Source: an uncultured Bacilli bacterium
GTDB lineage: Bacteria > Bacillota_I > Bacilli_A > RF39 > UBA660
Reading direction: 5' to 3'
Length of the DNA stretch: 64,000 bases
NCBI GenBank assembly: GCA_910589335.1
Contig: CAJUTW010000001.1
Location: 7,972-71,971, forward strand
Shown here: positions 1-64,000 of the stretch, piece after piece
Layout: each line of letters starts with the position of its first letter
Numbering within the stretch: the stretch's first letter is position 1
The notes under the pieces: generated by a model
The model's input: the letters and a program-made list of their open reading frames with translations, nothing else
The model's database searches: none
What the model was told of the DNA's origin: nothing
Translations under genes and position numbers: made by a program

Positions 1-31
1 CTATCTCACTAGGGCATAGCCCACGTGAGAT

Positions 32-70
32 TAGGGAGTTCCCTAATAACCCCTTTCTTGTTTTTTGCAA
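32..70 (+). terminator. Terminator-like structured element at the window edge: nested GC-rich hairpins (CTCAC-TA-GGGC-ATA-GCCC-AC-GTGAG, then ATTAGGGA-GT-TCCCTAAT) followed by a T-run
   Basis: Perfect inverted repeats at 5-29 and 30-47, then cccctttcttgtttttt. GC-rich stems are conspicuous in a roughly 27% GC genome. Confidence 0.35.
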
Positions 71-477
71 AACACCTAAACTAACGTAAAGGTGTAATGT
101 TACAAACAAGATTAAATAATAACTATCGTTGATAATTATTATTTAATGAATTAGAAAAGGGGAGTCCTTTTCTAATTGTAAAAATATTTGCTATCGCCAC
201 TTTCATTGCTACGCAACAAAACGTGCCTCGCTCATTTTTTACATATAACTTTTTAATTAAAAGTTTAGTTTTTGATAAAAAGTACTTATTTTATAATAGT
301 ATACGAGAAATTTCGATTTTATTTTACTACCAATTTACTACTTTATATTGAGATTTCGTTTAAAAAAAAATATGTTATAATAATTGAAATATTTTGTTTT
401 GATATTGCGTAATTAAAACATATTAAAAAGAAAAAATTATTTTAAAATAATAATTAAAAAAAGAGGAGTTGGTAATC

Positions 478-1074
478 GTGGAAATTGATATCGTAGATAA
501 AATAGAGAAAAAATGTGAAATAAACTTAGATTGGTTTTATCATTCTATTTATTATGATAAAACTAAATATTCGTCTATATTAACTGAAGGAATTAAGTGC
601 AATGAATTATTACATAGGACTGGGTGTGGTGTTTATAATGGAAAATATTATATAAGTTTATCGAAAATAACTATTCCAGATAATCAATGCTTCCGTTTTT
701 ATGCCACATTAAAACCATCCTTTATTATTGATGGTATAGAACCTATCAAATGTGTAAATATAGCTGAATATGAAAGATATATTGATACAAAAGACCCAAG
801 GCGTATGGGAAACTACGATGGTGAATATCAATATTATTATTTTATTCAGCACACTTATATTATTGGAATTGTATATAATTTATTAGAAATGCAAAAAAGA
901 AAAACTAAATTCAAAAGAGATCAAATAATAGAATTGATAAAAATAAATTCATTATTAGAAGAACTTGATATTGACATTCCTATATATGATTATTCTAGAA
1001 GAGATAAAGTACTAGTTCATGAAATTAATAAAGAAAAGATAAAATATTATTCAAAAAAATTTTATGATGATTAG
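478..1074 (+). CDS. Hypothetical protein
   Basis: ORF in the six-frame track. Start moved to GTG 478, because AAGAGGAG at 461-468 sits directly against the TTG at 469. No recognisable motifs. Confidence 0.45.
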   Translation: MEIDIVDKIEKKCEINLDWFYHSIYYDKTKYSSILTEGIKCNELLHRTGCGVYNGKYYISLSKITIPDNQCFRFYATLKPSFIIDGIEPIKCVNIAEYERYIDTKDPRRMGNYDGEYQYYYFIQHTYIIGIVYNLLEMQKRKTKFKRDQIIELIKINSLLEELDIDIPIYDYSRRDKVLVHEINKEKIKYYSKKFYDD

Positions 1075-1479
1075 AAATAAGATATTTCTAATTTTAAAAT
1101 GGAGAATTATTAAAATTGAATGCTACATGCTTCATGCTACATAATAAGGGTAATACTATACCTTATTATGGCGAAGACTTTAGTGGCTACGCCACTAGTC
1201 TCGCTTACAAGACTATACCTCGATACTATGACATTGCATAGTAGTTTTTTAATATTTTAAATTAATACTTTAAAAACTTTCTGAAATTTACTACTGATTT
1301 ACTACTTTTGAAAGCAAAAATATAAGAAATTATAATAATTTATAAAAATATCTTTTAAAATCAAAAATGACATAAACGCTTATAAATACAGGTTATAACG
1401 TTATTTAAGAACTTATAAAAAGATACTCACAAAAATGCAATATTTTTTAGAAAAAAGTTAACAAAAATTGCGATGAAAA

Positions 1480-2463
1480 TTATTCATTTTCATCAATCGG
1501 TTCTTCATAATGAACGTGATATAATTGTTCATTTGCATTTCTATTTTTTGTTATAAAAAGTCCTTCACGTTTTAATAAATCTAAATTTGAATTTAATAAT
1601 CTACCAAACTGTTTAGGAGTTAATAATATATTTGCTTTGTTGATAATCTCATTACAAGTGAAGTCAAAATCTTTTTTATCAACAGCATATTTTATAAATA
1701 AAACTAAATTATAATTTATTTCTTCATCATCAATTGGATTAATAACGTTAAATATTTGATTAGAAGTTTTTTTTAAATGAATATCTTGTTCTGAAAAATC
1801 TCTATTGATAATATTTAATCTAATCAATGATTTATCGTTTTTATTTTCTATTAAAGTCAGTTTTCCGTCTACCACTGCATCAAATGCAGTACTTCCTAAT
1901 ATTTTTCCTTGTTTATTTAAGTGATGTGTAAATAAGATTGTTACATTATATTTTTCACATATACTTCTTAATTTTGGAAGTAATTTCTGACCTATATCTT
2001 GATAATTATTAATGTCATAATATATTCCTAAATTAGTGTCTTTTAACATATCAATAATTACTAATCTTCCATTTTTATATTTAGAAAATTCCATTAAATC
2101 AACCTCAAAATCTAATATACTTACTTCGCCTTTTCCATTTCTATCTATTACAAAAAAAGATTCTTTTGGAAATGAAAGACCAAGATTTTTTATTCTTTCT
2201 TGTATTTGATCAAAGTCTGATTCTGTGCTAATATAAAGTACGGGAGAGGGTATAGTATTATGTCCTAGAAATTGCGTACCATTAGTGATTGAATTGGAAA
2301 GTTGTAGGGAAAACATAGACTTTCCAACTTTAGCATTTGATACTAAGCAATATAGCCCTTTGTACTTCATTATTCCAGCAAGAATCTTTTCAATATGGAT
2401 ATGAGTCTGTTTATGGTAAAAGCAAGGAATTAATTTTGCCAGAAAAAGATATTGATAATTCAT
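1480..2463 (-). CDS. RepA/DnaB-C-like P-loop ATPase (AAA_25-type; replication or primase-associated ATPase typical of plasmids, phages and ICEs)
   Basis: Walker A SNAKVGKS, Walker B-like RLVIIDML, and a RecA-like core (VLYISTE...TILFTHHLNK). RBS AGGA lies upstream of the ATG at 2463. Confidence 0.55.
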   Translation of the reverse strand: MNYQYLFLAKLIPCFYHKQTHIHIEKILAGIMKYKGLYCLVSNAKVGKSMFSLQLSNSITNGTQFLGHNTIPSPVLYISTESDFDQIQERIKNLGLSFPKESFFVIDRNGKGEVSILDFEVDLMEFSKYKNGRLVIIDMLKDTNLGIYYDINNYQDIGQKLLPKLRSICEKYNVTILFTHHLNKQGKILGSTAFDAVVDGKLTLIENKNDKSLIRLNIINRDFSEQDIHLKKTSNQIFNVINPIDDEEINYNLVLFIKYAVDKKDFDFTCNEIINKANILLTPKQFGRLLNSNLDLLKREGLFITKNRNANEQLYHVHYEEPIDENE

Positions 2464-2831
2464 TAAATAATCCTAAATGTCATGCTTATGAAATGATAGA
2501 TGATAATAATGAAATTCTTGGAGGTGCTATTGTAGAAATAAATGATAACGATGTTAATCATTTAGATTTCCTATTTGTTAGAGTTGGTATTCAAAGTAAA
2601 GGTATTGGAGAGGCAATATGGAAAGAAGTTGATAACATATATTCAAATACAAGGCTTTGGAAAACTTGTACTCCATATTTTGATAAAAGAAATATTCATT
2701 TTTATGTAAATAAACTAAAGTTTAAAATAGTAGAATATTTTAACGAAAAACATCCTGATTCAAAAATGTTAGAGGACATTTTTGAAGAAGATAATGGAAT
2801 GTTTGAATTTGAAAAAGAAATGAATGAATAG
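2337..2831 (+). CDS. GNAT-family N-acetyltransferase (start uncertain; alternatives TTG 2436 with RBS AAGGAA, or ATG 2493)
   Basis: GNAT motif A FVRVGIQSKGIGEAIW and a downstream YF...N motif. The 5' end overlaps the divergent ATPase gene, so the true start is probably internal. Confidence 0.5.
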   Translation: MILSNIALCTSLFQQESFQYGYESVYGKSKELILPEKDIDNSLNNPKCHAYEMIDDNNEILGGAIVEINDNDVNHLDFLFVRVGIQSKGIGEAIWKEVDNIYSNTRLWKTCTPYFDKRNIHFYVNKLKFKIVEYFNEKHPDSKMLEDIFEEDNGMFEFEKEMNE

Positions 2832-2854
2832 TAATTTAGCAGTGAGGTTTAGTT

Positions 2855-3421
2855 GTGAAAAAAGTATTAAAAATAGGATTATACATAATATTAGGAATAA
2901 TGGGTTCTGTTATAGTTACATTATTATTTATAATGCTATTTAGTTTTATTTGTTCAACTTGTATTAAAACTGACGAAGAATATATTTTTGATGATATAAA
3001 AGACAGAACTAATGTTAGTTTTAAAGCTTGCAATATTATAAATGAAAAAGATACACATGGCGGATTTCTTGGAGATGGAAAAAAGAGTGTTATATATCAA
3101 TGTGATAAAAATTTTAACACAAAAAATATAAGAAAAAAATGGAACAAACTTCCTTTAAGCGAAAACTTAAATATCTATTTATATGGTGATGCAGTAAAAA
3201 ATGGAATAACTTATCCTAAAAAAGAAGAAAACGATTATGTAATTCCCAAAATAGAAAATGGATATTATTATTTCATAGATAATTATAGTTTATACTATAA
3301 GGATATTGATAACATATATAGCGACGAAAAAATATTGGATATGGGAAGATCACATAATTTTACATTAACTGTTTATGATATAGATAAAAACTATTTATAT
3401 TACTATGAAATTGATACTTAA
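2855..3421 (+). CDS. Hypothetical membrane-anchored protein
   Basis: GTG start after a GAGG RBS. N-terminal TM helix IGLYIILGIMGSVIVTLLFIMLF. Confidence 0.45.
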   Translation: MKKVLKIGLYIILGIMGSVIVTLLFIMLFSFICSTCIKTDEEYIFDDIKDRTNVSFKACNIINEKDTHGGFLGDGKKSVIYQCDKNFNTKNIRKKWNKLPLSENLNIYLYGDAVKNGITYPKKEENDYVIPKIENGYYYFIDNYSLYYKDIDNIYSDEKILDMGRSHNFTLTVYDIDKNYLYYYEIDT

Positions 3422-3434
3422 GAGGAGTTTAATT

Positions 3435-3749
3435 ATGATAACTTATAGAGAGTTTAAAGAAATAATGGATAAAACTTCAGACGGTTGTGAAATCGGAATA
3501 TATTTTAATAATGATTTTGATGATTATCTTGTAGTAAAATTTAAGGATTATATTACGATAGGAAAATTCAATTGTGCTAAAAATGAAATATATAAATTTA
3601 GCAATATTGATGAACTATATAACGCAACAATAGAAAATATGTGTTTAAAAAGAGATTGGAATAAAATAGCTGACATCTTGATAGATTTAACTTTTAGTAT
3701 CATTGAAGATAAAGATGAAATAAAAAAAATATATAATGTTGATTTATAG
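3435..3749 (+). CDS. Hypothetical protein
   Basis: ATG 3435 preceded by AGAGGAG with a 7-nt spacer. The ORF-track start at 3405 lacks an RBS. Confidence 0.45.
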   Translation: MITYREFKEIMDKTSDGCEIGIYFNNDFDDYLVVKFKDYITIGKFNCAKNEIYKFSNIDELYNATIENMCLKRDWNKIADILIDLTFSIIEDKDEIKKIYNVDL

Positions 3750-3784
3750 TATTTAGAATTATAATTTAGGAGTTAGATGAGTTT

Positions 3785-4360
3785 ATGAAAAAAGATAAAT
3801 TAGAAATTGAAATTAGTACTTTAGATGAAAAAGTTATAGAGGAGTTTTTTAATATTGCTATACAATTAAAAGAAAAAAATTTTAATCCCAAATGTTTGAA
3901 AAAATCTCGTGCTAAAATATTTATGATATTTTTGGGTTTATATTTATGTGTTCTATTAGGAACTATAATTTTTGGGATTTTCGAAGGAGATTTTCTTATA
4001 AATACCTTGTTAAATAGTGGGATTTTTGTTTTATTTTTATCTTATTTTATTAAAATGATAAAAGGTTATGTAAGTGATAAAAAAATTGTTAAGAGTACAC
4101 TTAAATCATTTTCTAAGTTTACTCTTATATTTGACACCAAGGGAATAAAACAAAAAAAGAAAACTAAAGAAATTAGTTTATGCGATTGGGAACAATTAAA
4201 GTCAATACTAATTAATGATTACTCAATTATATTTCTTTCAAATAATAATAATGAATTTGATGCTTTTCTTTATATTTCTACATACTATAAGGAAAGAGTT
4301 ATAGATATATTAACAGAGCTACATAAAGAACATTTAATAATCGATAATACTATAAGATAG
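3785..4360 (+). CDS. Hypothetical membrane protein
   Basis: RBS GGAG. Two or three central TM helices (IFMIFLGLYLCVLLGTIIFGIF, GIFVLFLSYFI). Confidence 0.45.
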   Translation: MKKDKLEIEISTLDEKVIEEFFNIAIQLKEKNFNPKCLKKSRAKIFMIFLGLYLCVLLGTIIFGIFEGDFLINTLLNSGIFVLFLSYFIKMIKGYVSDKKIVKSTLKSFSKFTLIFDTKGIKQKKKTKEISLCDWEQLKSILINDYSIIFLSNNNNEFDAFLYISTYYKERVIDILTELHKEHLIIDNTIR

Positions 4361-4415
4361 ATAACATTTTAATAAATTAAAATTTAGTATCATTGATAAT
4401 AAGTTGAGGTGTAAT

Positions 4416-4931
4416 ATGAAAAAAATATTTAAAATATTTGTAATTACTGTTGTAGCAATATTAATCATTTTATTTTTTGGATATTGTATTTTAAATTTAT
4501 TATGGAAAAAAGATTTTAATAGATTTGATTATGATAAAAGTAAAAAAGAGTTAATGGAATTTTTTAAAACAAATAAAAAAGAATTAGAGATTATTGCAGA
4601 GGAATTATATGAAAAGAAAACTTCAAAAAATAATCCTTATGAAAACATAAGATATGCTACATATAAAAATGATTCTGAATTTTCTTTCTTAAAAAAATCG
4701 GAATATATTCAATTTGATATTGATGCACAAGGGATGCTTGGTGGACAATATTATGGACTAATCTATATAAAAGATGATATATATAACAGTGATGATTTAT
4801 TTATATATGACGAAAATAAAGAAACTAGTAAGGGTAATAATATTTTTATTAGAGAAAAGATTGCTAATCATTGGTATTATTACTATGATGACTATGATGG
4901 AAAAGTAAATATAAAAGAGATAAAAAAATAG
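4416..4931 (+). CDS. Hypothetical membrane-anchored protein
   Basis: ATG 4416 after GAGGTG. N-terminal TM helix IFVITVVAILIILFFGYCILNLLW. Confidence 0.45.
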   Translation: MKKIFKIFVITVVAILIILFFGYCILNLLWKKDFNRFDYDKSKKELMEFFKTNKKELEIIAEELYEKKTSKNNPYENIRYATYKNDSEFSFLKKSEYIQFDIDAQGMLGGQYYGLIYIKDDIYNSDDLFIYDENKETSKGNNIFIREKIANHWYYYYDDYDGKVNIKEIKK

Positions 4932-4948
4932 TCATAAAGGAGTTTTAG

Positions 4949-5485
4949 ATGAAGTTTACTTTTAAAAAATATATAAGACAATTAATATTATATGATACAT
5001 TTATTACCTTATTTATAATCATTTTCTTTTTACTATTTCAAGATACAGTATTTATATTATTTGCTATATTAGTGATATTTATTTGTAATATAAATTTTTT
5101 TAGAATTATTTATAATATTAAAAAATTTCTAAAGGAACAACCAAATGATATAATTAGTAAGTTAGAAAAAGATTTAAGTAATAACTATCTAATATATGAT
5201 TCATGGTATTTAACAGATGAATATATGTTTTCTGTCGAAAGATTAGAAAAAATTAATTATAAAGATATTATGGTTGTAGAGGGAGGAATAACTCTTGTTT
5301 CAGGTAGAAATAATAATCTCGGATACAAACAAACTATATATCTAAAGAATGGAGAAAAGTATAAACTAAAAGCTCCTATAACAAGTTCAAATTCAGATAT
5401 ATTTACTGAATTTATAAAGGGAAAAAATAGTAGTACCTATTTTGGAATTATAGAAGATTATATGAAAATAAAGAAAGATATATAA
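4949..5485 (+). CDS. Hypothetical membrane protein
   Basis: RBS AGGAG. Two N-terminal TM helices. Confidence 0.45.
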   Translation: MKFTFKKYIRQLILYDTFITLFIIIFFLLFQDTVFILFAILVIFICNINFFRIIYNIKKFLKEQPNDIISKLEKDLSNNYLIYDSWYLTDEYMFSVERLEKINYKDIMVVEGGITLVSGRNNNLGYKQTIYLKNGEKYKLKAPITSSNSDIFTEFIKGKNSSTYFGIIEDYMKIKKDI

Positions 5486-5707
5486 ATTTGAAATAATATT
5501 TTGGGAGTGAGGCTATCGTTTGTGATATTCTTTTTCTTTTCATAAAAAAACAACTCTATACTAGCAGTTGTTAAAAAAAATATTATCTAAATGATTCATT
5601 TTTTGTTATAAGTTAAAAAATCTTTTCACTTATAAATATTCTTTAAGTATTTATTCGACAAACTTAGATAAGTTGTATTTCTTTCTATATCTTTTCTAAT
5701 TATGTAT

Positions 5708-5929
5708 TTAATTATTTGATTTAAATTCTACGACTTCATATAATTTATCAGATATTATATCAAGATTTTTAGGATAATCTTTGTCGTAATAATCAATTAA
5801 ATCTTTTAATAAATCGTTTATCTTTTTAGAAATTTCTTTAGTGTATGAGTAAGAAAAAATAATATTGAGACTATTTAATACATGAAACGTAATTAAAGTT
5901 GTTAAGTTTCTTTCGTATTTTTTTATCAT
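5708..5929 (-). CDS. Small hypothetical protein (73 aa)
   Basis: Isolated minus-strand ORF with an upstream GGAG RBS. Weak resemblance to Spo0E-like small helical proteins, not supported. Confidence 0.3.
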   Translation of the reverse strand: MIKKYERNLTTLITFHVLNSLNIIFSYSYTKEISKKINDLLKDLIDYYDKDYPKNLDIISDKLYEVVEFKSNN

Positions 5930-6078
5930 AAATTTTCTCCTTTCTTTAAAAAATTAATTTATTTTTAATGTTACTTAAAGTAATTGTTTTAACTTTTTTA
6001 ATAAATATTTTAAATTTTGCAATTTAATATTGTGTTATATCAAAAAATTAAGTTGTTTATTATAAAGTTTCTAAAGAA

Positions 6079-6561
6079 ATGTTTTATAAAATTAATAACT
6101 ATACTGATAAAGATAGATATAAAGAATTTCAACAAAAATTAGAAAGCGTCGAAATAAATTATATAGATTGTGATTTATATTCTCTTCCTAATTATTTAGG
6201 TGATAATACATATGATGCAATGAATTTTTCTAATATTTATGAATATTTAAATTATGGAAAGGATGTTTGTAGAGAAAATGCTTTAAAATTTTATAATTTT
6301 TTAATGCAACAAATATGTCCTAGACTTAATAAAGATGGAAAAATTATGATATCATATTGTTATGCTTTTAATCATGAAGTAGAAAGATATTTAAAAAGAG
6401 AAATGACTGAAGAAAATATAGAAAGTATATTATATCAAAAAGGAATTACTTTTGATACAAAATATTCTTTTGCAGGAAAATTTGATTGTTTATTAGATTG
6501 TCCAGCATTTAATAAAGAAGATGATATCATTTATAATGAAGAAGAGTATGAAAATAATTAA
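6079..6561 (+). CDS. Hypothetical protein
   Basis: ORF followed by a strong terminator at 6608-6638. Confidence 0.4.
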   Translation: MFYKINNYTDKDRYKEFQQKLESVEINYIDCDLYSLPNYLGDNTYDAMNFSNIYEYLNYGKDVCRENALKFYNFLMQQICPRLNKDGKIMISYCYAFNHEVERYLKREMTEENIESILYQKGITFDTKYSFAGKFDCLLDCPAFNKEDDIIYNEEEYENN

Positions 6562-6607
6562 TTTAATATCTTAGAAAATAATTAGATAAAATACCTAAAT
6601 TTTTTTT

Positions 6608-6638
6608 AACTTTCAAAATAAAATTGAAAGTTTTTTTG
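6608..6638 (+). terminator. Rho-independent terminator
   Basis: Perfect 9-bp stem AACTTTCAA/TTGAAAGTT with loop AATAAAA, then TTTTTTT. Confidence 0.6.
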
Positions 6639-6663
6639 AATAAAAATTTTTTATTGACATAAT
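6636..6663 (+). promoter_or_regulatory. Putative sigma-A promoter for the GH3 gene
   Basis: TTGAAT, 16-nt spacer, CATAAT, about 20 nt upstream of the AGGAGG RBS. Confidence 0.3.
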
Positions 6664-6684
6664 TTTTATTAGGAGGCAAGTTTT

Positions 6685-8022
6685 ATGGGTGATAAAAAGG
6701 TATATTCAATAATTGTTATAACAGGAATAATACTAATTTCTTTATTTCTAATAATTATGAATAAGAATAAATTAAATGAATTAGTTGGTAATGTTGTTGA
6801 AGTAAATGATCGTTATTTTGTAGTAGATAGTGAGGATGGTAAGTATAAATTTTCATATTTAAGTGAGAGAGATATCACAGAAAAAAGTAATATTACAATC
6901 AAATATAAAGGTAAATTAGATGAAGAAAACATTAATAAAATGGATTCTTATACTTTAACTAAAGAAACTGTTTCTATAATAGATAAATTAGAAAGTAATG
7001 GTATTTTTAGTGCATTTTACAATATGGCAAAAGAAAGATTAGATGAAATGTCACTTGATGAAAAAATAGGTCAATTATTATTAGTTAGAGTACCAGATGG
7101 AGATGCAGTTGAGGCTGTTAAAAAGTATCAATTTGGAGGATATGTTTTATTTGAGAGAGATTTTAGGAATAAAACAAAGGATGAGGTTTATCAAACTATT
7201 AAATCATATCAAGATGCTTCTATTGTTCCTATGATAATGGCAACAGATGAAGAGGGTGGTAGAGTTGTTAGAGCAAGTTCTAATCCAAAGCTTAGAAGTA
7301 CACCATTTTTATCAAGTCAGGAGTTATACAAAAAAGGTGGTTTAGATTTAATTGCAGAAGATACAATTGATAAAAGTAAATTTTTAAAAGATTTAGGTAT
7401 AAATGTTAATTTAGCTCCAGTTGTTGATGTTGTTACTGATTCTAACGCTTATATGTATAATCGTTCTTTAGGAGAAGATACAAGTACTACTTCAAAATAT
7501 GCAGAAGAAGTTATAAAAGCAAGTAAGACTGAAGATGTTTCTTATGTTTTAAAACATTTTCCAGGATATTCTAATAATAGTGATACACATACAGGTACTA
7601 GTGTAGATAGTAGAACATTAGATGAAATAAAAGAAAATGATTTACCACCATTTAAAGCAGGAATTGATGCTATGGCTGAGGCTGTTCTTGTAAGTCATAA
7701 TATTGTTGAAAGTATTGAAAAAGATACTCCAGCATCTTTATCGAAGAATGTTCATGAAATGTTACGTCAAGAATTAGTTTTTTCAGGAGTTATTATTACA
7801 GATGATTTAGATATGCTTGCAACTAAGAATAGTACTGATTTATATTTAAATGCTTTGAAGGCTGGAAATGATATGTTGATTGTTACAGATTTTGATGAAG
7901 CATTTGATTCAATTAAAACAGCAGTTAATGATAATACAATCGATACAGAAACAGTTGATAAAGCAGCATTAAGAATATTGGCTTGGAAGTATTATAAAAT
8001 ATTATTCCCAACAAAAAGCTAG
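6685..8022 (+). CDS. Membrane-anchored glycoside hydrolase family 3 beta-N-acetylhexosaminidase (NagZ/YbbD-like)
   Basis: GH3 N-domain motifs GQLLLVRVP, MATDEEGGRVVRA and KHFPGYS...DTH. N-terminal TM anchor. Confidence 0.75.
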   Translation: MGDKKVYSIIVITGIILISLFLIIMNKNKLNELVGNVVEVNDRYFVVDSEDGKYKFSYLSERDITEKSNITIKYKGKLDEENINKMDSYTLTKETVSIIDKLESNGIFSAFYNMAKERLDEMSLDEKIGQLLLVRVPDGDAVEAVKKYQFGGYVLFERDFRNKTKDEVYQTIKSYQDASIVPMIMATDEEGGRVVRASSNPKLRSTPFLSSQELYKKGGLDLIAEDTIDKSKFLKDLGINVNLAPVVDVVTDSNAYMYNRSLGEDTSTTSKYAEEVIKASKTEDVSYVLKHFPGYSNNSDTHTGTSVDSRTLDEIKENDLPPFKAGIDAMAEAVLVSHNIVESIEKDTPASLSKNVHEMLRQELVFSGVIITDDLDMLATKNSTDLYLNALKAGNDMLIVTDFDEAFDSIKTAVNDNTIDTETVDKAALRILAWKYYKILFPTKS

Positions 8023-8048
8023 AAAAGAAAACTCTTTTCTTTTTTTTA
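8021..8048 (+). terminator. Rho-independent terminator
   Basis: AGAAAAG-AAAACT-CTTTTCT hairpin followed by T8. Confidence 0.55.
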
Positions 8049-8188
8049 TATTAATGTGTATATAAATTATTAATTTGGGGAGATTATATATAGATATAAT
8101 TTATTAGTATTTTACTTATAAGAAAACTAAGTAAATATATATCTATTTATTTTATTAATATTAGTAATTAGGAAGGATGAAACAATAA

Positions 8189-8602
8189 ATGATGATGATA
8201 CCAAGAAGTAATTTTGATTTATTTGATGATATTTTTGGAGATTCTTTTTTTAAAAAAGAAGATAAAATGATGAAAACTGATATTAGAGAAACGGATAATG
8301 GCTATATAATTGATGTTGATTTACCAGGTTATAAAAAAGAAAATATTAAAATTGATGTAACTGATGGATATTTAACGATAAATGCTAAAATGAATCAAAA
8401 AAATACTGAAGATAATAACGGTAAATATGTAAGACGTGAAAGATTTTTTGGAGAATGTTCAAGAAGTTTTTATGTTGGTGAGGCAGTGGAAGATTTAGAT
8501 ATTAAAGCTAAATTTCAAAATGGTATTTTGAGTTTAGAAATTCCAAAAATTGATGAGAGAAAAAATTTACCTGAAAAAAAATATATAGAAATAAGTGATT
8601 AA
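8189..8602 (+). CDS. Hsp20/alpha-crystallin small heat-shock protein
   Basis: ACD motifs ETDNGYIIDVDLPGYKKENIKI and GILSLEIPK. Confidence 0.85.
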   Translation: MMMIPRSNFDLFDDIFGDSFFKKEDKMMKTDIRETDNGYIIDVDLPGYKKENIKIDVTDGYLTINAKMNQKNTEDNNGKYVRRERFFGECSRSFYVGEAVEDLDIKAKFQNGILSLEIPKIDERKNLPEKKYIEISD

Positions 8603-8651
8603 GAAAATAATAAAGTTATATAGTTTAGCTGTATAACTTTTTTAATATTTC

Positions 8652-8680
8652 TTGAAATATGAAAATATAGATGCTAGAAT
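8652..8680 (+). promoter_or_regulatory. Sigma-A-type promoter (TTGAAA-N17-TGcTAGAAT) upstream of the CAT-like pseudogene
   Basis: Near-consensus -35 and extended -10. The same cTTGAAATATGAAAA architecture occurs upstream of greA. Confidence 0.45.
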
Positions 8681-8689
8681 ATCTTTCTA

Positions 8690-9292
8690 ATGAGGCGAAA
8701 TTAAATTTGGTAATTCAATTTTTTTTATTCAAACTCTTATCCTTATTTAGGTGTTACATCGCCTATTAATGTTGATTATTTGGTTAAGTTATCGAAGAGT
8801 ATGTATCTTTCGTTTTATGTTTTAATGTCTTTTGTAACAATGAAAACTATTCAAGAAATAGAATAGTTTAAGTATGTGTTAGATGGTAATAGTATATATA
8901 GATATGAAAATATTAATATGAGTTTTACAGTATTAGATAAAGAACAGAAAGTACGTTTTTCGCCTGTTGTAGAGTTTGATGAAGATTTATTTGTTTTTTT
9001 AGCAAGATTTTATAAAGCAAAAGAAATAGGAGAAAAAAATAAAAATTCAAGTAAATATGATCATAATAATTTAATTTATATTACTTGTCTTCCGTGGATG
9101 AGAATTACTTCTATGATGCATCCTGTAGATGAAAAAAATAAAGATAGTATTCCAAGGATTTGTTGGGGAAAATATTTTGAAACTATAGATGGTTATAATA
9201 TTGATATGTCTATACAAGTAAATCATGGTTTTCAAGATGGATATCATTTAGGTTTGTTTTATGAAGGATTAGAGAGAAATATAAGCAATTAA
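8690..9292 (+). pseudogene. Chloramphenicol acetyltransferase (CAT)-family gene, degraded
   Basis: The C-terminal 138 aa (8876-9292) match the CAT C-terminus, including the catalytic region MSIQVNHGFQDGYHLG (CAT: LQVHHAVCDGFHVG). The upstream in-frame sequence still resembles the CAT N-terminus (YL...DYLVKLSKSMYLSFYVLMSFVT ~ KFYPAFIFLVTRV). It is interrupted by in-frame stops at 8702, 8711 and 8864. Confidence 0.5.
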
Positions 9293-9395
9293 AAAAATAT
9301 TAGTGTAGAAGAAATTACTCAATTTTTACAAAATAGTAAATTAAATAAAAAAGAAAGTGATAATTTGAAAAGATTAATGAAGTAGCTAAAGTTTT

Positions 9396-9424
9396 AGTCT
9401 AGAGTAAACTAGACTTTTTTTTTA
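9396..9424 (+). terminator. Rho-independent terminator
   Basis: Perfect AGTCTAG/CTAGACT stem followed by T9. Confidence 0.55.
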
Positions 9425-9466
9425 GATTTTGTTATAATATTAGCGTATTTAAGGAGGGGAAATGTT

Positions 9467-10351
9467 GTGATAGAAGTAAAAGAAGATACTGATACTAGGT
9501 TAGATATTTTTTTAGCGAATAATTTAGGTGTATCACGTAGTAAAGTACAAAAGTTAGTTAAAGAGGGATTAGTTACTGTTAATTTAAAAGAAGTTAGTAG
9601 TTCATATCAGGTTAAATTAAATGATAAAATAGATATAAAAGATGATTTAAATTATGAGGCAAAAGTAGAAGCTGAAAATATTTTTCTAGATGTTATATTT
9701 GAAGATGATGATTTAATGATTATTAATAAAAAAAGTGGAATGGTTGTGCATCCTGCTCCAGGACATTATTCAAAAACTTTAGTTAATGCTTTATTATATC
9801 GAAATATAAGTTGTGGAGATAATTTAAGACCAGGTATAGTTCATCGTTTAGATAAAGATACAAGTGGATTAATGATTGTTGCTAAAAATGAAGAAATGCT
9901 TGAAAAATTATCTAAAATGATTAGTGAAAAAAAGGTAGAGAGAAAATACTTAGCGATTGTTGATGGTGTGATAAAACATGAAACAGGAGAAATTGATGCA
10001 CCAATTGGAAGAGATATATCTAATAGGCAAAAAATGGCTGTTTCAGATATTAATAGTAAAGAAGCTATTACACATTTTAAAGTGTTAGAGCGATTTAATA
10101 AAAATACTTTAATTGAATGTGTTTTAGATACAGGTAGAACACATCAAATTAGAGTACATCTTGCTTATATAGGATATCCAGTTTGTAATGATCCTGCTTA
10201 TGGAAGGGGAAAATCAACAGAATTTGGGCAAATGTTACATTCTTATTCTATAAAATTTGTTCATCCAAGAACTGGAGCAATACTTAATTATGAAGTAGAA
10301 GCACCAATAGAATTTAGAGAAAAATTAGAAGAATTAAGAAATAGTAATTAA
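9467..10351 (+). CDS. RluA-family 23S rRNA pseudouridine synthase (RluD-like)
   Basis: S4 domain at the N-terminus. Catalytic HRLDKDTSGLMIVAKN and RTHQIRVHL motifs. GTG start after AAGGAGGGG. Confidence 0.85.
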   Translation: MIEVKEDTDTRLDIFLANNLGVSRSKVQKLVKEGLVTVNLKEVSSSYQVKLNDKIDIKDDLNYEAKVEAENIFLDVIFEDDDLMIINKKSGMVVHPAPGHYSKTLVNALLYRNISCGDNLRPGIVHRLDKDTSGLMIVAKNEEMLEKLSKMISEKKVERKYLAIVDGVIKHETGEIDAPIGRDISNRQKMAVSDINSKEAITHFKVLERFNKNTLIECVLDTGRTHQIRVHLAYIGYPVCNDPAYGRGKSTEFGQMLHSYSIKFVHPRTGAILNYEVEAPIEFREKLEELRNSN

Positions 10352-10430
10352 AAGTTTTAAAAATAACAAATTTGTAATGTATGGATAAAAGAAAATGTGA
10401 TAAAATATAAATATAATGTAATATGAAAAA

Positions 10431-11009
10431 ATGGAAGTGAATTATGTGAAAGGTGAAAAAGAAGAGTTTGAAAATATTATAAAAGATATTATAAGTAATG
10501 AAACAGTGCAGAAAATGAAAAATTTTAGACAACACTGTAATATATCTTGTTATGAACATTGTTATAGAACAGCTTTTTATTGTTATAAAATTTGTAAAAA
10601 ATTTAATTGGGATTATAAAGCTGTAGCTAGAGCTAGTATGTTACATGATTTGTTCTTATATGATTGGAGAGTTAAAAGTAATCGAAAAGGATTACATGCA
10701 TTTACACATCCAAAAGCAGCATATGATAATGCTTCTAGGATATTTAAATTATCAAAAAAGGAAAAAGATATAATTGTAAAACATATGTGGCCTCTTACAA
10801 TAACTCCACCAAAGTATAAAGAAAGTTATATTTTGACATTAATGGATAAGTTTTCAGCAACAAAAGAGAGCTTTGAATATACAGTTGAATGTGTAAAGAA
10901 AAATCAGACTTTAAAATATACTTATGTTTTTTTAGCTTTTATTTTGATGAACTTTTATAGAAAAGGAAAATTTGTTTTAGCGACTTTGTTAAAAATGATA
11001 TGGTTATAA
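10431..11009 (+). CDS. HD-domain phosphohydrolase-like protein
   Basis: H...MLHDLF...H...H spacing typical of HD domains. Confidence 0.4.
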   Translation: MEVNYVKGEKEEFENIIKDIISNETVQKMKNFRQHCNISCYEHCYRTAFYCYKICKKFNWDYKAVARASMLHDLFLYDWRVKSNRKGLHAFTHPKAAYDNASRIFKLSKKEKDIIVKHMWPLTITPPKYKESYILTLMDKFSATKESFEYTVECVKKNQTLKYTYVFLAFILMNFYRKGKFVLATLLKMIWL

Positions 11010-11083
11010 ATATATTTTATAGCTATTTTTCTTTGAAATATATATTTTTTATGATATAATATACGAAAAAAAGGAGTGGTAGA

Positions 11084-11617
11084 ATGAGTAAAGAAAAAAA
11101 TAAAGTATATATTTTTGATGAAAAGGGAATGAATAATTTAAAAAAAAAATTACAAAAATTAAAAGAAGAATTAGCTAGTATTCAAAGTTATATTAAAGAA
11201 TCAGCTTTTGATAGGAAAGATTTGTGTGGAATTCAAATAGATGCTCAGAGTGTTGGAAGACTTCAATTTCAAATATATACAATAGAAGAAAAATTAGAGA
11301 ATGCTGTTTTATTAGAAGAAAGTGATAAAAATGATAATATAACTTATATTGGTGATGTTTTAGAACTTTTTTTAGATTTTGGTGATGATAAAGAAAGAAT
11401 GATTTTACGTTTAGGTACAATTCATCAATTTGATAGTGAAGATGGTATAGAAGTAATTTCTATCGAAAGTGATTTAGGTAAGGCAGTATATAAGAAAGAA
11501 ATTGGTACAACAGTTTCTTATGGAAAAAATAATGAGTTTAAAGCAGAAATAATAAGAAAAGTTAATGAAATGGATAAAGAAGCTATAAATAAACCTTCTC
11601 AATTACTAAAAAAATAA
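11084..11617 (+). CDS. GreA/GreB-family transcription elongation factor paralog
   Basis: N-terminal coiled coil plus a C-terminal FKBP-like Gre motif (DGIEVISIESDLGKAVYKKEIGTTVSY). A canonical greA also lies at 27412. Confidence 0.5.
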   Translation: MSKEKNKVYIFDEKGMNNLKKKLQKLKEELASIQSYIKESAFDRKDLCGIQIDAQSVGRLQFQIYTIEEKLENAVLLEESDKNDNITYIGDVLELFLDFGDDKERMILRLGTIHQFDSEDGIEVISIESDLGKAVYKKEIGTTVSYGKNNEFKAEIIRKVNEMDKEAINKPSQLLKK

Positions 11618-11658
11618 AAAAGCGTGGCAATTAATAGTTGCTATGCTTTACTTTTTTT
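11618..11658 (+). terminator. Rho-independent terminator
   Basis: 12-bp stem (two G-U pairs) AAAGCGTGGCAA/TTGCTATGCTTT, then T7. Confidence 0.5.
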
Positions 11659-11699
11659 ATATAATAGTATTATAATCTTTTTTATAAGGGGAGAGTTGT

Positions 11700-13538
11700 A
11701 TGATAAAAATTAAAGAATTATCTTTCAATGAAGAAATTTTTAGAAATATATATTTAAGAAAATTATTAGTAGGAGAAATACAAGGACCATTAACAAATTT
11801 ACCTGGTGTAGATAAAGAATGGTTGAAATATTATTCTGAAGAACAAATAAAAAGTAATTTACCAGAAGAAACTATATCAGATTATATGGAAAAAGGAAAT
11901 TTAGAATATCTTAATAATTATGCAATAATATATTTTGATAAAAAGATAACTTATAGAGAATTTTTTCAAAGACGAGATGAATGTGTTGCTAGTCTTATAA
12001 AAAATAATATTAGACAAGGAGATGTTGTAACAATATGTATGCCAGGTACTCCAGAGACTTTAGTAGTTTTTTATGCATTAAATAAAATAGGTGCAATAGC
12101 ACATATGGTTCATCCATTGTCTAGTGAAAATCAAATTAAAGACTATGTTAATAAAGTAGATTCAAAATTAATTATAACTATTGATGCATCATATGAAAAA
12201 GTAAAAAATATTTGTGATCAGACTAATATTAAAAAAATTGTAAATGTTGCTCCAAATGATTCTATGCCTTTTCCTTTAAACATAATTTATCCACTTACTA
12301 AATCTGCTACAAAAGTTAAAGATAAAAAGAATATGGTTAGTTGGAAAGATTTTTTAAAAGAAGGTAAAAATGTTAATGTTGAGAATTATATTGTAGGATA
12401 TAATAAAGATCGAATTTCTGTTCTTTTACAAACTGGTGGAACAACAGGAATATCTAAGTGTGTTGCATTAACTGATTATAATTTTAATTCAATGGTTGAA
12501 CAATTTAAAGTTAATGCACAAAATTTTGAACGTGGAGATCGTATGTTAACTATAATGCCCCCATTTCATGGATTTGGATTATGTAGTTCTATGCATTTAC
12601 CACTTTCATATGGTGTTACTATTGTATTAATTCCTAAGATAAATATAGAGCAAATTGATAAATTAATTATGAAATATTCAATTAATGACATAATTGGAGT
12701 ACCAACTTTATTTAGAGGAATGAAAATGGTAGTTAATAAGAAGAAAGAATTAGGAAAAATAAAAAATTTTAATTTGTCAAATATGAAGTATGCAGTAAGT
12801 GGAGGTTCGCTTGTAAATAATGGATTCGAAAAAGAAATTGACGATTTCATAGGAATTAATGGAGGAAATATTAAATTAAGTAAAGGTTATGGTTTGTCTG
12901 AAGCTGTTGCAGGAGTAACATTTGCTGATCAAACTATGAAAGATGAAAATTCAGTTGGAATACCTATGATACATACAAATATTAAAATAGTAGATCCTGA
13001 GACAGGATATGAATTAGAAAATAATCAAGTTGGAGAGATATGTATTAATGGTCCAACTGTTATGAAGGAGTATTATAAAAATCCTTTAGAAACTAAAGAG
13101 GCATTAATAGATGGATGGTTACATACAGGTGATTTTGGTTATATTAATTCAGGACAATTATACTTTTGTGATCGTAAAGGAAATATGATTATTTCTAGTG
13201 GTGTTAATGTATATCCTAATGAAATAGAGCAGGTTATTGAGTCACATAAAGCAGTAGCTTCCTGTGCTGTAATAGGAGTAAAACATCCATATAAAGAAGA
13301 AGTTCCTAAAGCGTTTATATGTTTAAAAGAAGGGTATGAGCCATCAGATGAATTAGATAGAGAGATTGAAAATCTTTGTAGAAAAAATTTAGATAGGTAT
13401 TCGCAACCATATTCTTATGAGTATATAAAAGAATTACCTCATACACTTTTAGGAAAAGTAAGTCATGCAGAGTTAAAAAAAGAAGAAGAGTTAAATAATA
13501 ATCAGGGTAAAGTATTAAAAAAAATCGGAGGAATATAA
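11700..13538 (+). CDS. AMP-forming acyl-CoA synthetase (long-chain fatty acid-CoA ligase family)
   Basis: AMP-binding motifs LLQTGGTTGISKCV, YGLSEA and GWLHTGD. Confidence 0.8.
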   Translation: MIKIKELSFNEEIFRNIYLRKLLVGEIQGPLTNLPGVDKEWLKYYSEEQIKSNLPEETISDYMEKGNLEYLNNYAIIYFDKKITYREFFQRRDECVASLIKNNIRQGDVVTICMPGTPETLVVFYALNKIGAIAHMVHPLSSENQIKDYVNKVDSKLIITIDASYEKVKNICDQTNIKKIVNVAPNDSMPFPLNIIYPLTKSATKVKDKKNMVSWKDFLKEGKNVNVENYIVGYNKDRISVLLQTGGTTGISKCVALTDYNFNSMVEQFKVNAQNFERGDRMLTIMPPFHGFGLCSSMHLPLSYGVTIVLIPKINIEQIDKLIMKYSINDIIGVPTLFRGMKMVVNKKKELGKIKNFNLSNMKYAVSGGSLVNNGFEKEIDDFIGINGGNIKLSKGYGLSEAVAGVTFADQTMKDENSVGIPMIHTNIKIVDPETGYELENNQVGEICINGPTVMKEYYKNPLETKEALIDGWLHTGDFGYINSGQLYFCDRKGNMIISSGVNVYPNEIEQVIESHKAVASCAVIGVKHPYKEEVPKAFICLKEGYEPSDELDREIENLCRKNLDRYSQPYSYEYIKELPHTLLGKVSHAELKKEEELNNNQGKVLKKIGGI

Positions 13539-13539
13539 A

Positions 13540-14967
13540 ATGAAAGTTGCATTTGATGTTGATGGAGTTTTTACTGATTTAGAAAAATTTCAACTAAATT
13601 ATGGTAAAAAGTTTTTTAAGAATGTTAAGAATATTGATGATACAGGCTATGATATTTGTGATATTTTTCATTGTAGTAGAGAGGAAAGAGAAAAATTTTG
13701 GACAAAATATATATGGAAATATAGTTTAGCAGAACCTATTAGAAAAGATGCAAAATTAGTTATTGATAAGCTGAAAGAAGATGAAAATGAAATCTATATT
13801 ATTACTGGGAGAGCTCATACTACTGAGGATAATGCTATTGGTAGTTTGTTTCGAAAGATAATTGAATATTGGTTAAGAAAAAATGGTATAAAATACGATG
13901 GGATATATTATTGTGCAGAAGATAATAATTCTGATGAAAAGTTTATGATTTGTCAAAAATTAGGCATAGATGTTATGGTTGAAGATAAAAAGGAAAACAT
14001 TGATAAGATTGGTGAAATTGCTGATGTTATTTGTATGAATGCTAAATATAATCGAGATATTAATAGAGAAAATGTTTTTCGTGTTGATGATTTTTCACAA
14101 ATTTATAATTTCCTTTGTAATAAAAAAGATAAAATAGATGAAAATATAAAAAGATTTTCTAAAGATGAATTTAAAACTAGCTATGGTATAGTTAGAGCAA
14201 TTGGTACTCCTATTTTTAAATTCCTTTTGAAACCTACTATTATTAATAAAGAATTTATTCCTAATGATGGACCATTACTATTATGTGGAAATCATCTACA
14301 TGTTTGGGATCAATTTCCAGTTATATGTTCTACAAAGAGGACTACACATTGGATGTCCAAAAAAGAATATTTTGATGGTAAAATGGGACCATTTTTTAGA
14401 AAAACAGGTGCTATTTCTGTAGATCGATTTGGCAATCCTCATGAATCTGTAAATGAAGCTTTAAATTATTTAGCAATAGGTAGTGCAGTGGGACTTTTTC
14501 CTGAAGGAACTAGAAATCATTTGAAGATGAGTAAAATTAAAGAATTATATGATGAAGTTAATTGTGGTTTATCTGAAGAAGAATTTAGTCAGATTTTGAT
14601 AGAACAGCAACCATTATTGTCTCAAATTAATATTTTAAGACAATTATATCTTGATGGGGAAATATCACAAAAAGAATATATGGATGCGATTATTAATGTA
14701 GATTCTTATTTGAAAAATAATTTTTCTGAAAACTTTTATTATGACTCTTTACTTTTACCTTTTAAATTTGGTGCTGTTTCAATGGCACAGAAAAGTAATG
14801 CAACAATAGTTCCTTTTGCTGTAACTGGTGATTATAAAATTGGTAATGATAATTTGGTTGTTAATTATGGAGAAGGTTTTAAAATTAGTGATAGGTCTTT
14901 AGAAGAGGCTAATACTGAATTAAGAAAAAATGTTTTGGCTTTATTAAAACAAAATAAAAAAATGTAA
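13540..14967 (+). CDS. Fusion protein: N-terminal HAD-like (5'-nucleotidase-type) domain plus C-terminal PlsC-type lysophospholipid acyltransferase
   Basis: HAD motif I FDVDGVFTD. Acyltransferase HX4D (GNHLHVWD) and FPEGTR motifs. Confidence 0.65.
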   Translation: MKVAFDVDGVFTDLEKFQLNYGKKFFKNVKNIDDTGYDICDIFHCSREEREKFWTKYIWKYSLAEPIRKDAKLVIDKLKEDENEIYIITGRAHTTEDNAIGSLFRKIIEYWLRKNGIKYDGIYYCAEDNNSDEKFMICQKLGIDVMVEDKKENIDKIGEIADVICMNAKYNRDINRENVFRVDDFSQIYNFLCNKKDKIDENIKRFSKDEFKTSYGIVRAIGTPIFKFLLKPTIINKEFIPNDGPLLLCGNHLHVWDQFPVICSTKRTTHWMSKKEYFDGKMGPFFRKTGAISVDRFGNPHESVNEALNYLAIGSAVGLFPEGTRNHLKMSKIKELYDEVNCGLSEEEFSQILIEQQPLLSQINILRQLYLDGEISQKEYMDAIINVDSYLKNNFSENFYYDSLLLPFKFGAVSMAQKSNATIVPFAVTGDYKIGNDNLVVNYGEGFKISDRSLEEANTELRKNVLALLKQNKKM

Positions 14968-14971
14968 CTCA

Positions 14972-15000
14972 TTGTAAAGTTATATTTTTTTTGGTATAAT
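14972..15000 (+). promoter_or_regulatory. Sigma-A-type promoter (TTGTAA-N17-TGgTATAAT) for the hybrid kinase gene
   Basis: Extended -10 consensus about 27 nt upstream of the start. Confidence 0.45.
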
Positions 15001-15026
15001 TTACTAAGATAGAGAGTGGTATTATT

Positions 15027-17393
15027 ATGAATTCTATAATTTTTCAAATATGTAGTATTTTTTATATTTTTATGTTAATGATTTTCTTTTTTAGTAAAAA
15101 AAGAGTAAATACAGAGGAAAATAAAATATTTTCTTATATCCTTATTTGTAATTTTATTGGATTAATTTTAGATATATTTAGCATTTTTACAATTTTATAT
15201 TCAGATAAAATACCAATTATTAATATTTTAGTTTGTAAAGGATATTTAGTATATTTACTTTCATGGATTACTTTATTTACTATTTATATTTTTGTTATTT
15301 CAAAGAAAAAAGATGATTTAAAAAAATATAATGAATGCATTATAAGAGTTAAAAAAAATCTTTTTGTTATTTTTGGTTTCTTTTTCGGCTTTATTTTTAT
15401 TTTACCTTTATATTATAATAAAACACCAGGTTATGTTTATTCATATGGTCCTGCTGCATATGTTTTATATTTATATAGTGGAGTTTGTTTGATTGTATGG
15501 ATTATTGTATTATTAAAAAGCTATAAAAATATTAAGCGAATGAAATGTCTTCCTATTTTTTCATATATGGTTTTAGGTACTATTGTGATATTTATTCAAT
15601 TATTAAATCCTAGTTTATTGTTAATGACTTCTATGGAAAGTTTTATTATATTTATTATGTATAATACTATTGAAAATCCAGATGTTAAAATGATTCAAGA
15701 GTTGGAGGTTGCTAAAGATCAAGCATATAGAGCAAATCAAGCTAAAACTGATTTTTTATCTAGTATGTCTCATGAGATTAGAACTCCTTTAAATGCTATA
15801 GTTGGTTTTAGTGATTGTATAGTAGATGCTAAAAGTTTAGATGAAGCTAAAGATAATGCTCAAGATATTGTTAATGCTTCACAAACTTTATTAGAAATCG
15901 TTAATGGTATTTTAGATATTTCAAAAATTGAAGCAGGTAAAATAGAAATTGTAAATTCTAATTATAATGCTCCAAATATTTTTTTAGAACTTGCTAAATT
16001 AATAACTCCAAAGATGAGAGAAAAGGGACTTGATTTTTCTTTTAATATTGCTGGAGATATTCCTAATACCTTATGTGGTGATCATGCAAATTTGAAAAAA
16101 GTCATTACAAATTTACTTAGTAATGCATGTAAATATACTGAGCGTGGGTTTGTACATTATGAAGTTAATTGTGTAAATAGTAATAATATTTGTAAATTGA
16201 TAATTTCTGTAGAAGACTCAGGACAAGGTATAAAGAATGATGATGTTGATAAATTGTTTACAAAGTTTCAAAGATTTGATGAAGAAAAAAATGCAACTAT
16301 AGAAGGTACTGGACTTGGTCTTGCAATTACAAAACAATTAGTTGAACTTATGGGTGGAAGGATATTAGTTCATACTGTTTATGGACAAGGTTCTAAGTTT
16401 ACAGTTGTTGTAAATCAAAAAATAGAAAAAGATGATGATAAAAATAAAAAAAGGTTAAAATCGACACTAGATCTTAAAAATGTAAAAATATTATTAGTTG
16501 ATGATACTCTTCTTAATTTAAAAGTTGCAATGAAACTTTTTCAAAAGTATAATGCGAATATGATTGATACTTGTGATAGTGGATTTTTATGTTTAGAAAA
16601 GATAAAATCAGGAGAAGTTTATGATATAATTTTACTTGATGATATGATGCCTAAAATGAGTGGAGTTGAAACTTTAAAAAAATTAAGAGAAATTCCTGGA
16701 TTTAATATTCCAGTTGTTGCAATGACAGCGAATGCTATTAGTGGAATGCGAGAAAAATATATAGAAGATGGTTTTAATGATTATTTAGCTAAACCTATTG
16801 AAAAAGAACAATTAATTCATGTTTTAAATAATATCTTAGGTAGAAGTATTACAGAAAGTATTGAAATTCCAAGAGAAGAGATTGATGCAGCAATTAGAAA
16901 TGATAGTGAAAAGTTTAATCAAAAAGTAATTCCAGTTGGAGAGATAGAAACATTAGAGATAGAAGATGATAATATGAATCAGTTTAGAAGTATGACGGAA
17001 AAAGACGAAAATATTGCTAATAGTAGTTTTGATGGTTATAGTTATTTAGAAAATAATGGTGTAGACTTAGAATATGCGTTAAGTTTACTTGGAGATATTG
17101 AAATGTATAATATGACTATTAGTGATTTTTCAGAAGAAGTTGAAGAAAAATGGAATAATATAACTTTATATAAAAATAATAATGATATGAAAAATTATAC
17201 AATAGATGTACATTCTCTAAAAAGTGATTGTAAATATTTAGGTTTTATGAAACTTGCAGATATTTCATATCAACATGAACTTAAAAGTAGGGAAAATGAT
17301 TTAGAGTTTGTAAATAATAATTTTGAAAAATTAGAAAAAGAATATAAAAAAGTCTTAGAAATCACTAAGACATATGTTAAAAATATTAAATAA
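15027..17393 (+). CDS. Hybrid sensor histidine kinase (7TM sensor, HisKA, HATPase, REC, HPt)
   Basis: Seven N-terminal TM helices. H-box SHEIRTPLNAI. N/G boxes (LLSNACKYT, DSGQGI, GTGLGLAI). Receiver with LLDDMMPKMSG. HPt with HSLKSDCKYLG. Confidence 0.85.
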   Translation: MNSIIFQICSIFYIFMLMIFFFSKKRVNTEENKIFSYILICNFIGLILDIFSIFTILYSDKIPIINILVCKGYLVYLLSWITLFTIYIFVISKKKDDLKKYNECIIRVKKNLFVIFGFFFGFIFILPLYYNKTPGYVYSYGPAAYVLYLYSGVCLIVWIIVLLKSYKNIKRMKCLPIFSYMVLGTIVIFIQLLNPSLLLMTSMESFIIFIMYNTIENPDVKMIQELEVAKDQAYRANQAKTDFLSSMSHEIRTPLNAIVGFSDCIVDAKSLDEAKDNAQDIVNASQTLLEIVNGILDISKIEAGKIEIVNSNYNAPNIFLELAKLITPKMREKGLDFSFNIAGDIPNTLCGDHANLKKVITNLLSNACKYTERGFVHYEVNCVNSNNICKLIISVEDSGQGIKNDDVDKLFTKFQRFDEEKNATIEGTGLGLAITKQLVELMGGRILVHTVYGQGSKFTVVVNQKIEKDDDKNKKRLKSTLDLKNVKILLVDDTLLNLKVAMKLFQKYNANMIDTCDSGFLCLEKIKSGEVYDIILLDDMMPKMSGVETLKKLREIPGFNIPVVAMTANAISGMREKYIEDGFNDYLAKPIEKEQLIHVLNNILGRSITESIEIPREEIDAAIRNDSEKFNQKVIPVGEIETLEIEDDNMNQFRSMTEKDENIANSSFDGYSYLENNGVDLEYALSLLGDIEMYNMTISDFSEEVEEKWNNITLYKNNNDMKNYTIDVHSLKSDCKYLGFMKLADISYQHELKSRENDLEFVNNNFEKLEKEYKKVLEITKTYVKNIK

Positions 17394-17461
17394 TTATTTG
17401 AAATAAAAGGAATTGTGTCAATTTTTGGAAACAATTCTTTTTTACTTAAATTATCTATTTT

Positions 17462-17917
17462 TTAATTAATTATATAAATTGTAAGAGATAAAATACTGGC
17501 GAATAAAGATAGTAAAATATAAGGAATTAGAAGTTTACTTTGTTTACTTTGAATTAAAGCTGTTTCTTCATATAAAAATAAAGTTGATATAAAAGTTCCT
17601 AATGATGAGATAAATCCTAAAAATGGATTTTTTAACATAAAAAATAAAATTGGAAATGATTGATTAAATATATAGTTTATTAATAAAGTTATTTTGTAAC
17701 TTATTTTTATATCTTTAAATTTAAAAGATATAAAAATATTATAAATTGATATAGAAATAAGTATGTAAATAATTGTCCAGGATATACTATAAAATAATGG
17801 TGGTGGAGTAAAGAATGGTAAATTTATTTCATTAAAATAGTTATAATTTATAGGTAAAATATTATTTAGAAACCATGGTGTTAAGCATAAAATATAAATA
17901 AAGATTTTTTTTAACAA
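17462..17917 (-). CDS. TspO/MBR-family (tryptophan-rich sensory protein)-like membrane protein
   Basis: Five TM helices with PPPLFYSISWTIIY, resembling the TspO PP..F...W motif. Confidence 0.45.
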   Translation of the reverse strand: MLKKIFIYILCLTPWFLNNILPINYNYFNEINLPFFTPPPLFYSISWTIIYILISISIYNIFISFKFKDIKISYKITLLINYIFNQSFPILFFMLKNPFLGFISSLGTFISTLFLYEETALIQSKQSKLLIPYILLSLFASILSLTIYIIN

Positions 17918-17986
17918 ATAATCATCTCCTCTTTAAATATTTTATGTTTTATATTATAATAATATTAGTCTTTTAGGAGGAATTTT

Positions 17987-19141
17987 ATGGAAAGTGAATT
18001 ATTGTTAGATAATAAAAATGTTATTACTATGAAATTGTTACATTACTTTATTACTGAGAAGAATTATAATCCTATTATTTTACAAGGTGTTGAAAATGAA
18101 ATATGGCTTGAAAATTTAGAAGAGGATTGTAAAGTAGTTAGAATTGTATCTGGGTATATACATAATGATGAACAATTTAATTTTGATGTTTTTAAGACTA
18201 AAAGAATTTTAAAGAAGATAAAGAAAAAAACATTTACTTTTAGTGTAAATGTTATGAGTATCTTTTTAGATATGGGAGAGAATGTTACAAAAGAGATTAA
18301 TGTTGATCCTAAGCTTATGTGTATTAATGTTCATAATGAAGAGGATATTGTAAAGAGTGATATTATTAAAAATAAGTTTCCGGATTTAGATAGTAAAATG
18401 GTTTATAATGAAAATGGTATGGAATTATTTGTGAAGATTACAAATGATATAAATAAACATAATAAAGATGATGCTAGTAGATTAGAAGAAGTTTTTAAAA
18501 GTAAAGTTCCATATATAACTTATTTTTTAATTGCTTTTAATATATTTTTATTTATATTACCAATGGTAATAGGGCAATATGAGCATATTATTAGAATGTT
18601 TAGTATACATGGTCCTAGTATTAGATCAGGTCAATATTATAGATTACTTACTGGTATTTTCTTACATGGAAGTCTTATGCATTTAATTTTTAATTGTTAT
18701 GCATTATATGTAATAGGTACACAAATTGAGAATTTTTTAGGTAAATTTAAATATATAATTATTTATTTATTTTCTGGAATTATAGGAGCATTTTTCTCAA
18801 TTATTTTTGGAGGTAATATTTTATCAATAGGTGCAAGTGGTGCGATATTTGGTCTTATGGGTGCTTTAGTTTATTTTGGTTATTTTTATAGAGTCTATTT
18901 AGGAAATGTTTTAAAGAGTCAAATTATTCCTTTAATATTATTAAATCTTGCGATTGGTTTTTTAGGAGAGGGAATAGATAATGCTGCTCATATAGGTGGT
19001 TTAATTGGAGGATTATTTATAACAATGGCTTTAGGTGTAAAAGATAAGTCATCAAAGATAGAGAAAGTAAATGGATTTATTATTACAGTATTATTCTTCT
19101 CTTTTGTTGCTTATATGGGACTTATTTTAGCTGGTAAATAA
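17987..19141 (+). CDS. Rhomboid-family intramembrane serine protease with an N-terminal cytoplasmic domain
   Basis: Catalytic GASGAIFGLMGA (Ser) and AHIGGLIGG (His) motifs in a 6-TM core. Confidence 0.8.
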   Translation: MESELLLDNKNVITMKLLHYFITEKNYNPIILQGVENEIWLENLEEDCKVVRIVSGYIHNDEQFNFDVFKTKRILKKIKKKTFTFSVNVMSIFLDMGENVTKEINVDPKLMCINVHNEEDIVKSDIIKNKFPDLDSKMVYNENGMELFVKITNDINKHNKDDASRLEEVFKSKVPYITYFLIAFNIFLFILPMVIGQYEHIIRMFSIHGPSIRSGQYYRLLTGIFLHGSLMHLIFNCYALYVIGTQIENFLGKFKYIIIYLFSGIIGAFFSIIFGGNILSIGASGAIFGLMGALVYFGYFYRVYLGNVLKSQIIPLILLNLAIGFLGEGIDNAAHIGGLIGGLFITMALGVKDKSSKIEKVNGFIITVLFFSFVAYMGLILAGK

Positions 19142-19209
19142 TTAGTTTTATTGTATTAAATATAGATTAATGGTAAAATTATGATATGATATTAGAGTGA
19201 GGTGATAAT

Positions 19210-19464
19210 ATGCCACAAGAAAAAACTAGTTTATTTGATATTAGAGAAATTGATGCAGAACTTACAAGAGTTACTTTGAAAGAAGTATATGAAGCTTTAG
19301 AAGAAAGAGGTTATAATCCAACTAATCAAATTGTTGGTTACTTAATTAGTGGAGACCCTGGGTATATTTCAAGTTATAAAGATGCTAGAAATAAAATTCA
19401 AGAAATTGATCGTGCTAAGATAGTAGAAATTTTACTTGTAGAATTTCAAAATTATAATAAATGA
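19210..19464 (+). CDS. IreB-family regulatory phosphoprotein (UPF0297, YrzL-like)
   Basis: [30 protein letters not shown] signature. First gene of the conserved yrzL-ruvX-yrzB-mltG block. Confidence 0.8.
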
Positions 19465-19871
19465 AATATTTAGGTTTAGATTTAGGAAGTAGAACTTTAG
19501 GTGTTGCAGTAAGTGATAAAACTGGATTAATTGCTAGTAATTATAAAGTTATACGTCATAATGAAGAGTATGATAGATTACTTAATGAAGTTTTGTTATT
19601 AGTTAAAGAATTAGAAATAGAAGCAATTGTATTAGGATTTCCTAAAAATATGAATAATACAATAGGCCCTAAGGGAGAATTAAGCTTAAATTTTAAAGAA
19701 GAATTAGAAAAAATAGTTAATATACCTGTTTTTTTGCAAGATGAAAGACTTTCTACTAAAAGTGCAACTGATATGTTGATACAGGGAAATGTTTCTAGAA
19801 AAGCAAGAAAAAAAGTGGTGGATAGTGTTGCTGCTACAATAATATTACAAACATATTTAGATAGGAGTTAG
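19461..19871 (+). CDS. ruvX: Holliday-junction resolvase-like RNase YqgF/RuvX
   Basis: [20 protein letters not shown]-terminus. ATGA overlap with the upstream gene. Confidence 0.85.
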
Positions 19872-19876
19872 AAAAT

Positions 19877-20179
19877 ATGAAAAAAAATACGTTTACAATG
19901 TTAGATGAAAATGGAAATGAAGTAGTATATGATGTATTATTTACATTTGAAAGTGATGAGACAAATAAAAATTATATTGTTTATACAGATAATAAAAAAG
20001 ATGAAACTGGTAATGTAGAAGTTTATGCATCTATTTATGATCCAAATGATCCTAAGAGTAAATTAGAAGCAATTACTACTGAAAAGGAATGGAAAGTAAT
20101 TGAAACAATTTTAGATACATTACAAGAAGAAGTTAGAAACAAGATGGGTAAATCTGAGCAAGAAAATATTGAGCAATAG
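19877..20179 (+). CDS. DUF1292 (YrzB-like) protein
   Basis: LDENGNEVVYDVLFTFESDETNKNYIVYTD signature, in conserved synteny. Confidence 0.7.
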   Translation: MKKNTFTMLDENGNEVVYDVLFTFESDETNKNYIVYTDNKKDETGNVEVYASIYDPNDPKSKLEAITTEKEWKVIETILDTLQEEVRNKMGKSEQENIEQ

Positions 20180-20203
20180 CTCTTTATTTTTTCTGGAGGT
20201 TAT

Positions 20204-21271
20204 ATGGTAGTAAAATTAAAAAGACCAAAGCCACTTTTAATTATTATAATATTTCTTATAACTTTGTTTTTAATTATTGGAGTTTTTGGATATTTATGTA
20301 GCTCAACTAATTATAAAAGTAAAGATAAAATAGAAATAGAAATTACTAGTGGGACAAGTACTTCTGAAATTGCAAATATTTTAAAAGATAAGAAGTTAAT
20401 TAAAAGTGAATTATTATTTAAAGCTTATGTTAAAATTTATAATGTTAAATTAAAGGCAGCAACTTATATTTTTAGTAAAAGTATGAATTTAAAAGAAATA
20501 GTTAATGAATTAGAAAAGGGAAGTAATTATAATCCTAATTTAATAAAATTAACTTTTAAAGAAGGAGAAAGAGTAACTGATTATGCAAAAGTCATTTCTG
20601 TAAAAACTAATAATAGTTATGAAAGTGTAATTGCTACTTTTAAAGATTATAATTATATAAATAGTTTAATTTCTAAATATTGGTTTTTATCTAGTGCTAT
20701 TTTAGATCCTAATATTTATTATCCTTTAGAAGGTTATTTAGCTCCTGATACATATTATTTTGATAATAAAGATGTAAGTGTTACTGAAATTATTGAAACT
20801 ATGTTAAATGAAATGAATAAGAAGCTTGAAAAATATAAAAGTAGTTTAGGAGATAAAGTTCATGAAAGATTAACGATGGCATCTATTGTAGAGTTAGAAG
20901 GAACTAATATTACTAATCGTAAAATGATTGTTGGAGTCTTTAATAATAGAATTAACAAAGGAATGAATCTTGGTAGTGATGTTACGACTTATTATGGTTT
21001 ACAAGCTGCAATGACAAGTGATTTAACAACTGAGGAGTTTGCTAGTATTAATTCATATAATACGAGAGCTGTTGGAATGGTTGGAAAGATGCCTATAGGG
21101 CCTATATGTAATCCTAGTGATTCAAGTATAGAGGCTAGTATTAGTCCTACTTTAAATGATTATTTATTCTTTGTTGCAGATAAACATGGTAATATATTTT
21201 ATACAAAAACTAATCAAGAACATGATCAAAAAGTAGCAGAGATTAAAGCAAAAGGTGATTGGATTTGGTAG
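20204..21271 (+). CDS. mltG: Endolytic murein transglycosylase MltG (YceG-like)
   Basis: N-terminal TM helix and a YceG domain. Confidence 0.8.
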   Translation: MVVKLKRPKPLLIIIIFLITLFLIIGVFGYLCSSTNYKSKDKIEIEITSGTSTSEIANILKDKKLIKSELLFKAYVKIYNVKLKAATYIFSKSMNLKEIVNELEKGSNYNPNLIKLTFKEGERVTDYAKVISVKTNNSYESVIATFKDYNYINSLISKYWFLSSAILDPNIYYPLEGYLAPDTYYFDNKDVSVTEIIETMLNEMNKKLEKYKSSLGDKVHERLTMASIVELEGTNITNRKMIVGVFNNRINKGMNLGSDVTTYYGLQAAMTSDLTTEEFASINSYNTRAVGMVGKMPIGPICNPSDSSIEASISPTLNDYLFFVADKHGNIFYTKTNQEHDQKVAEIKAKGDWIW

Positions 21272-21295
21272 TTATTATAAAGGAATGAAGAGAAG

Positions 21296-21886
21296 ATGAA
21301 TGAAAATATTATTAGACAAATAAAAAATTATGCAGATAAAGAAAATGTTCCGATTATGACTGATGATGGAATTAATTATTTAATTAATTATATAAAAGAA
21401 AATGCTGTTAAAAATATTTTAGAAATTGGTACTGCTATTGGGTATTCAGCTATTATGATGTGTAGTGTTAGTGATGATATATTTGTAACTACTATTGAAA
21501 GAGATGAAAAAAGGTATTTAGAAGCTTTAAAAAATATAAAGTTATTAGGTTTAGAGAATAGAATTAGATTAATTTATAAAGATGCTTTAGAGGTAGTAAT
21601 TGATGAAAAATATGATTTAATTTTTATAGATGCTGCTAAAGCTCAAAACATTAAGTTTTTTGAAAAATTTGAAAATAATTTAAATAATAATGGTACAATT
21701 ATTACAGATAATATGAATTTTCATGGTTTAGTTTTAAAAAATGATAAAGAAATTACTAGTAGAAATTTACGACAATTAGTAAGAAAAGTTAAAAACTATA
21801 AGACGTTTTTAGAAGAAAATGACAAATATACTACAGAATTTCTTGATATAGGTGATGGAGTTGCTGTTAGTAAAAGAAAAATATAG
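21296..21886 (+). CDS. Class I SAM-dependent O-methyltransferase (family 3, YrrM-like)
   Basis: SAM motif LEIGTAIGYSA and an acidic FIDAAK motif. Confidence 0.8.
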   Translation: MNENIIRQIKNYADKENVPIMTDDGINYLINYIKENAVKNILEIGTAIGYSAIMMCSVSDDIFVTTIERDEKRYLEALKNIKLLGLENRIRLIYKDALEVVIDEKYDLIFIDAAKAQNIKFFEKFENNLNNNGTIITDNMNFHGLVLKNDKEITSRNLRQLVRKVKNYKTFLEENDKYTTEFLDIGDGVAVSKRKI

Positions 21887-21917
21887 AATAATATTTTCTA
21901 TATAAGAGGGTGATTTA

Positions 21918-22787
21918 ATGTCTTTAATTCAGATTTTAGATTGTAGTGAAGCACTTGGTACTTGTTGTAGTGATTATGGATTAGTTACAGTGTTAGATTC
22001 ATGTCGAAAAATACTTAATTTAATACAATTAGTTGCACCTATAATCTTAATTGTTTGGAGTTGTGTTGGATTAATAAGTTTAATAATTAATCCAGAAGAA
22101 AAAAAGTTAAAAAAGTCTTTAATAAATAAGTATTTAGCTGCGGTTTTATGTTTTTTTATTCCAGTTATTATTGATGCTATGTTAGGTTTAATGCCTGAAA
22201 CTTTTAGTGTTTCGGCTTGTTGGAAACAAGCGCAAGTTTCTGCTGAAATTGTTAGAAGTTTAAGAAATGAATATATAAGTGAAAAAGATAAAACTCAATC
22301 TCCTATTTTACTTAATCCTGATGAATATGAACCAGGAGATGAGAGAGAAGAACCTGTTGTTGGAAGTTCTAATTCGGTTAATGGTGGTTCTGGAGCGGGA
22401 AGTAAAAAAGGAAAAGAGATAGTAAAATACGCTAGAAGTTTTGTTGGACAAAGATATGTTTGGGGAGGATTTTGGAATGGTGAGTTGCCATATACTGGAA
22501 CAGATTGTAGTGGGTTTGTACAAGGTGTTTTTGCTCATCATGGTATAAGTTTAGGAAGAGATACTACTTCACAATGGGCAGATAAAAGTAAATTTACTAT
22601 TGTTGAGGGTGAAATTAAAGCAGGAGATTTAGTTATGTATAGTGAGCATGTTGGTATTTTAACAGGTAATGGTAATGAAATAATTCATGCTAAAGGAACA
22701 AATTATGGAATAGTTATTGATTCTGATTATAAAACGTGTTCTTCTAAAGCTATATTTGGAATTATGAGAATAAATGGAGTAAATTAG
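21918..22787 (+). CDS. NlpC/P60 cell-wall peptidase fused to an N-terminal Cys-flanked two-TM module
   Basis: NlpC/P60 catalytic Cys (TDCSGFV) and His (HVGIL). The N-terminal 110 aa are homologous to ORFs 42776 and 43188 (DC.G ... TM ... FFIP ... TM ... CW). Confidence 0.75.
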   Translation: MSLIQILDCSEALGTCCSDYGLVTVLDSCRKILNLIQLVAPIILIVWSCVGLISLIINPEEKKLKKSLINKYLAAVLCFFIPVIIDAMLGLMPETFSVSACWKQAQVSAEIVRSLRNEYISEKDKTQSPILLNPDEYEPGDEREEPVVGSSNSVNGGSGAGSKKGKEIVKYARSFVGQRYVWGGFWNGELPYTGTDCSGFVQGVFAHHGISLGRDTTSQWADKSKFTIVEGEIKAGDLVMYSEHVGILTGNGNEIIHAKGTNYGIVIDSDYKTCSSKAIFGIMRINGVN

Positions 22788-22795
22788 GAGGCTAT

Positions 22796-23581
22796 ATGTT
22801 TGATGTTGATGTAAGAAAAAAAAGTAATTTCAATCAAAATTCAACAAAGAAAAAGCATAGTCATTTTGATAAAAAAACAAAAACTATATTTGCTGTTTGT
22901 CTATCAATATTTCTTATAGTCTTTTTAGTTTTTTATGTTTTTAATAAAAATAAAGAAGAAGATTATAAAGATATAAAAGAAAATAAAAAAGAGTTTTTAG
23001 TTTATACTAAGTATAAAAAAACAAATACTAATTATAAAATCTTTGTACCTTATGTAAATATTCAAAGTGATATTATTAAACAAGTTAATAAAGATATTGA
23101 TTTATTTACAGAGGAATTTATAAGTGCAAAAAAGTGTTCTATAATTTATGAGTATAGTATTAGTGGAATAATCTTATCTGTAGTTGTAAAAGTAATAGAT
23201 TATACTACGCAATATGCTCCAGATGTTTATTTTAGAAGTTATAATATTAATTTATCTACACTTGAAGTTATTTCTGATGAGGCATTATTAGGTTTTTTTG
23301 GAACAGATTATAATAATGTTGAAGTTTTAATTTCAGAACAATTTAAATTATATCATCAAGAAATTGTTGAAGAAGGATATTATCATCAAGATGAATGTAA
23401 TTATAATTGTTTTTTAAATTATCGTGGAATTGATGATTATATGGATAATGTTGTTTTTTATGTTAAAAATGGAGACTTGGTTGCTTATAAATCGTTTGTG
23501 TTCTTTTCTATTTTTGGTGAAGAAGAATATTTTGAAGATGAAGATTACGAATTTTTAATAGTAAAAACTGATAAAAATTAA
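22796..23581 (+). CDS. Hypothetical membrane-anchored protein
   Basis: N-terminal TM helix. Inserted together with the NlpC/P60 gene inside the conserved OMT-U32 synteny. Confidence 0.45.
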   Translation: MFDVDVRKKSNFNQNSTKKKHSHFDKKTKTIFAVCLSIFLIVFLVFYVFNKNKEEDYKDIKENKKEFLVYTKYKKTNTNYKIFVPYVNIQSDIIKQVNKDIDLFTEEFISAKKCSIIYEYSISGIILSVVVKVIDYTTQYAPDVYFRSYNINLSTLEVISDEALLGFFGTDYNNVEVLISEQFKLYHQEIVEEGYYHQDECNYNCFLNYRGIDDYMDNVVFYVKNGDLVAYKSFVFFSIFGEEEYFEDEDYEFLIVKTDKN

Positions 23582-23587
23582 ATTTTT

Positions 23588-23624
23588 GGAAGAAAGTTTA
23601 AATGCAATTACTTTCTTTTTTTTT
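23588..23624 (+). terminator. Rho-independent terminator
   Basis: GGAAGAAAGT/ACTTTCTTT stem followed by T9. Confidence 0.5.
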
Positions 23625-23656
23625 CGTTATATTGTATACTATGTTGGAGGTGGACT

Positions 23657-24526
23657 ATGAAGCTTTTAATTGAACCTAGTAATAAAAATAAATTATATTT
23701 AGATATTGTTGATGGTGTTATTTTACCTCTTGATGATTTAGCAGTTGAGAGTAATATTTATTTTACTTTAGAAGAAATAGAAAAAATATCGAAAAATTAT
23801 AATGATGTTGAAATCTTTGTAAAAATTAATAAAAATTTAATGAATAATGATATAGATAAAGTAAGAGATATTTTAATTAAATTAGATAAGCTTAAAATTA
23901 AGGGAATATTTTTTTATGATTTAGCTATTTTACAACTAAAAAAAGAATTAAATTTAGATGTTGATTTAGTTTGGAATCAAACTCATATGGTTAATAATTA
24001 TAAAACGTGTAATTATTATTTTGAAAAAGGTGTTAAATACGCACTTCTTGGAAAAGAAATAACATTAGATGAGATAAAAGAAATATTAGAAAAAAGTAAA
24101 ATTATTAGTATGGTAGAAGTTGTTAGTAGACCAAGTGTTGCTTTTTCAAAAAGAAAATTAGTTAGTAACTATTTAAAGAATGAAGGAAGAGCTTTAGAAA
24201 ATAAACTTACAATAAAAGAAAAAATAACAGATACTTTTTATGATGTTGTTGAAGATAAGAATGGAACTAGTTTTTATTTAAATAGGATTATGAATGGAAC
24301 TAGTATTATTAAAGAGTTATTTGATAATGAGTGTAGTTATATTATTTTTAGAGAGTATGGTTTGGAAGATAATTTTTTTCAGTTAATCATTGATACTAAG
24401 AAATATATTTTGAATGGTTGTCTTGAAAATGATTATAATGATTATGTTGATAAATATAAAATATTGGGTGATGATACTAATTTCTTTTTTAAGAAGACTA
24501 TTTATAGGGTGAAGAAAAATGGATAA
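23657..24526 (+). CDS. Peptidase U32-family protein (YrrN-like)
   Basis: Position and size in the yrrN/yrrO pair. U32-like core. Confidence 0.55.
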   Translation: MKLLIEPSNKNKLYLDIVDGVILPLDDLAVESNIYFTLEEIEKISKNYNDVEIFVKINKNLMNNDIDKVRDILIKLDKLKIKGIFFYDLAILQLKKELNLDVDLVWNQTHMVNNYKTCNYYFEKGVKYALLGKEITLDEIKEILEKSKIISMVEVVSRPSVAFSKRKLVSNYLKNEGRALENKLTIKEKITDTFYDVVEDKNGTSFYLNRIMNGTSIIKELFDNECSYIIFREYGLEDNFFQLIIDTKKYILNGCLENDYNDYVDKYKILGDDTNFFFKKTIYRVKKNG

Positions 24527-25724
24527 AATAGAATTATTATCTCCTGCTGGAGATTTGGAAAGACTTAAAGTAACTCTTTTATATGGGGCTGATGCTGTAT
24601 ATATTGGTGGTGAAAAATATAGTTTAAGGGCTAATGCTACTAATTTTTCTTTAGAAGATATTAGAGAAGGGTGTCAATTTGCTCATAAACTTTCGAAAAA
24701 GGTTTATCTTACTTTAAATATTGTTTTTCATAATGAAGATATGGAAGAGGTAGAGAAATATATTAATGATGTAGTTCTTTGTGGAATTGATGCTTTTATA
24801 GTTAGTGACCCTTTTTTAATTTCTTATATTAAAAGTAATTATCAAGTAGAAGTTCATTTATCTACACAAAATTCAACTAGTAATTATGAGGCTGTTTCAT
24901 TTTTTAAAAATGAGGGTATTGATAGGGTTGTTTTAGCTCGAGAATTATCTTTATTAGAAATTAAAGAAATTATTGATAAAACTTTAATTGATGTTGAAGT
25001 TTTTATACATGGAGCAATGTGTACTTGTTTTAGTGGAAGGTGTGCTTTATCAAATTATGTTACGAATCGTGATGCTAATAGAGGTGGTTGTGCTCAAATT
25101 TGTAGATTTGCTTTTTCTAATGATGGGTATAATGATTTTACTTTTGCTACAAAAGATAATAATTTAGCGGATTATATTGGGGATTTAATTGATATTGGTG
25201 TTGCAAGTTTAAAAGTTGAGGGAAGAATGCGATCTTTATATTATTTAGCAACAGTTATAGGAACGTACCGAGAAATAATAGATAATTATTATAATAATAG
25301 TTTAACAGAAGAAAAAATGTCTATATTTAAGAAGAGACTTGATAGAGTTGCTAATAGGGAGACATCTTCACATTATCTTTTAAAAGAAGCTGATTATACT
25401 GATCAATATTATACTGGAAGAAGTGAAGTTTCTAATCAAGATTATTTAGGACAAGTAATTAGTTATAATAAAGATAAAAAATTACTGAAATTTTATGAGA
25501 GAAATTATTTTGAAGTAGGTGATACTATAGAATTATTTACATCTAGTGGTGAGCATTTTGAATTTAAAGTAGAAAAGTTATATGATGAAGATATGAATTT
25601 AATTGAAGTTGCAAGACATCCAGATAATATATATTATTTAGAAGTAGATTGTGATTTTTCAATTGAAGAATATGCGATGTTAAAAATTGTTAGGAGATTA
25701 AAAGATGAAAAAGAATTTTTATAA
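24519..25724 (+). CDS. Peptidase U32-family protein (YrrO/RlhA-like)
   Basis: U32 signature E...HGAMCTCFSGRCALSNY and EGRMRS. Confidence 0.8.
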   Translation: MDKIELLSPAGDLERLKVTLLYGADAVYIGGEKYSLRANATNFSLEDIREGCQFAHKLSKKVYLTLNIVFHNEDMEEVEKYINDVVLCGIDAFIVSDPFLISYIKSNYQVEVHLSTQNSTSNYEAVSFFKNEGIDRVVLARELSLLEIKEIIDKTLIDVEVFIHGAMCTCFSGRCALSNYVTNRDANRGGCAQICRFAFSNDGYNDFTFATKDNNLADYIGDLIDIGVASLKVEGRMRSLYYLATVIGTYREIIDNYYNNSLTEEKMSIFKKRLDRVANRETSSHYLLKEADYTDQYYTGRSEVSNQDYLGQVISYNKDKKLLKFYERNYFEVGDTIELFTSSGEHFEFKVEKLYDEDMNLIEVARHPDNIYYLEVDCDFSIEEYAMLKIVRRLKDEKEFL

Positions 25725-26103
25725 AGTACCTTTATATAAATCAAGTACAAATATTATGAGTTTAAAAAGAGCAGGAGAGATTGTTTGTTATTCTGGACGC
25801 TTTGGTGTTAGAGAAGTTGTGACTGATAAAAAAATTGCTATATTAAATATTTTAGAAATTAATAAAAAAACTACAAGTGAGTATGTTTCTAAAAGGAGTA
25901 GAATTTTAAAATATTTACATAGTAAAGCTTTAAACGAAGAAGGAGTTAAACTTTATATTAAAGAAGAAGATTTAAATAAAGCTAAGCCGATTACTGAAAA
26001 AGAATTTAATGAATATTTTGATAATTTTAATGATTTGGAAATTAATCAAATTCTTAAAAATATTTATGAGTATCAATTAAAAAATCAAAAAGTAAAAAAA
26101 TAA
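25705..26103 (+). CDS. Hypothetical protein
   Basis: ORF with an RBS. Confidence 0.4.
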   Translation: MKKNFYKVPLYKSSTNIMSLKRAGEIVCYSGRFGVREVVTDKKIAILNILEINKKTTSEYVSKRSRILKYLHSKALNEEGVKLYIKEEDLNKAKPITEKEFNEYFDNFNDLEINQILKNIYEYQLKNQKVKK

Positions 26104-26114
26104 TAGGAGTTATT

Positions 26115-27242
26115 ATGAATGATAAGTTAGATTTAGCTAAAAATAATTTTTTAAATAAAGAAAAAAATTTAAGTTGTTATGCAACTAAAAGTAGTGATGC
26201 TATTAGAATAGAAGAAGATAAGTCTTTAAATGATATACGTCCTAATTTTTTTCATGATATAGATAAAATTATATATTCTCTTAGTTATATGAGATATTTA
26301 GATAAAACTCAAGTTTTTTCGCGAATAGAAAATGATCATATTAGTAAAAGAATAACACATGTGCAAATGGTTAGTAAAATAGCAAGAACGATTGGTAGGG
26401 CACTAAACTTAAATGAGGATTTAATCGAGGCAATTGCACTGGGACATGATATAGGACATACTCCTTTAGGACATTTTGGAGAGACTTTATTAAATGAAAT
26501 ATCATTAAGAGAGCTAAATCTTTATTTTGCACATAATATACAGAGTGTTAGACATTTAATGAGTGTTGAAAATAATGGAAGGGGTTTCAACTTAAGTATT
26601 CAAGTTTTAGATGGGATAATGTGTCATAATGGAGAGATGCTTAATTCAAAATATGAACCTGTAAAAAAAGATACTGTAGAATTTTTAAGAGATTATGAAT
26701 TATCATATAAAGATTTAGAAACATCTAGAAAGATGCATCCTATGACATTAGAAGGTTGTGTTGTAAGAATTAGTGATATTATAGGGTATATAGGTAGAGA
26801 TATAGAAGATGCTGTTAGACTAAATAGAATTAAATTAGAAGACATTCCTTCAAATATTACAAATGTACTAGGTAAGACTAATAGTTCAATTGTAAATACA
26901 ATAGTTTTAGATATCATTGAAAATAGTATTAATAAACCCTATATTAAAATGAGTGATAAAGTTTTTAAAGCTTTATTTGAACTTAAAAAATTTAATTATA
27001 AAAATATTTATGATTATAGTTTAAAATTGGAAGATAAAGAATATTATAGAAAAGGTATGAATAAAATATTTGATAGATATTTAAAAGATATTGAAAATAA
27101 AAATTATGATAGTATAATTTTTAAAATATTTTTAAATGACCAAGTTGATAAATATAATAAAGAAACTAGTGATAAGAGAAAAGTTATTGATTTTATAGCT
27201 GGAATGACTGATGAGTTATTTTTTAAAGAAATTGAGAAGTAA
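26115..27242 (+). CDS. dGTPase-like HD-domain triphosphohydrolase
   Basis: HVQMVSKIAR...LGHDIGHTPLGH HD motifs. Confidence 0.75.
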   Translation: MNDKLDLAKNNFLNKEKNLSCYATKSSDAIRIEEDKSLNDIRPNFFHDIDKIIYSLSYMRYLDKTQVFSRIENDHISKRITHVQMVSKIARTIGRALNLNEDLIEAIALGHDIGHTPLGHFGETLLNEISLRELNLYFAHNIQSVRHLMSVENNGRGFNLSIQVLDGIMCHNGEMLNSKYEPVKKDTVEFLRDYELSYKDLETSRKMHPMTLEGCVVRISDIIGYIGRDIEDAVRLNRIKLEDIPSNITNVLGKTNSSIVNTIVLDIIENSINKPYIKMSDKVFKALFELKKFNYKNIYDYSLKLEDKEYYRKGMNKIFDRYLKDIENKNYDSIIFKIFLNDQVDKYNKETSDKRKVIDFIAGMTDELFFKEIEK

Positions 27243-27324
27243 TAGTAAATTTTTGTAAAGAAAGAAAAGTTTATAGAAAAATTTAATATACTTGAATAGG
27301 CTTTATTAAAATATTTTATATAAC

Positions 27325-27353
27325 TTGAAATATGAAAAAAAATGTGCTATACT
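27325..27353 (+). promoter_or_regulatory. Sigma-A-type promoter (TTGAAA-N17-TGcTATACT) for greA
   Basis: Near-consensus promoter, about 55 nt upstream of the greA start. Confidence 0.45.
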
Positions 27354-27411
27354 TTAGCATGTTGAATCTAGATATACCTAGAAAAAGCTAATTAAAACAG
27401 AGGTGATGAAA

Positions 27412-27882
27412 ATGGGAAGTAAGAATACAGTTTATTTAACACAGGAAGGGTTAGACGATTTAAAAAAGGAATTAGATAATTTAATAAACGTACGCCGCCC
27501 AGAAAATATACAAGCTATAAAAGAAGCAAGATCTTTAGGAGACTTATCTGAAAATGCAGAATATGATGCTGCTAGAAATGAACAAGCTCAAATAGAAGGT
27601 AGAATTCAACAATTAGAGAAGATGTTAGAAAATGTATCTATTATTACTGAAGTAACTACAGATAAAGTAGGAATAGGTAATACAGTTTCAATTAAATATG
27701 TTGATGATGATGAAGAAGATGAATATAAAATTGTTGGTAGTCAAGAAGCTGATCCATTTGAGAGTAAAATCTCTAATGAGAGTCCAATTGCTCAAGCATT
27801 ATTTGAACATAAAGTTGGAGATATTGTTACTGTTGAAAGTCCAAATGGAAACTACGATATAGAAATTATAGAAATAAGCTAA
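27412..27882 (+). CDS. greA: Transcription elongation factor GreA
   Basis: LTQEGLDDLKKEL ... GDLSENAEYDAA ... C-terminal FKBP-like domain. ATG 27412 after AGAGGTG. Confidence 0.9.
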   Translation: MGSKNTVYLTQEGLDDLKKELDNLINVRRPENIQAIKEARSLGDLSENAEYDAARNEQAQIEGRIQQLEKMLENVSIITEVTTDKVGIGNTVSIKYVDDDEEDEYKIVGSQEADPFESKISNESPIAQALFEHKVGDIVTVESPNGNYDIEIIEIS

Positions 27883-27936
27883 ATTTCGACATAATAATTT
27901 GTAAAGATAATTTATTCTAAATACAGGTGATGTATT

Positions 27937-28836
27937 ATGAAAAAAATTATCTTTATTTTTTTTATTTTTCTTTTAATTAACTTTTTTATTTTTAGATATG
28001 ATGGAGTTAGTAAAACTAAAATTAAAGACTCATTACAAGAAGAAATAATGCCTATTAGAAATAGAGAAGGAGATTTTTTAGGGATAATATCTGTTATAAC
28101 TATACCTAAAGATATGAAAGATAAAACAATTAAAATAAATTCAAGTATTTTTGGAGGAATAAATGAATTTAAAAATATGGAAGAAGGGTCTAATTTAATT
28201 CAGTTAAAAATTATTAATAAATCTAAATATAAGTATAAATATATTAAAAATTCTTTAAAAATAAGTACAGTAGATAATAAAGATAATTCTAATTATAATA
28301 CTAAAGTAAAAGGATTTGATAAATTATATATAACAGATGATTTTTTACCATATAGAGTTAATAATACAGCTATTAAAGAATTAGACTTAGATAATCCTAA
28401 TTATAAGAATATTGATAATAGATTAAAAGAGATTGGTTATAGAGGGATTTGTGAAATAGATAAATACTATCTAGATTTTTATAATAAAAAGTATAATTTA
28501 AATATAGATAAATTAGAAAAGTTTTCTAATTCAATAATGAAAGAAATATTTGATGGAGAATCTTTAAAAGAATTTGAAAATAATAAAAAAATAGTTTCTT
28601 TAGCATATTATTATTTTTATAACAATATATTAACTTTTACTTTTAATAATAAGACTAAGAGTATTAAAAATTATATGGATGATTTAAATTTTAATAAAAA
28701 GTTTATTAATATAAAGAAAAAAAGTGAAGTGAAAATAAAAGATATGAGTTTAAATGTTAGTGATAAATATATGAGTGATGCTTTTAATAGTTATAAATAT
28801 ATTGGGAAATTTGAATTTAGATTAAATCGCTCTTAG
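27937..28836 (+). CDS. Hypothetical Lys/Asn-rich secreted or anchored protein
   Basis: N-terminal hydrophobic segment. Confidence 0.4.
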   Translation: MKKIIFIFFIFLLINFFIFRYDGVSKTKIKDSLQEEIMPIRNREGDFLGIISVITIPKDMKDKTIKINSSIFGGINEFKNMEEGSNLIQLKIINKSKYKYKYIKNSLKISTVDNKDNSNYNTKVKGFDKLYITDDFLPYRVNNTAIKELDLDNPNYKNIDNRLKEIGYRGICEIDKYYLDFYNKKYNLNIDKLEKFSNSIMKEIFDGESLKEFENNKKIVSLAYYYFYNNILTFTFNNKTKSIKNYMDDLNFNKKFINIKKKSEVKIKDMSLNVSDKYMSDAFNSYKYIGKFEFRLNRS

Positions 28837-28912
28837 TAGTGATTTTTTTCTTTAAAAAAATATTAAAATAATGTATACTTAGAATAGATAATAATAAGGG
28901 AGCGTTGATATT

Positions 28913-30466
28913 GTGATTATTAGGAAACCTTATGCTTTTTTAATTAAAAATTTTAAGAAGCTACATATATTTTTACTTTTATTAAGTTTATTTGTTGCTT
29001 ATAAATTGATAAATGTAAGTAGTTTTATTAATGAATTTATGAATTTGGGTATATATGATGCTTTTAATGAACCAATAAGTAAGCATATTTCATTTTTACT
29101 TTCTTTATCAATTTTGTTGTTAATTGTTGGATCTATTTCTATTCTTTTACTTTTAAGACATAAAAAGAAACCTTGGAAAATATATTTAGTTCCTTTTTTT
29201 GAGTATTTAGCTTTATTCTTTGTACTTGGAATGGTTAAAAGTTTTTTTGCTAATTATACAAATGATATTGAAACTACAGATTTAAGATTATCAAGAGACT
29301 TATTATTTATTTTTATATTTTTACAATTACCAGCAATATTTATATATGGAATGAGAGTATTTGGTCTTGATATTTCGAAATTTAATTTTAATATGGATCA
29401 GGAGTTTTTAGAGTTAAGTGAAGCTGATAGAGAAGAAGTTGAAATTAGTATAAATGTTGATAAACATTCTTTTAAGCGATTGTTTAAGAAATTTATTAGA
29501 AATATTAATTATTTTTATTTAGAACATAAAGGTATATGTAGAATTGTTTTAGTATTTATTGGACTTTTTATAGTTTATAATTCTTATAAATTTATTTTTG
29601 TTAATAATAGAAGTTATACAGAGGGAGATTTATATAGTGCTAATGGGTATAGTATAAAAATTAATAAAAGTTATTTTACTAATAAAGATTATAATGGAAA
29701 TGTTATTAGTAATAAAAGTAATTTTGTAATACTTAGTTTGACTATTAAAAATAATAGTGTTCCTAGAAAATTAAATTTAGATAATTTTCATATAAAGAAT
29801 GGAGTTAAAGATTATACTACTACTAGAAAAATGTATGCTAAAGAATTTGAAGATTTAGGAAATGCTAGTGATTCTTCAAAGGAATTAAAAAGAGATGAAG
29901 TTTTTGAAGTAATTATAATATATAAAGTAGATAAGGATTTAAAGAAAGAGAATTTTGTTTTATTTTATCAAGAGTTTGATGATAGTCATAAATTAAGAAA
30001 GATTAAGCTTAATTTGGAAGATTTACGAGAGATTAAAGAAGAGAAAGAATTAGTGCTTGGTGATGATTTAGAAGTAGATGTTTATAAGAAGAAAGATACA
30101 ATTAGTTTTAATTATTTAGAATTTCTTAATACAGCTTCATATGTATCTAGAAGGTGTAGTGGTTCTAATTGTGAAAGAATTACTGAGGAATTTAGTGTAG
30201 ATGAGAATTTTAAAATATTACTATTAGAGTTTGGTTCATTAGAGTATGAAGCCAAAAATATGATTGACTTTTTAACTAAGTATGGTAAAATTGTCTATAA
30301 GGATAGTGAAGGTAAAGTAAGGACTTTAAAGTATGAAAATCCTATAAAAAAGAACTATTATGGAAAGAGTATCTTTATAAAGGTTCCAAAAGAAGTAGAA
30401 GGTTCAGAAGAAGTAAAACTTTTATTTACGATTAGAAATAAAAAACATTCGTATAGATTGGTCTAG
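28913..30466 (+). CDS. Hypothetical polytopic membrane protein with a large extracytoplasmic C-domain
   Basis: Four or five N-terminal TM helices. Ends 8 nt before the first gene of the pilus/T4SS cluster. Confidence 0.4.
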   Translation: MIIRKPYAFLIKNFKKLHIFLLLLSLFVAYKLINVSSFINEFMNLGIYDAFNEPISKHISFLLSLSILLLIVGSISILLLLRHKKKPWKIYLVPFFEYLALFFVLGMVKSFFANYTNDIETTDLRLSRDLLFIFIFLQLPAIFIYGMRVFGLDISKFNFNMDQEFLELSEADREEVEISINVDKHSFKRLFKKFIRNINYFYLEHKGICRIVLVFIGLFIVYNSYKFIFVNNRSYTEGDLYSANGYSIKINKSYFTNKDYNGNVISNKSNFVILSLTIKNNSVPRKLNLDNFHIKNGVKDYTTTRKMYAKEFEDLGNASDSSKELKRDEVFEVIIIYKVDKDLKKENFVLFYQEFDDSHKLRKIKLNLEDLREIKEEKELVLGDDLEVDVYKKKDTISFNYLEFLNTASYVSRRCSGSNCERITEEFSVDENFKILLLEFGSLEYEAKNMIDFLTKYGKIVYKDSEGKVRTLKYENPIKKNYYGKSIFIKVPKEVEGSEEVKLLFTIRNKKHSYRLV

Positions 30467-30474
30467 GAGGCTTT

Positions 30475-32274
30475 ATGGAAAAGAAAATTATAAGAAATAT
30501 TAAAATTTTAATTGTGGTTGCTTTAATAGCAGCCTTTGTGTGGTTTATAGTAGTATCTCCAATGATAACATTTCATAAAAATGAGGAAAGTTTAGAAAAT
30601 GCAGCAAAAAGATATTTTGAAATAAATAAAGAACAGTTACCAACAGGAGAGAGAGTTAAGACAATTACTTTAAAAGAATTATATAATGATTCATATTTAA
30701 AAGAAGATTTTTATTCTCCTTATAGTAAGAAAAGTTGTTCTATTACAAATAGTTGGGTAAAGGTTAGAAGAGAAAATAATGAATTTAAATACTATGTATA
30801 TTTAGATTGTGGAATACTTAATTCTAAAATAGATCATGATGGACCAGATATTAAGTTAAATGGAGATAGTAAGATTACTTTGGGTGTTGATGAAGTATAT
30901 AAAGAACTAGGAGTTAAAAGTGTAGTTGATAATAACGATGGAAAACTAGATGTTAAAGATGTAACTATAAAAGGAAAAGTAGATACAAGTAAGATTGGTA
31001 CTTATGAAATAGAATATATAGCTTTTGATAAACTTAGTAATAAAACTGTTGTCACTAGAGAAGTTAGTGTTGTTAAAAAAATTAAAAATGTTGTTAAAAA
31101 AGATTTAGGAAATGTTACTAATTATTCTGGAAATCCAACTAACAATTATATTATGTTATCAAATATGATTTTTAGAATATTTGGATTAGATGATAATGAT
31201 AATGTTATTATAGTAGCTGATCAAGATATTGCTAATGTTAATCATTCTAAGTTAGACAAATGGTTAAATTATTATTATAAGCATTTAAATAGTGATGCTA
31301 AAAAAATGCTTGTTAAAAGTAAATTCTGTAATATGGATATTACTGATAATACTTTAGATACTTTACAATGTAATAGTTATACGAAAGAGAAAAATGTATA
31401 TATTCCTTCTATAGTAGAAGTTAATAAAGCACAAGCAGGAGATACTAATTTTATGAAGACTTTTACAATGTCTTGGGTTTCTAATAAGAAAAGTGATAAG
31501 GAAGCATATGTTACTAGAAAATATTTTGTTGGTGATGCAGCTGGTAAAAGTTTTTTAAGTTACAATATTGATGATAATTATGGGGTAAGACCTATGATGA
31601 TTATGAATGGTAATACTAATATTCTTGGAGGAGATGGTTCGTTTTTAAATCCATATTATTTTGAAGATATTAATATAGGAGCTACTAGTAGTTTAGTTAA
31701 TGAGAGAAAAACTGGTGAGTATATTGAAGATCATGGTACATTATGGAGAATAATTGATACTATGGATGATGGTACTACAAAAGTTATTACAGTAGATACT
31801 TTAGGATATGGTATGGATAGTCCAAAGATTTATACTGAGGCAGAAATTATTAAATATAATCCAAATAATAAAAATAATATAGCTTATTATATCAATAATA
31901 ATTTAAATGATTATGTTGATACAAGTAATTTTGTTAATCATGAAATAGAGGTTCCTATTTATAAAGATAAAATAATTTATGGAAAAGAAATAGAAACAAA
32001 AAAATATAAAGTTAAACTTTCTGCTCCAAATATGTATGAAATGTTTAGTGCACAATCTGCAACTGAAAAATTTGCAAATTCACGTTCATATTGGTTATTA
32101 AATACTTCTAATACTAAAAGAAAAACAGGAGCAATTACTGATATAGGAGTTCCTGTTAATGAAGAAATGCAATTGTATGATACTTATGGATTCCGATTAG
32201 TTGCTTATTTGAAAAAGGATAAAGTTATAGTTAGTGGAGAAGGTACTTATTATTATCCATATATAATAAAATAG
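30475..32274 (+). CDS. Membrane-anchored surface protein, paralog A (homologous over its full length to ORF 54135)
   Basis: N-terminal TM. Shared motifs YF...LPT, C-S/T...YL-CG, LWRI(I/V), (Y/W)WLL, (V/I)RP..(I/Y) and a G(E/D)GT...P(Y/F).I.K C-terminus. Confidence 0.5.
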   Translation: MEKKIIRNIKILIVVALIAAFVWFIVVSPMITFHKNEESLENAAKRYFEINKEQLPTGERVKTITLKELYNDSYLKEDFYSPYSKKSCSITNSWVKVRRENNEFKYYVYLDCGILNSKIDHDGPDIKLNGDSKITLGVDEVYKELGVKSVVDNNDGKLDVKDVTIKGKVDTSKIGTYEIEYIAFDKLSNKTVVTREVSVVKKIKNVVKKDLGNVTNYSGNPTNNYIMLSNMIFRIFGLDDNDNVIIVADQDIANVNHSKLDKWLNYYYKHLNSDAKKMLVKSKFCNMDITDNTLDTLQCNSYTKEKNVYIPSIVEVNKAQAGDTNFMKTFTMSWVSNKKSDKEAYVTRKYFVGDAAGKSFLSYNIDDNYGVRPMMIMNGNTNILGGDGSFLNPYYFEDINIGATSSLVNERKTGEYIEDHGTLWRIIDTMDDGTTKVITVDTLGYGMDSPKIYTEAEIIKYNPNNKNNIAYYINNNLNDYVDTSNFVNHEIEVPIYKDKIIYGKEIETKKYKVKLSAPNMYEMFSAQSATEKFANSRSYWLLNTSNTKRKTGAITDIGVPVNEEMQLYDTYGFRLVAYLKKDKVIVSGEGTYYYPYIIK

Positions 32275-32289
32275 TTAGGAGTAAGTAGT

Positions 32290-33123
32290 ATGGCTAGAAA
32301 GAAAAAGAAAAATAAATATAAAATATTTGTGTGTTTTGTTATTTTTTCTATACTTTTATTTGGTTTTATAGGTCTTCTATTATTTAAAAAATATTTTAAA
32401 GTTGAAGAAAGTATTTTTGAAATTGAATCAAGAAGTAGTAATGTAGTAGAAAATAAGAAAAAAGATAATGATGAATATGAGACGATAGGATGGTTGAGGG
32501 TACAAGGTACAAATATAGATTGTCCTATAATAACTGGAAAAACTGAATTATATAAATATCCTGTTGAGCTTGAGAATTATGGTTGGATGACAAATAAGGA
32601 TAGAAAAAATTATAATGTCATGAATATATTTGGTCATAATATTTTCAATTTAGGACCTTCTCCTAAAAAAAGTTCAAATAATTTTAAACGGTTTGAAGAG
32701 TTAATGAATTTTATTTATCATGATTTTGCACAAGAAAATAAATATATACAATTTACAATTAATGGAAAAGATTATGTTTATAAAATATTTTCAGTAAGTA
32801 TTATTTATGCTTCTGATGTTGATATGTTTCCTGAAGGAGAATATAGTAAGCAAGAGAAAAAAGATTATATTAAATTACTTAGAGATAATAGTATTTATGA
32901 TTATGATGTTGATGTATTAGAAGAAGATGATTTAATTTCTATTGTAACTTGTACTAGATTTTTAGGAACTGATGCATATAGAGATATTCTTGTTAGTGGT
33001 AGACTTGTGAGAGATGATGAAAAAATCTATAATAATTATTCTGTTGATAAAAATAATAATTATAAAAAAATAGATAAAGTTTTGAAAGGTGATGATAATA
33101 ATGAAGAAATTGGTTCTGCCTAA
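32290..33123 (+). CDS. srtB: Class B sortase
   Basis: Aligns with S. aureus SrtB: IGWLRVQGTNIDCPIITGKT, active His (IFGHNIF), catalytic Cys LISIVTCT and conserved Arg RDILVSGRLV. N-terminal membrane anchor. Confidence 0.8.
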   Translation: MARKKKKNKYKIFVCFVIFSILLFGFIGLLLFKKYFKVEESIFEIESRSSNVVENKKKDNDEYETIGWLRVQGTNIDCPIITGKTELYKYPVELENYGWMTNKDRKNYNVMNIFGHNIFNLGPSPKKSSNNFKRFEELMNFIYHDFAQENKYIQFTINGKDYVYKIFSVSIIYASDVDMFPEGEYSKQEKKDYIKLLRDNSIYDYDVDVLEEDDLISIVTCTRFLGTDAYRDILVSGRLVRDDEKIYNNYSVDKNNNYKKIDKVLKGDDNNEEIGSA

Positions 33124-35941
33124 AAGAATAATAGGGGTTTTTATTTTAATATGTATTTCTTTAGTTCCTTTCTTTAGTGTTGATGCTAAAGATAAAAGTA
33201 AATGTGAAGAAGTTCTTAGTGAAGATGCTGTAAAAAGATATGGCCTTCAATTTGAACCAAAAAATAAAAAAGAAAAGAAGTTTGTCATATCAATGGATCC
33301 TCAGACTGATAATAAAACGCTTCTTAGCAAATTAAAAAAAATAAAATTTAAGGTTATTAAAATAAATGGCTTTGAACAAAATCTCCCAACAGGAACTCTT
33401 AATTATAAAAATGATTTGGTTATGAATGCAGTTTGGCAAACAGTTGGAGACGAAAAGATAATGTCTGTTACATTAGAGTCAACTGTGGCGGATGTAGATG
33501 GTGATTTTTGTAAAGGAAAAGGAGTTATTCGTTTTACTTTAACATATATAAAGGGTGGTGATCCTCAAGAGCACAATGTATATATTGATACAAGTGATCT
33601 TGATAATGATAAAATAGATACAACAAATCCAATAGATTGTAACTCTAGTCCTAAAAGTGATTTAGATCGATTATTTTGCAATGCCAAAAAAAAGGTTTTA
33701 GAAAAACAACCAAGAGCAAAAAATAAAAAAAATTCAATTCATTTTAGTTTTGATGGAAAATATTATTCTGGTTATAATGATGATAAAGAAGTTAAATATG
33801 AATTAAAATGGGATAAATTTGATTTAGAAGAAAAAGATACTCCTACTTTTAAATGTGATTATAAAAGTGCTTATTCGTTAGATGAATTACAAGGAGATAA
33901 TTATTATAAAGAAGAAAACAAAAGTTATTTATATGGTTCTGGAAGTTATGAAATTCCTTTCAAATATAATTATCATTATTCTCCTGGTAGTGATCCTGAA
34001 ACACATAGTACATCATGTAAGGTTAAATGTGAAGAGGCTGTTACCATTGAATATGGACCTCCAGTAGCTTCTAAGGCTGGATTATGTTTTGAATATAAAG
34101 TAAAGGTTACAAGTGTAGTTAATTGTAGTATGACTAAACCACCTGAACCTCCAAAAACAGATTTTAGTTATTGTGATCCTGCTCCTATTTGTACTACAAG
34201 CAGTGGTTTTGTAAGTAATCAAGGTGGTCCAAATGAAGAGTTTGATAGTTGTATAAAAAATTGTGATGGTGGAAAATATACAGATAAATGTAATAATAAA
34301 TGCTATGAAGAAGTTTATAATAATTCTTTAGAAAAAGTAATGTTTAATTCATTGCAAATAGGTGCAATTGAAAAAATGGCAAACAGTAAATCAAAAATTA
34401 CAAAAAATAGAAAAAAAATTACTAAAAAGAATAATTTAAATAGACTTATTCAACATGATGAAAGTTACTTTTCAATGAATAATTGTAAAGCGATAAATAA
34501 TGGTGGATGTTATGCTAAAAATTCTGATGGTTCTATAAGATGGGAAGGAGGACCAACATTCGCTGGACGTTGGTATGATAATAACCCTCATAAAGATTAT
34601 AGTGAATATGTTAAAGACGGCTTTGGTTTTTGGCGACATCTATATAGAAACAAAAATGAAAAAGGAGAAATTATTGAAACTATTTGTACTGATAATTGTA
34701 AATGGGTTGGATGTGATAATGCTAAGTATTTAAATCCAAAATTTGCAGAACAAGATTATATAAATAACAAAAAGATTTATGATCAAGCTAAAAAGTTATG
34801 TAAAGCAGCAGCTAGTTGTTCAACAACAACAGCAACATTTACTATCTCTGTAGATTATAAACACAATGTAAAAAATGGAAATGGTTTTGAAACAAAATCT
34901 GAAACTATTGATTTCCCTTATGAAAATAAAAAAGATAAATTAAACAGTAATGGTACTAATACAGTGTGTAAGTCAGGAGATGCTCTTTGTAGATCAACTT
35001 TATTAGACAATGATGGATGCTATAAAGATAAAGAAAATGAAAGATGGTACAGAGCTGAATGGAGTTTCCCTGGAACATGGATTGAAAATAAAACTGGTAA
35101 TATAACTTATGTTCCAAAAACAGGTACAGATTGGCAAAATATGAAACAAAAATTTTGTATTCCATTAGATGCATTGGATGTTAACCAAAAATGGTGGAGA
35201 TATTATTACAATAAAAAATTAGCTACACCTAATTCTACAACAGATCCATCATATAAGAATGAATGTGGAAATAACTCTAATTCAATTACTAATCCTGCAA
35301 ATGTTACAAAAGAGGATATTACATGGAATATTCATGCTAAAACTAGAAAATTTGGTTTTTATGCATGGAATATTAATATAGATTGTTTCTATGCTTTAAA
35401 TAGTAATCCTGCAAATGTTTCTACTAGTGATGATAAATCTAAGCAAGATAAATGTATTATTAATGATCAAAAGGGTTCAAATGATTATAAAATAAGACCA
35501 GTAGATTTAACTAATCTATTCCCTGCTACTGATGGTGGAGATAGTAATTTAACTGATCCTAAGAGTACTGGAAGAACACCAGGATTTAACTGGTCACAGT
35601 ATGCTAATACAGGAAATAAAAATTTAAGTTATGCAAGTAAACCTAGTGAATATGTAGAAACTGTTCAAAGATTAGGATATAAAGTTTATAATGATGAAAA
35701 TTTGGATTATCAATTCATTTTAACTAGAGATATATTAAATGATATGAAGACTACAACTAAAGTTAATGGAAAAAATTATACTGAATTTAATGGTAAGACT
35801 GAAGTAAAAAATGGAGTTGTTCATTATATAAGTAGTGCTATTAGAAGTGGTAGTGAATTAAGTAAGGCCAAGAAAAAAATACCAGATAGTGGTAATATAT
35901 TCTGTAATAATATGAAAAATTATAGTCAGGGCTGTAGATAG
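33101..35941 (+). CDS. Large (947 aa) secreted cysteine-rich protein of unknown function
   Basis: Signal peptide MKKLVLPKRIIGVFILICISLVPFFSVDA. Many paired Cys. No C-terminal sorting signal. Confidence 0.5.
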   Translation: MKKLVLPKRIIGVFILICISLVPFFSVDAKDKSKCEEVLSEDAVKRYGLQFEPKNKKEKKFVISMDPQTDNKTLLSKLKKIKFKVIKINGFEQNLPTGTLNYKNDLVMNAVWQTVGDEKIMSVTLESTVADVDGDFCKGKGVIRFTLTYIKGGDPQEHNVYIDTSDLDNDKIDTTNPIDCNSSPKSDLDRLFCNAKKKVLEKQPRAKNKKNSIHFSFDGKYYSGYNDDKEVKYELKWDKFDLEEKDTPTFKCDYKSAYSLDELQGDNYYKEENKSYLYGSGSYEIPFKYNYHYSPGSDPETHSTSCKVKCEEAVTIEYGPPVASKAGLCFEYKVKVTSVVNCSMTKPPEPPKTDFSYCDPAPICTTSSGFVSNQGGPNEEFDSCIKNCDGGKYTDKCNNKCYEEVYNNSLEKVMFNSLQIGAIEKMANSKSKITKNRKKITKKNNLNRLIQHDESYFSMNNCKAINNGGCYAKNSDGSIRWEGGPTFAGRWYDNNPHKDYSEYVKDGFGFWRHLYRNKNEKGEIIETICTDNCKWVGCDNAKYLNPKFAEQDYINNKKIYDQAKKLCKAAASCSTTTATFTISVDYKHNVKNGNGFETKSETIDFPYENKKDKLNSNGTNTVCKSGDALCRSTLLDNDGCYKDKENERWYRAEWSFPGTWIENKTGNITYVPKTGTDWQNMKQKFCIPLDALDVNQKWWRYYYNKKLATPNSTTDPSYKNECGNNSNSITNPANVTKEDITWNIHAKTRKFGFYAWNINIDCFYALNSNPANVSTSDDKSKQDKCIINDQKGSNDYKIRPVDLTNLFPATDGGDSNLTDPKSTGRTPGFNWSQYANTGNKNLSYASKPSEYVETVQRLGYKVYNDENLDYQFILTRDILNDMKTTTKVNGKNYTEFNGKTEVKNGVVHYISSAIRSGSELSKAKKKIPDSGNIFCNNMKNYSQGCR

Positions 35942-35962
35942 GTAAGGGAGTGATAGGTAGAT

Positions 35963-36463
35963 ATGAATAAGGCGATGTTAACAGTTGGAATAATTTTACT
36001 AAGTTTAATATCTTTACTTTTATTAAATGTATTAAGTAATTATTCGACTGGTGGAGAATTAGACTATTACTTAGTTAAAGAGACAACAGATGCAGCAATG
36101 GTTGATGCTATTGATAAAACTTATTTAAGAACATGTGGGCTATATCGTATTGATAAAGAAAAGTTCGTTGAGAGCTTTCTTTATCGATTCGCTGATAGTG
36201 TAGACACAACAAGAGATTATAAAATTGGATTTTATGATATTAATGAAGTACCGCCTAAAGTAAGTGTTAAGGTTGATTCATTAACTGTTCTAAGTTTTAA
36301 AGCAAAAAAAACTGATGCTGAAGGTAATGTAAGTGAAGATACAAGTGCTGCTACAATAACAACAAACTACGATGCAATATTAGAAGAAAAATATATTTCT
36401 GATCCTGCTGTCGAAGAGGGGCTTACAAGTAATAATTCTTACTTGTGTAAGCCACTAAGTTAG
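35963..36463 (+). CDS. Hypothetical N-terminally anchored protein, possibly a pseudopilin-like (TadE/TadG-like) protein
   Basis: N-terminal TM followed by N-Y-S/T, as in the two TadE-like ORFs (LVVNYTKA, FNVNYTKA versus NVLSNYSTG). Confidence 0.3.
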   Translation: MNKAMLTVGIILLSLISLLLLNVLSNYSTGGELDYYLVKETTDAAMVDAIDKTYLRTCGLYRIDKEKFVESFLYRFADSVDTTRDYKIGFYDINEVPPKVSVKVDSLTVLSFKAKKTDAEGNVSEDTSAATITTNYDAILEEKYISDPAVEEGLTSNNSYLCKPLS

Positions 36464-36478
36464 AAAGAGAGGAATAAA

Positions 36479-37288
36479 ATGGGTAATTTAACTACAGGTT
36501 TAAAAAAATTTATGCAAAATAAAAATACTGTAACAGTAGTTGGTGTAATATTAGCTATTATAGTTTTATATGTTGCATATACATGGAGGATTAATAAAGC
36601 TGTTAATCCTCAAGTAGTTCCTTATGCTGCAGAACAAATTAATGCAGGAACACAAATTACAGAAAGTATGATTGCTACTAGAGAAGTTCCACCATCAATG
36701 ATTTCTGGAGATGTTTTAATAAATAAAGGAGATATAATCGATAAATATGCTGCTGCTGATACTGTAATTCCAGAAGGAAGTTTATTTTACAGAAGATCAG
36801 TAGTAGAAAAAGAACAGTTACCAGCAAATATAATTTTGGATTATCCAAAGGGGCATGTTCTTTATAATCTTTCAGTTAGTACAGAAAGTACTTACGGAAA
36901 TTCTGTTTATCCAGGAAATTATATAGATATTTATTTAAAAGCAGTTAATAAAATAGATGAATCAAACCCTGCAGCTTTAACAGCAGATGCTGATAAAATT
37001 ATGTTAGGTAAACTTATGTCTAATATTAAAGTTTTAGCAGTAAAAGATTCAGATGGAAATCCGGTTTTCCAAAATATTGATGAAAATAGAAAACCAGCAA
37101 TGATAGTGTTTGCGGTTCCAGAAGAATATTATATTTTACTTAAAAAAGCAGAATATATGAGAACTTATGATACTTCATTAAATATAGTTCCTACTAATGA
37201 AAGTTTAAAAGATGAACCAGCTGATTTGGAAATTAGTAGTGATCAGTTAAAAGAATGGATTAATTTACATACAGTAATGGATCAATAA
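36479..37288 (+). CDS. cpaB: Flp/Tad pilus assembly protein CpaB/RcpC (SAF domain)
   Basis: N-terminal TM plus a SAF-like segment (ITESMIATREVPPSMISGDVLINKGDI). Confidence 0.65.
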   Translation: MGNLTTGLKKFMQNKNTVTVVGVILAIIVLYVAYTWRINKAVNPQVVPYAAEQINAGTQITESMIATREVPPSMISGDVLINKGDIIDKYAAADTVIPEGSLFYRRSVVEKEQLPANIILDYPKGHVLYNLSVSTESTYGNSVYPGNYIDIYLKAVNKIDESNPAALTADADKIMLGKLMSNIKVLAVKDSDGNPVFQNIDENRKPAMIVFAVPEEYYILLKKAEYMRTYDTSLNIVPTNESLKDEPADLEISSDQLKEWINLHTVMDQ

Positions 37289-37325
37289 AAAAAGAATAAA
37301 GAATAAAAATAAGGGTGTGAGTTAG

Positions 37326-38819
37326 ATGAATGGTAGTATTTTTGATAAATTAGATTTTGGACCTTTTCGTTCACTTTTGGATAATGATGATATTACAGAT
37401 ATATCCTATGATAATAATGGACAAATATGGATACGTTCACTAACTCAAGGATCTTTAAGAGTTGAGGTAGAAGGAGCTACTCCAGATTTTGTAGAAAAGT
37501 TAGCATTTCAATGTTCAAATGTTATGGGAACAACATTTAATAATGCTAAACCATTTCTAGATGCAGAAAGTGCTGAGTTACGTATGAACTTTGTACATGA
37601 GTCAATAGCTACAAATGGAATAGCCCTTGTAATTCGTAAAACTCCGGCCAAGATAAGACTTGAAAAAGAAAAGCTAATTGAAGAGGATTATTTTACACCA
37701 GCAATTCATGATTTTTTAATAAAGTGTGTTGAAGGGCATTGTAATATAATGGTTGCTGGTGAAACTGGTTCTGGTAAGACTGAGTTTGTTAAATATTTAG
37801 CTAGTCATACTAAGACTAACGAAAAAATTATTACTATAGAAGATACTTTGGAACTTCATTTAGATAAGATATTTCCTCAAAGAGATATTGTTGCTATGAA
37901 AACTAATAATGTAGCAAGTTATTCTGATGTTTTAGTTACTTGTATGCGTCAGAATCCTAAATGGATATTATTATCCGAAGTTCGTAGTGCTGAGGCGGTA
38001 TCTGCGGTACGTAACTCAATTTCTTCAGGACATAATATTTTATCTACAATTCATGCCGATAAAGCATCAGCTATTCCATATCGTTTATATTCTTTAATGG
38101 AAACTGATTTGGATGTTCATCAATTTCTTACAACAATTTATAGATATATTCAATTAGGAGTTCATATTAAAGCTTTCTACAGTAAAGAATATGGAAAGTT
38201 TCATCGTGAACTTGATGAAGTATCTGAATTTTATGTTGATGATAATAATGAACCTAAATCAAGAATTATTTATCAAAAGATTTTTGGAAAACCAATTATG
38301 TGTCGACCTAGTGATCATTTAATTGAATATCTTGAAAATCAGAATATAGATGTAAGTGAAATTATAAAAGATTTACCAAAGGATTTACCACTTGTTAAAG
38401 CTGAAGATGAGAATATTACTTCTGATAATAATAATGAGGATGGAGATTCTTCATCTAATTTAGTAGATGATAATAAAGCTGATAATACTAATGATGTTAT
38501 TCCTGATGCTGCTTCTAATCCTATTGTAGCTGATAATTCTTCAAATCAGTCAAATGAGGTAGTTGCTAATAATCAAAATACTGTTTCAACTGATACTCAA
38601 GTAGTTGAACAACCTGTAATTCAGGCAGTAGCACAACCAGAGGTGGTAGAAGTAGTTAATGAACAAAAGAGTATTCCACCTATGCAAGAGGGAACAAATA
38701 ACGTTCAGTTATCATCTATTCCAATTGTTCAATCAGTTATTCCGCAACAAGTAGTTGAACAGCCAATTAATCCAGTTTTAAATAATCAAATTTCAACAAT
38801 AGCAAAATTAGATGAATAG
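37326..38819 (+). CDS. tadA: Tad/Flp pilus ATPase CpaF/TadA (secretion NTPase superfamily) with a 130-aa low-complexity C-terminal extension
   Basis: Walker A GETGSGKT, Walker B/Asp box RQNPKWILLSEVR, His box GHNILSTIHA. Confidence 0.8.
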   Translation: MNGSIFDKLDFGPFRSLLDNDDITDISYDNNGQIWIRSLTQGSLRVEVEGATPDFVEKLAFQCSNVMGTTFNNAKPFLDAESAELRMNFVHESIATNGIALVIRKTPAKIRLEKEKLIEEDYFTPAIHDFLIKCVEGHCNIMVAGETGSGKTEFVKYLASHTKTNEKIITIEDTLELHLDKIFPQRDIVAMKTNNVASYSDVLVTCMRQNPKWILLSEVRSAEAVSAVRNSISSGHNILSTIHADKASAIPYRLYSLMETDLDVHQFLTTIYRYIQLGVHIKAFYSKEYGKFHRELDEVSEFYVDDNNEPKSRIIYQKIFGKPIMCRPSDHLIEYLENQNIDVSEIIKDLPKDLPLVKAEDENITSDNNNEDGDSSSNLVDDNKADNTNDVIPDAASNPIVADNSSNQSNEVVANNQNTVSTDTQVVEQPVIQAVAQPEVVEVVNEQKSIPPMQEGTNNVQLSSIPIVQSVIPQQVVEQPINPVLNNQISTIAKLDE

Positions 38820-38831
38820 GGAGGTGTTAAG

Positions 38832-39734
38832 ATGTATTTTACTGAATTATTAATAATAATAATTGTTGTAGTAGGTATATTTTTATACAGAAATTATAAA
38901 GGAGAAAATGTTGGAAAATATGTAATTAATCAAGTACAAACTGTTTATGATAAATTTGCTCCTTATTCATTTAAAGTTGTTAGAGAAAAAACTAAGCAGT
39001 TAGGACAGGAATATACTCCTAGACAATATGCCATTCAAATATCTTTGTTTGCTGGATTTGCAGCAGTTGTTACATATTTATATTTTTATAATTTAATAAT
39101 AAGTTTAATTTATGCAATTGCCGCTGTTTCTTTTGTTCCATACCTTACATATTTAAGATGTAAAAAAGTATATTCTGAATTTATATTCGAGCAAGTACAA
39201 GTTTATACTTCAAATACAATAATGGAATTTGCAACTACTCAATCTTTTGTTAAAGCATTAGAAGGTGTTAGAGATTCTGGTGTTTTAGAAGATCCAGTGT
39301 TAAGTGATGTTAATCAAATGATAAATATGAGTTATGATAATGGTACGATAGATGAAGCTTTAGAATATATGAGTAGATTATATCCTTATTATATAGTTAA
39401 GAATATGCATCAATTATTTTTACAGATTACTAAAGAAGGTGCACAAAATTCTGCTGATTCCCTAGAAAATATGCAATTAGATATTGATATGCTAGTAGAG
39501 AGTGTTTATCGTGATAGAATCGAGAGAGCTTCATTTCATAAGTCTTTTTTACAATTTGGTATTATGCTTTATTTAATGGTAATGCTTGTGCAATATTTGT
39601 TAGGTAGAGAAACTTATTTAGTTTTATTAGAGCGATGGTATATTCAAATTTTAATGCATGGTGTTTTAATTGTTAATACATATTTTCTCTTAAAAGGGGA
39701 AAAATACTATAATGAGAATGTAGGTGCTGAGTAA
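38832..39734 (+). CDS. tadB: TadB-like platform protein (T2SSF/GspF domain)
   Basis: TM - helical cytoplasmic domain - TM topology, directly after the ATPase gene. Confidence 0.65.
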   Translation: MYFTELLIIIIVVVGIFLYRNYKGENVGKYVINQVQTVYDKFAPYSFKVVREKTKQLGQEYTPRQYAIQISLFAGFAAVVTYLYFYNLIISLIYAIAAVSFVPYLTYLRCKKVYSEFIFEQVQVYTSNTIMEFATTQSFVKALEGVRDSGVLEDPVLSDVNQMINMSYDNGTIDEALEYMSRLYPYYIVKNMHQLFLQITKEGAQNSADSLENMQLDIDMLVESVYRDRIERASFHKSFLQFGIMLYLMVMLVQYLLGRETYLVLLERWYIQILMHGVLIVNTYFLLKGEKYYNENVGAE

Positions 39735-40537
39735 TGGAGATATTAGTAGTAGGTGCAGTTATAATGTTTATCTTAATTTATAATAATACTATAGATAAAG
39801 ATAAATTTTTTGCTGATAATCAAAAATACTTAGAGGCCTTTAAAGAAGATGACTATCAGTTTTTAGTATATGCTAAATATGGTGAAGATGTGGATATAGA
39901 TCAATTATATTCTAAACGAGTAACCAATGCCTTTATTGTATTTCTTGTAATATTAGCGCTTACAATTACTGGTGGTGATTCGGCGGAAATAATTAATTCT
40001 CAATTTTTTCTTAATTTAGTTTTATCTACCGTAATTGCTGTTTTAGTTTTTAAAATGCCTTATATGGAATTAAAAAGATATTATAAGTTACATCTTCATG
40101 AAATAGATGTAATGTTACCATACTATCTAAAAAGTTTAGAGATTTTAATTCAACATTATACTGTTCCAGTTGCAATTGGTAAATCAATAGGAGATGCTCC
40201 TGATATATTTAGACCTGGACTTAGAAGAATGATTGATAGGATAAATTCTGGAGATGCTTCAGTTGATCCATATATGGAATTTGCTAATACATATCCTGTT
40301 AGGGATTCTATGCGTATGATGAGACTTTTGTATCGTTTAGGAATAGGGTCACAAGAGAAAAAACAAGAAAGATTGATGATGTTTTCTAAGACAGTATCAA
40401 GCTTACAGAATAAGGCAAGAGAAACTAAATATAAGGAAAGACTTTCACATATGGAAAGTCAAACAATGGTTATGCTTGTTGTAACTGGTATTGGAGTTAT
40501 GCTTGTAATTTTAATTTCAATGATGATGATGTTTTAA
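39734..40537 (+). CDS. tadC: TadC-like platform protein (T2SSF/GspF domain)
   Basis: Same TM - cytoplasmic domain - TM topology, paired with the TadB-like gene. Start overlaps the upstream stop. Confidence 0.65.
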   Translation: MEILVVGAVIMFILIYNNTIDKDKFFADNQKYLEAFKEDDYQFLVYAKYGEDVDIDQLYSKRVTNAFIVFLVILALTITGGDSAEIINSQFFLNLVLSTVIAVLVFKMPYMELKRYYKLHLHEIDVMLPYYLKSLEILIQHYTVPVAIGKSIGDAPDIFRPGLRRMIDRINSGDASVDPYMEFANTYPVRDSMRMMRLLYRLGIGSQEKKQERLMMFSKTVSSLQNKARETKYKERLSHMESQTMVMLVVTGIGVMLVILISMMMMF

Positions 40538-40547
40538 TTAAAATATG

Positions 40548-40576
40548 TTGTTAAAAATAATTAGATTTGTTATAAT
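40548..40576 (+). promoter_or_regulatory. Strong sigma-A-type promoter (TTGTTA-N17-TGtTATAAT) for the small pilin-like ORF
   Basis: Consensus extended -10, 33 nt upstream of ATG 40610. Confidence 0.55.
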
Positions 40577-40609
40577 TAATTTGTAAAAATAAGAAAGGAT
40601 GGGATAATA

Positions 40610-40759
40610 ATGAAAGCAGCTACAGGAGAATTAAATTTAACAGTAATTACTTTACTTGCTATTGCGGCAGTAATTGCATTTTTCTGGGCAATGTGGCCAA
40701 GTATTTCTGAAACAATTAATGGACAATGGACAAATATAAGTACATATGGAGCTAAATAG
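40610..40759 (+). CDS. Small (49 aa) Flp-type pilin candidate (absent from the ORF track)
   Basis: MKAATG/ELNLTVITLLAIAAVIAFFWAMW: short charged leader, Gly, then a hydrophobic helix. RBS AAGGATGG with an 8-nt spacer. Own consensus promoter. Position between tadC and tadE is typical of flp. Confidence 0.5.
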   Translation: MKAATGELNLTVITLLAIAAVIAFFWAMWPSISETINGQWTNISTYGAK

Positions 40760-40771
40760 GGGTGTTATTAG

Positions 40772-41215
40772 ATGAGAGATGGATTTGGAGGTATTTTAAA
40801 TATAGTTTTTATTGTAATATTTTTACTTATTGTAGAAGGTGTTTTAGGTTTAGTTGTTAATTATACTAAAGCTTTTAAGATGAAAAACAATGTTATTTCA
40901 ATGATAGAACAATATGAAGCTGCAGGTTGTTTTGAAAACTCAGGAAATAGTGCATGTGTTAAAAGAATAATTGATAAAGCTAAAGAAATAGGATACTCTC
41001 CTACCTCTCTTAACTGTCCTAGTGGGTATGATTCAGTTTACGATTTATTTTGTTATAGAGGGGAAATTGTAAAAAATACTGATAATTATACAAGTTCAAA
41101 ACCAACTGTATATAAAGTTGTAACTCAGGTAGATTTAAATTTACCACTTATAAGTAATATTTTAGGATTTAGTATTTTTCAGGTATCAGGAGACACTGAA
41201 GTTGTTGAGTCTTAA
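40772..41215 (+). CDS. TadE-like pseudopilin (paralog 1)
   Basis: MRDGFGGILNIVFIVIFLLIVEGVL TM plus NYTKAFKMKN, the TadE-like N-terminal domain pattern. Tandem paralog. Confidence 0.6.
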   Translation: MRDGFGGILNIVFIVIFLLIVEGVLGLVVNYTKAFKMKNNVISMIEQYEAAGCFENSGNSACVKRIIDKAKEIGYSPTSLNCPSGYDSVYDLFCYRGEIVKNTDNYTSSKPTVYKVVTQVDLNLPLISNILGFSIFQVSGDTEVVES

Positions 41216-41233
41216 TGGTTAGAAGGTGATTTT

Positions 41234-41677
41234 GTGCGTGATGCTTTGGGAGGAACAGTAGTTATTACAATAATTGTTATTTTTATAGTTTTTGTTTCAG
41301 CTTATTTAGCATTTAATGTTAATTATACTAAGGCTTTTAAGATGAAGAATAAAATTATTTCGACTTATGAGGAGTATAATGGTAAATGTGAAACTGATTG
41401 TAAAACAAAAATAAAAGAATATGCTGAAAGTATTGGTTATAAACCTAATCTTAATTGTGGTAGTTATGATGAAGACAGTAATGGATTATATTGTTATAAA
41501 TTAATGGAAGTTAAAAAGAATGCTTGTGATGAAGGATCTAAAAAATATTATAAAATTCAAACAAAAATTGATATAAGAGTTCCAATTGTTGATAGTATTT
41601 TAGGATTACAAGTTTTTGCTATAAGTGGAGATACAAAAGTATTTGAAGATAAATTTTCTTCTGGAAATTGCAAATAG
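41234..41677 (+). CDS. TadE-like pseudopilin (paralog 2)
   Basis: MRDALGGTVVITIIVIFIVFVSAYL plus NYTKAFKMKN. GTG start after AAGGTGA. Confidence 0.6.
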   Translation: MRDALGGTVVITIIVIFIVFVSAYLAFNVNYTKAFKMKNKIISTYEEYNGKCETDCKTKIKEYAESIGYKPNLNCGSYDEDSNGLYCYKLMEVKKNACDEGSKKYYKIQTKIDIRVPIVDSILGLQVFAISGDTKVFEDKFSSGNCK

Positions 41678-41707
41678 TATTTAAAATAAAAAGGATGTTG
41701 ATAAGGA

Positions 41708-42718
41708 ATGAATGTTATTGTAGCTAATACACAACAAAATGAGTTATCTAATTTAGATATTGATATTATAAAAAGTATTTCTGGTGTGTATGAGGCAGCA
41801 GAAATCGTTGAAATGTTTAAAAGTTTTTTTTATAGTAAGATGATTTTAGATGTTACTGCTATTAAACATTATAATGATTTAAAGACTTATGAGTTATTAA
41901 TTCAAGGTTTGGATCCTGAAAAAATAATTTTTTTATTACCTGAAGGAAGTGAACTATGTACTTCAAATTTTTTATCACATCTTATATCAATTGGTATTTA
42001 TAATTTTACAACTAATTTAAATGGTATAAAATTTTTATTAAAAAAGCCTAATACATTAAAAGATGTAGAACATATTAGAAAAATGGCTGGAATGGAAAAC
42101 TCTACAGAAACAGGAGCAAGTGTTGCTACTGTTACTACAAAAGTAGAAAGTGGAACAACTGTCATTGGTGTTAGAAATGTGACAGAACATGCTGGAGCTA
42201 CAACTTTCATATATATGTTAAAAAAAGAGTTAGCAATTGTTTATGGACAAGATAATGTAATTGCTATTGAAATTGATAAAAATGATTTTCAATTATTTAA
42301 TGATAAACATATGGTTTCTTGTAAACAGAGTGAAATTAAAAATATGTTTCAAAAATATAGTAATGCAACAATTATTTTAGTAGATCTTAATGGAAATGTA
42401 GAAGATGCATTCTGTGGAGAAGTTTTATATTTAGTAGAGCCTAGTACTTTAAGACTTAATAAAGTAGTTAGAAGAAATCGAAATTGTTTTAGTAAATTAG
42501 TTGGTAAAAAAGTTATTTTGAATCAAAGCTTACTTTTAAATAATGATGTTTTTGATTTTGAGAGTGAAGCAGGTATTAAAGTTTTTTATAATTTGCCGCC
42601 ACTTGATGAGCGAAAAAGAAATGCTATAATAAATGATTTTTTAACTAAATTAGGTTTATTTAATAAGAGTGTAAAAAACAATTCAGGAAATAAGATATTT
42701 GGATTGTTTAGACGCTAA
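41708..42718 (+). CDS. TadZ/CpaE-like pilus localisation protein with a degenerate nucleotide-binding motif
   Basis: N-terminal receiver-like region. ParA/MinD-like segment VIGVRNVTEHAGATTFIYMLKKELA lacks the canonical GK[ST]. Confidence 0.4.
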   Translation: MNVIVANTQQNELSNLDIDIIKSISGVYEAAEIVEMFKSFFYSKMILDVTAIKHYNDLKTYELLIQGLDPEKIIFLLPEGSELCTSNFLSHLISIGIYNFTTNLNGIKFLLKKPNTLKDVEHIRKMAGMENSTETGASVATVTTKVESGTTVIGVRNVTEHAGATTFIYMLKKELAIVYGQDNVIAIEIDKNDFQLFNDKHMVSCKQSEIKNMFQKYSNATIILVDLNGNVEDAFCGEVLYLVEPSTLRLNKVVRRNRNCFSKLVGKKVILNQSLLLNNDVFDFESEAGIKVFYNLPPLDERKRNAIINDFLTKLGLFNKSVKNNSGNKIFGLFRR

Positions 42719-42722
42719 TAAT

Positions 42723-42751
42723 TTGACAAATAATGATATATAGTGTATTAT
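42723..42751 (+). promoter_or_regulatory. Strong sigma-A-type promoter (TTGACA-N17-TATTAT)
   Basis: Consensus -35, 17-nt spacer, TG-adjacent -10, upstream of ORF 42776. Confidence 0.55.
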
Positions 42752-42775
42752 GTTAGTAGTGAAGGAGAGGTTTAG

Positions 42776-43114
42776 ATGTTAGATTTAGTACAAATTGGAA
42801 CAGATGCGTGTGGAGGATTATTACCTTTAGTAAAAGTAATATATGCAGCAATCAAGTTAGTTATGGTTATAATTCCTATTGCTTTAATTATATATGGAAC
42901 AATAGATTTAGGAAAAGCAGTTATTGCAAGTGATGAAAAAGAAGTTAAATCTGCTCAAAGTAGACTAATTAAACGTATGATTTACGCAGCTCTTATATTC
43001 TTTATTCCAATGTTAGTTGGTGTAGTTATGAATATCGTATCTGCTGGTGAACAAGGAGATACTGAAAGCTGGAATAATTGTTGGCAAGCTGTAACTGGTG
43101 GAGATAGTGAATAG
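42776..43114 (+). CDS. Small Cys-flanked two-TM membrane protein (VirB2/TrbC-like topology), family member 1
   Basis: TDACGG ... TM ... FFIP ... TM ... NCWQAV. Homologous to the N-terminus of the ORF 21918 NlpC/P60 protein and to the ORF 43188 C-terminus. Confidence 0.55.
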   Translation: MLDLVQIGTDACGGLLPLVKVIYAAIKLVMVIIPIALIIYGTIDLGKAVIASDEKEVKSAQSRLIKRMIYAALIFFIPMLVGVVMNIVSAGEQGDTESWNNCWQAVTGGDSE

Positions 43115-43163
43115 TAATAGTAATTATTGCTATTTTTTTTTTATTTTGATATACTTATTATGT

Positions 43164-43172
43164 TATAATGTA
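43164..43172 (+). promoter_or_regulatory. Extended -10 element (TGtTATAAT) after a hairpin/T10 terminator-like sequence at 43115-43160
   Basis: tgttataat precedes the GGAG RBS and ATG 43188. Confidence 0.35.
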
Positions 43173-43187
43173 TGCGGAGTGTGTTTT

Positions 43188-43715
43188 ATGCGAAAAAGAA
43201 TATTAGTATTATTAGTATTAATTATGTCGTTTATGTTAATTATTCCAATAGAAGCTGATGCTCTTCCTAGTAGAGAAATTAATAATAATGAGTTATCTGA
43301 AAATGTTTTTATGTTAACTAAAATAGATAATATGAAGAAGAAAAAGAAAAAAACAGAACCAATAACTGATATTGATGATGTTGATGATTTATTGGATGAT
43401 TATGATCAAGAACAGGATTGTAATGGGTCTAATTCTATCTTTGGAGATCCTGAAGATGAGGATTCTGTAGCATGGCTTTTACAACAGGCTTTAAATTATA
43501 TTAAAGTTATTGGACCAATTTTAGTTGTAATTTTAAGTAGTATAGATTTTGTTTATGTAATAGTTAAGAGTGATGATGAGGCAATGAAAAAAGCTACAAA
43601 GAAATTAACTTATAGAATTATTTTAGCTCTTCTTTTATTCTTTATTCCTACATTAGTTCAAGTAGCATTAGATTTATTTGGAATGGCAACTGATCCTACT
43701 TGTGGTTTACATTAA
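43188..43715 (+). CDS. Secreted-leader two-TM membrane protein (VirB2/TrbC-like topology), family member 2
   Basis: Signal peptide MRKRILVLLVLIMSFMLIIPIEADA, an acidic region, then QDCNG ... TM ... LLFFIPTLV ... TM ... PTCG. Confidence 0.55.
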   Translation: MRKRILVLLVLIMSFMLIIPIEADALPSREINNNELSENVFMLTKIDNMKKKKKKTEPITDIDDVDDLLDDYDQEQDCNGSNSIFGDPEDEDSVAWLLQQALNYIKVIGPILVVILSSIDFVYVIVKSDDEAMKKATKKLTYRIILALLLFFIPTLVQVALDLFGMATDPTCGLH

Positions 43716-43734
43716 ATAAAAAGAGGTGAATTTT

Positions 43735-45891
43735 ATGGGAGATAGTAATTTAGAAGTTTCTAGTGTTACTAATGATATTATTAGAAATTTATTTTCTACA
43801 TTAGATAAACCTGCTTATTGGTTATTAGGCTTAGTTTACCAATTGTTTTTTAATGTTGCTTCTGCTGATTTGTTTAGTAATCAAACAGTAATGAATTTTT
43901 ATAAAAGAATCCAATTGATTATTGGAGTTTTTATGATGTTTCAACTAGCTGTTACTATAATTAGAGGAATAGTTAATCCTGATACTTTTACGGATTCGAA
44001 AAATGGTGCAACTAATTTAATTAAGAGAGTAGCAATTTCTTTAGTTTTAATGACTCTCTTAGTTCCTATAAATATTCCGGGTGCAAAAAACGAATGGGAA
44101 AGACAGCTTAATAATCATGGGTTTTTATTTGGTGGTCTTTATTCACTACAACATAGAGTACTTAGTAATAATACATTAGGTAGACTTATACTTGGAAATG
44201 ATGATTCGGCTGAATCGTTTACTGAAAGTGATTTTAATGATGATGATAGTAGTTTAGCAAAGTCTGCTAGAATTTTTACATCGACGATTCTAAAAGGATT
44301 TTATAGAATAAATTTAATTCCTTATGAAGATCGTGTTCATAAAAAAGGTAGAGATGACGCTACTATAAATGAAAATAGAGTATGTAAAAATATGGATGAT
44401 GCAATACTAAATTCTTATACAAGACTTGATGCAGATCCTGGAGATATCATTGCTTTAGTTACATATGATTGTGAATATGAAGCAGCTGAATCTAATGCGA
44501 TACAAAATGTTATTAGTTTAATTAATAAGAAATGGGCTGGTCAGATGCGATATGGATTTGCTTATATGCCTTTTATATCAGCAATTGTTGCATTTGTATT
44601 TGTATTTATTCTTCTTAATTTTACTGTTGAAGTTGCTGTTCGAGCTGTTAAATTGGCTGTATTAAGATTAATTGCTCCAATACCTATTATTTCATATATG
44701 GATCCTAAAGGAGGAAAAGATTCTGCTTTCGGTTCTTGGGTTAAAACTTTAACGACAACTTATTTAGATTTATTTATAAGATTAGCTACTGTATACTTTG
44801 TGTTATTCTTAATACAAGATATGATAGTTAATGGTATTTATATTAATCAAGGAGAAGGAATTTTAGGGGTACTGTCATTTATCTTAATTTTAATTGGTTT
44901 ATTTGTTTTTGCAAAACAAGCACCTAAGTTTATTAAACAAGTTTTAGGAATAAAAGATGAAGGTGGTAAGTTCTTAAGTGGAATTAGTGATTTAGCTGCT
45001 GCTACTTCTATTGCTGCTGGAACTGTTGGTTCTGCTCTTAATAGTTTTCGTGCTGCTAAAGAAGAAAATGATGCTTTACATGAAGGCAGTGTACTTAATG
45101 GATTTAGAAATTTTGGTTCTGCAATAGCAGGTGCTATTGGTGGTGGAGCAGCTGGTGCTAAAGCCTTTATGGGAAAAGATGCTTCTGCTCAAGCTGTTAG
45201 AGCAGCTATGGATCAAAGAAATGCTATGCGTGCAGCTCATTCAACTGCTACAGGTAGACTTGCAAGTAATGCATATGGTTTGCTTCGAGGTGAATCTTTA
45301 GCAGCTAGAGATCAAGCTATATTAGAAGCTAATAAGGCAGCATCTACATCAATTAAAGCATTTAAAACAACAGCTGTGGAAGAGGCTATGAAAAAAGGAA
45401 GTTACGGAAACGTATCAACTGCTAATGATAGGTTTGGAAGATTAACAGGAATTAACTTTAATTATCGTCAATTGGAAGCTGCGATTAATACAAAGGATAA
45501 TAGTGGTAATTTTGATTATACAGATTCTACTGGAACTGTACATCATTTGAATGCTGCATGGTTTGATTCTTCAGTTATGGCTGATATTGAAGATAGTCAA
45601 ACAGCTAATTATTTAAAAAGTGATTATGATGAACATACTGGTAAATTTGCAAATAATAAACTTAATACTGATTGGCGTAATGCTAAACATGATATGTCAG
45701 AAGCTAAAATAGATTATCGTGGAAATTATCTTGGAGATATTGGAGCTGGTTCAGGAGTTAATATTAATGGTGCAGATTATGCTTATAAAGATATTGGTAA
45801 GAGCATAGGTGTTGCCAATGAAAATGTTGCTAATATGAATACAGATATGAAACATATTATGAATCGTGCTAATAGTCAAAACAAAAAATAG
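43735..45891 (+). CDS. VirB6/TrbL-like polytopic T4SS channel protein (ConG/TcpH-like) with a long Ala/Gly-rich C-terminal extension
   Basis: Periplasmic N-domain followed by at least five TM helices (FISAIVAFVFVFILL, LAVLRLIAPIPII, LATVYFVLFLIQDMIV, ILGVLSFILILIGLFVF). Confidence 0.6.
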   Translation: MGDSNLEVSSVTNDIIRNLFSTLDKPAYWLLGLVYQLFFNVASADLFSNQTVMNFYKRIQLIIGVFMMFQLAVTIIRGIVNPDTFTDSKNGATNLIKRVAISLVLMTLLVPINIPGAKNEWERQLNNHGFLFGGLYSLQHRVLSNNTLGRLILGNDDSAESFTESDFNDDDSSLAKSARIFTSTILKGFYRINLIPYEDRVHKKGRDDATINENRVCKNMDDAILNSYTRLDADPGDIIALVTYDCEYEAAESNAIQNVISLINKKWAGQMRYGFAYMPFISAIVAFVFVFILLNFTVEVAVRAVKLAVLRLIAPIPIISYMDPKGGKDSAFGSWVKTLTTTYLDLFIRLATVYFVLFLIQDMIVNGIYINQGEGILGVLSFILILIGLFVFAKQAPKFIKQVLGIKDEGGKFLSGISDLAAATSIAAGTVGSALNSFRAAKEENDALHEGSVLNGFRNFGSAIAGAIGGGAAGAKAFMGKDASAQAVRAAMDQRNAMRAAHSTATGRLASNAYGLLRGESLAARDQAILEANKAASTSIKAFKTTAVEEAMKKGSYGNVSTANDRFGRLTGINFNYRQLEAAINTKDNSGNFDYTDSTGTVHHLNAAWFDSSVMADIEDSQTANYLKSDYDEHTGKFANNKLNTDWRNAKHDMSEAKIDYRGNYLGDIGAGSGVNINGADYAYKDIGKSIGVANENVANMNTDMKHIMNRANSQNKK

Positions 45892-45914
45892 AATAAAGAG
45901 GAGTGTGAGATATA

Positions 45915-46226
45915 GTGAATTATTTAATTCCTGCTAATACGAAGAAGGGGCAATTAATATTAGGTTTATTTAGACCTTTTGATTTGGGATTGTTTGCAGG
46001 AGGAGTGTTGGTAACTGTAATATTACTAGCATTTCTTCCTTTAAATAATACGGCTGTTACTATTTTAATACTTAGTCCAGCTTTTATTACTGGTTTTTTA
46101 GTTATGCCAGTTCCTTATTATCATAATATGTTAAATATTATAGTCGAGATGTATGAGTTTTTTACGAATCGTCAGACTTATAGATGGAAAGGTTGGTGTT
46201 ATAAAAGTGTCCAAAAAAGGAAATAG
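45915..46226 (+). CDS. VirB3-like/PrgI-family small membrane protein
   Basis: 103 aa with two TM helices, immediately upstream of and overlapping VirB4. GTG start. Confidence 0.5.
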   Translation: MNYLIPANTKKGQLILGLFRPFDLGLFAGGVLVTVILLAFLPLNNTAVTILILSPAFITGFLVMPVPYYHNMLNIIVEMYEFFTNRQTYRWKGWCYKSVQKRK

Positions 46227-46758
46227 TAGTGGTTTTACTGAGGATTGGTTACCAGTTAGAGCCATTCAAAATAATATGATTATTACTCGTGATAATTTTA
46301 AAGTTAGTGGAGTAAAAATTTCTCCGCGAAATATATTTATTTTGGATCCGCAAATGCAAAATAATATGTTAGTTGCACTTAGAAATTTTTATAATACAAT
46401 TGATTATGAGTTTTGGTTAGTAGTTGCTGATAGACCAGTTGATATATCTGTATATATGTCACAGATGCAATTACTACTAAATGATACACAATCTCCTGCT
46501 GTTAGAAAGCTAATTATGCAAGATATACAAAAAGGGGAAACTTTTATTACTAATAATGTTGTTGATACTGAATATTATTTTATGTTTAAGTCAAAAGATC
46601 AAGATTTACTTATGAAGAGAGTTCGTCAAATGATTAATGGACTTGCAACGTGTGGATTGAATGCTTCACTTATTAGTAATTCAGATTTAAGATTAGTACT
46701 TGAAAACTTCCTAAATGGAGGTACTACTACAGAGTTTGGAACGGTGATGCCAGTATGA
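46153..46758 (+). CDS. virB4: VirB4-like ATPase, N-terminal segment (separate frame; true start uncertain, perhaps GTG 46207)
   Basis: Gram-positive VirB4 N-domain pattern (EDWLPVRAIQNNMIITRDNFKVSGVKISPRNIFIL...). Ends in an ATGA overlap with the next ORF. Confidence 0.6.
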   Translation: MSFLRIVRLIDGKVGVIKVSKKGNSSGFTEDWLPVRAIQNNMIITRDNFKVSGVKISPRNIFILDPQMQNNMLVALRNFYNTIDYEFWLVVADRPVDISVYMSQMQLLLNDTQSPAVRKLIMQDIQKGETFITNNVVDTEYYFMFKSKDQDLLMKRVRQMINGLATCGLNASLISNSDLRLVLENFLNGGTTTEFGTVMPV

Positions 46759-48545
46759 GTATAGGTTTAAGAAGTCAATTAGCTCCTAAGGGGTTACATT
46801 TTAATTCAAGTGATTTTATCATAAGTGATAAATATGCAACAATTTTAACAGTTGTTTCTTATCCAAAATATATTATGCCAGGATATTTATCTTCTTTAAC
46901 TAATATGTCAGGAATTAAGGTTGTTGTTAAACATATACCTGTTCCTTTTCAAGAAATGGCTAAAATGTTAAATAAACAAGTTGCTGATTTAAAAGAAAAA
47001 TATCAAACTGAAAGAGATCAAACTGTTCGTGAAAGAATTAGACAGGATGCAGAAAGTTTAGAATATTTTACTTCTATGCTTGCTGGTAGTCAGGCTCGTA
47101 TTTTTGATTTTCAAATGCATATTATGATTACAGCTGATACAAAAGAAGAACTTGAATTAAAGAAACTTAATGTTAGAAATTATTTAGATTCAATGGAGTT
47201 AAAAGCTATAGCTTTACGTTTTGAACAAGAAAAAGTATTAAAATCTATCTTACCTATTTTTCCTGCACAAGATGTTGAACAGAGAATTGGAACACCGATT
47301 CCTTCTGTAACTATTTCAGCAATGTACCCTTTTATTTTTGATAGTATAAAAGATCCAGGACTTTCAACTTTACTTGGAGTTGACTTTTCTGGAGGAGTTA
47401 TTTTATTTAATCAATTTTTATATAAAATACGTAAAGAAAATAATAGAAATAATGCTAATATGATTATTTTAGGTACATCGGGATCTGGAAAATCTACAGC
47501 AGCTAAATTAATGCTTAGAACTCATATTAGAAATGGATGTCAAATTGTAATAATTGATCCTGAAGATGAATTTAGAGAACTTACTCGTACATTTGGTGGA
47601 GATACAGTTGATATTGGAAAGGGTGGAGAATTTGGTTTAATTAATCCACTTGAAATTGTTATTGATGCTGATGAAGAAGAAATAAAACAAGGATTAGGTT
47701 ATACAGTTTTAACTAGAACTTTACAATTTTTAAAAGCATTTATGAAGTATTATGATCCTTCTATAGAAGAAGATGTATTAACAATGTTTTCTGAAATTGT
47801 ACAAGATACTTATAAAAGATTTGGAATAGATTTTAATGCTGATTTTTCAAGATATACATCAGCTGATTATCCTACTTTTAGTGATGTTTATGCAACTATA
47901 AAAGGTAGGCTTATGTCAATGACTGATCAAACACAAGAACGTGATATTATGGAAAGACTTGAATTAAAAGTTAGACCAATTGTTAAAGAATTGAAATTCT
48001 ATTTTGATGGTCATACAACAATTAGAAAAGATAGCGATTTCATGGTTTTTAATATAAAAGAATTAATGAACAGTGACTCAACTGTTAAAAATGCTTTATT
48101 CTTTAATGTATTAAAATATGCTTGGGGTCTTTGTTTAGATTTTAATGTTGATACAGTTTTAATGGTAGATGAGGCGCATGTTTTACTTGGAGATAATAAT
48201 GCATTAGGAGCTGATTTCTTGGCTCAAGTTCAACGTCGTGCTCGTAAGTATAATACAGGTACAATAATTATTACTCAACAACCTAGTGATTTTTCTAATC
48301 AAGCTGTTATAACACAAGGAAAAGCTATTTTTGATAATTCATCATATTATCTTGTTATGGGGCTTAAAAAACAAGCTGTTGAAGATTTATCTTTATTAAT
48401 AGATTTAAATGAAAGTGAAAAAGAAAGTATTAAACGTTATTCTCAAGGAGAGGCTTTATTCGTTTGTGGAAATAGGCGTATGAGAATTAATATTGCAGTT
48501 ACTCAAGAAGAGTTAGACTCTTTTGGAGTAGGTGGAGGTTTTTAG
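46755..48545 (+). CDS. virB4: VirB4-like T4SS ATPase, C-terminal segment (ConE/TcpF/PrgJ-type)
   Basis: Walker A GTSGSGKST, Walker B LMVDEAHVLL, IIITQQPSD motif. Confidence 0.85.
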   Translation: MSIGLRSQLAPKGLHFNSSDFIISDKYATILTVVSYPKYIMPGYLSSLTNMSGIKVVVKHIPVPFQEMAKMLNKQVADLKEKYQTERDQTVRERIRQDAESLEYFTSMLAGSQARIFDFQMHIMITADTKEELELKKLNVRNYLDSMELKAIALRFEQEKVLKSILPIFPAQDVEQRIGTPIPSVTISAMYPFIFDSIKDPGLSTLLGVDFSGGVILFNQFLYKIRKENNRNNANMIILGTSGSGKSTAAKLMLRTHIRNGCQIVIIDPEDEFRELTRTFGGDTVDIGKGGEFGLINPLEIVIDADEEEIKQGLGYTVLTRTLQFLKAFMKYYDPSIEEDVLTMFSEIVQDTYKRFGIDFNADFSRYTSADYPTFSDVYATIKGRLMSMTDQTQERDIMERLELKVRPIVKELKFYFDGHTTIRKDSDFMVFNIKELMNSDSTVKNALFFNVLKYAWGLCLDFNVDTVLMVDEAHVLLGDNNALGADFLAQVQRRARKYNTGTIIITQQPSDFSNQAVITQGKAIFDNSSYYLVMGLKKQAVEDLSLLIDLNESEKESIKRYSQGEALFVCGNRRMRINIAVTQEELDSFGVGGGF

Positions 48546-48574
48546 AAAATAGAAAAGAAGTAAGGTGATGTAGT

Positions 48575-50914
48575 GTGCCATATCAAAGTCGAAGACAAAC
48601 AAGAAAAAAAGAACAACCTGAAAATGGTGTTGAACCTGAGGTATTAAACACATCAGATGTTGATCCTGCATCACAAAAAAAGCAGGAGCGTCAAGAAGCG
48701 ACTAAAAATGCATTAAAAACTGGTCTTAAAGGAGCAGGAGCTTATGTAGGTGGACCTCTTGGTGCTTATGCTGCAGATAAGTTAGCAAATTCTAAGACTG
48801 GACAAAAAGCACTTAATAAAGGTGCACAGACTCTAAATAAGATACCTGGTATCGGAAGAATTACTAATCGAGTTAATAAAACTGGTGCAATTGATGCCAC
48901 TGATAAAGGAATAGATTTATTTTCTAAATTTGGTGGAAAGAATAAAATTTCTAATAAAAATGTAGAAGTAGGAGGACAAGAGAGTAGTCTTCCTTCTTCT
49001 AGTTCAACAGGTAGCGAAGATGATAGTTCTAGTAAGCAAATAGCAGGGCTTCCTACTAAGTCTAAGATGCCATCTTTTTTAGGGGATAAAGATAAAAATA
49101 AGGATAGTGAAGCAAAAGGTACTGCGAAAGTTAATATACAAATTTTTAAAACAGTAATCTTTGTTTTTGGTCCAATAATTGTAATAATTTTATTATTTTA
49201 TATGGTAATTGCAGGAGTTGCTGGTTTATTTTCTGATTATGAGGATGCTTTTGGAATTAGTCAAACAGTAGGGGAAGAAACAGGAGATGTATATTTTCAA
49301 GCATCTAGTGAAGAACAACAGAAATTTTTTGATAGAGTAAATAATGTAAAACTAGAGTATCAAGCTAATGGAAAAATTGTTGATCCATTAAAAATTGTTG
49401 CTGTTTATCATGTTTTATCACTTAATGGAGCAAATTTAAAATATGAAACTATGGATGATGCAGTTATTAGAAAGATTGCTGATGCAATGTTATTTGATGG
49501 AACTTCTTATAGTGAAGATACTTTTAAAGAAAATTTAATTGCTTATATAATTCCAGAGTATTTACCTAATACTTTAGCAGGAGAGAGAGAACAACTTGCC
49601 GATGATATTTTGGATTATGTTTCTAGATATTACAATTTAATTGGAAAAGAAGAAAATTCAAGTGTTTGTGCATCGATTGGTAGTTGTGTTTATGATATTA
49701 AAGGTTTTGCTTTATCTAATAATGGAAATGTTGCTAAGGCAATGCAAATTAAAGATTTAAAGGTGCGTCTTATGGAATGTGGTGGTGGTTATGGTAGTGG
49801 AAGCTATAATACACCAATAGATCAGGATTTAGTTAATTTTGAAGATTATGTAGCAGGAGTTGCTTATGCTGAAGTTGGTCCTGATGCTCATGTTGAAGCT
49901 TTAAAAGCTCAAATGGTTGCAGCAAGAAGTTATGCTTTAGCTCGTCCTACTGCAATGGGAAATGCTTTAGGAAAAAAATTGGAACAAGAGAATGGGGAGT
50001 GGATTTTACAGATTTCTTCTTGTGTTGCTGATCAAGTATTTTGTAATATTAATGAAGGTTGCTCTTATATGGGAGGAGGAGATGGTCAAGGGGGAGTTGT
50101 TAGAAGTGGAATAGTGCCAGGTGCTATAAGAACTAGACCACCTCTTCCAGAAGGACATCCTCTTAGAACAGTTGCTGCTGAGACTCAAGGTGAAGTTTTG
50201 GTTAATCAACAAGGTTATGTTATATCGACAGGATTTTTAGCAACGGAACAAAGAATATTTATGGCTTTGGCTAGTCAAGGTTTAAATTATAAACAAATTT
50301 TATTGCAAGTTTACAATCAAGGTAATCGTAATTATGGAGCTTTTGATATAGCAAAAGGTAGTTGTAATAACGGAAGTTCATCTAATTGTCAATCTGATAA
50401 TAATAATAATAATAATTATGCAAATTGGAAGCAATATGTAGGTCCTTGGATTAATACTCCAATAGGTACTAGTGGTAATACTATAAAAGGTATAGGATGT
50501 TTAGTTACTTCTGTTTCAATGTTAATTGCTAAAAGTGGAGTTCCTACTGTAATAAATAATTTTAATCCAGGTACTTTTGTTGAGTTTTTAAACAATAATG
50601 GTGGATTTTCTGGAGGAAACTTTAATTGGCCTGCTGCTACAGTTGCTGCTCCAACATTTAAATATCAACGCGGTATAGATGTATTAGGATGGTCTAAAAA
50701 GGATAAACTTAATAAAATAAAAGAAATTGTTAACCAACCTGGATTATATGCAGTTGCAGAAGTTAAGGGAGATACTGGTCAACATTGGGTAGCAATTGAT
50801 TCTGTTACTGGAGATACTATTAAAATGATGGATCCTGGAAGTTCTTCATCTGATATGTGGAGTGAATATAATTGGAACAATACTTCTAGAATAGTTTATT
50901 ATAAAGTTGGATAG
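48575..50914 (+). CDS. T4SS-associated multidomain cell-wall hydrolase (VirB1 functional analog): membrane anchor, SpoIID/LytB-like domain, C-terminal papain-like cysteine peptidase (C39_2/CHAP-like)
   Basis: SpoIID motif DYVAGVAYAEVGPDAHVEALKAQMVAARSYAL. Cys-His pair GIGCLVTSVSM ... GQHWVAIDS. TM at about residues 185-210. Confidence 0.65.
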   Translation: MPYQSRRQTRKKEQPENGVEPEVLNTSDVDPASQKKQERQEATKNALKTGLKGAGAYVGGPLGAYAADKLANSKTGQKALNKGAQTLNKIPGIGRITNRVNKTGAIDATDKGIDLFSKFGGKNKISNKNVEVGGQESSLPSSSSTGSEDDSSSKQIAGLPTKSKMPSFLGDKDKNKDSEAKGTAKVNIQIFKTVIFVFGPIIVIILLFYMVIAGVAGLFSDYEDAFGISQTVGEETGDVYFQASSEEQQKFFDRVNNVKLEYQANGKIVDPLKIVAVYHVLSLNGANLKYETMDDAVIRKIADAMLFDGTSYSEDTFKENLIAYIIPEYLPNTLAGEREQLADDILDYVSRYYNLIGKEENSSVCASIGSCVYDIKGFALSNNGNVAKAMQIKDLKVRLMECGGGYGSGSYNTPIDQDLVNFEDYVAGVAYAEVGPDAHVEALKAQMVAARSYALARPTAMGNALGKKLEQENGEWILQISSCVADQVFCNINEGCSYMGGGDGQGGVVRSGIVPGAIRTRPPLPEGHPLRTVAAETQGEVLVNQQGYVISTGFLATEQRIFMALASQGLNYKQILLQVYNQGNRNYGAFDIAKGSCNNGSSSNCQSDNNNNNNYANWKQYVGPWINTPIGTSGNTIKGIGCLVTSVSMLIAKSGVPTVINNFNPGTFVEFLNNNGGFSGGNFNWPAATVAAPTFKYQRGIDVLGWSKKDKLNKIKEIVNQPGLYAVAEVKGDTGQHWVAIDSVTGDTIKMMDPGSSSSDMWSEYNWNNTSRIVYYKVG

Positions 50915-50922
50915 GAGAATTT

Positions 50923-51711
50923 ATGAGAAAGACGAAAACCTATATTAAATTGTTTATTATTTTGTTAGTGTTTTTTATAGTTATGTTTTTAATTTTTGGT
51001 ATTAATAATATAAAACAAAGTAATTATCAGACAACATTATTAATAGGTAATAATACAATATGGAATTATAATAAAAATAAATGGATAAATATTTCTACTA
51101 GAGATTCCATTGAAAAGTTAAATTGGAAAGAATATAACATTTATTTGGACAATAAAGAATTTGGTAAATATTTCTTATGGCATGATGATAAATGGTATGC
51201 TTTTGATAAGAATAAGAATGCTGTAAAACTTGATGGTAATCTGTTGGCTTATAAAGCAAATTTTAAAATGAAATTTTTAGATTTTTCTAAAAAACAAATT
51301 ACAGATAGAACTTATGTAGATTATGTTTTAGAAGAGAATGATTTAAGTTTATCCAGTCAGTTTACAGCTTTTTATAAATTTGATATTGATTTTGATAATG
51401 ATAAAAATTTAGAAGAGTTCTTTATAATAAGTAATGCTTTTCCATTTGATTTTAATCCTGAAAAAATATTTTCGATAGTATTTATGGTTAAAAATAATAA
51501 GGTATATTATTTATATAATGATATTAGTAATAACAGAGAATCATTAAATGGGTGTAAACCTTATTTAAATGGTGTTCTTGATACAAATAATGATAAAACC
51601 TACGAAATAATATTAAGTTGTGCAAGATATAGTGTTTCAGAATCAATCGATATGTTATATAAATTTGATAAAGAAAAAGATGCTTTTAAAATAGTAATTT
51701 CTAATCAATAA
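50923..51711 (+). CDS. Hypothetical N-terminally anchored protein, possibly the VirB8-like scaffold by position
   Basis: Single N-terminal TM. Sits between the hydrolase and the coupling protein. Confidence 0.3.
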   Translation: MRKTKTYIKLFIILLVFFIVMFLIFGINNIKQSNYQTTLLIGNNTIWNYNKNKWINISTRDSIEKLNWKEYNIYLDNKEFGKYFLWHDDKWYAFDKNKNAVKLDGNLLAYKANFKMKFLDFSKKQITDRTYVDYVLEENDLSLSSQFTAFYKFDIDFDNDKNLEEFFIISNAFPFDFNPEKIFSIVFMVKNNKVYYLYNDISNNRESLNGCKPYLNGVLDTNNDKTYEIILSCARYSVSESIDMLYKFDKEKDAFKIVISNQ

Positions 51712-51767
51712 TTAATGACAGTTTTAAAAAGTTACGTTATAATATAGGGAGAGGAGGAAGTAGTGGT

Positions 51768-54119
51768 ATGAAATTGAAATTTAGAGCAGATCCTGAGGAT
51801 TTATTAATATTTGGAATATTTGCGATTTTCTTACTTTACGTGGTTGCTATTGGAGTTGTAAATTTACATACATTTGCGTCTGAAGGACATTTAGCAGGAC
51901 TTAATCCTTTACCTGCATTTGGACCTGATTATTTATTTTCAACAATCTTTTTATATTTATTATTTTTACTTGGAATTTTTGCTAGTGTAAGTTCTATGTT
52001 TTTTGAAAGTGAAAAAGGTTTTGGTATTACAACTGATAAAAAAGATAAAGGTTATTCAAGATGGGCAAAAGAGAAAGAAATTAAAGAAGAACTAGAAATG
52101 GTTGGAGTTAAACAAGCTGATTCTAAAGTATCAGGAGTTCCTTTAATTTTAAATGAAGAAGAGATGTGGGTTGATAATAGTGAATATCACTCTTTAGTAA
52201 TAGGAGCTACTGGTTCTGGTAAAACTCAAACAGTTATTTTGCCACTTGTTCATAGTTTAGCAAAAGCTAAAGAGTCAATGATTATTACCGATCCTAAAGG
52301 TGAAATTTATGAAAAGACTAGTAATATGCTTAGAGCTAGAGGATATCAAATTCTACTTTTAAATTTCCGTGATCCACAAAATGGTAACGCATGGAATCCT
52401 ATGACTTTGCCGTATGAAATGTATAAGGCTGGTAATCAAGATAAATCAATTGAGTTACTTGATGATTTGGCTTTAAATATTTTATATGATGCTTCTAATA
52501 AAAATGCAGATCCTTTTTGGGAGAAAACATCAGCAGATTATTTTTCAGGAGTTGCTCTTGGATTATTTGAAGATGCTAAACCAGAAGAGATAAATATTAA
52601 TAGTATTTCTTTAGCAACAACAGTTGGAGAAGAAAAATTTGGTGGATCAACATATATTAAAGAATATTTTGGAGCAAAAGATCCTAATAGTCCTGCTTCT
52701 ATTAATGCATCAAGTACAATTATGGCACCAACTGAGACTAAAGGAAGTATTTTATCTGTATTTAAGCAAAAAGTTAAGTTATTTGCATCTCGAGAGAATT
52801 TATCTGAAATGTTATCTCACAGTGATATAGATTTAGAAAGTATTGGTGAGAAACCTACAGCTGTATTTATTGTTATTCAAGATGAGAAAAAAACATATCA
52901 CTCCTTAGTAACTATCTTACTAAAACAAATTTATGAAACTTTAATTAGTGTTGCGCAAAAACACGGTGGAAAATTACCAATAAGAACTAATTTCTTGCTT
53001 GATGAGTTTGCTAATATGCCACCTCTAAAAGATGTTACAACAATGATTACTGCTGCACGTTCTAGAAAAATTAGATTTACAATGATTATTCAAAACTTTG
53101 CTCAACTTGATTCTGTATATGGTAAGGAAGATGCTGAAACTATTCGCGGTAACTGTGGTAATATTATTTATTTAATTACTACTGAGCTTAAAGCCTTAGA
53201 AGAAATATCTAAAATGTGTGGAGAGGTTAAATCTAAAAAAGATGATAAAACGGCTTCTACTCCATTAGTTACAGTATCTGATTTACAAAGAATGAAGCAG
53301 TTTGAAGTAATAATTTTACGTATGCGTAAACAGCCATTTAAAACTAAGTTTACTCCATATTTTAAACTTAATTGGGGTAAAACTTATCCTGAAGCTAGTT
53401 ATCCTTCAAGAGAGAAAGAAGTTGTTAAAACTTTTGATATTAAAGAATATGTAAAAGCGCAAAAGAAGAAAAAATTATTAGAGATGATGAATTCAGCAGA
53501 TGATAAAGATAAAGAACTTGGCAATATGCCAGGTATGCCTGGAATTCCAGGAATGCCTAACTTTCCTGGATTACCAGGAATGCCACCATTTCCTAAGACT
53601 AATCCAATGGTTGAAAAATTACCTCCTGAATTACAAGAAGCAAGAGAAAAAAGAAATATGGGTCCAAATATTCCAGATTTTTTAACTAGAAAAAATTCTG
53701 ATAATCAAGAATCTAACAATTTACCTAATATTCCAGATTTTGAAACATTTAAAAAACAAATGGAAGCTTCTGATAATACTTTTAATCCTTTTGCTCCTTC
53801 TAAAACATCAGCACCATCTTTAAATAAAAGTGATGATGATTTAGGATTTGATGTTGATGAACTTGTTAAGAAAATAGATGCAAAAATAGCAGAATTAGAA
53901 GAGGAAGAAAAAAGACAAAAAGAAGCTGAAGGAAAAGTTAATAATCAAATATCTTCAAAACCTCTTGAAGATAAGAAGTCTGATAGTATTTTATATAAAA
54001 ATGAAGATAAGAATATCAAAAATGAAGAAAATAATAAAGTTCAAACTAAACCAAGTAATTTAAGCTTAGAAGATGATAGTGATGAAGATGATTTCTTTGA
54101 TGATTTCTTTGATAGTTAG
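51768..54119 (+). CDS. virD4: VirD4/TraG-family type IV coupling protein with a Pro-rich repeat and an acidic C-terminal tail
   Basis: Two N-terminal TM helices. Walker A GATGSGKTQT, Walker B FLLDEFANM, RSRKIRFTMIIQNFAQL. Tail has GMPGIPGMPNFPGLPGMPPFP and EDDSDEDDFFDDFFDS. Confidence 0.8.
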   Translation: MKLKFRADPEDLLIFGIFAIFLLYVVAIGVVNLHTFASEGHLAGLNPLPAFGPDYLFSTIFLYLLFLLGIFASVSSMFFESEKGFGITTDKKDKGYSRWAKEKEIKEELEMVGVKQADSKVSGVPLILNEEEMWVDNSEYHSLVIGATGSGKTQTVILPLVHSLAKAKESMIITDPKGEIYEKTSNMLRARGYQILLLNFRDPQNGNAWNPMTLPYEMYKAGNQDKSIELLDDLALNILYDASNKNADPFWEKTSADYFSGVALGLFEDAKPEEININSISLATTVGEEKFGGSTYIKEYFGAKDPNSPASINASSTIMAPTETKGSILSVFKQKVKLFASRENLSEMLSHSDIDLESIGEKPTAVFIVIQDEKKTYHSLVTILLKQIYETLISVAQKHGGKLPIRTNFLLDEFANMPPLKDVTTMITAARSRKIRFTMIIQNFAQLDSVYGKEDAETIRGNCGNIIYLITTELKALEEISKMCGEVKSKKDDKTASTPLVTVSDLQRMKQFEVIILRMRKQPFKTKFTPYFKLNWGKTYPEASYPSREKEVVKTFDIKEYVKAQKKKKLLEMMNSADDKDKELGNMPGMPGIPGMPNFPGLPGMPPFPKTNPMVEKLPPELQEAREKRNMGPNIPDFLTRKNSDNQESNNLPNIPDFETFKKQMEASDNTFNPFAPSKTSAPSLNKSDDDLGFDVDELVKKIDAKIAELEEEEKRQKEAEGKVNNQISSKPLEDKKSDSILYKNEDKNIKNEENNKVQTKPSNLSLEDDSDEDDFFDDFFDS

Positions 54120-54134
54120 AAAGGATGTTAAAAT

Positions 54135-55349
54135 ATGAATTCAAATTTTAATATGGTAAAAAAACCTAAAAAAGAAGAAGTAATTGAAGAGGAAGAAGAG
54201 ACTTTATTAGAAGAAATAGAAGATAAAAATAAAGTTTTATCAGCTCGTAAGAGAATGTATAAAATGATGAAAATAATTATTTTTGGTACTATAATTTTAT
54301 TAGTAATCTTATATATTTGTTCAATGTTTATAAAAAAAGATTATTCTTATACAGAGATTGAAAAGATTGTAAAAGATGCTGCTATTTCATACTTTAAAGA
54401 TAATCCTAATAGTTTACCTACTGAAGAAGGAAATATAGTAGAAATTGATGCAAGTAATTTAGTTGTTGCTGAAAAAATGAAAGATTTAGGTGAATATACT
54501 AAAGAAGGTGTTGTTTGTTCGGCAACAGTTCAGGTTGAAAAGTCTGGTGATCAATTTTTATATACTCCATATTTAAATTGTGGAGATAAATATACTACAG
54601 AAGAGTTATATAAAAGATTAATTAAAGATGAGAACATAGTAAATTCAGGTTATGGTTTATATCAAAATAATGGAGCTTATCATTATCGTGGAGAAAAGGT
54701 AGATAATTATCTTCAATTAGATGAAACACTTTGGAGAATAGTAAAGATTACAGCTAATAATAATATTGTTTTAATAAGTAATGATGGAATTACATATGAA
54801 CAACCTTGGGATAATAGATTTAATGAAAGAAATAAATTTACATCAGGATTTAATAATTATAGTTCTAGTAGAGTAAAAGAATATTTAGATAAAGTTTATT
54901 CTAATCCTGTAAAAGAAAAAGGTGAAATTTTATTATCTGATAAAGATAAGTCTAAATTAGTTTCTTATAACTTATGTACAGGTAAGAGAGATGCTAATAG
55001 TACTGCAAAGGATAATTCTTTAGAATGTACTGAAGTATTACAAAATCAAAAATATGGTTTATTAACTTTATCAGATTATTTATATGCTAGTATTGATTCA
55101 AGTTGTCAAAATGCTGCAACTAAGACTTGTCAAAATTATAATTATTTAGTAAAAAAAGGAAAATCTTGGTGGTTACTTACTGGTGATACAATAGATGATT
55201 CTATCGTGTATGCAGTTAAAGAAAGTGGAGCTGTATCTAGACAAATGGCAAGTAATTATCATACTATAAGACCAGTAATTTATTTGAATAGTAAAGTTTT
55301 ATATAAAAGTGGAGATGGAACACTTGAAAAACCTTTTAAAATTAAATAG
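54135..55349 (+). CDS. Membrane-anchored surface protein, paralog B (homolog of ORF 30475)
   Basis: Same motif set as ORF 30475 (YF...LPTEEG, CSATV...YLNCG, LWRIV, WWLL, IRPVIYL, GDGTLEKPFKIK). Confidence 0.5.
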   Translation: MNSNFNMVKKPKKEEVIEEEEETLLEEIEDKNKVLSARKRMYKMMKIIIFGTIILLVILYICSMFIKKDYSYTEIEKIVKDAAISYFKDNPNSLPTEEGNIVEIDASNLVVAEKMKDLGEYTKEGVVCSATVQVEKSGDQFLYTPYLNCGDKYTTEELYKRLIKDENIVNSGYGLYQNNGAYHYRGEKVDNYLQLDETLWRIVKITANNNIVLISNDGITYEQPWDNRFNERNKFTSGFNNYSSSRVKEYLDKVYSNPVKEKGEILLSDKDKSKLVSYNLCTGKRDANSTAKDNSLECTEVLQNQKYGLLTLSDYLYASIDSSCQNAATKTCQNYNYLVKKGKSWWLLTGDTIDDSIVYAVKESGAVSRQMASNYHTIRPVIYLNSKVLYKSGDGTLEKPFKIK

Positions 55350-55405
55350 GAGTCTGTTATATAATAGATTCTTTTTTTTGCATTTATTATAATGGAGGTG
55401 AGTAT

Positions 55406-55687
55406 ATGAATATTGATATTAATAGTATTCTTAAAATGAATTCTTCAAATATAATAGATATTAGAGATAGAAATAGTTATGTAATGGGACATATTCCACA
55501 AGCTATAAATATTGAAGAGTATGATTTATTATTTAATACAAATAAATACTTAAATAAAAATTCTATTTATTATATATATTGTGATTTAGGAAATAGAAGT
55601 GGTCAATTAGCAATGAAACTTAGAAAAGATGGTTATAATGTTATCAATATAGAAGGTGGTTATCATAATTACTTGTTAAGAAAATAG
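55406..55687 (+). CDS. Rhodanese-domain protein
   Basis: Active-site loop YIYCDLGNRSG. Confidence 0.65.
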   Translation: MNIDINSILKMNSSNIIDIRDRNSYVMGHIPQAINIEEYDLLFNTNKYLNKNSIYYIYCDLGNRSGQLAMKLRKDGYNVINIEGGYHNYLLRK

Positions 55688-55721
55688 ATTTATAATATAA
55701 TAGTTATGAAGGTGATAATAA

Positions 55722-56300
55722 TTGGAAATAATTAATTATATTATTGATTATAGTACTAAATTTATAGCTACTGGTGGAATACCTTTTGGATTTTTGTTAG
55801 TTTTTATAGAATGTTTTATTCCAGCATTACCATTAAGTATTTTTGTTGCTTTAAATGTTAATGCATTTGGAGTGTTTATTGGAACTCTAATTTCATGGAT
55901 TGCTACTTGTTTAGGAAGTTTCTTATGTTATTTATTATTTTCTTTTTTAGAAGAGAAATTTATTAGTAAATGGTTTAATAATAAAACTAAAAAACTTATT
56001 ACAAAAGGAACATTAAAATTTAAAACAATTGGTTTTTCTGAATTAGTATTAATAATAACATTACCTTTTACTCCATCTTTTTTAGTTAATATTTTATCAG
56101 GGATAGCTGGAGTATCAAAAGAAAAATTTATTTCAGCTTTATTAATAGGTAAAGTATTTACAATAATTTTTTGGGGGTATATTGGAAAAAGTTTTATTGA
56201 AAGTATTACAGATATAAGTTCTATTTTTTATATAATTATAGCTTTAATAATTTCATATATTTTATCTAAAATTGTTAGTCGAAAAATGAATATTGAATAA
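55722..56300 (+). CDS. DedA/TVP38-family membrane protein
   Basis: Polytopic membrane protein with a DedA-like pattern. TTG start. Confidence 0.5.
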   Translation: MEIINYIIDYSTKFIATGGIPFGFLLVFIECFIPALPLSIFVALNVNAFGVFIGTLISWIATCLGSFLCYLLFSFLEEKFISKWFNNKTKKLITKGTLKFKTIGFSELVLIITLPFTPSFLVNILSGIAGVSKEKFISALLIGKVFTIIFWGYIGKSFIESITDISSIFYIIIALIISYILSKIVSRKMNIE

Positions 56301-56315
56301 AAAGGAGAAAATTAT

Positions 56316-57383
56316 ATGGATTATGTTATTATTTTATTGCTTATTGTTTTAATTATTTTAGTAGTTATTTCATTATTTAAAAATATAAATGAATCAAATA
56401 TTACAGAAAGACTTGGTAAGCTTGAACTAGAAGTTATGCGTGAGATTGGAAACTTTAAATCTGATTTAAGTAGAAATATGAATGAAGATTTTTCTAAATT
56501 TAATGAAAGTGTTGAAAAGAGACTTCTTATGATTAATGAGAAAGTTAATGAAAGACTTGATCAAAATTTTGAAAAAACTAATAAAACTTTTATGAATGTT
56601 ATAGAAAGACTTTCAAAAATTGATGAGGCACAGAAAAAGATTGAAACTTTGTCAGGAGATATTGTTAGTTTACAAAGTATTTTAACAGATAAGAAGACAA
56701 GAGGAATATTTGGAGAAGTTAATTTAAAACATATTTTAACAAGTGTTTTTGGTGAAAAGAATGATAAAATCTATAAAATTCAATATACTTTATCTACTGG
56801 TGTAATTGCAGATAGTGTTTTATTTGCTCCTGAACCATTAGGAACTATTTGTATTGATTCAAAATTTCCACTTGAAAATTATCAATTAATGGTTGATAGA
56901 AAATTGTCAGAAGAAACGCGAAAAAGTTATTTAAAAAATTTTAGAATTGATATGAAAAAACATATTGATGCTATTAGTAATAAATATATAATTCCGGGAG
57001 AAACTACAGATCAAGCTATATTATTTTTACCTGCAGAAGCTATTTTTGCTGAACTTAATGCTTATCACTCTGATATTATAAATTATGCTTATAAAAAAAG
57101 AGTATGGATTACTAGTCCAACCACGCTTATATCTACTTTAACAGTAATTGAGATGATTATAAAAAATTTAGAAAGAGATAAATATAGTTCAATTATACAT
57201 GAAGAGCTAAACAAACTAGGTCTTGAATTTGCAAGATATAAAGAACGTTGGGATAAATTAGCAAGAAGTATTCAAACAGTTAATAAAGATGTTGAAAATG
57301 TATCTATAACTGCAGATAAGATTTCTAAGAAATTTCAAACTATTAATAAAGTTGAACTTATAGAAAATGATGAAAGAACTTAA
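56316..57383 (+). CDS. rmuC: DNA recombination protein RmuC
   Basis: N-terminal TM, long coiled coil, C-terminal RmuC nuclease-like region. Confidence 0.65.
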   Translation: MDYVIILLLIVLIILVVISLFKNINESNITERLGKLELEVMREIGNFKSDLSRNMNEDFSKFNESVEKRLLMINEKVNERLDQNFEKTNKTFMNVIERLSKIDEAQKKIETLSGDIVSLQSILTDKKTRGIFGEVNLKHILTSVFGEKNDKIYKIQYTLSTGVIADSVLFAPEPLGTICIDSKFPLENYQLMVDRKLSEETRKSYLKNFRIDMKKHIDAISNKYIIPGETTDQAILFLPAEAIFAELNAYHSDIINYAYKKRVWITSPTTLISTLTVIEMIIKNLERDKYSSIIHEELNKLGLEFARYKERWDKLARSIQTVNKDVENVSITADKISKKFQTINKVELIENDERT

Positions 57384-57400
57384 TATAGTTCTTTTTTTTA
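57374..57400 (+). terminator. Rho-independent terminator
   Basis: AGAACT-TAATAT-AGTTCT hairpin followed by T8. Confidence 0.5.
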
Positions 57401-57422
57401 ATAATTTAGAATAAAATATTTT

Positions 57423-57629
57423 ATGATTACTAGAATAATACTTTTTTTAGTCAGTTTTTGTATGATGGTTTTTGGGCTTTCTTTTATATTAATATACATA
57501 AATCTATTTACTTTTGGATATAATATTTATGAATATTTAGAATATATTTTTAAAAGAATAGAGTGTTTATGTTTTTTTTGTGGTTTTCTTTTAATGTTAT
57601 TTTTACTTAAGAAAAGGAGAAAAAAATGA
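57423..57629 (+). CDS. Small hypothetical membrane protein
   Basis: 68 aa with two TM helices. Confidence 0.35.
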   Translation: MITRIILFLVSFCMMVFGLSFILIYINLFTFGYNIYEYLEYIFKRIECLCFFCGFLLMLFLLKKRRKK

Positions 57630-58252
57630 ATTATATATATGATTTAGTACTTAATTTTAGTGAAAATGAAAGAATTTTAGAATTTTATGAATGGATGAAG
57701 GAAGATGTTTTATCAACAATAGCAAAAATACCAATTATTAGAATTAATAGATTTCAAATGAATGATATTTTGAATAATAAAATTAGTGTTACTAAAACAT
57801 TCTTAAAAAAATATGAAAATAAAACTTTATTAGATGATGGGAGTTTATTAAAATATTCTTTTTTAGTTACTGATTTAAGTAAAGTTATAGCTTTAGAATT
57901 TAGTAGTAATGGAGAAGTTATAAGACGTAGCAGTTTATTACTTGATGAAGAAGAAGCAGTTATAGAAGAAAGTTTAGATTATCAGGAAGAAGAATTAAAT
58001 TATAAAATAATAAGAAATTATTTAAAGTTTGATTTTTTAACAAGAGATGAAAGAAAAATCAGAAGTAGCTTAATTAATGAACTAAATTATTTATATAAAA
58101 ATAAAAAGTATGATGAGATAAATTATCTTTATGAAGAATTATATAATGAAAAAATTAATATTCATGATAAATATAAATTTTTAATAGATGATATTAGTAA
58201 TAATTATTCATCAAAATATAATAAAATTTATGATATTATTAAAATGACTTAA
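57626..58252 (+). CDS. Hypothetical protein
   Basis: ORF with an ATGA overlap to the upstream gene. Confidence 0.4.
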   Translation: MNYIYDLVLNFSENERILEFYEWMKEDVLSTIAKIPIIRINRFQMNDILNNKISVTKTFLKKYENKTLLDDGSLLKYSFLVTDLSKVIALEFSSNGEVIRRSSLLLDEEEAVIEESLDYQEEELNYKIIRNYLKFDFLTRDERKIRSSLINELNYLYKNKKYDEINYLYEELYNEKINIHDKYKFLIDDISNNYSSKYNKIYDIIKMT

Positions 58253-58316
58253 ATTAAGTCTTTTTAATTTAGTATAAAATACTTATTTTTGTTTAAAATA
58301 ATTTTAGGTGATAAAT

Positions 58317-59060
58317 ATGCCAAATGTACATAGTGCAATATCTTTTGGTCTTGTAAATATTCCTATAATTATGAATCCTTTAATTAAAAATAATGATACT
58401 TCTTTTAATCAATTACATGAAAAATGTTTAAATAGAGTTAGATATATAAAATTTTGTGATCATTGTAAAAAGAATTTAAAAGAAGCAGATATTATAAAAG
58501 GCTATGAATATGAGAAAGATCATTATTTAACTTTTCAAAAAGCTGAATTAGATAAATTAAAACCTGAAAATGAAAAAGAAATTGAAATAGTATCTTTTAT
58601 AAATATAAATGAAATTGATCCAGTTTATTTTGAGAAAAGTTATATTTTAGAGACAGAAAAAGGAAATAAAGCTTATAATCTTTTTTTAGAAGCTTTAAAA
58701 AAGACAAAAAAAGTTGCTTTAGCAAAAACGGTTATTGGAAGTAAATTTTATTATTGTATTTTAAGATTTACTAATTTTGGAATAATTATGACTACTTTAT
58801 TTTTTTATGAAGAGGTTAATCTTGATGATTTGAATAAAAGTGTAAAAGTAAATTCTAAGGAATTGGATTTAGCAATTAGAATAATTGAGGAGAGAAGTGG
58901 GAAGTTTGAACCAGAAAAATATAAGGATGAATATCAGGATAATATTAAACAAGCTATAGAAGATAAACTAAATGGTAAAGCAATAAAGAAAGGTAAAAAG
59001 AAACAAAAGCAACAAGTATCTGATTTATTAGAAGCGCTTGAGAAGAGTTTAAAAAAATAG
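58317..59060 (+). CDS. ku: Ku protein (non-homologous end joining)
   Basis: N-terminal SAISFGLVNIPI Ku core motif. Lys-rich C-terminal tail. ATG 58317 after AGGTGA. Confidence 0.85.
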   Translation: MPNVHSAISFGLVNIPIIMNPLIKNNDTSFNQLHEKCLNRVRYIKFCDHCKKNLKEADIIKGYEYEKDHYLTFQKAELDKLKPENEKEIEIVSFININEIDPVYFEKSYILETEKGNKAYNLFLEALKKTKKVALAKTVIGSKFYYCILRFTNFGIIMTTLFFYEEVNLDDLNKSVKVNSKELDLAIRIIEERSGKFEPEKYKDEYQDNIKQAIEDKLNGKAIKKGKKKQKQQVSDLLEALEKSLKK

Positions 59061-59948
59061 ATGGATTTATTTGAAAATAGGGATTTTAGTCCTATGTTGT
59101 TGTCAGAAGAAAAAGATGCTTTTGATTCAAAAGAGTTTATATTTGAATTAAAATTTGATGGAACTAGGGCTTTAATTTTTGTGTCTCAAAAGAACTTAGT
59201 TATTATGAATAGACATGGAAAGAATATTACATATTTATATCCTGAATTACAAGAGATAAAAAATTATATAAAAGAAAAAGTTATATTTGATGGAGAAATA
59301 GTTGTTTTTAAAGAAGGAAAACCTTCTTTTTTGAAATTGCAGGAGAGAGCACATTTAAAAAATAAATTAAAGATTAATTATCAAAGTAAAAATAATCCAG
59401 TAATATTTGTTTGTTTTGATATTTTATATAAAAATAAAAATCTTATAAATAACACATTATTAGAAAGAAAAAAAATATTATCTAAGTTCATAGATAATGA
59501 TTATTTTTTAAAGAATAAGTATATTGAAAATGATGGAAAATTATTATTTAAAAATATTAAAAAATTAGGTCTTGAAGGTATTGTTGCTAAAAGAAAAAAT
59601 AGTAAATATCAAATTAATAAAAGAACTGATGATTGGATTAAAATAAAAAATTTATTAAAAGAGTCTTTTTATGTTGGTGGATATATAGAAACAAAAAAAA
59701 GTATATCTTTGCTTTTAGGAGAGATGAAAAATAATAAACTATTTTATGTTGGTAGAGTAGTAATATCAACTAAAGAATCTTTATATAAAAGTATTAAAAG
59801 TAGTAAGATAATTAATAAGACAAATTTTGAGAAAGATATTGTGGGAGCTAATTATATAATTCCTAAATTTAAATGTTTTGTGGAATATATGGAAAGAACT
59901 AAAACTAATCATTTAAGACAACCTGTTTTTAGAGGAGAAGATAAGTGA
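59061..59948 (+). CDS. ligD: ATP-dependent DNA ligase (LigD ligase domain only)
   Basis: Adenylation motif I ELKFDGTRAL. 295 aa, with no polymerase or phosphoesterase domain. Confidence 0.75.
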   Translation: MDLFENRDFSPMLLSEEKDAFDSKEFIFELKFDGTRALIFVSQKNLVIMNRHGKNITYLYPELQEIKNYIKEKVIFDGEIVVFKEGKPSFLKLQERAHLKNKLKINYQSKNNPVIFVCFDILYKNKNLINNTLLERKKILSKFIDNDYFLKNKYIENDGKLLFKNIKKLGLEGIVAKRKNSKYQINKRTDDWIKIKNLLKESFYVGGYIETKKSISLLLGEMKNNKLFYVGRVVISTKESLYKSIKSSKIINKTNFEKDIVGANYIIPKFKCFVEYMERTKTNHLRQPVFRGEDK

Positions 59949-60010
59949 GATTTTTTTTATAAGAGAAAAATGTGTTTTATAAAATAAAAATCTTGGATAT
60001 GAGGTATGAG

Positions 60011-60052
60011 AAAAGTGTGTAGTTTTTTTACTAACTTACACACTTTATTTTA
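60011..60052. terminator. Bidirectional terminator between convergent ligD and trpS
   Basis: AAGTGTGTAG / CTTACACACTT stem flanked by T-runs on both strands. Confidence 0.45.
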
Positions 60053-60122
60053 CACTCTTCACTCTTATAAAAAGTATTTAGTGAATATTTATCTTAAAAT
60101 TTAAAATTAAAGTAGCAAAACT

Positions 60123-61136
60123 TTAATAATCTATCTTCATAGCATCTTTTATTTTTTTCATAGTATCTTTTGCTTTATTTTGAGCAACTTGAGTTCCGTT
60201 ATCTAGAATTTCTTTAACAAGATCTTTATTTTCTTCATATTGTTTTCTTCTTTTTCTAATTGGTTCTAAAAAATTATTCATAGCTTCAATAAGTTCTTTT
60301 TTACAAGCTACACAACCTCTTGCTCCTTTTTTACATTCACTACATACTGTATTAGTATTTTCTATCGTATTAACTAATTTATGGTAATAGTAAACCATAC
60401 ATTTATCAGGATCAGCAGGATCATCTTTTTTAATTTTATTTGTGTCAGTTAAAGCCATCATAATTTTTTTCTTAATTGTTTCTTCATCATCTATCAAATA
60501 AATAGCATTTCCAAGACTTTTTCCCATTTTTTCATTACCGTCTAATCCTTTAACTCTTGTAGTATTACTAAGTACTTGTTGAGGTTCTTTTAAAATATTT
60601 CCATAAATAGAATTGAATTTTCTAACTATTTCGCGGCATTGTTCTAGTAATGGTAATTGGTCATCGCCAACAGGAATTAGCTCTCCATCAAAAACAGTTA
60701 TATCTGCAGCTTGTGAGACAGGATAACCTAAAAAACCATAAGTTATACTTTCTCCATTAGTTCCAAATAATTCTTTTTTTTGAGCAATCTCGTTTTTTAC
60801 AGTAGGATTTCTTTGAAGTCTAGATACAGTAACTAGATTGCTATAAAATACAGTTAATTCAGCAATTTCTGGTATTTTAGATTGTATGAAAAAATGAACT
60901 TTATTAGGATCAAGTCCTATTGCTAATAAATCTTTTGTAATTTCGTAAACATTTTTTCTAACTTTTTCAGGATTATCAAAATTATCAGTTAAAGCTTGAA
61001 CATCAGCAATTTCTAAATAAAAGTCGTAATCTTCTTGCATCTTTAAATAGTTTTGTCCAGCTCCAAAATAATGTCCTAAATGAAGATTACCAGTAGGTCG
61101 TAGTCCTGTTAAAATAATTTTTTTCATATATTTCAC
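60123..61136 (-). CDS. trpS: Tryptophan--tRNA ligase
   Basis: HIGH motif TGNLHLGHY and KMSKS-like KMGKSLGN. Confidence 0.9.
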   Translation of the reverse strand: MKYMKKIILTGLRPTGNLHLGHYFGAGQNYLKMQEDYDFYLEIADVQALTDNFDNPEKVRKNVYEITKDLLAIGLDPNKVHFFIQSKIPEIAELTVFYSNLVTVSRLQRNPTVKNEIAQKKELFGTNGESITYGFLGYPVSQAADITVFDGELIPVGDDQLPLLEQCREIVRKFNSIYGNILKEPQQVLSNTTRVKGLDGNEKMGKSLGNAIYLIDDEETIKKKIMMALTDTNKIKKDDPADPDKCMVYYYHKLVNTIENTNTVCSECKKGARGCVACKKELIEAMNNFLEPIRKRRKQYEENKDLVKEILDNGTQVAQNKAKDTMKKIKDAMKIDY

Positions 61137-61188
61137 TTCCTATTTCTTAATTCTATCATATTCATAAAAAAAATAGAAGAGAACTCTT

Positions 61189-61773
61189 CTAAAATAATAA
61201 GTTTGGCATATAAAGACTTAAAAATCCAAATAATAAGCCACATAAAGCACCTATAAGATGACCTGAATGATATATTTTTTTATTTCCTTCTAAAAATCCC
61301 TTTTTTAATTCATCAATTATATAAAATATACATATTAATATTAATGTAATAGGAATTTTACCTTCAGTTAGATTAGAAAATGAACTTAAAACAATTAGCA
61401 TAAAGACATTGCTACTAGCACCACATATCGCATAATTATTAAATATTATATTAAATAATGAAACAATAAGTGAAGTTGATAGAAGCATTATTAAAAGATT
61501 AATACTTCCATATTTTTCTTCAATCATAGGACCAATTAAAAGTATATATAAAAAATTACTTACTAAATGATCCCAATCTTTATGACCAATACTGTGAGTA
61601 AATAGTCTAATATATGTTAGAGGATTAAGAAAAGATGATCGATAAGAAGAAAATAATAATTTGTTAGTTTTGCCATTAGTTAGAAAGTTAAAAAAACAAG
61701 CTATTAAAGATATAATTAAGTAAGTTATAATAACTTTTGAATTATAATCAAATTGAAAATTAAAATTATTCAT
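61189..61773 (-). CDS. Rhomboid-family membrane protease (second copy), apparently co-transcribed with trpS
   Basis: GASSN (Ser) and SGHLIGALCG (His) motifs in a 6-TM protein. 52-nt gap to trpS. Confidence 0.6.
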   Translation of the reverse strand: MNNFNFQFDYNSKVIITYLIISLIACFFNFLTNGKTNKLLFSSYRSSFLNPLTYIRLFTHSIGHKDWDHLVSNFLYILLIGPMIEEKYGSINLLIMLLSTSLIVSLFNIIFNNYAICGASSNVFMLIVLSSFSNLTEGKIPITLILICIFYIIDELKKGFLEGNKKIYHSGHLIGALCGLLFGFLSLYMPNLLF

Positions 61774-61925
61774 ATAGACTCCTTTTATTATTACTAAATA
61801 TATATTATCATAAAATATTAAAGAAAAATAAATTTAATTTTGATTTATAGAAGTATTTTTATAATTACTATGGTTTATTAAGATAAGTTTTGCTATAATT
61901 AAAAAAAGATAGAGAGGGGTAAATT

Positions 61926-62801
61926 ATGAAAATATTCAATAATATATGTAATTATTTAAGTAAAATTACTACAATTGATAAAAATATTATTGAAGTTATA
62001 TTTTTATCGATTTTAATATTTCTTTTATTTGCTTTTATAAAATTTATTGCTAAAAAGATTATCAGAGGAAAAGTTACTGGAAGAGGAGAATATGTATTAA
62101 ATCAGTCTTTTAAAGTTATTATTAATGCTGTTGAGGTTTTAACTTTATTATTGATATGGGCAGAATATATTAAAAATTTATTTACACTTATTTCTGTTTT
62201 GTCTGCTGCTATGACTATTGCTTTACGAGATATTATTTTGAATTTTTTTTGTGGTATTTATATAAAAATTAAAAAACCATTTAAAGTAGAAGATAGGATA
62301 CAAATTGGAGATATTAAAGGAGATGTTATGAATATTTCTACTTTAGATTTTGAATTGTTAGAAGTGTCAACAAAAGATGATAATGGACAGTCTACAGGAG
62401 TTGTTGTTTCTTTTCCTAATTCTATTGTCTTTAAAGATCCAATAAAAAATATAAATAGGGGATTTAAATATATATGGAATGAATTAGTTGTTAATATTTG
62501 TGTAGATAAAGACTTATTAAAAAATAAACAGGAAATATATAAAATTATTAATAGTATAGAAACAATAAAGAGTATTCCTATAAAAATGAAAAATCAAATA
62601 AATGAAATTAATCCAGAAAATAGAGTTTATTTTAATAAATATGATCCAATAATTTATACAAAAATAGTAAATGATCATATTGAACTTACAGTGAGATATT
62701 TAATGCATCCTAAAAAGTCAAGATTTGTTGAAAGTGTTATTTGGAATAAAATATATGAAGCTTATCAAGATAATAGAATAGATTTATATTTAAAAAGTTA
62801 A
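61926..62801 (+). CDS. MscS-family mechanosensitive channel
   Basis: TM3-like AAMTIALRDIILNFFCGIY followed by the beta-domain IQIGDIKGDVMNIS. Confidence 0.7.
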   Translation: MKIFNNICNYLSKITTIDKNIIEVIFLSILIFLLFAFIKFIAKKIIRGKVTGRGEYVLNQSFKVIINAVEVLTLLLIWAEYIKNLFTLISVLSAAMTIALRDIILNFFCGIYIKIKKPFKVEDRIQIGDIKGDVMNISTLDFELLEVSTKDDNGQSTGVVVSFPNSIVFKDPIKNINRGFKYIWNELVVNICVDKDLLKNKQEIYKIINSIETIKSIPIKMKNQINEINPENRVYFNKYDPIIYTKIVNDHIELTVRYLMHPKKSRFVESVIWNKIYEAYQDNRIDLYLKS

Positions 62802-62816
62802 AAATAAAGAATTTTA

Positions 62817-63893
62817 TTAATTCTTTATTTTTTGTTCTATAAAACTTCTATTATTAAGTAATCTTTCATCATTAGGATTCATTGATATAGCAATATCTAC
62901 AAAGTAAAGTGATAAAAGATAATTTTTTTGATAATAGTAAGATAAAGATAATAAATCAAAGATAGTACTATCCCAACTAAATGTTTCATTAATATATACT
63001 TTTTGATGATTCTTTATTTGAAGTGCTTTTAAACAGTATTTTTCAATGGCTTTATAATTATTTTCTTCATAAGCTAAAAGTGCTCTTTCGACATAAGCAT
63101 CTCTTAAATTAGGAGCTTCATTTATAGCTTTTAAATACCATTTTTTAGCATTTTTAAAGTCATTTTTGGCTTTATAGGATCTTGCGATAAATCTCATTGA
63201 TGCTGCTCGTTCTAATGTCCAAGTAGCAGATTTTAATTTAAGATGTTTTTTTAGAGTTTTTATGCATTTATCGTGTAATTGATTAAACATATATTCTCTT
63301 CCTAAATAATGCATATTACGATCGTCTTCTGGATCTTCTTTAACTGATAATTCTAGAAGCTTTAAATATGAACTACGTGATTTTTTGTGATCAGGATAAT
63401 GATTTAGAGTAATACTATCAATTGTAATGGAATGTTGATTAGTTCCTTTATATTTTAATACTTCGTGAACTGGGTGTGTCCAAATAAAATTATCACGACT
63501 ATGCATTTTTTCAATATAAAAATTTACTTTTGGTTTACCAAATTTATCTAATGACCAATTATAATTATATCTAGCATTAGTTGTTTCTTTTGTCCAAAAT
63601 TTTTCAATTTCTTGACGCCAACCACTAACAAATATTTCATCTAAATCGGTACAAATACATACATCAGTATCTTTAGGAACTAAATCTAGAGATTTGTTTC
63701 TAGCAGTATCAAAACGCCAAGGAGAAATTATTTCTTGATAAACATTTACTCCTAGTTTTTTTAATTCATTGACAGTATTATCTGTAGAACCAGTATCTAA
63801 TACATATATTTCATCAGCTTCTTTCATACTTTCATACCATCTTTTAACAAATTTTTCTTCATTTTTAGAAATTGCATAAACACATATTTTCAT
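62817..63893 (-). CDS. Family 2 glycosyltransferase with C-terminal TPR repeats
   Basis: GT2 N-terminus VYAISKNEEKFVKRW ... DTGSTD. TPR-like repeats in the C-terminal half. Confidence 0.6.
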   Translation of the reverse strand: MKICVYAISKNEEKFVKRWYESMKEADEIYVLDTGSTDNTVNELKKLGVNVYQEIISPWRFDTARNKSLDLVPKDTDVCICTDLDEIFVSGWRQEIEKFWTKETTNARYNYNWSLDKFGKPKVNFYIEKMHSRDNFIWTHPVHEVLKYKGTNQHSITIDSITLNHYPDHKKSRSSYLKLLELSVKEDPEDDRNMHYLGREYMFNQLHDKCIKTLKKHLKLKSATWTLERAASMRFIARSYKAKNDFKNAKKWYLKAINEAPNLRDAYVERALLAYEENNYKAIEKYCLKALQIKNHQKVYINETFSWDSTIFDLLSLSYYYQKNYLLSLYFVDIAISMNPNDERLLNNRSFIEQKIKN

Positions 63894-64000
63894 TTAATCA
63901 CCTAATATAGAATATGTTTAAAAATATAATTTATTAAGAAATATAAAATAAAATAGACAAGATGCAATACTTGTTATTTCAAGTGAATTTTTTTAAAAAG

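Follow-up and report, generated by a model that had tools for sequence, protein, structure and literature searches.

What kind of machine is encoded when genes for a T4SS channel and for a Tad/type-IV-filament-like motor share one gene cluster of 20-25 kb, and what might it move? In the window (the whole 64-kb stretch of RF39 DNA that was analysed), about 24 genes for adhesins, a Tad-like module and a Gram-positive T4SS are tightly packed between positions 30475 and 55349, all of them on the + strand, as a preliminary description of this DNA had reported. It had also given gaps of 0-60 nt or overlaps; the overlaps and the tight packing were found, but the upper bound was too low, since intergenic distances calculated from the likeliest start codons range from -23 to +73 nt. 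The cluster occupies a chromosomal site between greA and a rhodanese gene, flanked by housekeeping genes over 30 kb on the upstream side and 8.6 kb on the downstream side, the latter encoding the rhodanese, DedA, RmuC, Ku and an ATP-dependent ligase. Because consensus-like promoters are present in the gaps 42723-42751 and 51715-51743, a single transcript for the cluster is only putative.

Composition of the cluster

The upstream part is variable between species. Two envelope proteins (27937..30466, + strand), of 299 aa with one predicted N-terminal TM and of 517 aa with five, had no Pfam match; the gene for the longer one is present in species L095 and missing from L094. Surface protein A (30475..32274, +) has an N-terminal TM anchor and an Ig-like domain (PF16403, 2.7e-15) and is a paralogue (BLASTP A against B, 1.3e-6) of surface protein B (54135..55349, +), which has a TM anchor, a DUF6273 domain (PF19789, 5.8e-7) and a median identity of 44% between species. 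A divergent class B sortase (32290..33123, +) matched PF04203 (5e-9) and TIGR03064 (56.9 bits, below the cut-off of 153), and a C-terminal sorting signal was absent from every ORF of the window. The sortase gene is missing from L094, as is the gene for a Cys-rich secreted protein (950 aa, 33089..35941, +, no Pfam match) that has 918 aa in L095.

The conserved Tad-like module opens with a DUF5411 protein (35963..36463, +; PF17424, 3.9e-43) with an N-terminal TM, a candidate minor pilin or assembly factor. This family is also located ahead of the ATPase module in pBMB67 (8.9e-6) and in L098, and hhalign related the protein to its counterparts in Peribacillus (65%) and pLS20 (gene 36, 29%). Next come a CpaB/RcpC-like protein with a SAF domain (36479..37288, +; PF08666, 1.7e-6; PF16976, 9e-6; TIGR03177, 6e-10, all under curated cut-offs), which matched the pBMB67 SAF protein (hhalign 99.5%, 2e-22), and a hexameric ATPase of the TadA/CpaF/VirB11 superfamily (37326..38819, +; PF00437 (T2SSE), 3e-27) with intact Walker A, Walker B and His box and a low-complexity C-terminal tail. 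The earlier view that this ATPase is not a plain VirB11 agrees with its best PDB matches (CpaF 69.5 bits, FlaI 69.1, VirB11 56) and with the platform proteins that follow.

The first of these, a TadB-like polytopic membrane protein (300 aa, 38832..39734, +), had no HMM match and was assigned at the profile level: hhalign related it to the protein that follows the ATPase in pBMB67 (90.5%, 1.4e-6, 234 columns), itself a weak T2SSF match (E 0.14), and to the 267-aa TadC-like family (E 2e-4). It is probably a platform paralogue. The TadC-like protein (39734..40537, +) has a predicted GspF/PilC cytoplasmic fold, and its family matched pLS20 gene 39 (hhalign 96%) and a pBMB67 protein (97.9%). A TadZ-like protein (41708..42718, +) is predicted to combine a receiver-like N-domain with a ParA/MinD-like domain, in a structure model of modest confidence (pLDDT 65), and the Walker A lysine is substituted (GVRNVTEHAGATT). 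Neither the TadC-like nor the TadZ-like protein had an HMM match; both identities are predictions, confirmed by structure modelling only.

Between these two genes lie three for small proteins. The first, a single-TM protein of 49 aa (40610..40759, +) with the conserved N-terminus MKAATGELNLTVIT in an alignment of 68 orthologues, is a candidate pilin; it has no G/xxxxEY motif, no HMM match and no significant profile match to Flp or pLS20 gene 41. The other two, of 147 aa each (40772..41677, +), have an N-terminal MRDAxGG, a TM and Cys-containing ectodomains; they are paralogous (hhalign 100%), fast-evolving (median identity 38-42%) and candidate pseudopilins. These TadE-like proteins had no Pfam or NCBIfam match. 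Thus, among the earlier labels TadB, TadC, TadE-like, pilin and TadZ, TadC and TadZ were upheld by structure prediction, and none of the five had an HMM match.

Canonical Tad/Flp systems (Caulobacter Cpa, Aggregatibacter Tad, CP074574) share with this module the CpaB-like protein, the CpaF-like ATPase, the TadZ-type protein, two platform-type membrane proteins (one with the predicted GspF fold, the other its probable paralogue) and, in the same order, the small N-terminal-TM proteins behind them. Unlike them, the RF39 module has no TadV prepilin peptidase in the window, no G/xxxxEY leader and no Pfam T2SSF, Flp_Fap or TadE match, and it is embedded in a T4SS cluster. The apparatus can therefore not be called complete, as it had been, and without the peptidase and the Flp/TadE motifs a true Tad pilus may not form.

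The T4SS module begins with two paralogous (hhalign 99.8%) VirB2-like two-TM proteins of the T4SS pilin family (42776..43715, +; starts 42776 and 43098), which weakly matched PF18895 (26.7 bits, at the cut-off, and 21.3 bits) and the pilin-like Mbov_0395. Monoderm T4SSs have generally been regarded as pilus-free, a view now under revision; according to a 2025 preprint, most Gram-positive T4SSs have VirB2-like pilins. A VirB6-like polytopic channel protein (43726..45891, +; PF19597 TrbL_4, 2.5e-8) had sub-threshold NCBIfam matches to the pLS20_p028 and Mbov_0396 families, and a VirB3/PrgI-like small membrane protein (45915..46226, +) was related by hhalign to the zrk4 protein upstream of VirB4 (77%) and to pBMB67 PrgI (49%). 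VirB4 (46153..48545, +), previously listed as a single ORF, consists of two overlapping ORFs in all related contigs looked at: an N-domain (183-201 aa, 46153/46207-46758), which matched the ORF preceding VirB4 in pBMB67 (hhalign 97.2%), and the ATPase (596 aa, 46755-48545). Positions 81-276 of NCBIfam VirB4_plasma fall on the first ORF and 295-891 on the second (361 bits).

Downstream are a membrane-anchored cell-wall hydrolase, the VirB1 analogue (48575..50914, +), with a SpoIID domain (PF08486, 1e-10; TIGR02669, 2.7e-12) and a C-terminal domain without family match, and an N-terminally anchored protein of 262 aa in a VirB8-like position (50923..51711, +) without family match (hhalign 8% against the pLS20 VirB8-like gene). 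The VirD4 coupling protein (51768..54119, +; NF045973 CD1115 family, 305 bits against a cut-off of 250) has intact Walker A and B and a long proline-rich, acidic C-terminal tail; catalytic motifs are kept in all three ATPases. The combination itself stood: an ATPase nearest to CpaF/FlaI, a GspF/PilC-fold platform, CpaB-like and TadZ-like proteins, together with T4SS genes.

Relatives on plasmids and in Mycoplasma

This combination had been thought to be without a described family; however, homologous modules are found in the transfer regions of pLS20, pAW63 and pBMB67, and on the Mycoplasmatota plasmid CP074574 VirB4 adjoins a canonical Tad locus with Flp pilins. pLS20 and pAW63 are experimentally conjugative, and in pBMB67 and pLS20 the Tad-like genes are co-oriented with those for VirD4, VirB6, VirB4 and the relaxase.

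The component set is shared with pBMB67 (NC_009841; pAW63/pXO2/pBT9727 family of the Bacillus cereus group). Its tra region encodes DUF5411, SAF/RcpC (CpaB), a ParA-type ATPase, a T2SSE ATPase, two polytopic membrane proteins and small TM proteins, together with VirD4 (CD1115 family), VirB6/TrbL, a PrgI-like protein and VirB4 after a separate N-domain ORF. Profile matches reached 90-99.5% for CpaB, both membrane proteins and the VirB4 N-domain. In the pBMB67-type system a MobP3 relaxase adjoins VirD4 and the Tad-like block follows the T4SS block, whereas the RF39 cluster lies on the chromosome, lacks a relaxase within the window, has its Tad-like block first, and its TadZ-like gene, with the degenerate Walker A, follows the pilin-like genes. 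In papers on pAW63, the ATPase is called VirB11, and the proteins encoded around it are left as conserved hypotheticals.

With pLS20 of Bacillus subtilis, the cluster shares its layout, with an adhesin, gene 36 (small N-TM, DUF5411-like), the ATPase gene 37, membrane proteins 38 and 39 and small TM proteins 40 and 41, followed by VirD4, VirB6, a VirB3-like protein and VirB4; identities are 36% for the ATPase, 28% for VirD4 and 23% for VirB4. Unlike the RF39 locus, pLS20 is a plasmid without recognisable CpaB or TadZ and with a MobP2 (MobL) relaxase and regulation genes. It mates efficiently in liquid. Its genes 28-74 have been presented as one conjugation operon, with gene 37 labelled VirB11 and genes 38-41 labelled unknown (PMC8557374).

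The best NCBIfam match of the split RF39 VirB4 is to the Mycoplasma ICE T4SS (Mbov_0395/0396/0397), below the family cut-off, as are the weaker matches of the VirB2-like proteins and VirB6. Mycoplasma ICEs, which are mobile through a DDE transposase, are not known to carry a Tad-like module. The RF39 lineage is related to Mycoplasma, and its genomes are often labelled Tenericutes or Mycoplasma. A type IV filament alongside a T4SS-type DNA translocator is known from the IncI thin (type IVb) pilus of R64 and from the archaeal Ups pilus with the Ced importer, where the filament serves mating in liquid or cell aggregation before DNA exchange. These systems are diderm or archaeal, with canonical type IV pilus genes and prepilin peptidases.

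Conservation in RF39 and alternative explanations

Relatives of the cluster were detected in at least 581 genome stretches from species-representative genomes, and the identifiable ones belong to the order RF39 (assigned via Ca. Faecimonas = CAG-877), uncultured gut Bacilli with small genomes of 1.4-1.5 Mb. In the 54 species-level genomes with full flanks, gene order and orientation are identical for every detected gene, differences being a few undetected genes, and the downstream rhodanese and RmuC genes are kept in 49. Since this strict synteny extends into the adjoining housekeeping genes, it is in this lineage not in itself proof that the modules are functionally coupled. Synonymous sites are saturated between the species compared, and dN/dS was 0.07 for VirB4, 0.08-0.085 for the TadC-like and TadB-like proteins, 0.13 for the ATPase and 0.14 for VirD4, compared with 0.11 for the neighbouring RmuC and 0.3-0.45 for envelope-exposed or surface parts. 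The core cluster genes are under strong purifying selection and as constrained as host genes.

As described before, relaxase, integrase and rep genes are absent, here from the whole window; neither an oriT-processing nor a single-strand-binding gene was found in it. The locus is fixed at the same greA-rhodanese site across the genomes examined and is not a typical ICE. It is probably a domesticated contact-dependent translocation machine of the pLS20/pAW63 type, chromosomally fixed and vertically inherited in RF39.

It is conceivable that the machine delivers protein effectors or toxins into neighbouring bacteria or host cells after losing its DNA-processing genes, as in Rickettsia (rvh), Bartonella and Xanthomonas, whose T4SSs of this kind work without a relaxase. 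The window has no relaxase, yet VirD4 has been kept and is conserved, the flanking adhesin-like proteins are fast-evolving and vary from species to species, as target recognition predicts, and the small genomes would make dependence on other cells plausible. However, the cluster yielded neither a candidate effector nor an immunity gene, no secretion signal could be recognised in it, the nearest homologues are all DNA-conjugation systems, and a relaxase could sit elsewhere in the genome.

Somewhat more doubtful is DNA uptake or species-wide chromosomal exchange without a classical relaxase, in which the filament would contact or aggregate cells and the T4SS-like channel would move DNA. Archaeal Ups pili with the Ced importer, Helicobacter ComB and ICE-dependent chromosomal transfer in Mycoplasma are analogues. 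VirB4, VirB6 and the VirB2-like proteins have best or near-best matches to the Mycoplasma ICE proteins, VirB4 also matches CedD (46.8 bits), and with the system in every related genome examined, donors and recipients alike would have it. RmuC, Ku and the ligase lie directly downstream, but this neighbourhood may just mirror general genome synteny; furthermore, no ComEC/ComEA-type genes were found in the window, and VirD4 is conserved, whereas ComB-type importers are not known to have it.

A chance neighbourhood of two independent loci, one for a Tad-like adhesion pilus and the other for a T4SS, is unlikely. The consensus-like promoters lie between the modules, canonical Tad loci function alone in many bacteria, and the Tad-like module of L098 is located beside chromosomal genes on a short contig with no T4SS visible. 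On the other hand, at least four unrelated types of replicon have the ATPase/platform/CpaB/DUF5411 subfamily next to VirB4 or VirD4, namely pLS20, pAW63/pBMB67, a VirB2-encoding Peribacillus plasmid and RF39. In addition, the TadC-like family is small, with 470 representatives in 1.84 billion; it stayed separate from the bulk T2SSF family when scanned with phmmer and is thus outside the generic Tad pool.

An ordinary ICE with relaxase and integrase beyond the window is very improbable: the gene set corresponds to that of conjugative plasmids and GC is 3-8 points higher in the cluster (~0.27-0.32) than in the flanks (~0.21-0.25), but the site is unchanged among the species-level genomes examined despite saturated synonymous sites, the flanking housekeeping genes include no integrase, rep or relaxase gene, and the core genes are as constrained as those of the host.

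A probable domesticated translocation machine

The domesticated machine would have two parts: a secretion channel (two VirB2-like proteins, VirB6, the VirB3-like protein, split VirB4, wall hydrolase and VirD4) and a motor (DUF5411, the CpaB-like protein, the CpaF/VirB11-family ATPase, two GspF-fold platform proteins, the small N-terminal-TM proteins and the TadZ-like protein). We infer that both modules work as one machine and that a filament is made. The variable adhesins would grip the target cell, and the motor might build a short filament or pseudopilus, or otherwise aid the channel through the thick wall opened by the hydrolase; the filament could thereby steady cell-cell contact in liquid. 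VirD4 and VirB4 would then drive a cytoplasmic substrate into that cell via the VirB6/VirB2 conduit. The homology with conjugation systems makes DNA our first guess for this substrate, and protein effectors are nearly as likely since no relaxase is linked. The combination of modules is known from plasmids; what is novel is its chromosomal setting, without a linked relaxase in the window and strongly conserved in RF39.

Organization of the cluster and of the surrounding window

The cluster consists of 24 consecutive ORFs on the + strand (30475-55349), with intergenic gaps of -23 to +73 nt if the most plausible start codons are assumed. The single co-oriented unit of the preliminary description was thus borne out, as was its tight packing, with a computed range slightly wider than the 0-60 nt of gaps or overlaps reported there. 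A terminator scan placed no terminator-like site inside the intergenic gaps of the cluster; in the AT-rich DNA of the window, the output of both the promoter and the terminator scan was at chance level. Within the cluster, only the ATPase, the TadZ-like protein and both parts of VirB4 are cytoplasmic.

Domain searches identified, in this order, an Ig-like surface protein (30475), a divergent class B sortase (32290-33123), a DUF5411 protein (35963), a SAF and RcpC/CpaB-like protein (36479), a T2SSE ATPase (37326), a TrbL_4/VirB6 protein (43726), VirB4 (46755), a SpoIID hydrolase (48575) and a DUF6273 surface protein (54135), the latter a paralogue of the first surface protein. VirD4 of the CD1115 family (51768) scored above the curated cut-off, two T4SS_pilin (PF18895) proteins (42776 and 43098) gave weak matches, and the 950-aa Cys-rich protein (33089) was without a family match. 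Most gene labels proposed earlier were therefore supported by domain searches; none of the HMMs matched the proteins provisionally labelled as TadB, TadC, pilin, TadE-like and TadZ-like. Neither Pfam nor NCBIfam matched the 300-aa, 267-aa, 49-aa, 147-aa, 336-aa and 262-aa proteins, two of which were searched up to an E value of 10. The sortase is present despite the lack of C-terminal LPXTG/NPXTN-type sorting signals in any ORF of the 64-kb window, and at least one related species (L094) has a cluster that lacks it.

Outside the cluster, several further features were observed. The low-GC stretch at 1-6600 (0.20-0.24) contains consecutive small ORFs with no family assignment and, at 1480-2463 on the minus strand, the gene of an AAA_25 (RepA/KaiC-like) ATPase, the only mobile-element-like gene in the window. 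This stretch, which may be a small integrated element or a remnant, continues without a break into the remainder of the window in L011, the sole related contig that spans it. A 138-aa ORF with a chloramphenicol acetyltransferase domain (PF00302, 8876-9292) lies among housekeeping genes and falls clearly short of the usual CAT length. At 15027-17393, a hybrid histidine kinase/response regulator of 788 aa is a single ORF in the window and in contig L009 and is found as two genes (397 and 379 aa) in contig L008, either through a frameshift or assembly difference or as a natural split.

The secretion half and the Tad-like half

The T4SS half has the components expected of a Gram-positive conjugative system. 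VirB4 matches PF12846 and PF19044 as well as the NCBIfam families VirB4_plasma (361 bits) and CD1110 (178 bits); its Walker A and B motifs are intact, as they are in all three ATPases of the cluster. It is encoded by two ORFs (46153-48545), an N-domain of 183-201 aa carrying PF26593 (TraC-like) and a 596-aa ATPase, which overlap by 4 nt in an ATGA-type arrangement (46755-46758) and align to positions 81-276 and 295-891 of VirB4_plasma, respectively. Since this split is kept in every related contig looked at and is common to the plasmid pBMB67 of the pAW63/pXO2 family, it looks like a stable two-subunit protein and not like a frameshift. VirD4 reached 305 bits with NF045973 against a cut-off of 250; its long, low-complexity C-terminal tail (53450-54119) contains PGMPG repeats and an acidic DDFFDDFFDS end. 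The remaining parts are a VirB6-like protein (TrbL_4, 2.5e-8), the cell-wall hydrolase (SpoIID, 1e-10), VirB2-like proteins (T4SS_pilin, 26.7 bits with a cut-off of 26.6) and a VirB3/PrgI-like protein (49-77% in hhalign). The 262-aa anchored protein (50923) occupies the position expected for VirB8 and reached only 8% probability in hhalign with the VirB8-like candidate of pLS20.

The motor of the second half matches PF00437 (3e-27). Compared with solved structures in the PDB, it scored 69.5 bits with CpaF, 69.1 with FlaI and 56 with VirB11, a slight margin, and in NCBIfam 111.7 bits with VirB11 and 102.6 with the TadA type, every score being below cut-off. Its sequence thus places it in the CpaF/FlaI/VirB11 clade with an ambiguous subfamily. 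The C-terminal tail (38400-38819) is long, of low complexity and rich in N, Q, V and P, and the length of the protein varies from 497 to 538 aa between species. Two platform proteins with a GspF/T2SSF domain were recognized, the 267-aa TadC-like protein (39734) by predicted structure and the 300-aa TadB-like protein (38832) at profile level. The TadB-like protein matched the TadC-like family (hhalign, E 2e-4 over 167 columns) and, at 90.5%, the first membrane protein after the ATPase of pBMB67, itself a weak T2SSF match. The TadC-like family profile had no match among PDB sequences, and single-sequence hhalign against the TadB/TadC proteins of zrk4 was weak. The 336-aa protein (41708) is predicted to combine a receiver-like domain with an atypical ParA/MinD ATPase, as in TadZ/CpaE; phmmer found no PDB match for it. 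The CpaB-like protein contains a SAF domain above the Pfam cut-off (1.7e-6), with RcpC (9e-6) and TIGR03177 (6e-10) under cut-off.

The candidate filament subunits differ from those of a canonical Tad system. The 49-aa protein (40610) starts with MKAATGELNLTV, the two 147-aa paralogues (40772-41677) with MRDAxGG, and all three have a short leader ending in Gly followed by a hydrophobic helix. The G/xxxxE[YF] leader of Flp, TadE and TadF was not found: E[YF] is absent at +5/+6, and no profile match to Flp or TadE of zrk4 or to any pilin was obtained. In addition, no gene of the 64-kb window encodes a peptidase A24 (TadV/CpaA prepilin peptidase) domain. A five-TM protein of 517 aa upstream (28913) was considered as a fused prepilin peptidase and ruled out, having neither an A24 match nor a GxGD-type motif and being missing in other species. 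From the motor and platform matches together with the absent A24 and pilin signatures it therefore follows that the module is Tad-like in motor, platform and accessory proteins, and that the "complete" Tad-type pilus of the preliminary description is unsupported. The observation of a joint locus was itself confirmed; its interpretation as a whole was only partly right.

Plasmid precedents, chromosomal site and conservation

Contrary to what had been thought, the combination is not new: pLS20, pBMB67, a Peribacillus plasmid and a Mycoplasmatota plasmid are all precedents. A megablast search with 20 kb of the cluster gave no match to plasmids, and the informative comparisons came from protein-level searches only. 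In pLS20 (NC_015148), the operon contains an adhesin, small proteins, an ATPase (gene 37) 36% identical to that of the cluster, membrane proteins 38 and 39 and small TM proteins 40 and 41, followed by VirD4, VirB6, a VirB3-like protein, VirB4 and a relaxase; gene 39 is matched by the TadC-like family at 96% (hhalign) and gene 36 weakly by DUF5411. Plasmid pBMB67 encodes a relaxase, VirD4, VirB6, PrgI, a separate VirB4 N-domain ORF and VirB4, and next on the same strand DUF5411, SAF/RcpC, a ParA-type ATPase, a T2SSE ATPase, two membrane proteins and DUF4320. Profile matches between pBMB67 and the RF39 families reached 99.5% for CpaB, 90.5% and 97.9% for the membrane proteins and 97.2% for the VirB4 N-domain. 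The Peribacillus plasmid has the same Tad-like block followed by a VirB2 gene, and on the Mycoplasmatota plasmid VirB4 adjoins a canonical Tad locus in which the Flp leaders are genuine. The CpaB-like protein matches 363 plasmids, 357 of them from Bacillus and pXO1 included. In another organism (L098, 2544-7430), a more distant relative of the module, with a 49-aa protein, DUF5411, RcpC, a 343-aa T2SSE ATPase and two membrane proteins, adjoins the genes for ThrE and a pseudouridine synthase; that contig ends before T4SS genes could show. Three distant TadC-like homologues were traced, all to contigs too short to reveal a linked T4SS.

In the papers on pLS20 and pAW63, the ATPase is named VirB11 and its neighbours are given as conserved hypothetical or unknown genes. 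No relevant paper emerged from literature searches that combined RF39 with pili or type IV secretion, or Gram-positive conjugation with Tad. Apparently, the Tad-like half of these known plasmid systems has been overlooked, since in the literature reached it was not read as such.

The plasmid systems have a linked relaxase, whereas no relaxase domain was found across the 64-kb window, and integrase, excisionase and replication genes were likewise absent from it, in agreement with the preliminary description. The site is chromosomal in character: ireB, ruvX, DUF1292, mltG, two U32 peptidase genes and greA lie upstream (up to 27882), and a rhodanese gene, dedA, rmuC, Ku, an ATP-dependent ligase gene, a class Ib (Trp/Tyr-type) tRNA synthetase gene and others lie downstream, with neighbours constant across species-level genomes. 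Directly behind the cluster (56316-59948), RmuC, a DUF3603 protein and the end-joining pair of Ku and ATP-dependent DNA ligase are encoded in what is a very small genome; the first three recur in related contigs, and the ligase was seen only in the window.

A scan of one genome per species for VirB4 relatives returned at least 581 stretches. The best 80 of these are 82-97% identical and belong to MAGs from the guts of humans, mice, rabbits, chickens and ruminants, which bear the labels Bacilli, Tenericutes, Mycoplasma sp. CAG:877, Ca. Faecimonas and Ca. Onthousia; Ca. Faecimonas corresponds to the GTDB genus CAG-877 of the order RF39 (PMC8035907). Among the matches listed, one carrier is a circular chromosome of 1.52 Mb. 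Near-identical clusters also occur in genomes labelled Acidaminococcus fermentans, Muribaculaceae or Clostridia (L031, L065, L085); in view of their 83-91% identity to RF39 VirB4, the probable cause is mis-binning or mislabelling of MAG contigs and not horizontal transfer.

In all 54 loci with full flanks, the detected genes from the CpaB-like protein to the second surface protein have the same order and orientation, the loci differing only by a few undetected genes, and rhodanese and RmuC follow in the same order in 49 of them. Median amino-acid identity is 87.6% for VirB4, 82.5% for the ATPase, 77% for the TadB-like protein, 73% for both VirD4 and the 49-aa protein and 72% for the TadC-like protein (82.5% for the neighbour RmuC as comparison), and 38-47% for the 147-aa proteins, VirB6, the hydrolase and the second surface protein. 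With dS about 1, synonymous sites are close to saturation, and dN/dS is 0.07 for VirB4, 0.08-0.085 for the TadC-like and TadB-like proteins, and 0.13 and 0.14 for the ATPase and VirD4, respectively (RmuC 0.11), reaching 0.3-0.45 in the exposed parts. The upstream adhesin part varies, one species (L094) having neither the sortase nor the Cys-rich and 517-aa proteins, with the cluster still located after greA.

Possible functions

The locus is a chromosomal version of a plasmid conjugation apparatus, conserved throughout the lineage and relaxase-less within the window. A recently integrated element is ruled out by the constant site and order and the near-saturated synonymous sites, and a decaying ICE remnant by the dN/dS values and the intact ATPase motifs. 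Most likely, the cluster encodes a single machine of the pLS20/pAW63 type for contact-dependent translocation, in which, as we infer from their repeated co-occurrence in unrelated replicons, the Tad-like module and the T4SS are functionally coupled. The variable adhesins would attach to a partner cell and the hydrolase would open the wall. Together with the small N-terminal-TM proteins, the Tad-like motor and platform might form a short filament or pseudopilus, or aid assembly across the wall, and could thereby stabilize the contact in liquid. VirD4 and VirB4 would then push a cytoplasmic substrate through the VirB6/VirB2 conduit.

By homology to the plasmid systems, the substrate of this machine may be DNA. 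Alternatively, protein effectors might be translocated: the relaxase linked in the plasmids is missing from the window and VirD4 is conserved, and effector translocators, too, typically keep VirD4 in the absence of a relaxase. A third possibility, by analogy with the Ups/Ced systems of archaea and the ICE-dependent chromosomal transfer of Mycoplasma, is relaxase-independent exchange or uptake of DNA; in NCBIfam, VirB4 is matched best by Mycoplasma ICE T4SS families, which also weakly match VirB6 and the VirB2-like proteins. We tentatively suggest, as a minority reading of the data, that RF39 has domesticated a plasmid-type conjugation machine together with a type-IV-filament-like module as a core organelle for obligate cell-cell interaction, used either for species-wide relaxase-independent exchange of chromosomal DNA or to take from partner cells or inject into them.

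If this were true, the "VirB11" blocks of pLS20, pAW63, pXO2 and pXO1 would be Tad-like filament machines that are part of Gram-positive conjugation. A whole group of Gram-positive conjugation systems, including the model plasmid pLS20 and the pAW63/pXO2 family, would then have a type-IV-filament-type motor (ATPase, GspF-fold platform, CpaB and TadZ) beside the VirB4/VirB6/VirD4 channel. RF39 bacteria are widespread and abundant in human and animal guts, have never been cultured and are metabolically reduced, their genomes measuring about 1.5 Mb. The presence in hundreds of species of a 20-kb secretion machine under housekeeping-level selection points to a central part of the RF39 lifestyle and offers a concrete handle for attempts at cultivation or co-culture.

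Follow-up and report, generated by a model that had tools for sequence, protein, structure and literature searches.

Two ancient paralogues with pilin-derived stalks and DUF6273-type heads in a Tad-like pilus and type IV secretion locus of uncultured gut Bacilli

Introduction

What are the two related proteins that are encoded near either end of a cluster of pilus and type IV secretion system (T4SS) genes in certain uncultured gut Bacilli, and do they mark the limits of that cluster? The question was raised by a sequence-only reading of a 64-kb window (the whole stretch of DNA that was analysed), in which ORF 30475 and ORF 54135 were taken to encode paralogous membrane-anchored surface proteins, perhaps adhesins or docking proteins, that open and close a single functional and evolutionary unit. 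The hosts of the locus are widespread uncultured gut bacteria, and literature searches on RF39 and secretion systems or pili found no description of the locus. The features concerned are collected in Table 1.

Table 1. Coordinates of the two genes, their encoded modules and the neighbouring blocks in the window
Feature	Position	Strand	Remarks
517-aa polytopic membrane protein	28913..30466	+	weak DUF4352 match; first gene of the conserved cluster
ORF 30475	30475..32274	+	599 aa; signal-anchor, pilin-like module, Ig-like domain, two DUF6273-type heads
30475 membrane helix	30505..30561	+	aa 11-29, after basic N-terminus MEKKIIRNIK; no PF07963 match
30475 pilin-like stalk module	30562..30822	+	aa 30-116; invariant C88, C112
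30475 bacterial surface Ig-like domain (PF16403)	30850..31071	+	aa 126-199
30475 head 1, DUF6273	31087..31668	+	aa ~205-398; invariant C285, C299
30475 head 2, DUF6273-like	31702..32271	+	aa ~410-599; assignment from homology to the 54135 head rather than from Pfam
Sortase-domain protein, then 950-aa Cys-rich secreted protein	32290..35941	+	
Tad-like pilus block	35963..42718	+	DUF5411; CpaB/RcpC-SAF; T2SSE ATPase; two polytopic membrane proteins; 49-aa pilin candidate (40611-40760); two 147-aa paralogues; 336-aa protein
T4SS block	42776..54119	+	two VirB2-like T4SS_pilin proteins; TrbL/VirB6; TcpE/VirB3-like; split VirB4; SpoIID-domain hydrolase; 262-aa protein; VirD4 coupling protein
ORF 54135	54135..55349	+	404 aa; cytoplasmic tail, signal-anchor, pilin-like module, one DUF6273 head
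54135 predicted cytoplasmic tail	54135..54263	+	aa 1-43
54135 membrane helix	54264..54332	+	aa 44-66
54135 pilin-like stalk module	54333..54590	+	aa 67-152; invariant C128, C149
54135 DUF6273 head	54627..55346	+	aa ~165-404; Pfam match 209-385; invariant C281, C298, C324, C332

Two related proteins and their layout

Judged by their sequences, ORF 30475 and ORF 54135 are true, ancient duplicates. Pairwise BLASTP aligns their N-terminal regions with 36.6 bits and an E-value of 1e-6 (26% identity over 118 residues), and the C-terminal domain of the 54135 protein matches the 30475 protein twice, at residues 216-394 (E 0.013) and 412-599 (E 0.016). In Smith-Waterman comparisons with 2000 shuffles the stalks, stripped of the membrane helix, give a z of 10.5 (Gumbel p 8e-7) and either head of the 30475 protein against the 54135 protein gives z ~6.3 (p ~1.6e-4), the p values over the shared modules ranging from 8e-7 to 2e-4; at full length z is 8.8 (500 shuffles). 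Alignment of the family profiles, built from 24 and 25 orthologues, covers 312 columns with a probability of 98.6% and an E-value of 1.1e-15. When each module profile was run against the 347 ORFs of the window its sole significant non-self match was the other paralogue (E 1e-8 to 8e-5), and no third copy of the family was found. Chance similarity is thus ruled out by the profile-profile alignment, the shuffles and the window-wide search, and the kinship proposed from the letters alone has significant pairwise scores behind it. The duplication is old, with ~26% identity left and both families kept in all genomes examined. As one element of an overall explanation that we hold at roughly even confidence, the pair would belong to a lineage-specific family of membrane-anchored surface proteins with a predicted N-in/C-out topology.

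The layout of the 30475 protein is richer than had been read from the sequence, where its Ig-like domain and the duplication of its head were overlooked. The motifs listed at that time are real, although those of the two heads had been mixed together: RP..I..N lies in head 1 and LWRI, YWLL and G.GT...P..I.K lie in head 2. The Ig-like domain (residues 126-199) scores 56.6 bits in Pfam against a cut-off of 27, its matches in PDB profile and Foldseek searches are Big_3/Ig domains, and it is absent from ORF 54135. Basic residues precede the membrane helix in both proteins, and we take these helices to be uncleaved N-terminal anchors, predicted to leave the N-terminus inside and the remainder outside, where it would be exposed at the surface. 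All cysteines outside the membrane are invariant in both families and, being even in number in each module, are consistent with pairs; together with the basic residues this favours an extracytoplasmic location. The tail of the 54135 protein begins with a conserved motif, MNxNFNxVKKPKK, followed by an acidic spacer, and is disordered in the AF2 model (pLDDT ~30). A motif scan found no LPXTG-type sorting signal in either protein or in the other cluster proteins; the C-termini read ...YYYPYIIK (30475) and ...EKPFKIK (54135).

Ancestry of the stalk

Profile searches and alignments establish that the stalk of both proteins, a module of ~85 residues, is by ancestry a type IV pilin module. The stalk profile reaches 1647 representative clusters at E <= 1e-3. 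It matches P0242, a protein with a canonical N_methyl signal (PF07963), two stalk modules and a ConA-like lectin domain (Laminin_G_3), at E 2.7e-29 in the profile search and with a probability of 98.1% (E 6.6e-14) in hhalign. The gene adjoining P0242 encodes a second module-bearing pilin of the N_methyl type, and the combination of canonical prepilin signal and stalk module is also seen in other Firmicutes. Pilins with the G/FTLVELL signature and the stalk module are present in L014, L017, L026 and L086; in related genomes such pilins are encoded 4-9 kb downstream of the locus, one of them being 1587 aa long. With the L026 pilin both the 30475 and the 54135 proteins are colinear, the alignment starting in the alpha1-N helix and reaching the YL.CG motif (BLASTP, E 1e-7 and 2e-5). 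The pattern 'AA..YF......LP' of the stalk presumably resembles that of GspG-type pseudopilins, a likeness now superseded by the direct pilin matches.

The AF2 predictions have a pilin-like fold, in which a helix of ~50 residues runs from the membrane into a beta-sheet. In the 30475 model helix 2-50 is followed by strands 61-65, 94-100 and 103-109, and in the 54135 model helices 31-65 and 72-89 are followed by strands, with pLDDT of 82-95. Foldseek comparison of the two models with the PDB matched no solved pilin structure, Pfam recognised no family on 24 stalk sequences, and a word-index homologue search with the P0242 module returned no match.

Could the two proteins be pilus subunits? Minor-pilin-like subunits of a type IV filament, whether the Tad-like one or another, with their heads at its tip or anchoring its base, would be expected to show the homology to modules of canonical modular pilins that the stalk displays, and a pilus ATPase, platform-like proteins and the 49-aa pilin candidate share the locus. 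Lectin-bearing modular pilins are moreover established: in Streptococcus sanguinis a vWA module is carried by PilB and a ConA-like lectin module by PilC (PMC8179133, PMC9934059), and an N-terminal hydrophobic helix, a small pilin module and grafted C-terminal binding modules are common to such pilins and the present pair. The pair differs from them in its N-termini, MEKKIIRNIKILIVV... and ...ARKRMYKMMKIIIFG..., which have neither Gly at -1 nor Glu5, so that the 30475 protein has no prepilin-peptidase site. A class III signal peptide (PF07963/IPR012902) consists of a short leader with Gly or Ala at its end and then ~21 hydrophobic residues, mostly with Glu5. Pfam detects it in neither protein, the class III signal motif occurs in one of the 150 best module-bearing proteins, and no prepilin peptidase (Peptidase_A24) is encoded within the window. 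Against a role in the filament stand also the long predicted cytoplasmic tail of 43 residues before the 54135 helix, another difference from the modular pilins, and the Tad-like character of the machinery, whereas the module derives from N_methyl-type pilins. The stalk is, in addition, unrelated to the 147-aa proteins of the locus (40772, 41234), a kinship that was considered after a weak HMM match (E 0.0055) and rejected on an hhalign probability of 1%. The heads are DUF6273 rather than vWA or ConA-like domains, and the genes lie in a T4SS/Tad-like locus and not in a Pil operon. Membership of a filament is, in our estimate, distinctly unlikely. The explanation that we prefer, with its balanced standing, holds instead that the module of the 30475 and 54135 proteins is without the prepilin-peptidase signal, either through loss or from the outset.

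Nature of the heads

The C-terminal module noticed in both proteins proves to contain DUF6273 (PF19789), found by Pfam in the 54135 protein (residues 209-385; 30.0 bits against a cut-off of 23.5, E 5.8e-7) and on head 1 of five orthologues of the 30475 protein (28-40 bits). A precomputed PF19789 match is present, among the matches listed, in 16 of 120 such orthologues; the window's own 30475 protein has none at E <= 0.1. Foldseek finds that the heads resemble models of phage DUF6273, receptor-binding and tail-fibre proteins (E 4e-5 to 1e-3) and the solved IgA peptidase of T. ramosa, 9qa6 (E 7.6e-4), the AF2 confidence in the heads being moderate (pLDDT ~50-90). The complete 404-aa model of the 54135 protein had no significant Foldseek match in the PDB, and sequence profile searches of the PDB matched the Ig-like domain alone, neither stalk nor heads.

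The N-terminal domain of the IgA peptidase 9qa6 is itself DUF6273, and DUF6273 is carried by unrelated surface proteins (PMC12402451). In phages it is part of receptor-binding proteins, the 'tentaclins', which are targets of diversity-generating retroelements, and its fold is reported to be C-type-lectin-like and ligand-binding (PMC10743442). The proteins described here share the Pfam family and predicted fold of the tentaclins, but are cellular and membrane-anchored, their heads are not hypervariable, and the 54135 head has no sequence-level match in phage records by tblastn. With mean identities of 0.53-0.63 for the heads and 0.64-0.67 for the stalks the heads evolve no faster, unlike those of many adhesins. 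The heads are probably lectin-like and may bind a ligand.

A structural role has also to be weighed, in which the two proteins would be wall-spanning scaffolds of the secretion channel, in the bitopic manner of VirB8 or VirB10, rather than binding proteins. Each is a bitopic protein whose external domains are large, the T4SS locus has no recognisable VirB8 or VirB10, and the moderate, uniform rate of head evolution would suit such a part. They show no similarity to T4SS component families in Pfam or NCBIfam, however (NCBIfam gave no useful match for ten cluster proteins), the fold family of the heads is one used for ligand binding (PMC10743442), and relatives are found outside T4SS loci. We consider scaffolds very improbable.

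Gene neighbourhood and inheritance

The sequence-only reading placed ORF 30475 first and ORF 54135 last in the unit. The second placement holds; the first does not, as a gene for a membrane protein of 513-517 aa lies 8-9 nt upstream of ORF 30475 in all five species-level loci examined. Nor does co-orientation mark a boundary, since the + strand carries almost every gene between 2.3 and 59.9 kb of the window. Promoter matches were at chance level and no terminator match was found at a cluster boundary, so these scans defined no operon limits. That the genes between 30.5 and 55.3 kb form one unit is borne out to the extent that they travel together in many genomes, but the flanking paralogues are no proof of it, because their duplication is ancient and synteny continues into housekeeping genes on both sides.

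In 69 of 80 species-level loci these housekeeping flanks are kept in synteny and the 54135 orthologue follows VirD4; the position of the 599-aa family is kept in five species. Neither a relaxase nor an integrase is encoded within the window, which together with the syntenic flanks argues for vertical inheritance of the locus and against a mobile element; as regards the features of a conjugative element, VirB4 and VirD4 are present, and relaxase, integration functions and variable location were not found. The best plasmid VirB4 is merely ~29% identical to that of the locus, and tblastn found no plasmid-borne relative of the 54135 protein in PLSDB, which leaves no tie to a conjugation system already studied. 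It forms part of the same evenly weighted explanation that the locus is a vertically inherited chromosomal Tad-like pilus and monoderm T4SS of uncultured gut Bacilli, with the 30475 and 54135 proteins as fixed parts.

Such stable synteny has a second possible meaning. The adjacency of 54135 to the T4SS in the main group could simply reflect frozen gene order, and the two proteins could be general surface lectins or wall-associated proteins with no functional tie to the T4SS or pilus. The conservation of the whole region, flanks included, is compatible with this, as is the spread of DUF6273 over unrelated surface proteins such as the IgA peptidase (PMC12402451). So are the remaining 11 of the 80 loci, where a 54135-like gene has no T4SS neighbour and the order is histidine kinase, HD protein, gene, SpoVA, and L090, where a relative likewise lies away from T4SS genes. 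Against it, a second and independent arrangement is found in L087-L089, in which a 54135-like gene comes immediately after a VirB2-like gene, and in L088 lies also upstream of VirB6, VirB3 and VirB4. The intergenic gaps in the window are tight (8 nt before ORF 30475 and 15 nt from VirD4 to ORF 54135), and T4SS-linked members of the 54135 family keep the cytoplasmic N-terminal motif in common. General lectins are in our judgement unlikely.

Possible function

The adhesin or docking role first proposed is a reasonable reading, because anchoring is predicted to be N-in/C-out and the external domains are of binding type; it is plausible rather than established. In the mechanism that we find most likely, each protein would be fixed in the membrane by its hydrophobic helix, a stalk across the wall would be formed by the pilin module and, in the 30475 protein, the Ig spacer, and the heads would attach to a conserved ligand on the surface of a target, either another cell or a glycan. 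This binding would dock the T4SS/pilus apparatus. Taken as a whole, the best explanation is that the two are ancient paralogues in which signal-anchored pilin-module stalks carry DUF6273 heads that dock the apparatus, and we would put its chances at about half.

A bolder version, which we regard as doubtful, would see in the pair the parts by which a hybrid Tad-pilus/T4SS machine, so far undescribed, recognises its target. Such a machine would be a vertically inherited core organelle shared by a large clade of uncultured gut Bacilli with small genomes, a counterpart to the chromosomal T4SSs without relaxase of the Patescibacteria. The proteins might then be a new class, 'signal-anchored pilins', in which pilin modules would have become lasting membrane stalks that bear lectin heads, and the conserved cytoplasmic tail of the 54135 protein, whose gene directly follows VirD4, would couple binding outside the cell to the secretion ATPases.

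If the docking explanation is true, pilin modules can become fixed membrane stalks and the idea of the modular pilin extends beyond filaments. The explanation would also single out the proteins through which a conserved, non-mobile type IV secretion/pilus locus probably makes contact, and the identity of the head ligand would tell with which partners these bacteria attach or exchange: other bacteria, host mucus or host cells.

Comparison with other T4SS loci

Surface proteins encoded with monoderm T4SSs are known from Gram-positive conjugation, where adhesins such as PrgB of pCF10 are thought to make or stabilise cell contact (cited in PMC12102498). The present pair is predicted to share that setting, but has no sequence relation to the PrgB-type adhesins and no relative on PLSDB plasmids; PrgB-type adhesins combine a Sec signal with an LPXTG sorting signal at the C-terminus, whereas the 30475 and 54135 proteins have an N-terminal signal-anchor. 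A likeness in context is offered by the Patescibacteria, which have chromosomal relaxase-less T4SSs with VirB2-like T4SS_pilin genes and in which the study concerned detected no adhesins (PMC12102498). Both systems are of monoderm type with VirB4, VirB6, a coupling protein and PF18895 pilins and without a relaxase, and both are inherited with the chromosome in small-genome organisms. They differ in phylum, the present hosts being Bacilli, and in gene content, the locus described here having in addition a Tad-like block, a sortase and the two pilin/DUF6273 proteins.

Paralogy and domain make-up

That ORF 30475 and ORF 54135 are paralogues, proposed in the sequence-only reading from shared motifs, is well supported, as BLASTP, shuffle tests and family profiles all agree. 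By BLASTP the N-terminal regions share 26% identity over 118 residues (36.6 bits, E 1e-6), and the C-terminal domain of ORF 54135 matches two distinct segments of ORF 30475 (E 0.013 and 0.016). Module alignments judged against 2000 shuffles are also significant: z is 10.5 (p ~8e-7) for the stalks, the modules following the membrane helix, with the helix removed, and ~6.3 (p ~1.6e-4) for ORF 54135 against each C-terminal head of ORF 30475. Profiles of the two families, built from 24 and 25 orthologues, can be matched across 312 columns (probability 98.6%, E 1.1e-15). Both families are large, with hundreds of 90%-identity clusters, and conserved in length (~405 residues for the ORF 54135 family, ~600 for that of ORF 30475). 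Among the 347 ORFs of the window, the sole significant non-self match of each module profile is the other paralogue, and no third copy of the modules was found.

The domain make-up is also well supported. The motifs first noticed had been drawn from both heads of ORF 30475, and the head duplication and the Ig-like domain had been overlooked. The C-terminal module shared by the proteins is DUF6273 (PF19789), recognized in ORF 54135 and, at 28-40 bits, on head 1 of five orthologues of the 599-aa protein; head 2 is assigned solely by homology to ORF 54135. All cysteines outside the membrane are invariant and even in number per module in both proteins, consistent with disulphide pairs. This pattern, with the basic residues ahead of the helices, fits an N-in/C-out topology in which the external domains would be disulphide-bonded.

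In the predicted cytoplasmic tail of ORF 54135 (54135-54263, + strand), the closer orthologues have M, N6 and V8 invariant and K10 nearly so. The motif is looser (x-F-N/K) in T4SS-linked family members that are more distant, and the tail start differs in members outside T4SS loci.

Features of the two proteins, the window and related loci
Feature	Position	Strand	Details
Left flank	<27.9 kb		Housekeeping: rhomboid, IreB, RuvX, MltG/YceG, O-methyltransferase, two U32 peptidases, HD protein, GreA
Cluster gene 1	27937	+	299-aa ORF
Cluster gene 2	28913	+	517-aa polytopic membrane protein
Cluster gene 3, ORF 30475	30475-32274	+	599 aa
 N-terminus	membrane helix aa 11-29		Basic ahead of helix
 Stalk module	aa 30-116
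 Ig-like domain	aa 126-199		PF16403, 56.6 bits
 Head 1	~aa 205-398
 Head 2	~aa 410-599
 Invariant Cys	C88 and C112; C285 and C299
Cluster genes 4-5	32290-35941	+	Sortase-domain protein, then 950-aa Cys-rich secreted protein
Next, in order		+	DUF5411; CpaB/RcpC-SAF protein; T2SSE ATPase; two polytopic membrane proteins
Pilin candidate	40611-40760	+	49 aa
Next, in order		+	Two 147-aa paralogues; 336-aa protein
Next, in order		+	Two VirB2-like T4SS_pilin proteins; TrbL/VirB6; TcpE/VirB3-like protein
Split VirB4	46153-48545	+	Two overlapping ORFs, 201 and 596 aa
Cluster end, in order		+	SpoIID-domain hydrolase; 262-aa protein; VirD4 coupling protein; ORF 54135
ORF 54135	54135-55349	+	404 aa
 Predicted cytoplasmic tail	aa 1-43		Disordered, acidic; conserved start MNxNFNxVKKPKK
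 Membrane helix	aa 44-66
 Stalk module	aa 67-152
 Single head			PF19789 (DUF6273), 30.0 bits (cut-off 23.5)
 Invariant Cys	C128 and C149; C281 and C298; C324 and C332
Right flank	>55.4 kb		Rhodanese, DedA/VTT protein, RmuC, DUF3603, Ku, ATP-dependent ligase
Very large canonical type IV pilins, related loci	L026 15555-20300; L014 6067-7662; L017 19964-21100		G/FTLVELL and stalk module
Related loci with SpoVA context	L055, L059, L060, L062, L063, L067, L068, L072, L074, L075, L078

A stalk of pilin ancestry

The stalk has no Pfam match. In the AF2 predictions, one long helix leaves the membrane and leads into a small beta-sheet. A search of 1.84 billion representative proteins with a joint profile of the stalks retrieved 1647 clusters at E <= 1e-3. 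All 150 matches listed carry the module close to the N-terminus, and in all seven sequences inspected it stands directly behind an N-terminal hydrophobic helix. One match, P0242 (probability 98.1%, E 6.6e-14 by hhalign), is a canonical prepilin with the N_methyl motif KRQG/FTLVELL, two tandem stalk modules and a ConA-like lectin domain; its gene adjoins a second gene for such a pilin on a Firmicute chromosome. In related genomes, pilins with the G/FTLVELL signal that share the module are encoded 4-9 kb downstream of the locus. The largest of these type IV pilins has 1587 aa, and ORF 30475 and ORF 54135 are colinear with it from the alpha1-N helix to 'YL.CG' (E 1e-7 and 2e-5). No counterpart of these large pilins was found in the window.

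Pilin ancestry of the stalk is thus well supported for both proteins. Both lack the class III signal peptide, a defining feature of pilins, and are therefore pilin-derived proteins that fall outside the definition of a pilin. Among known designs, the modular pilin comes closest (PMC8179133, PMC9934059).

The heads

In Foldseek searches, the model of the 404-aa protein matches predicted viral structures of DUF6273, receptor-binding and tail-fibre proteins (E 4e-5 to 1e-3), and that of the 599-aa protein matches the solved IgA peptidase of T. ramosa (E 7.6e-4), which carries a DUF6273 domain at its N-terminus (PMC12402451). No sequence-level relatives were found in phage or plasmid collections. 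The DUF6273 domains of phage 'tentaclins' are reported to be C-type-lectin-like and to be targets of diversity-generating retroelements (PMC10743442). The heads studied here, by contrast, are not hypervariable, their mean pairwise identity being 0.53-0.63 against 0.64-0.67 for the stalks, which argues that they may bind a conserved ligand.

The locus and its boundaries

Overall G+C in the window is ~24%. Between 2.3 and 59.9 kb nearly every gene is on the + strand, where a dense cluster fills the gap between the two flanks. Among 80 species-level loci encoding an ORF 54135 relative, 69 have the right-end order VirB6, VirB4, hydrolase, 262-aa protein, VirD4 and 404-aa gene, followed in most by rhodanese, DedA and RmuC. 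At the left end, GreA is followed in five species by a variable slot and then by a 513-517-aa gene, a 593-602-aa gene, sortase and the remaining genes. The slot is occupied by the 299-aa ORF in the window species and by one of 149 aa in two others, and is empty in two. One other contig has the same 24.8-kb paralogue spacing as the window. Conserved order at both ends and contiguity therefore make the block one conserved unit. The proposal that the paralogues open and close this unit holds for ORF 54135, the last gene, but the conserved start is at 28913 rather than at ORF 30475, and the unit belongs to a larger frozen chromosomal neighbourhood.

The T4SS/Tad-like locus is part of that neighbourhood and not a mobile element. 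In related loci covering VirB4 (L002-L081), the gene is likewise split into two overlapping ORFs. For its large part, identity between species is 81-97%, against 41-73% for the 404-aa proteins and 40-75% for neighbouring proteins; the best plasmid VirB4 is only ~29% identical. Searches of the whole 64 kb revealed neither a relaxase nor an integrase nor a prepilin peptidase, and this, with the same housekeeping neighbourhood around 27937-55349 in dozens of species, suggests a non-conjugative, core function. The locus has its nearest parallel in Patescibacteria, in a chromosomal T4SS that lacks a relaxase (PMC12102498).

At 27-32%, G+C in the locus core (34-54 kb) exceeds that of the flanks and of both paralogue genes (~20-25%). 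The 49-aa ORF, which begins MKAATGELNLTVITLLAIAAVIAFFW and resembles a Flp or class-III-type pilin, is flanked by the second platform-like gene and the 147-aa genes; a gene of this length is called at the same site in L001, L082 and L084. The locus includes a sortase-domain gene; LPXTG-type sorting signals are absent from all its proteins.

Association with the T4SS and function

Evidence for a T4SS link beyond the main arrangement comes from three loci (L087-L089) whose 54135-like gene (37-38% identity) comes immediately after one for a VirB2-like protein. In L088, genes for a further VirB2-like protein, VirB6, VirB3 and VirB4 are also located downstream of it. Evidence against an obligatory link comes from 11 of the 80 loci, where the 54135-like gene stands between histidine kinase and HD protein genes and SpoVA genes, and from L090, where it adjoins GTPase genes. 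No description of the two proteins or of the locus was found in the searchable literature. The earlier suggestion that they are adhesins or docking proteins is retained as the best reading of what they may do.

The fuller order in the SpoVA context is a putative FtsW/RodA-like gene, small Cys-rich proteins, histidine kinase, HD protein, 54135-like gene and SpoVA; the hosts appear to be spore-forming relatives, one with a circular 1.52-Mb genome.

Two other regions of the window lie outside the locus. At 21918-23581 (+), between O-methyltransferase and U32 peptidase genes and ~6 kb ahead of the point where the conserved unit starts, are an NlpC/P60 hydrolase with an N-terminal T4SS_pilin (PF18895) segment and a 261-aa ORF. 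The pair is missing at this site in L082 and L084, and has the look of T4SS-related genes inserted in this species alone. The region 1480-6561, with a minus-strand AAA_25 ATPase gene and then a run of small + strand ORFs, mostly without Pfam match but including one GNAT acetyltransferase, may be what is left of a mobile or defence element.

Follow-up and report, generated by a model that had tools for sequence, protein, structure and literature searches.

The closest described relatives of the locus studied here include canonical Tad/Flp pilus loci and the conjugation operon of the Bacillus plasmid pLS20. In the latter, VirB6 and VirB4 correspond to genes 49 and 52, respectively (2021 paper), and gene 37 is called a putative VirB11 in the pLS20 literature. 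Type IV secretion systems (T4SSs) transfer DNA or protein, and those of Gram-positive bacteria are usually regarded as having no pili, which speaks against a filament of the kind proposed below. The peptidase gene tadV is a 'loner' that may be encoded apart from its locus, and MSH loci have no peptidase at all (PMC6668835). Bdellovibrio tad loci are likewise without a peptidase. The canonical TadZ motif is K/RGGXGXS/T.

Here we describe a Tad-like module found in a 64-kb stretch of DNA from an uncultured Bacilli bacterium (hereafter, the window). The larger result is its context, a Tad-like module lying inside one colinear T4SS operon. With moderate confidence, we read region 36479-42718 as a block that derives from a Tad (type IVc pilus) system, has diverged strongly and belongs to a Gram-positive T4SS supercluster on the chromosome, rather than as a free-standing adhesion-pilus locus.

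Gene content and conservation of the locus

The ORFs of the module were recovered exactly at the coordinates given in the earlier note (Table 1). In the operon, genes for adhesins and a sortase are followed by those for a DUF5411 protein, CpaB, an ATPase, two membrane proteins, the pilin, the pseudopilin(s) and a TadZ-like protein, after which come VirB2-like pilins, VirB6, a VirB3-like protein and VirB4, onward to VirD4. The same gene order, from the surface-protein genes to VirB4 and beyond, is found in 80 related loci as far as the contigs reach, and a relative of the TadZ-like protein is encoded in at least 563 species genomes. The cluster is thus far from private to one genome, being a conserved feature of hundreds of uncultured Bacilli from the gut. 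The TadZ-like proteins of related species are 48-81% identical overall, and since the proteins carrying the motifs described below are only this similar, conservation of the motifs is far above chance. On the chromosome, GreA and rhodanese/RmuC/Ku flank the cluster. VirB4 shares 29-30% identity with its counterparts on Bacillus and Mycoplasmatota plasmids, and no relaxase is recognisable in the T4SS cluster. The promoter-like site upstream of the pilin gene is only suggestive, because such sites occur at chance level across the whole region.

Table 1. Features of the Tad-like module and its surroundings (positions in the window)
Feature	Position	Strand	Basis or remarks
Upstream surface module	27937..35941	+	Colinear with Tad-like genes in related loci; 299-aa and 517-aa membrane proteins, Ig-like surface protein, sortase (32290-33123), 950-aa Cys-rich secreted protein
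DUF5411 protein, 166 aa	35963..36463	+	N-terminal TM; Pfam DUF5411 E 3.9e-43
CpaB/RcpC-like protein, 269 aa	36479..37288	+	N-terminal TM; Pfam SAF, hhalign
Secretion ATPase, CpaF/TadA-FlaI-VirB11 group, 497 aa	37326..38819	+	Pfam T2SSE 95.7 bits
TadB-position polytopic protein, 300 aa	38832..39734	+	4 hydrophobic segments; position, hhalign; putative platform subunit
TadC-position polytopic protein, 267 aa	39734..40537	+	4 hydrophobic segments; position, hhalign; putative platform subunit
Promoter-like site	40548..40576	+	TTGTTA-17-TATAAT with TG; 72-bp gap before pilin gene
Flp-sized major pilin candidate, 49 aa	40610..40759	+	Leader MKAATG, then ELNLTVIT and hydrophobic helix
Pseudopilin-like protein A, 147 aa	40772..41215	+	Leader MRDGFG, then hydrophobic helix
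Pseudopilin-like protein B, 147 aa	41234..41677	+	GTG start; paralogue of A
TadZ-like two-domain protein, 336 aa	41708..42718	+	AF2 model, Foldseek, conserved motif
Promoter-like site	42723-42751		5' of VirB2-like T4SS_pilin genes
Two VirB2-like T4SS_pilin genes	42776..43715	+	PF18895 E 3e-4 and 5.9e-6 (26.7 bits)
T4SS core	43726..54119	+	VirB6/TrbL 43726-45891; VirB4 46755-48545; VirD4 coupling protein 51768-54119; also VirB3-like 103-aa protein, TraC-like protein, SpoIID-domain hydrolase, 262-aa protein

Relationship to pLS20 and Tad proteins

The module has its relatives in a stretch of the pLS20 conjugation operon that is itself uncharacterised. It matches pLS20 genes 36-41 in order and with uneven strength, the better matches being gene 37 ('VirB11'), p39 and p36 (DUF5411), and the rest being weak. 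The DUF5411 protein, encoded by the first gene of the module, has a pilin-like topology and the N-terminus M-[NS]-K-[GA]-M-L-x-V-G. By profile similarity it is a homologue of pLS20 gene 36: p36 matches Pfam DUF5411 (E 1.4e-5), hhalign pairs the two proteins at E 4.6e-4, and a p36 homologue is annotated as 'DUF5411 family protein' by PGAP. The CpaB-like protein scores above the cut-off for SAF (28.9 bits), just below it for RcpC (26.0 bits) and below it for TIGR03177 (E 6.2e-10). In hhalign comparisons, it matches the annotated CpaB of a Bacillus plasmid with a probability of 99.3% (E 1e-20) and proteobacterial CpaB with E 8.7e-5.

The ATPase has an intact Walker A motif (GETGSGKT) and a low-complexity C-terminal tail whose length differs between species; full-length homologues span 366-737 aa, and the few shorter ones are fragments. 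Its best PDB matches are CpaF (2.8e-18), FlaI (3.6e-18) and VirB11 (3e-14). NCBIfam matches (VirB11, TadA, FlaI) all fall below the cut-offs, with VirB11 the best at 111.7 bits, marginally above TadA. The ATPase is 36% identical to pLS20 gene 37 (E 2.5e-49). Neither of the two polytopic proteins encoded downstream has a Pfam match, T2SSF included, or a PDB sequence match. With hhalign, they match positional counterparts only, the 'TadB' diagonal being best for the 300-aa protein, which aligns with the TadB-position protein of a pXO1-like plasmid (E 0.0015 over 269 columns), pLS20 p38 (E 0.015) and canonical TadB (E 0.039). Its relatives match Pfam T2SSF weakly (E 0.011 and 0.19). The TadC-position protein, a homologue of pLS20 gene 39, matches p39 (probability 95%, E 4.1e-8, 156 columns) and its pXO1-like counterpart (E 0.0013). 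The two proteins match each other with a probability of only 14.6%. Their putative identity as TadB and TadC is based on position, topology and weak profile scores. Both the T4SS embedding of the module and its homology to pLS20 genes 36-41 were missed in the earlier note.

Pilin-like proteins and the prepilin peptidase

The pilin encoded at 40610-40759 begins with MKAATGELNLTVITLL..., with Glu directly after Gly6, and its ATG is preceded by the RBS AAAGGA. Across 79 species, the motif M-K-x-A-T-G-E-L-N-x-T is nearly invariant, and A4, G6, E7, L8, T11 and T14 are 100% conserved. The pilin has no Pfam Flp, N_methyl or TadE match; PF07790 (archaeal pilin N-terminus) matches weakly in 4 of the 41 family members (best E 0.0024). 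Proteins A and B start with MRDGFG/GILNI and MRDALG/GTVVI, respectively. In both 147-aa proteins, the leader is 6 residues long and its last residue is Gly; across the family, D3, A4, G6 and G7 are at least 90% conserved. A single gene corresponds to both A and B in most of 30 sampled species. The AF2 model of A (pLDDT 79) consists of an N-terminal helix (2-51), a second helix (61-72) and a four-stranded sheet, so that the predicted architecture is pilin-like; the model has no significant PDB fold match, and the protein has no TadE Pfam match. Three protein families (79-80 species) have conserved class-III-like leaders with a terminal Gly. The pilin-like proteins appear to carry a lineage-specific class-III-type signal, defined by a leader of 4-6 residues, an invariant final Gly and no Glu5.

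The Pfam scan covered all ORFs of the 64-kb window down to 90 aa and gave no match to Peptidase_A24. All ORFs of at least 80 aa with at least three hydrophobic segments fall within the scanned set, and none of these polytopic proteins matched A24: a histidine kinase, TspO, two rhomboids, a VTT protein, an MscS-like channel, VirB6, T4SS pilins, the TadB/C-like pair and a 517-aa protein. An A24 gene is also absent from approximately 7 kb past the right end of the window, and in 80 related species the 10 kb on either side of the locus contain no polytopic ORF resembling A24. A Mycoplasmatota plasmid with canonical Flp pilins (G/SPSLEY) likewise has no annotated A24 in the approximately 83 kb examined.

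These results bear out the earlier note in its description of a Tad-like module whose pilin sites are non-canonical and which has no TadV/A24 gene in or near the locus. Glu at +1 after the Gly of the pilin (MKAATG/ELNL), in place of the Flp or type IV pattern, is seen in all 79 species, and the lack of Glu at +5 in both TadE-like proteins, where Ile takes its place, extends to the whole family. The further claim that these features are unusual for Tad stands for the pilin motif, which is genuinely new. Of the four atypical points, three carry less weight than claimed. The missing local peptidase is a lesser oddity because tadV is commonly unlinked in Tad systems; a Tad-like pilin of a pXO1-like Bacillus plasmid (..SSENG/MLIAL) also lacks Glu5; and the third point concerns the TadZ loop.

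The TadZ-like protein

In the TadZ-like ORF, the P-loop region reads GVRNVTEHAGATT, and the family consensus is IIGxKNxTxHAGAT[TS], with Ala at the position of the Walker-A Lys. The ORF has no sequence match in Pfam, NCBIfam or PDB. Its AF2 model (pLDDT 90.9) retrieves BcsQ, HypB, MinD, ParA and FleN in Foldseek at probability 1.0, with E values of only ~1e-3. The model suggests a receiver-like N-terminal alpha/beta domain and a MinD/ParA-like C-terminal domain without Walker-A lysines, and the protein is probably a pseudo-ATPase scaffold. The earlier note was right that the loop (TEHAGATT) is degenerate and has no Walker-A Lys. Its yardstick was MinD/ParA, however, and canonical TadZ, as the motif K/RGGXGXS/T indicates, already lacks the GK[ST] lysine. 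The loop described here is degraded beyond canonical TadZ, since the KGG part is lost too.

Possible function and alternative explanations

In our favoured reading, the CpaF/VirB11-type ATPase, with its catalytic motifs intact, would dock on the two polytopic platform proteins and power membrane extraction and polymerisation of the 43-residue helical pilin. The polymer might be primed by one or two larger pilin-like subunits and possibly by the DUF5411 protein, and CpaB would span the wall side. Having lost both Walker-A lysines, the TadZ-like protein may act as a nucleotide-independent scaffold or positioning factor. We infer that a filament or short pseudopilus works with the adjacent VirB2-like/VirB6/VirB4/VirD4 channel and the products of the sortase/adhesin genes when cells make contact and transfer takes place between them.

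The earlier note offered two alternatives, a peptidase encoded elsewhere or unprocessed assembly. This is the right pair of options. The pilin-like leaders would most likely be cut by an A24 prepilin peptidase whose gene lies elsewhere in the genome. Gly6 is found at an equal distance from Met1 in both kinds of protein (conservation 100% in the pilin and 90% or more in the 147-aa proteins), as peptidase recognition predicts; peptidase genes are commonly unlinked, and unprocessed pilins are normally not assembled in type IV filaments. It is possible, if somewhat doubtful, that there is no prepilin peptidase and the 4-6 residue leaders are kept, the proteins being assembled unprocessed or serving as membrane-anchored parts of a T4SS envelope complex. 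Consistent with this are the absence of an A24 gene near the locus (window; 80 species), the lack of an annotated A24 in the examined stretches of pLS20-family and pXO1-like plasmids and the extreme shortness of the leaders. In addition, no Gly is conserved ahead of the hydrophobic segment in the pLS20 homologues p36, p40 and p41, and cleavage may therefore have been absent ancestrally. Removal of the leaders by a non-A24 protease is highly improbable. The window does encode rhomboids (17987-19141 and 61189-61773), and the cluster contains a sortase and no LPXTG substrate for it. However, the rhomboid genes lie outside the cluster among housekeeping genes, the T-G dipeptide is found in the pilin only, and the active sites of rhomboids and sortases face outward, whereas a class-III leader is cytoplasmic.

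The ATPase could also simply be the VirB11 of the T4SS, with neighbours that are T4SS-specific subunits without a pilus function and only superficially resemble Tad proteins. The top NCBIfam match (VirB11, 111.7 bits), the naming of gene 37 in the pLS20 literature and the lack of Pfam matches for the platform and pilin genes point this way. We consider this unlikely, given that CpaB is solid here (hhalign 99.3%), PDB searches rank CpaF and FlaI above VirB11 and relatives of the TadB-position protein touch T2SSF. To our knowledge, VirB11 systems have no CpaB, TadZ-like protein, paired polytopic partners or Flp-sized single-helix protein. An independent adhesive Tad pilus that merely adjoins the T4SS, with no functional link, would accord with the usual adhesive role of Tad pili and with the internal promoter-like site upstream of the pilin gene. 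It is very unlikely in view of the 80 loci that are colinear as far as contigs reach despite TadZ-like proteins only 48-81% identical, the recurrence of the linkage in pLS20-family plasmids and one Mycoplasmatota plasmid and the absence of terminator-like sites between the blocks.

Comparison with known systems

Canonical Tad/Flp loci (Aggregatibacter tad, Caulobacter cpa, an Azospirillum plasmid locus) resemble the module in gene content: both have CpaB, two membrane proteins after a CpaF-type ATPase, a pilin of Flp size together with larger pilin-like proteins, and a TadZ-like protein modelled as two domains. By contrast, the module has no adjacent TadV, its pilin carries G/ELNxT instead of G/XXXXEY, the pseudopilins lack Glu5, the platform proteins escape the T2SSF model, the TadZ loop has neither KGG nor Lys, a secretin is missing (in keeping with a monoderm), and the block is embedded in a T4SS. 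The pXO1-like Bacillus plasmid locus also combines cpaB, a MinD-like ATPase, CpaF, two hypothetical membrane proteins and small pilins without Glu5 in the absence of a local peptidase, but its MinD-like protein keeps a normal P-loop (AAA_31, E 2.5e-15). DUF5411 is a marker of the DUF5411/CpaF/PilC operons of Roseburia, Ruminococcus and Eubacterium (Clostridia); unlike the cluster described here, neither these operons nor the TANB77 cluster are credited with T4SS genes in the available portions of their descriptions.

Plasmids of the pLS20 family encode, in the same order, an adhesin, DUF5411, a CpaF/VirB11-type ATPase and two polytopic membrane proteins, then a ~120-aa N-TM protein, a ~47-aa single-TM protein and a PF18895 VirB2-like pilin, with neither a peptidase gene nor a canonical prepilin motif; in the plasmid stretch examined, the PF18895 pilin is followed by VirD4 and a transmembrane protein. 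Unlike the chromosomal cluster, which is present in hundreds of species and in which no relaxase was found, the pLS20 plasmid is conjugative and has a relaxase. It lacks the CpaB and TadZ-like genes, its small proteins have no conserved Gly, and the order of the pilin and 120-aa genes is swapped relative to the module. In the plasmid CP074574.1 of Mycoplasmatota bacterium zrk4 (GC 26%), a T4SS (VirB4 30% identical) directly precedes SAF/CpaB, followed by a MinD-like ATPase, CpaF, two platform proteins, pilins and a giant surface protein. However, this plasmid has canonical pilins (G/SPSLEY, G/GVIFEY, G/SLSLEF), the T2SSF model recognises one of its platform proteins, the gene order differs, and its ATPase is only 27% identical to that of the module.

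Cooperation of a type IV-filament machine with a VirB4/VirD4 machine is known from the IncI R64 thin pilus, PAPI-1, the Patescibacteria T4SS and Sulfolobales Ced/Ups. The Patescibacteria T4SS resembles the present one further in that it occurs in reduced genomes, mostly has no relaxase and includes PF18895 (VirB2-like) pilins. Whereas a review describes such partnerships as separate gene clusters or machines, here both parts lie in one colinear operon, of which the filament part would be Tad-derived.

Setting and distribution of the cluster

The most fitting description of the feature is that of a Tad-derived module, in a new and widely conserved form, that is part of a Gram-positive type IV secretion system (T4SS). 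Among systems already studied, the closest to it is a block without annotation in the conjugation operon of the Bacillus plasmid pLS20. The module lies within a single unbroken cluster on the plus strand, which carries nearly all genes of the window (G+C content ~25%). Housekeeping genes border the cluster on both sides, with RuvX, YceG, U32 peptidases, an HD hydrolase and finally GreA on the left, and rhodanese, RmuC, the Ku/ligase pair and a tRNA synthetase on the right. A second assembly and independent metagenome contigs show identical flanks, the right-hand flank with the VirD4 end of the cluster is carried by GCA_948897115.1, and megablast searches with the region against plasmid and phage collections gave no DNA-level match. 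A domain scan of the cluster (27.9–55.3 kb) found no relaxase or integrase domain; thus, being embedded among housekeeping genes and free of such domains, the cluster does not have the makeup of a conjugative element, be it a relaxase-bearing locus, a plasmid or an ICE.

Gene order is the same in all 80 related loci that were fetched, to the extent of each contig. It runs from an Ig-like surface protein, a sortase, a 950-aa secreted protein, a DUF5411 protein, CpaB, the ATPase and two membrane proteins, through the pilin, the pseudopilin, the TadZ-like protein, two PF18895 T4SS pilins, VirB6, a VirB3-like protein, a TraC-like protein and VirB4, to a SpoIID-domain hydrolase and a 262-aa protein, followed in the window by VirD4. 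The 80 loci listed all come from MAGs or metagenome assemblies of uncultured gut or rumen organisms and are labeled mostly Bacilli, Tenericutes or Erysipelotrichaceae; among them are Clostridium sp. CAG:451, Candidatus Faecimonas gallistercoris and one complete 1.52-Mb chromosome (OZ006970.1). Clustered at 90%, the TadZ-like family comprises 4549 members, and at 50% it has 438 representatives; a relative is encoded in at least 563 species genomes. A promoter scan of the region was overall at chance level.

Coordinates of the features discussed, in window positions
Feature	Position	Remark
AAA_25 gene and five small ORFs	1480–5485	AAA_25 gene on minus strand
177-aa protein	11084–11617	
Rhomboid protease	17987–19141	left of cluster
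NlpC/P60 cell-wall hydrolase	21918–22787	5 kb upstream of cluster
GreA	27403–27882	left border of cluster
Cluster	27937–55349	plus strand
Sortase	32290–33123	
ATPase, C-terminal third	38300–38819	
TadB-position protein	38832–39734	300 aa
TadC-position protein	39734–40537	267 aa
Pilin	40610–40759	49 aa
Pseudopilin-like copy A	40772–41215	147 aa
Pseudopilin-like copy B	41234–41677	147 aa
TadZ-like protein	41708–42718	
T4SS genes	42776–54119	
Right flank	from 55406	
Ku and ATP-dependent DNA ligase	58308–59948	just downstream of cluster
Rhomboid protease	61189–61773	right of cluster

Several neighboring genes deserve a brief description. The T4SS of this monoderm Bacilli chromosome, in which no relaxase was found, has a pair of PF18895 VirB2-like pilin genes together with genes for VirB6, a VirB3-like protein, VirB4, a hydrolase with a SpoIID domain and VirD4. 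The sortase gene is conserved within the cluster; an action of this enzyme on the cluster proteins was rejected, since an LPXTG signal with a C-terminal anchor is absent from all those checked. Among the housekeeping genes upstream, the NlpC/P60 hydrolase shows a weak match to T4SS_pilin in its N-terminal segment (E 1.7e-4), and as a blastp query the protein matches ORFs in 73 fetched loci, which are probably T4SS pilin paralogues. There are two GreA-related genes, the full GreA and the 177-aa protein, which matches the C-terminal domain of GreA only weakly. The Ku and ligase genes form a non-homologous end joining pair. At the left end of the window, the AAA_25 (RepA/KaiC-like) gene is followed by five small ORFs without family; the AAA_25 protein is recorded on only two short contigs and its neighboring genes on dozens, and this segment may be a strain-variable mobile element.

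Motor, putative platform and CpaB-like proteins

The ATPase belongs to the PilB/GspE superfamily, scoring 95.7 bits against Pfam T2SSE (cut-off, 24.9), and is intact, with the Walker A sequence GETGSGKT and a His box. Against PDB sequences its matches are CpaF (2.8e-18), FlaI (3.6e-18) and VirB11 (3e-14), whereas NCBIfam models score 111.7 bits for VirB11 and 102.6 bits for the TadA family, all far below their own cut-offs. Since PDB places CpaF and FlaI first and NCBIfam places VirB11 marginally first, the protein is assigned to the CpaF/VirB11 type, with no finer placement. Its C-terminal third is a tail of low complexity with a high content of N, Q, V and P. In related loci, homologues of full length measure 366–737 aa, and a few shorter fragments are also present.

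The two membrane proteins that follow fit platform proteins in position, size (300 and 267 aa) and the presence of four hydrophobic segments. Neither protein matches any Pfam family, T2SSF included, T2SSF is also without a match among 31 homologues of the TadB-position protein, and the TadB-like and TadC-like family profiles found nothing meaningful among PDB sequences. In hhalign comparisons, these proteins matched only their positional counterparts (E 0.0015, 0.0013 and 4e-8), and the TadB-type counterparts themselves touch T2SSF at E 0.011 and 0.19. The TadB-like and TadC-like families align with each other at E 0.0018, yet with a probability of just 14.6%, which does not establish paralogy. 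The putative TadB/TadC assignment, drawn from position, topology and profile matches, is the weakest link of the Tad reading. By contrast, the identity of CpaB is secure: hhalign relates the protein to an annotated CpaB of a Bacillus plasmid with 99.3% probability (E 1e-20), SAF scores above its cut-off, and RcpC and TIGR03177 match below theirs.

The TadZ-like protein

A degenerate P-loop was noted earlier in the TadZ-like ORF, and the sequence does read GVRNVTEHAGATT. The consensus of 46 diverse relatives is IIGxKNxTxHAGAT[TS], with Ala at the position of the Walker A Lys. Canonical TadZ has the motif K/RGGXGXS/T, and binds ATP but hydrolyses it poorly (PMC6668835 and a second paper). Because of this motif, canonical TadZ is already without the GK[ST] lysine; its absence, which the earlier note took as atypical, is thus ordinary for TadZ. 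What goes further here is that KGG is replaced as well. The consensus K-N-x-T-x-H-A-G-A-T-[TS] departs from the TadZ motif in the replacement of GG and in a loop with three additional residues, and when the loop is aligned from its C-terminal side, only G-x-T-T is kept, with T-E-H in place of KGG in the window protein. From this, the TadZ-like protein is predicted to bind no nucleotide and to act as a scaffold.

The AF2 model of the protein is confident (pLDDT 90.9) and has two domains. Residues 1–133 are predicted to form an alpha/beta domain that looks receiver-like from its alternating strands and helices. For the domain from residue 151 on, fold matches to BcsQ, HypB, MinD, ParA and FleN have a probability of 1.0 but E values of only about 1e-3; solved TadZ is not among the 50 fold matches listed, a profile search of the PDB returned no match to the TadZ-like protein by sequence, and tblastn against plasmids found none at E 1e-3. 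As modeled, the combination of a receiver-type domain with a ParA/MinD-like domain is the architecture published for TadZ.

Pilin, pseudopilins and the fate of their leaders

The small pilin ORF, which is preceded by a good ribosome-binding site, begins MKAATG-ELNLTVIT and indeed has Glu at +1 after the Gly. Across 79 species, A4, G6, E7, L8, T11 and T14 are invariant and the C-terminal half is freely variable; in the resulting pattern G/ELN[LM]TV, Thr at +5 and Val at +6 are invariant or nearly so. The pilin does not carry the Flp motif G/XXXXEY, no Flp-family Pfam match was obtained among 41 pilins, and no match to Flp, TadE or N_methyl was seen for either pilins or pseudopilins. Among the small pilins, the most frequent match is to PF07790 (archaeal pilin N-terminus), found in 4 of 41 with a best E of 0.0024, which is below any curated threshold and a hint only. 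The view that the site is non-canonical holds with respect to Flp as well as to type IVa/b and Com pilins, which have Glu5: the site is genuinely different, its +1 Glu being invariant and its +3/+5 positions being occupied by Asn/Thr.

The two 147-aa proteins both start M-R-D-x-x-G-G and, as had been claimed, lack Glu at +5, where Ile is found. In this family, D3, A4, G6 and G7 are conserved to at least 90% and +5 is hydrophobic. The TadE/TadF (PF07811) motif G/XXXXE[FY] is not present; none of 40 homologues matches TadE, and PF13400 was matched once (E 0.071). The AF2 model predicts an N-terminal helix of 50 residues, then another helix and a sheet of four strands; this layout is pilin-like in the model, and Foldseek found no significant fold match for it in the PDB. 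Queries with either protein lead to the same gene in most of the 30 sampled species; the second copy in the window therefore represents a duplication limited to closer relatives. Within its hydrophobic helix, copy A carries a Glu (..LIVEG..) that some close relatives also have in their copy-A proteins.

The peptidase expected to process such subunits is indeed absent from the neighborhood. A Pfam scan of all window ORFs of at least 90 aa, which included every ORF with three or more hydrophobic segments, gave no Peptidase_A24 match; no A24 gene is present in a further 7 kb to the right of the window, and no A24-like polytopic ORF was found within 10 kb on either side of the locus in 80 related species. 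Thus, TadV, the A24 member of Tad systems, is not part of the locus. A 517-aa polytopic protein was rejected as a hidden peptidase, having no GxGD-type motif and no Pfam match. Two rhomboid protease genes flank the cluster, one on each side; their products are judged unlikely to be alternative leader-processing enzymes. The suggestion that a missing local peptidase is atypical for Tad does not hold, since tadV is treated as a 'loner' in a reference survey, according to which different systems share peptidases and a peptidase gene is never present in MSH loci (PMC6668835). Bdellovibrio tad loci likewise have no peptidase gene.

Whether the leaders are cleaved has to be weighed from the conservation of the cleavage region. 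A leader with a length of exactly six residues, M-[KRQ]-x-[AG]-x-G, is common to three protein families, and its Gly is invariant or nearly so across proteins whose identity otherwise falls to about 30–50%. For A24 peptidases, Gly at −1 is the one near-absolute requirement. We consider it roughly an even call that the leaders are cut by an unlinked A24 enzyme. That the pilin-like subunits stay unprocessed is rather unlikely, the common leader and its near-invariant Gly in three families arguing against it, although the pLS20 homologues lack a conserved Gly and a linked peptidase gene was found nowhere, both of which speak against cleavage.

Relationship to pLS20 genes 36–41

In PLSDB, the highest-scoring plasmid matches of the ATPase are from pLS20-family Bacillus plasmids, where the protein is the 'putative VirB11' of gene 37, annotated tadA; identity to the pLS20 protein is 36% over 289 aa (E 2.5e-49). 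The gene table in PMC8557374, together with annotated records, reveals a string parallel to the window module: an adhesin, a 126-aa protein with an N-terminal TM, the ATPase, two membrane proteins (268 and 243 aa), another protein with an N-terminal TM (120 aa), and two small proteins with one TM (47 aa) and two TMs (76 aa), after which come VirD4, VirB6, VirB4, VirB8 and VirB1. As in pLS20, a DUF5411 protein is positioned directly upstream of the ATPase block. The pLS20 protein p36 matches Pfam DUF5411 (E 1.4e-5) and PGAP calls one of its homologues a 'DUF5411 family protein'; the DUF5411 homologues on pLS20-type plasmids were revealed by profile methods and not by tblastn, which found no plasmid match at E 1e-3.

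Homologues of p38 and p39 are recognizable in the window. The TadC-like family aligns with p39 at 95% probability (E 4.1e-8), and the TadB-like family with p38 at only E 0.015, which is still the best of its row. By hhalign, the pseudopilin matches p36 (E 1.2e-4) and p40 (E 0.012), and the pilin matches p41 weakly (E 0.013); p40 (120 aa) and p41 (47 aa) are best or near-best in their rows, and agree with the window proteins in size and topology. Support for homology varies along the string, p39 being well supported and the other pairs weaker though best or near-best on the diagonal. The 76-aa product of gene 45 (12981–13211 of the pLS20 locus, L087) matches PF18895 T4SS_pilin with 32.1 bits (cut-off, 26.6), and its Peribacillus homologue is annotated as 'TrbC/VirB2 family protein'. 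According to PMC8557374, the pLS20 family encodes no VirB2 homologue and no pilus components, and genes 36, 38–41 and 45 are listed as unknown. Among the papers that could be searched, none connects pLS20 with a Tad-like pilus.

Implications and comparison with known systems

The four atypical features reported in the earlier note are all correct as observations; that they are unusual for Tad holds in part. CpaB and the TadZ-like protein have been kept at the locus and, therefore, the Tad ancestry of the block is visible, which suggests a concrete function for a conserved segment of a model conjugation operon. The module may form a filament and cooperate with the T4SS, and the TadZ-like protein could have its scaffold role there. 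A broader reading is tentative and, taken jointly, falls somewhat short of even. Some Gram-positive T4SSs would contain a Tad-derived (pseudo)pilus assembly sub-machine, both in a gut clade of uncultured small-genome Bacilli (at least 563 species) and in the pLS20 family. The pLS20 'VirB11' would be a TadA-type motor acting with genes 36 and 38–41, which are without annotation and would encode platform and pilin-like proteins, and the gut-clade machine, in which no relaxase was found, would be a domesticated chromosomal apparatus with a new pilin signal, M-K-x-A-T-G/E-L-N-x-T, possibly serving cell-to-cell interaction or exchange. If this is true, the pLS20 family offers an experimentally tractable member of the proposed subset of T4SSs.

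The locus defines a large, previously uncharacterised surface and transfer machine in abundant uncultured gut Bacilli. Its pilin class, with a conserved acidic residue at +1 and not at +5, bears on how the buried N-terminus is neutralised in type IV filaments. Reviews describe Gram-positive T4SSs as being without pili or pilins, with Patescibacteria as the sole exception, and a 2025 review places monoderm VirB2-type pilins only there. The present clade and p45 of pLS20 look like further cases, and the possible cell-to-cell role resembles that of the T4SS and T4P pair of Patescibacteria.

Two other plasmids help to place the module. A pXO1-like Bacillus plasmid has cpaB, a MinD-like ATPase whose P-loop is normal, CpaF, a pair of hypothetical membrane proteins and three pilins of 67 aa (..SSENG/MLIAL) without Glu5, and no local peptidase; its TadB-position protein reaches T2SSF (E 0.011) and can be aligned from end to end with that of the window (E 0.0015). 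The plasmid of Mycoplasmatota strain zrk4 (CP074574.1, 12167–45900) carries a T4SS and, immediately after it, a canonical monoderm Tad block with canonical pilins, G/SPSLEY (Flp), G/GVIFEY and G/SLSLEF. A 1650-aa surface protein is also encoded after this T4SS, and no A24 peptidase is annotated in the ~83 kb of the plasmid that were read. From the comparison of the pXO1-like, zrk4 and pLS20 plasmids, the lineage of the window therefore takes a position between a T4SS with a canonical Tad next to it and the stripped-down block of pLS20.
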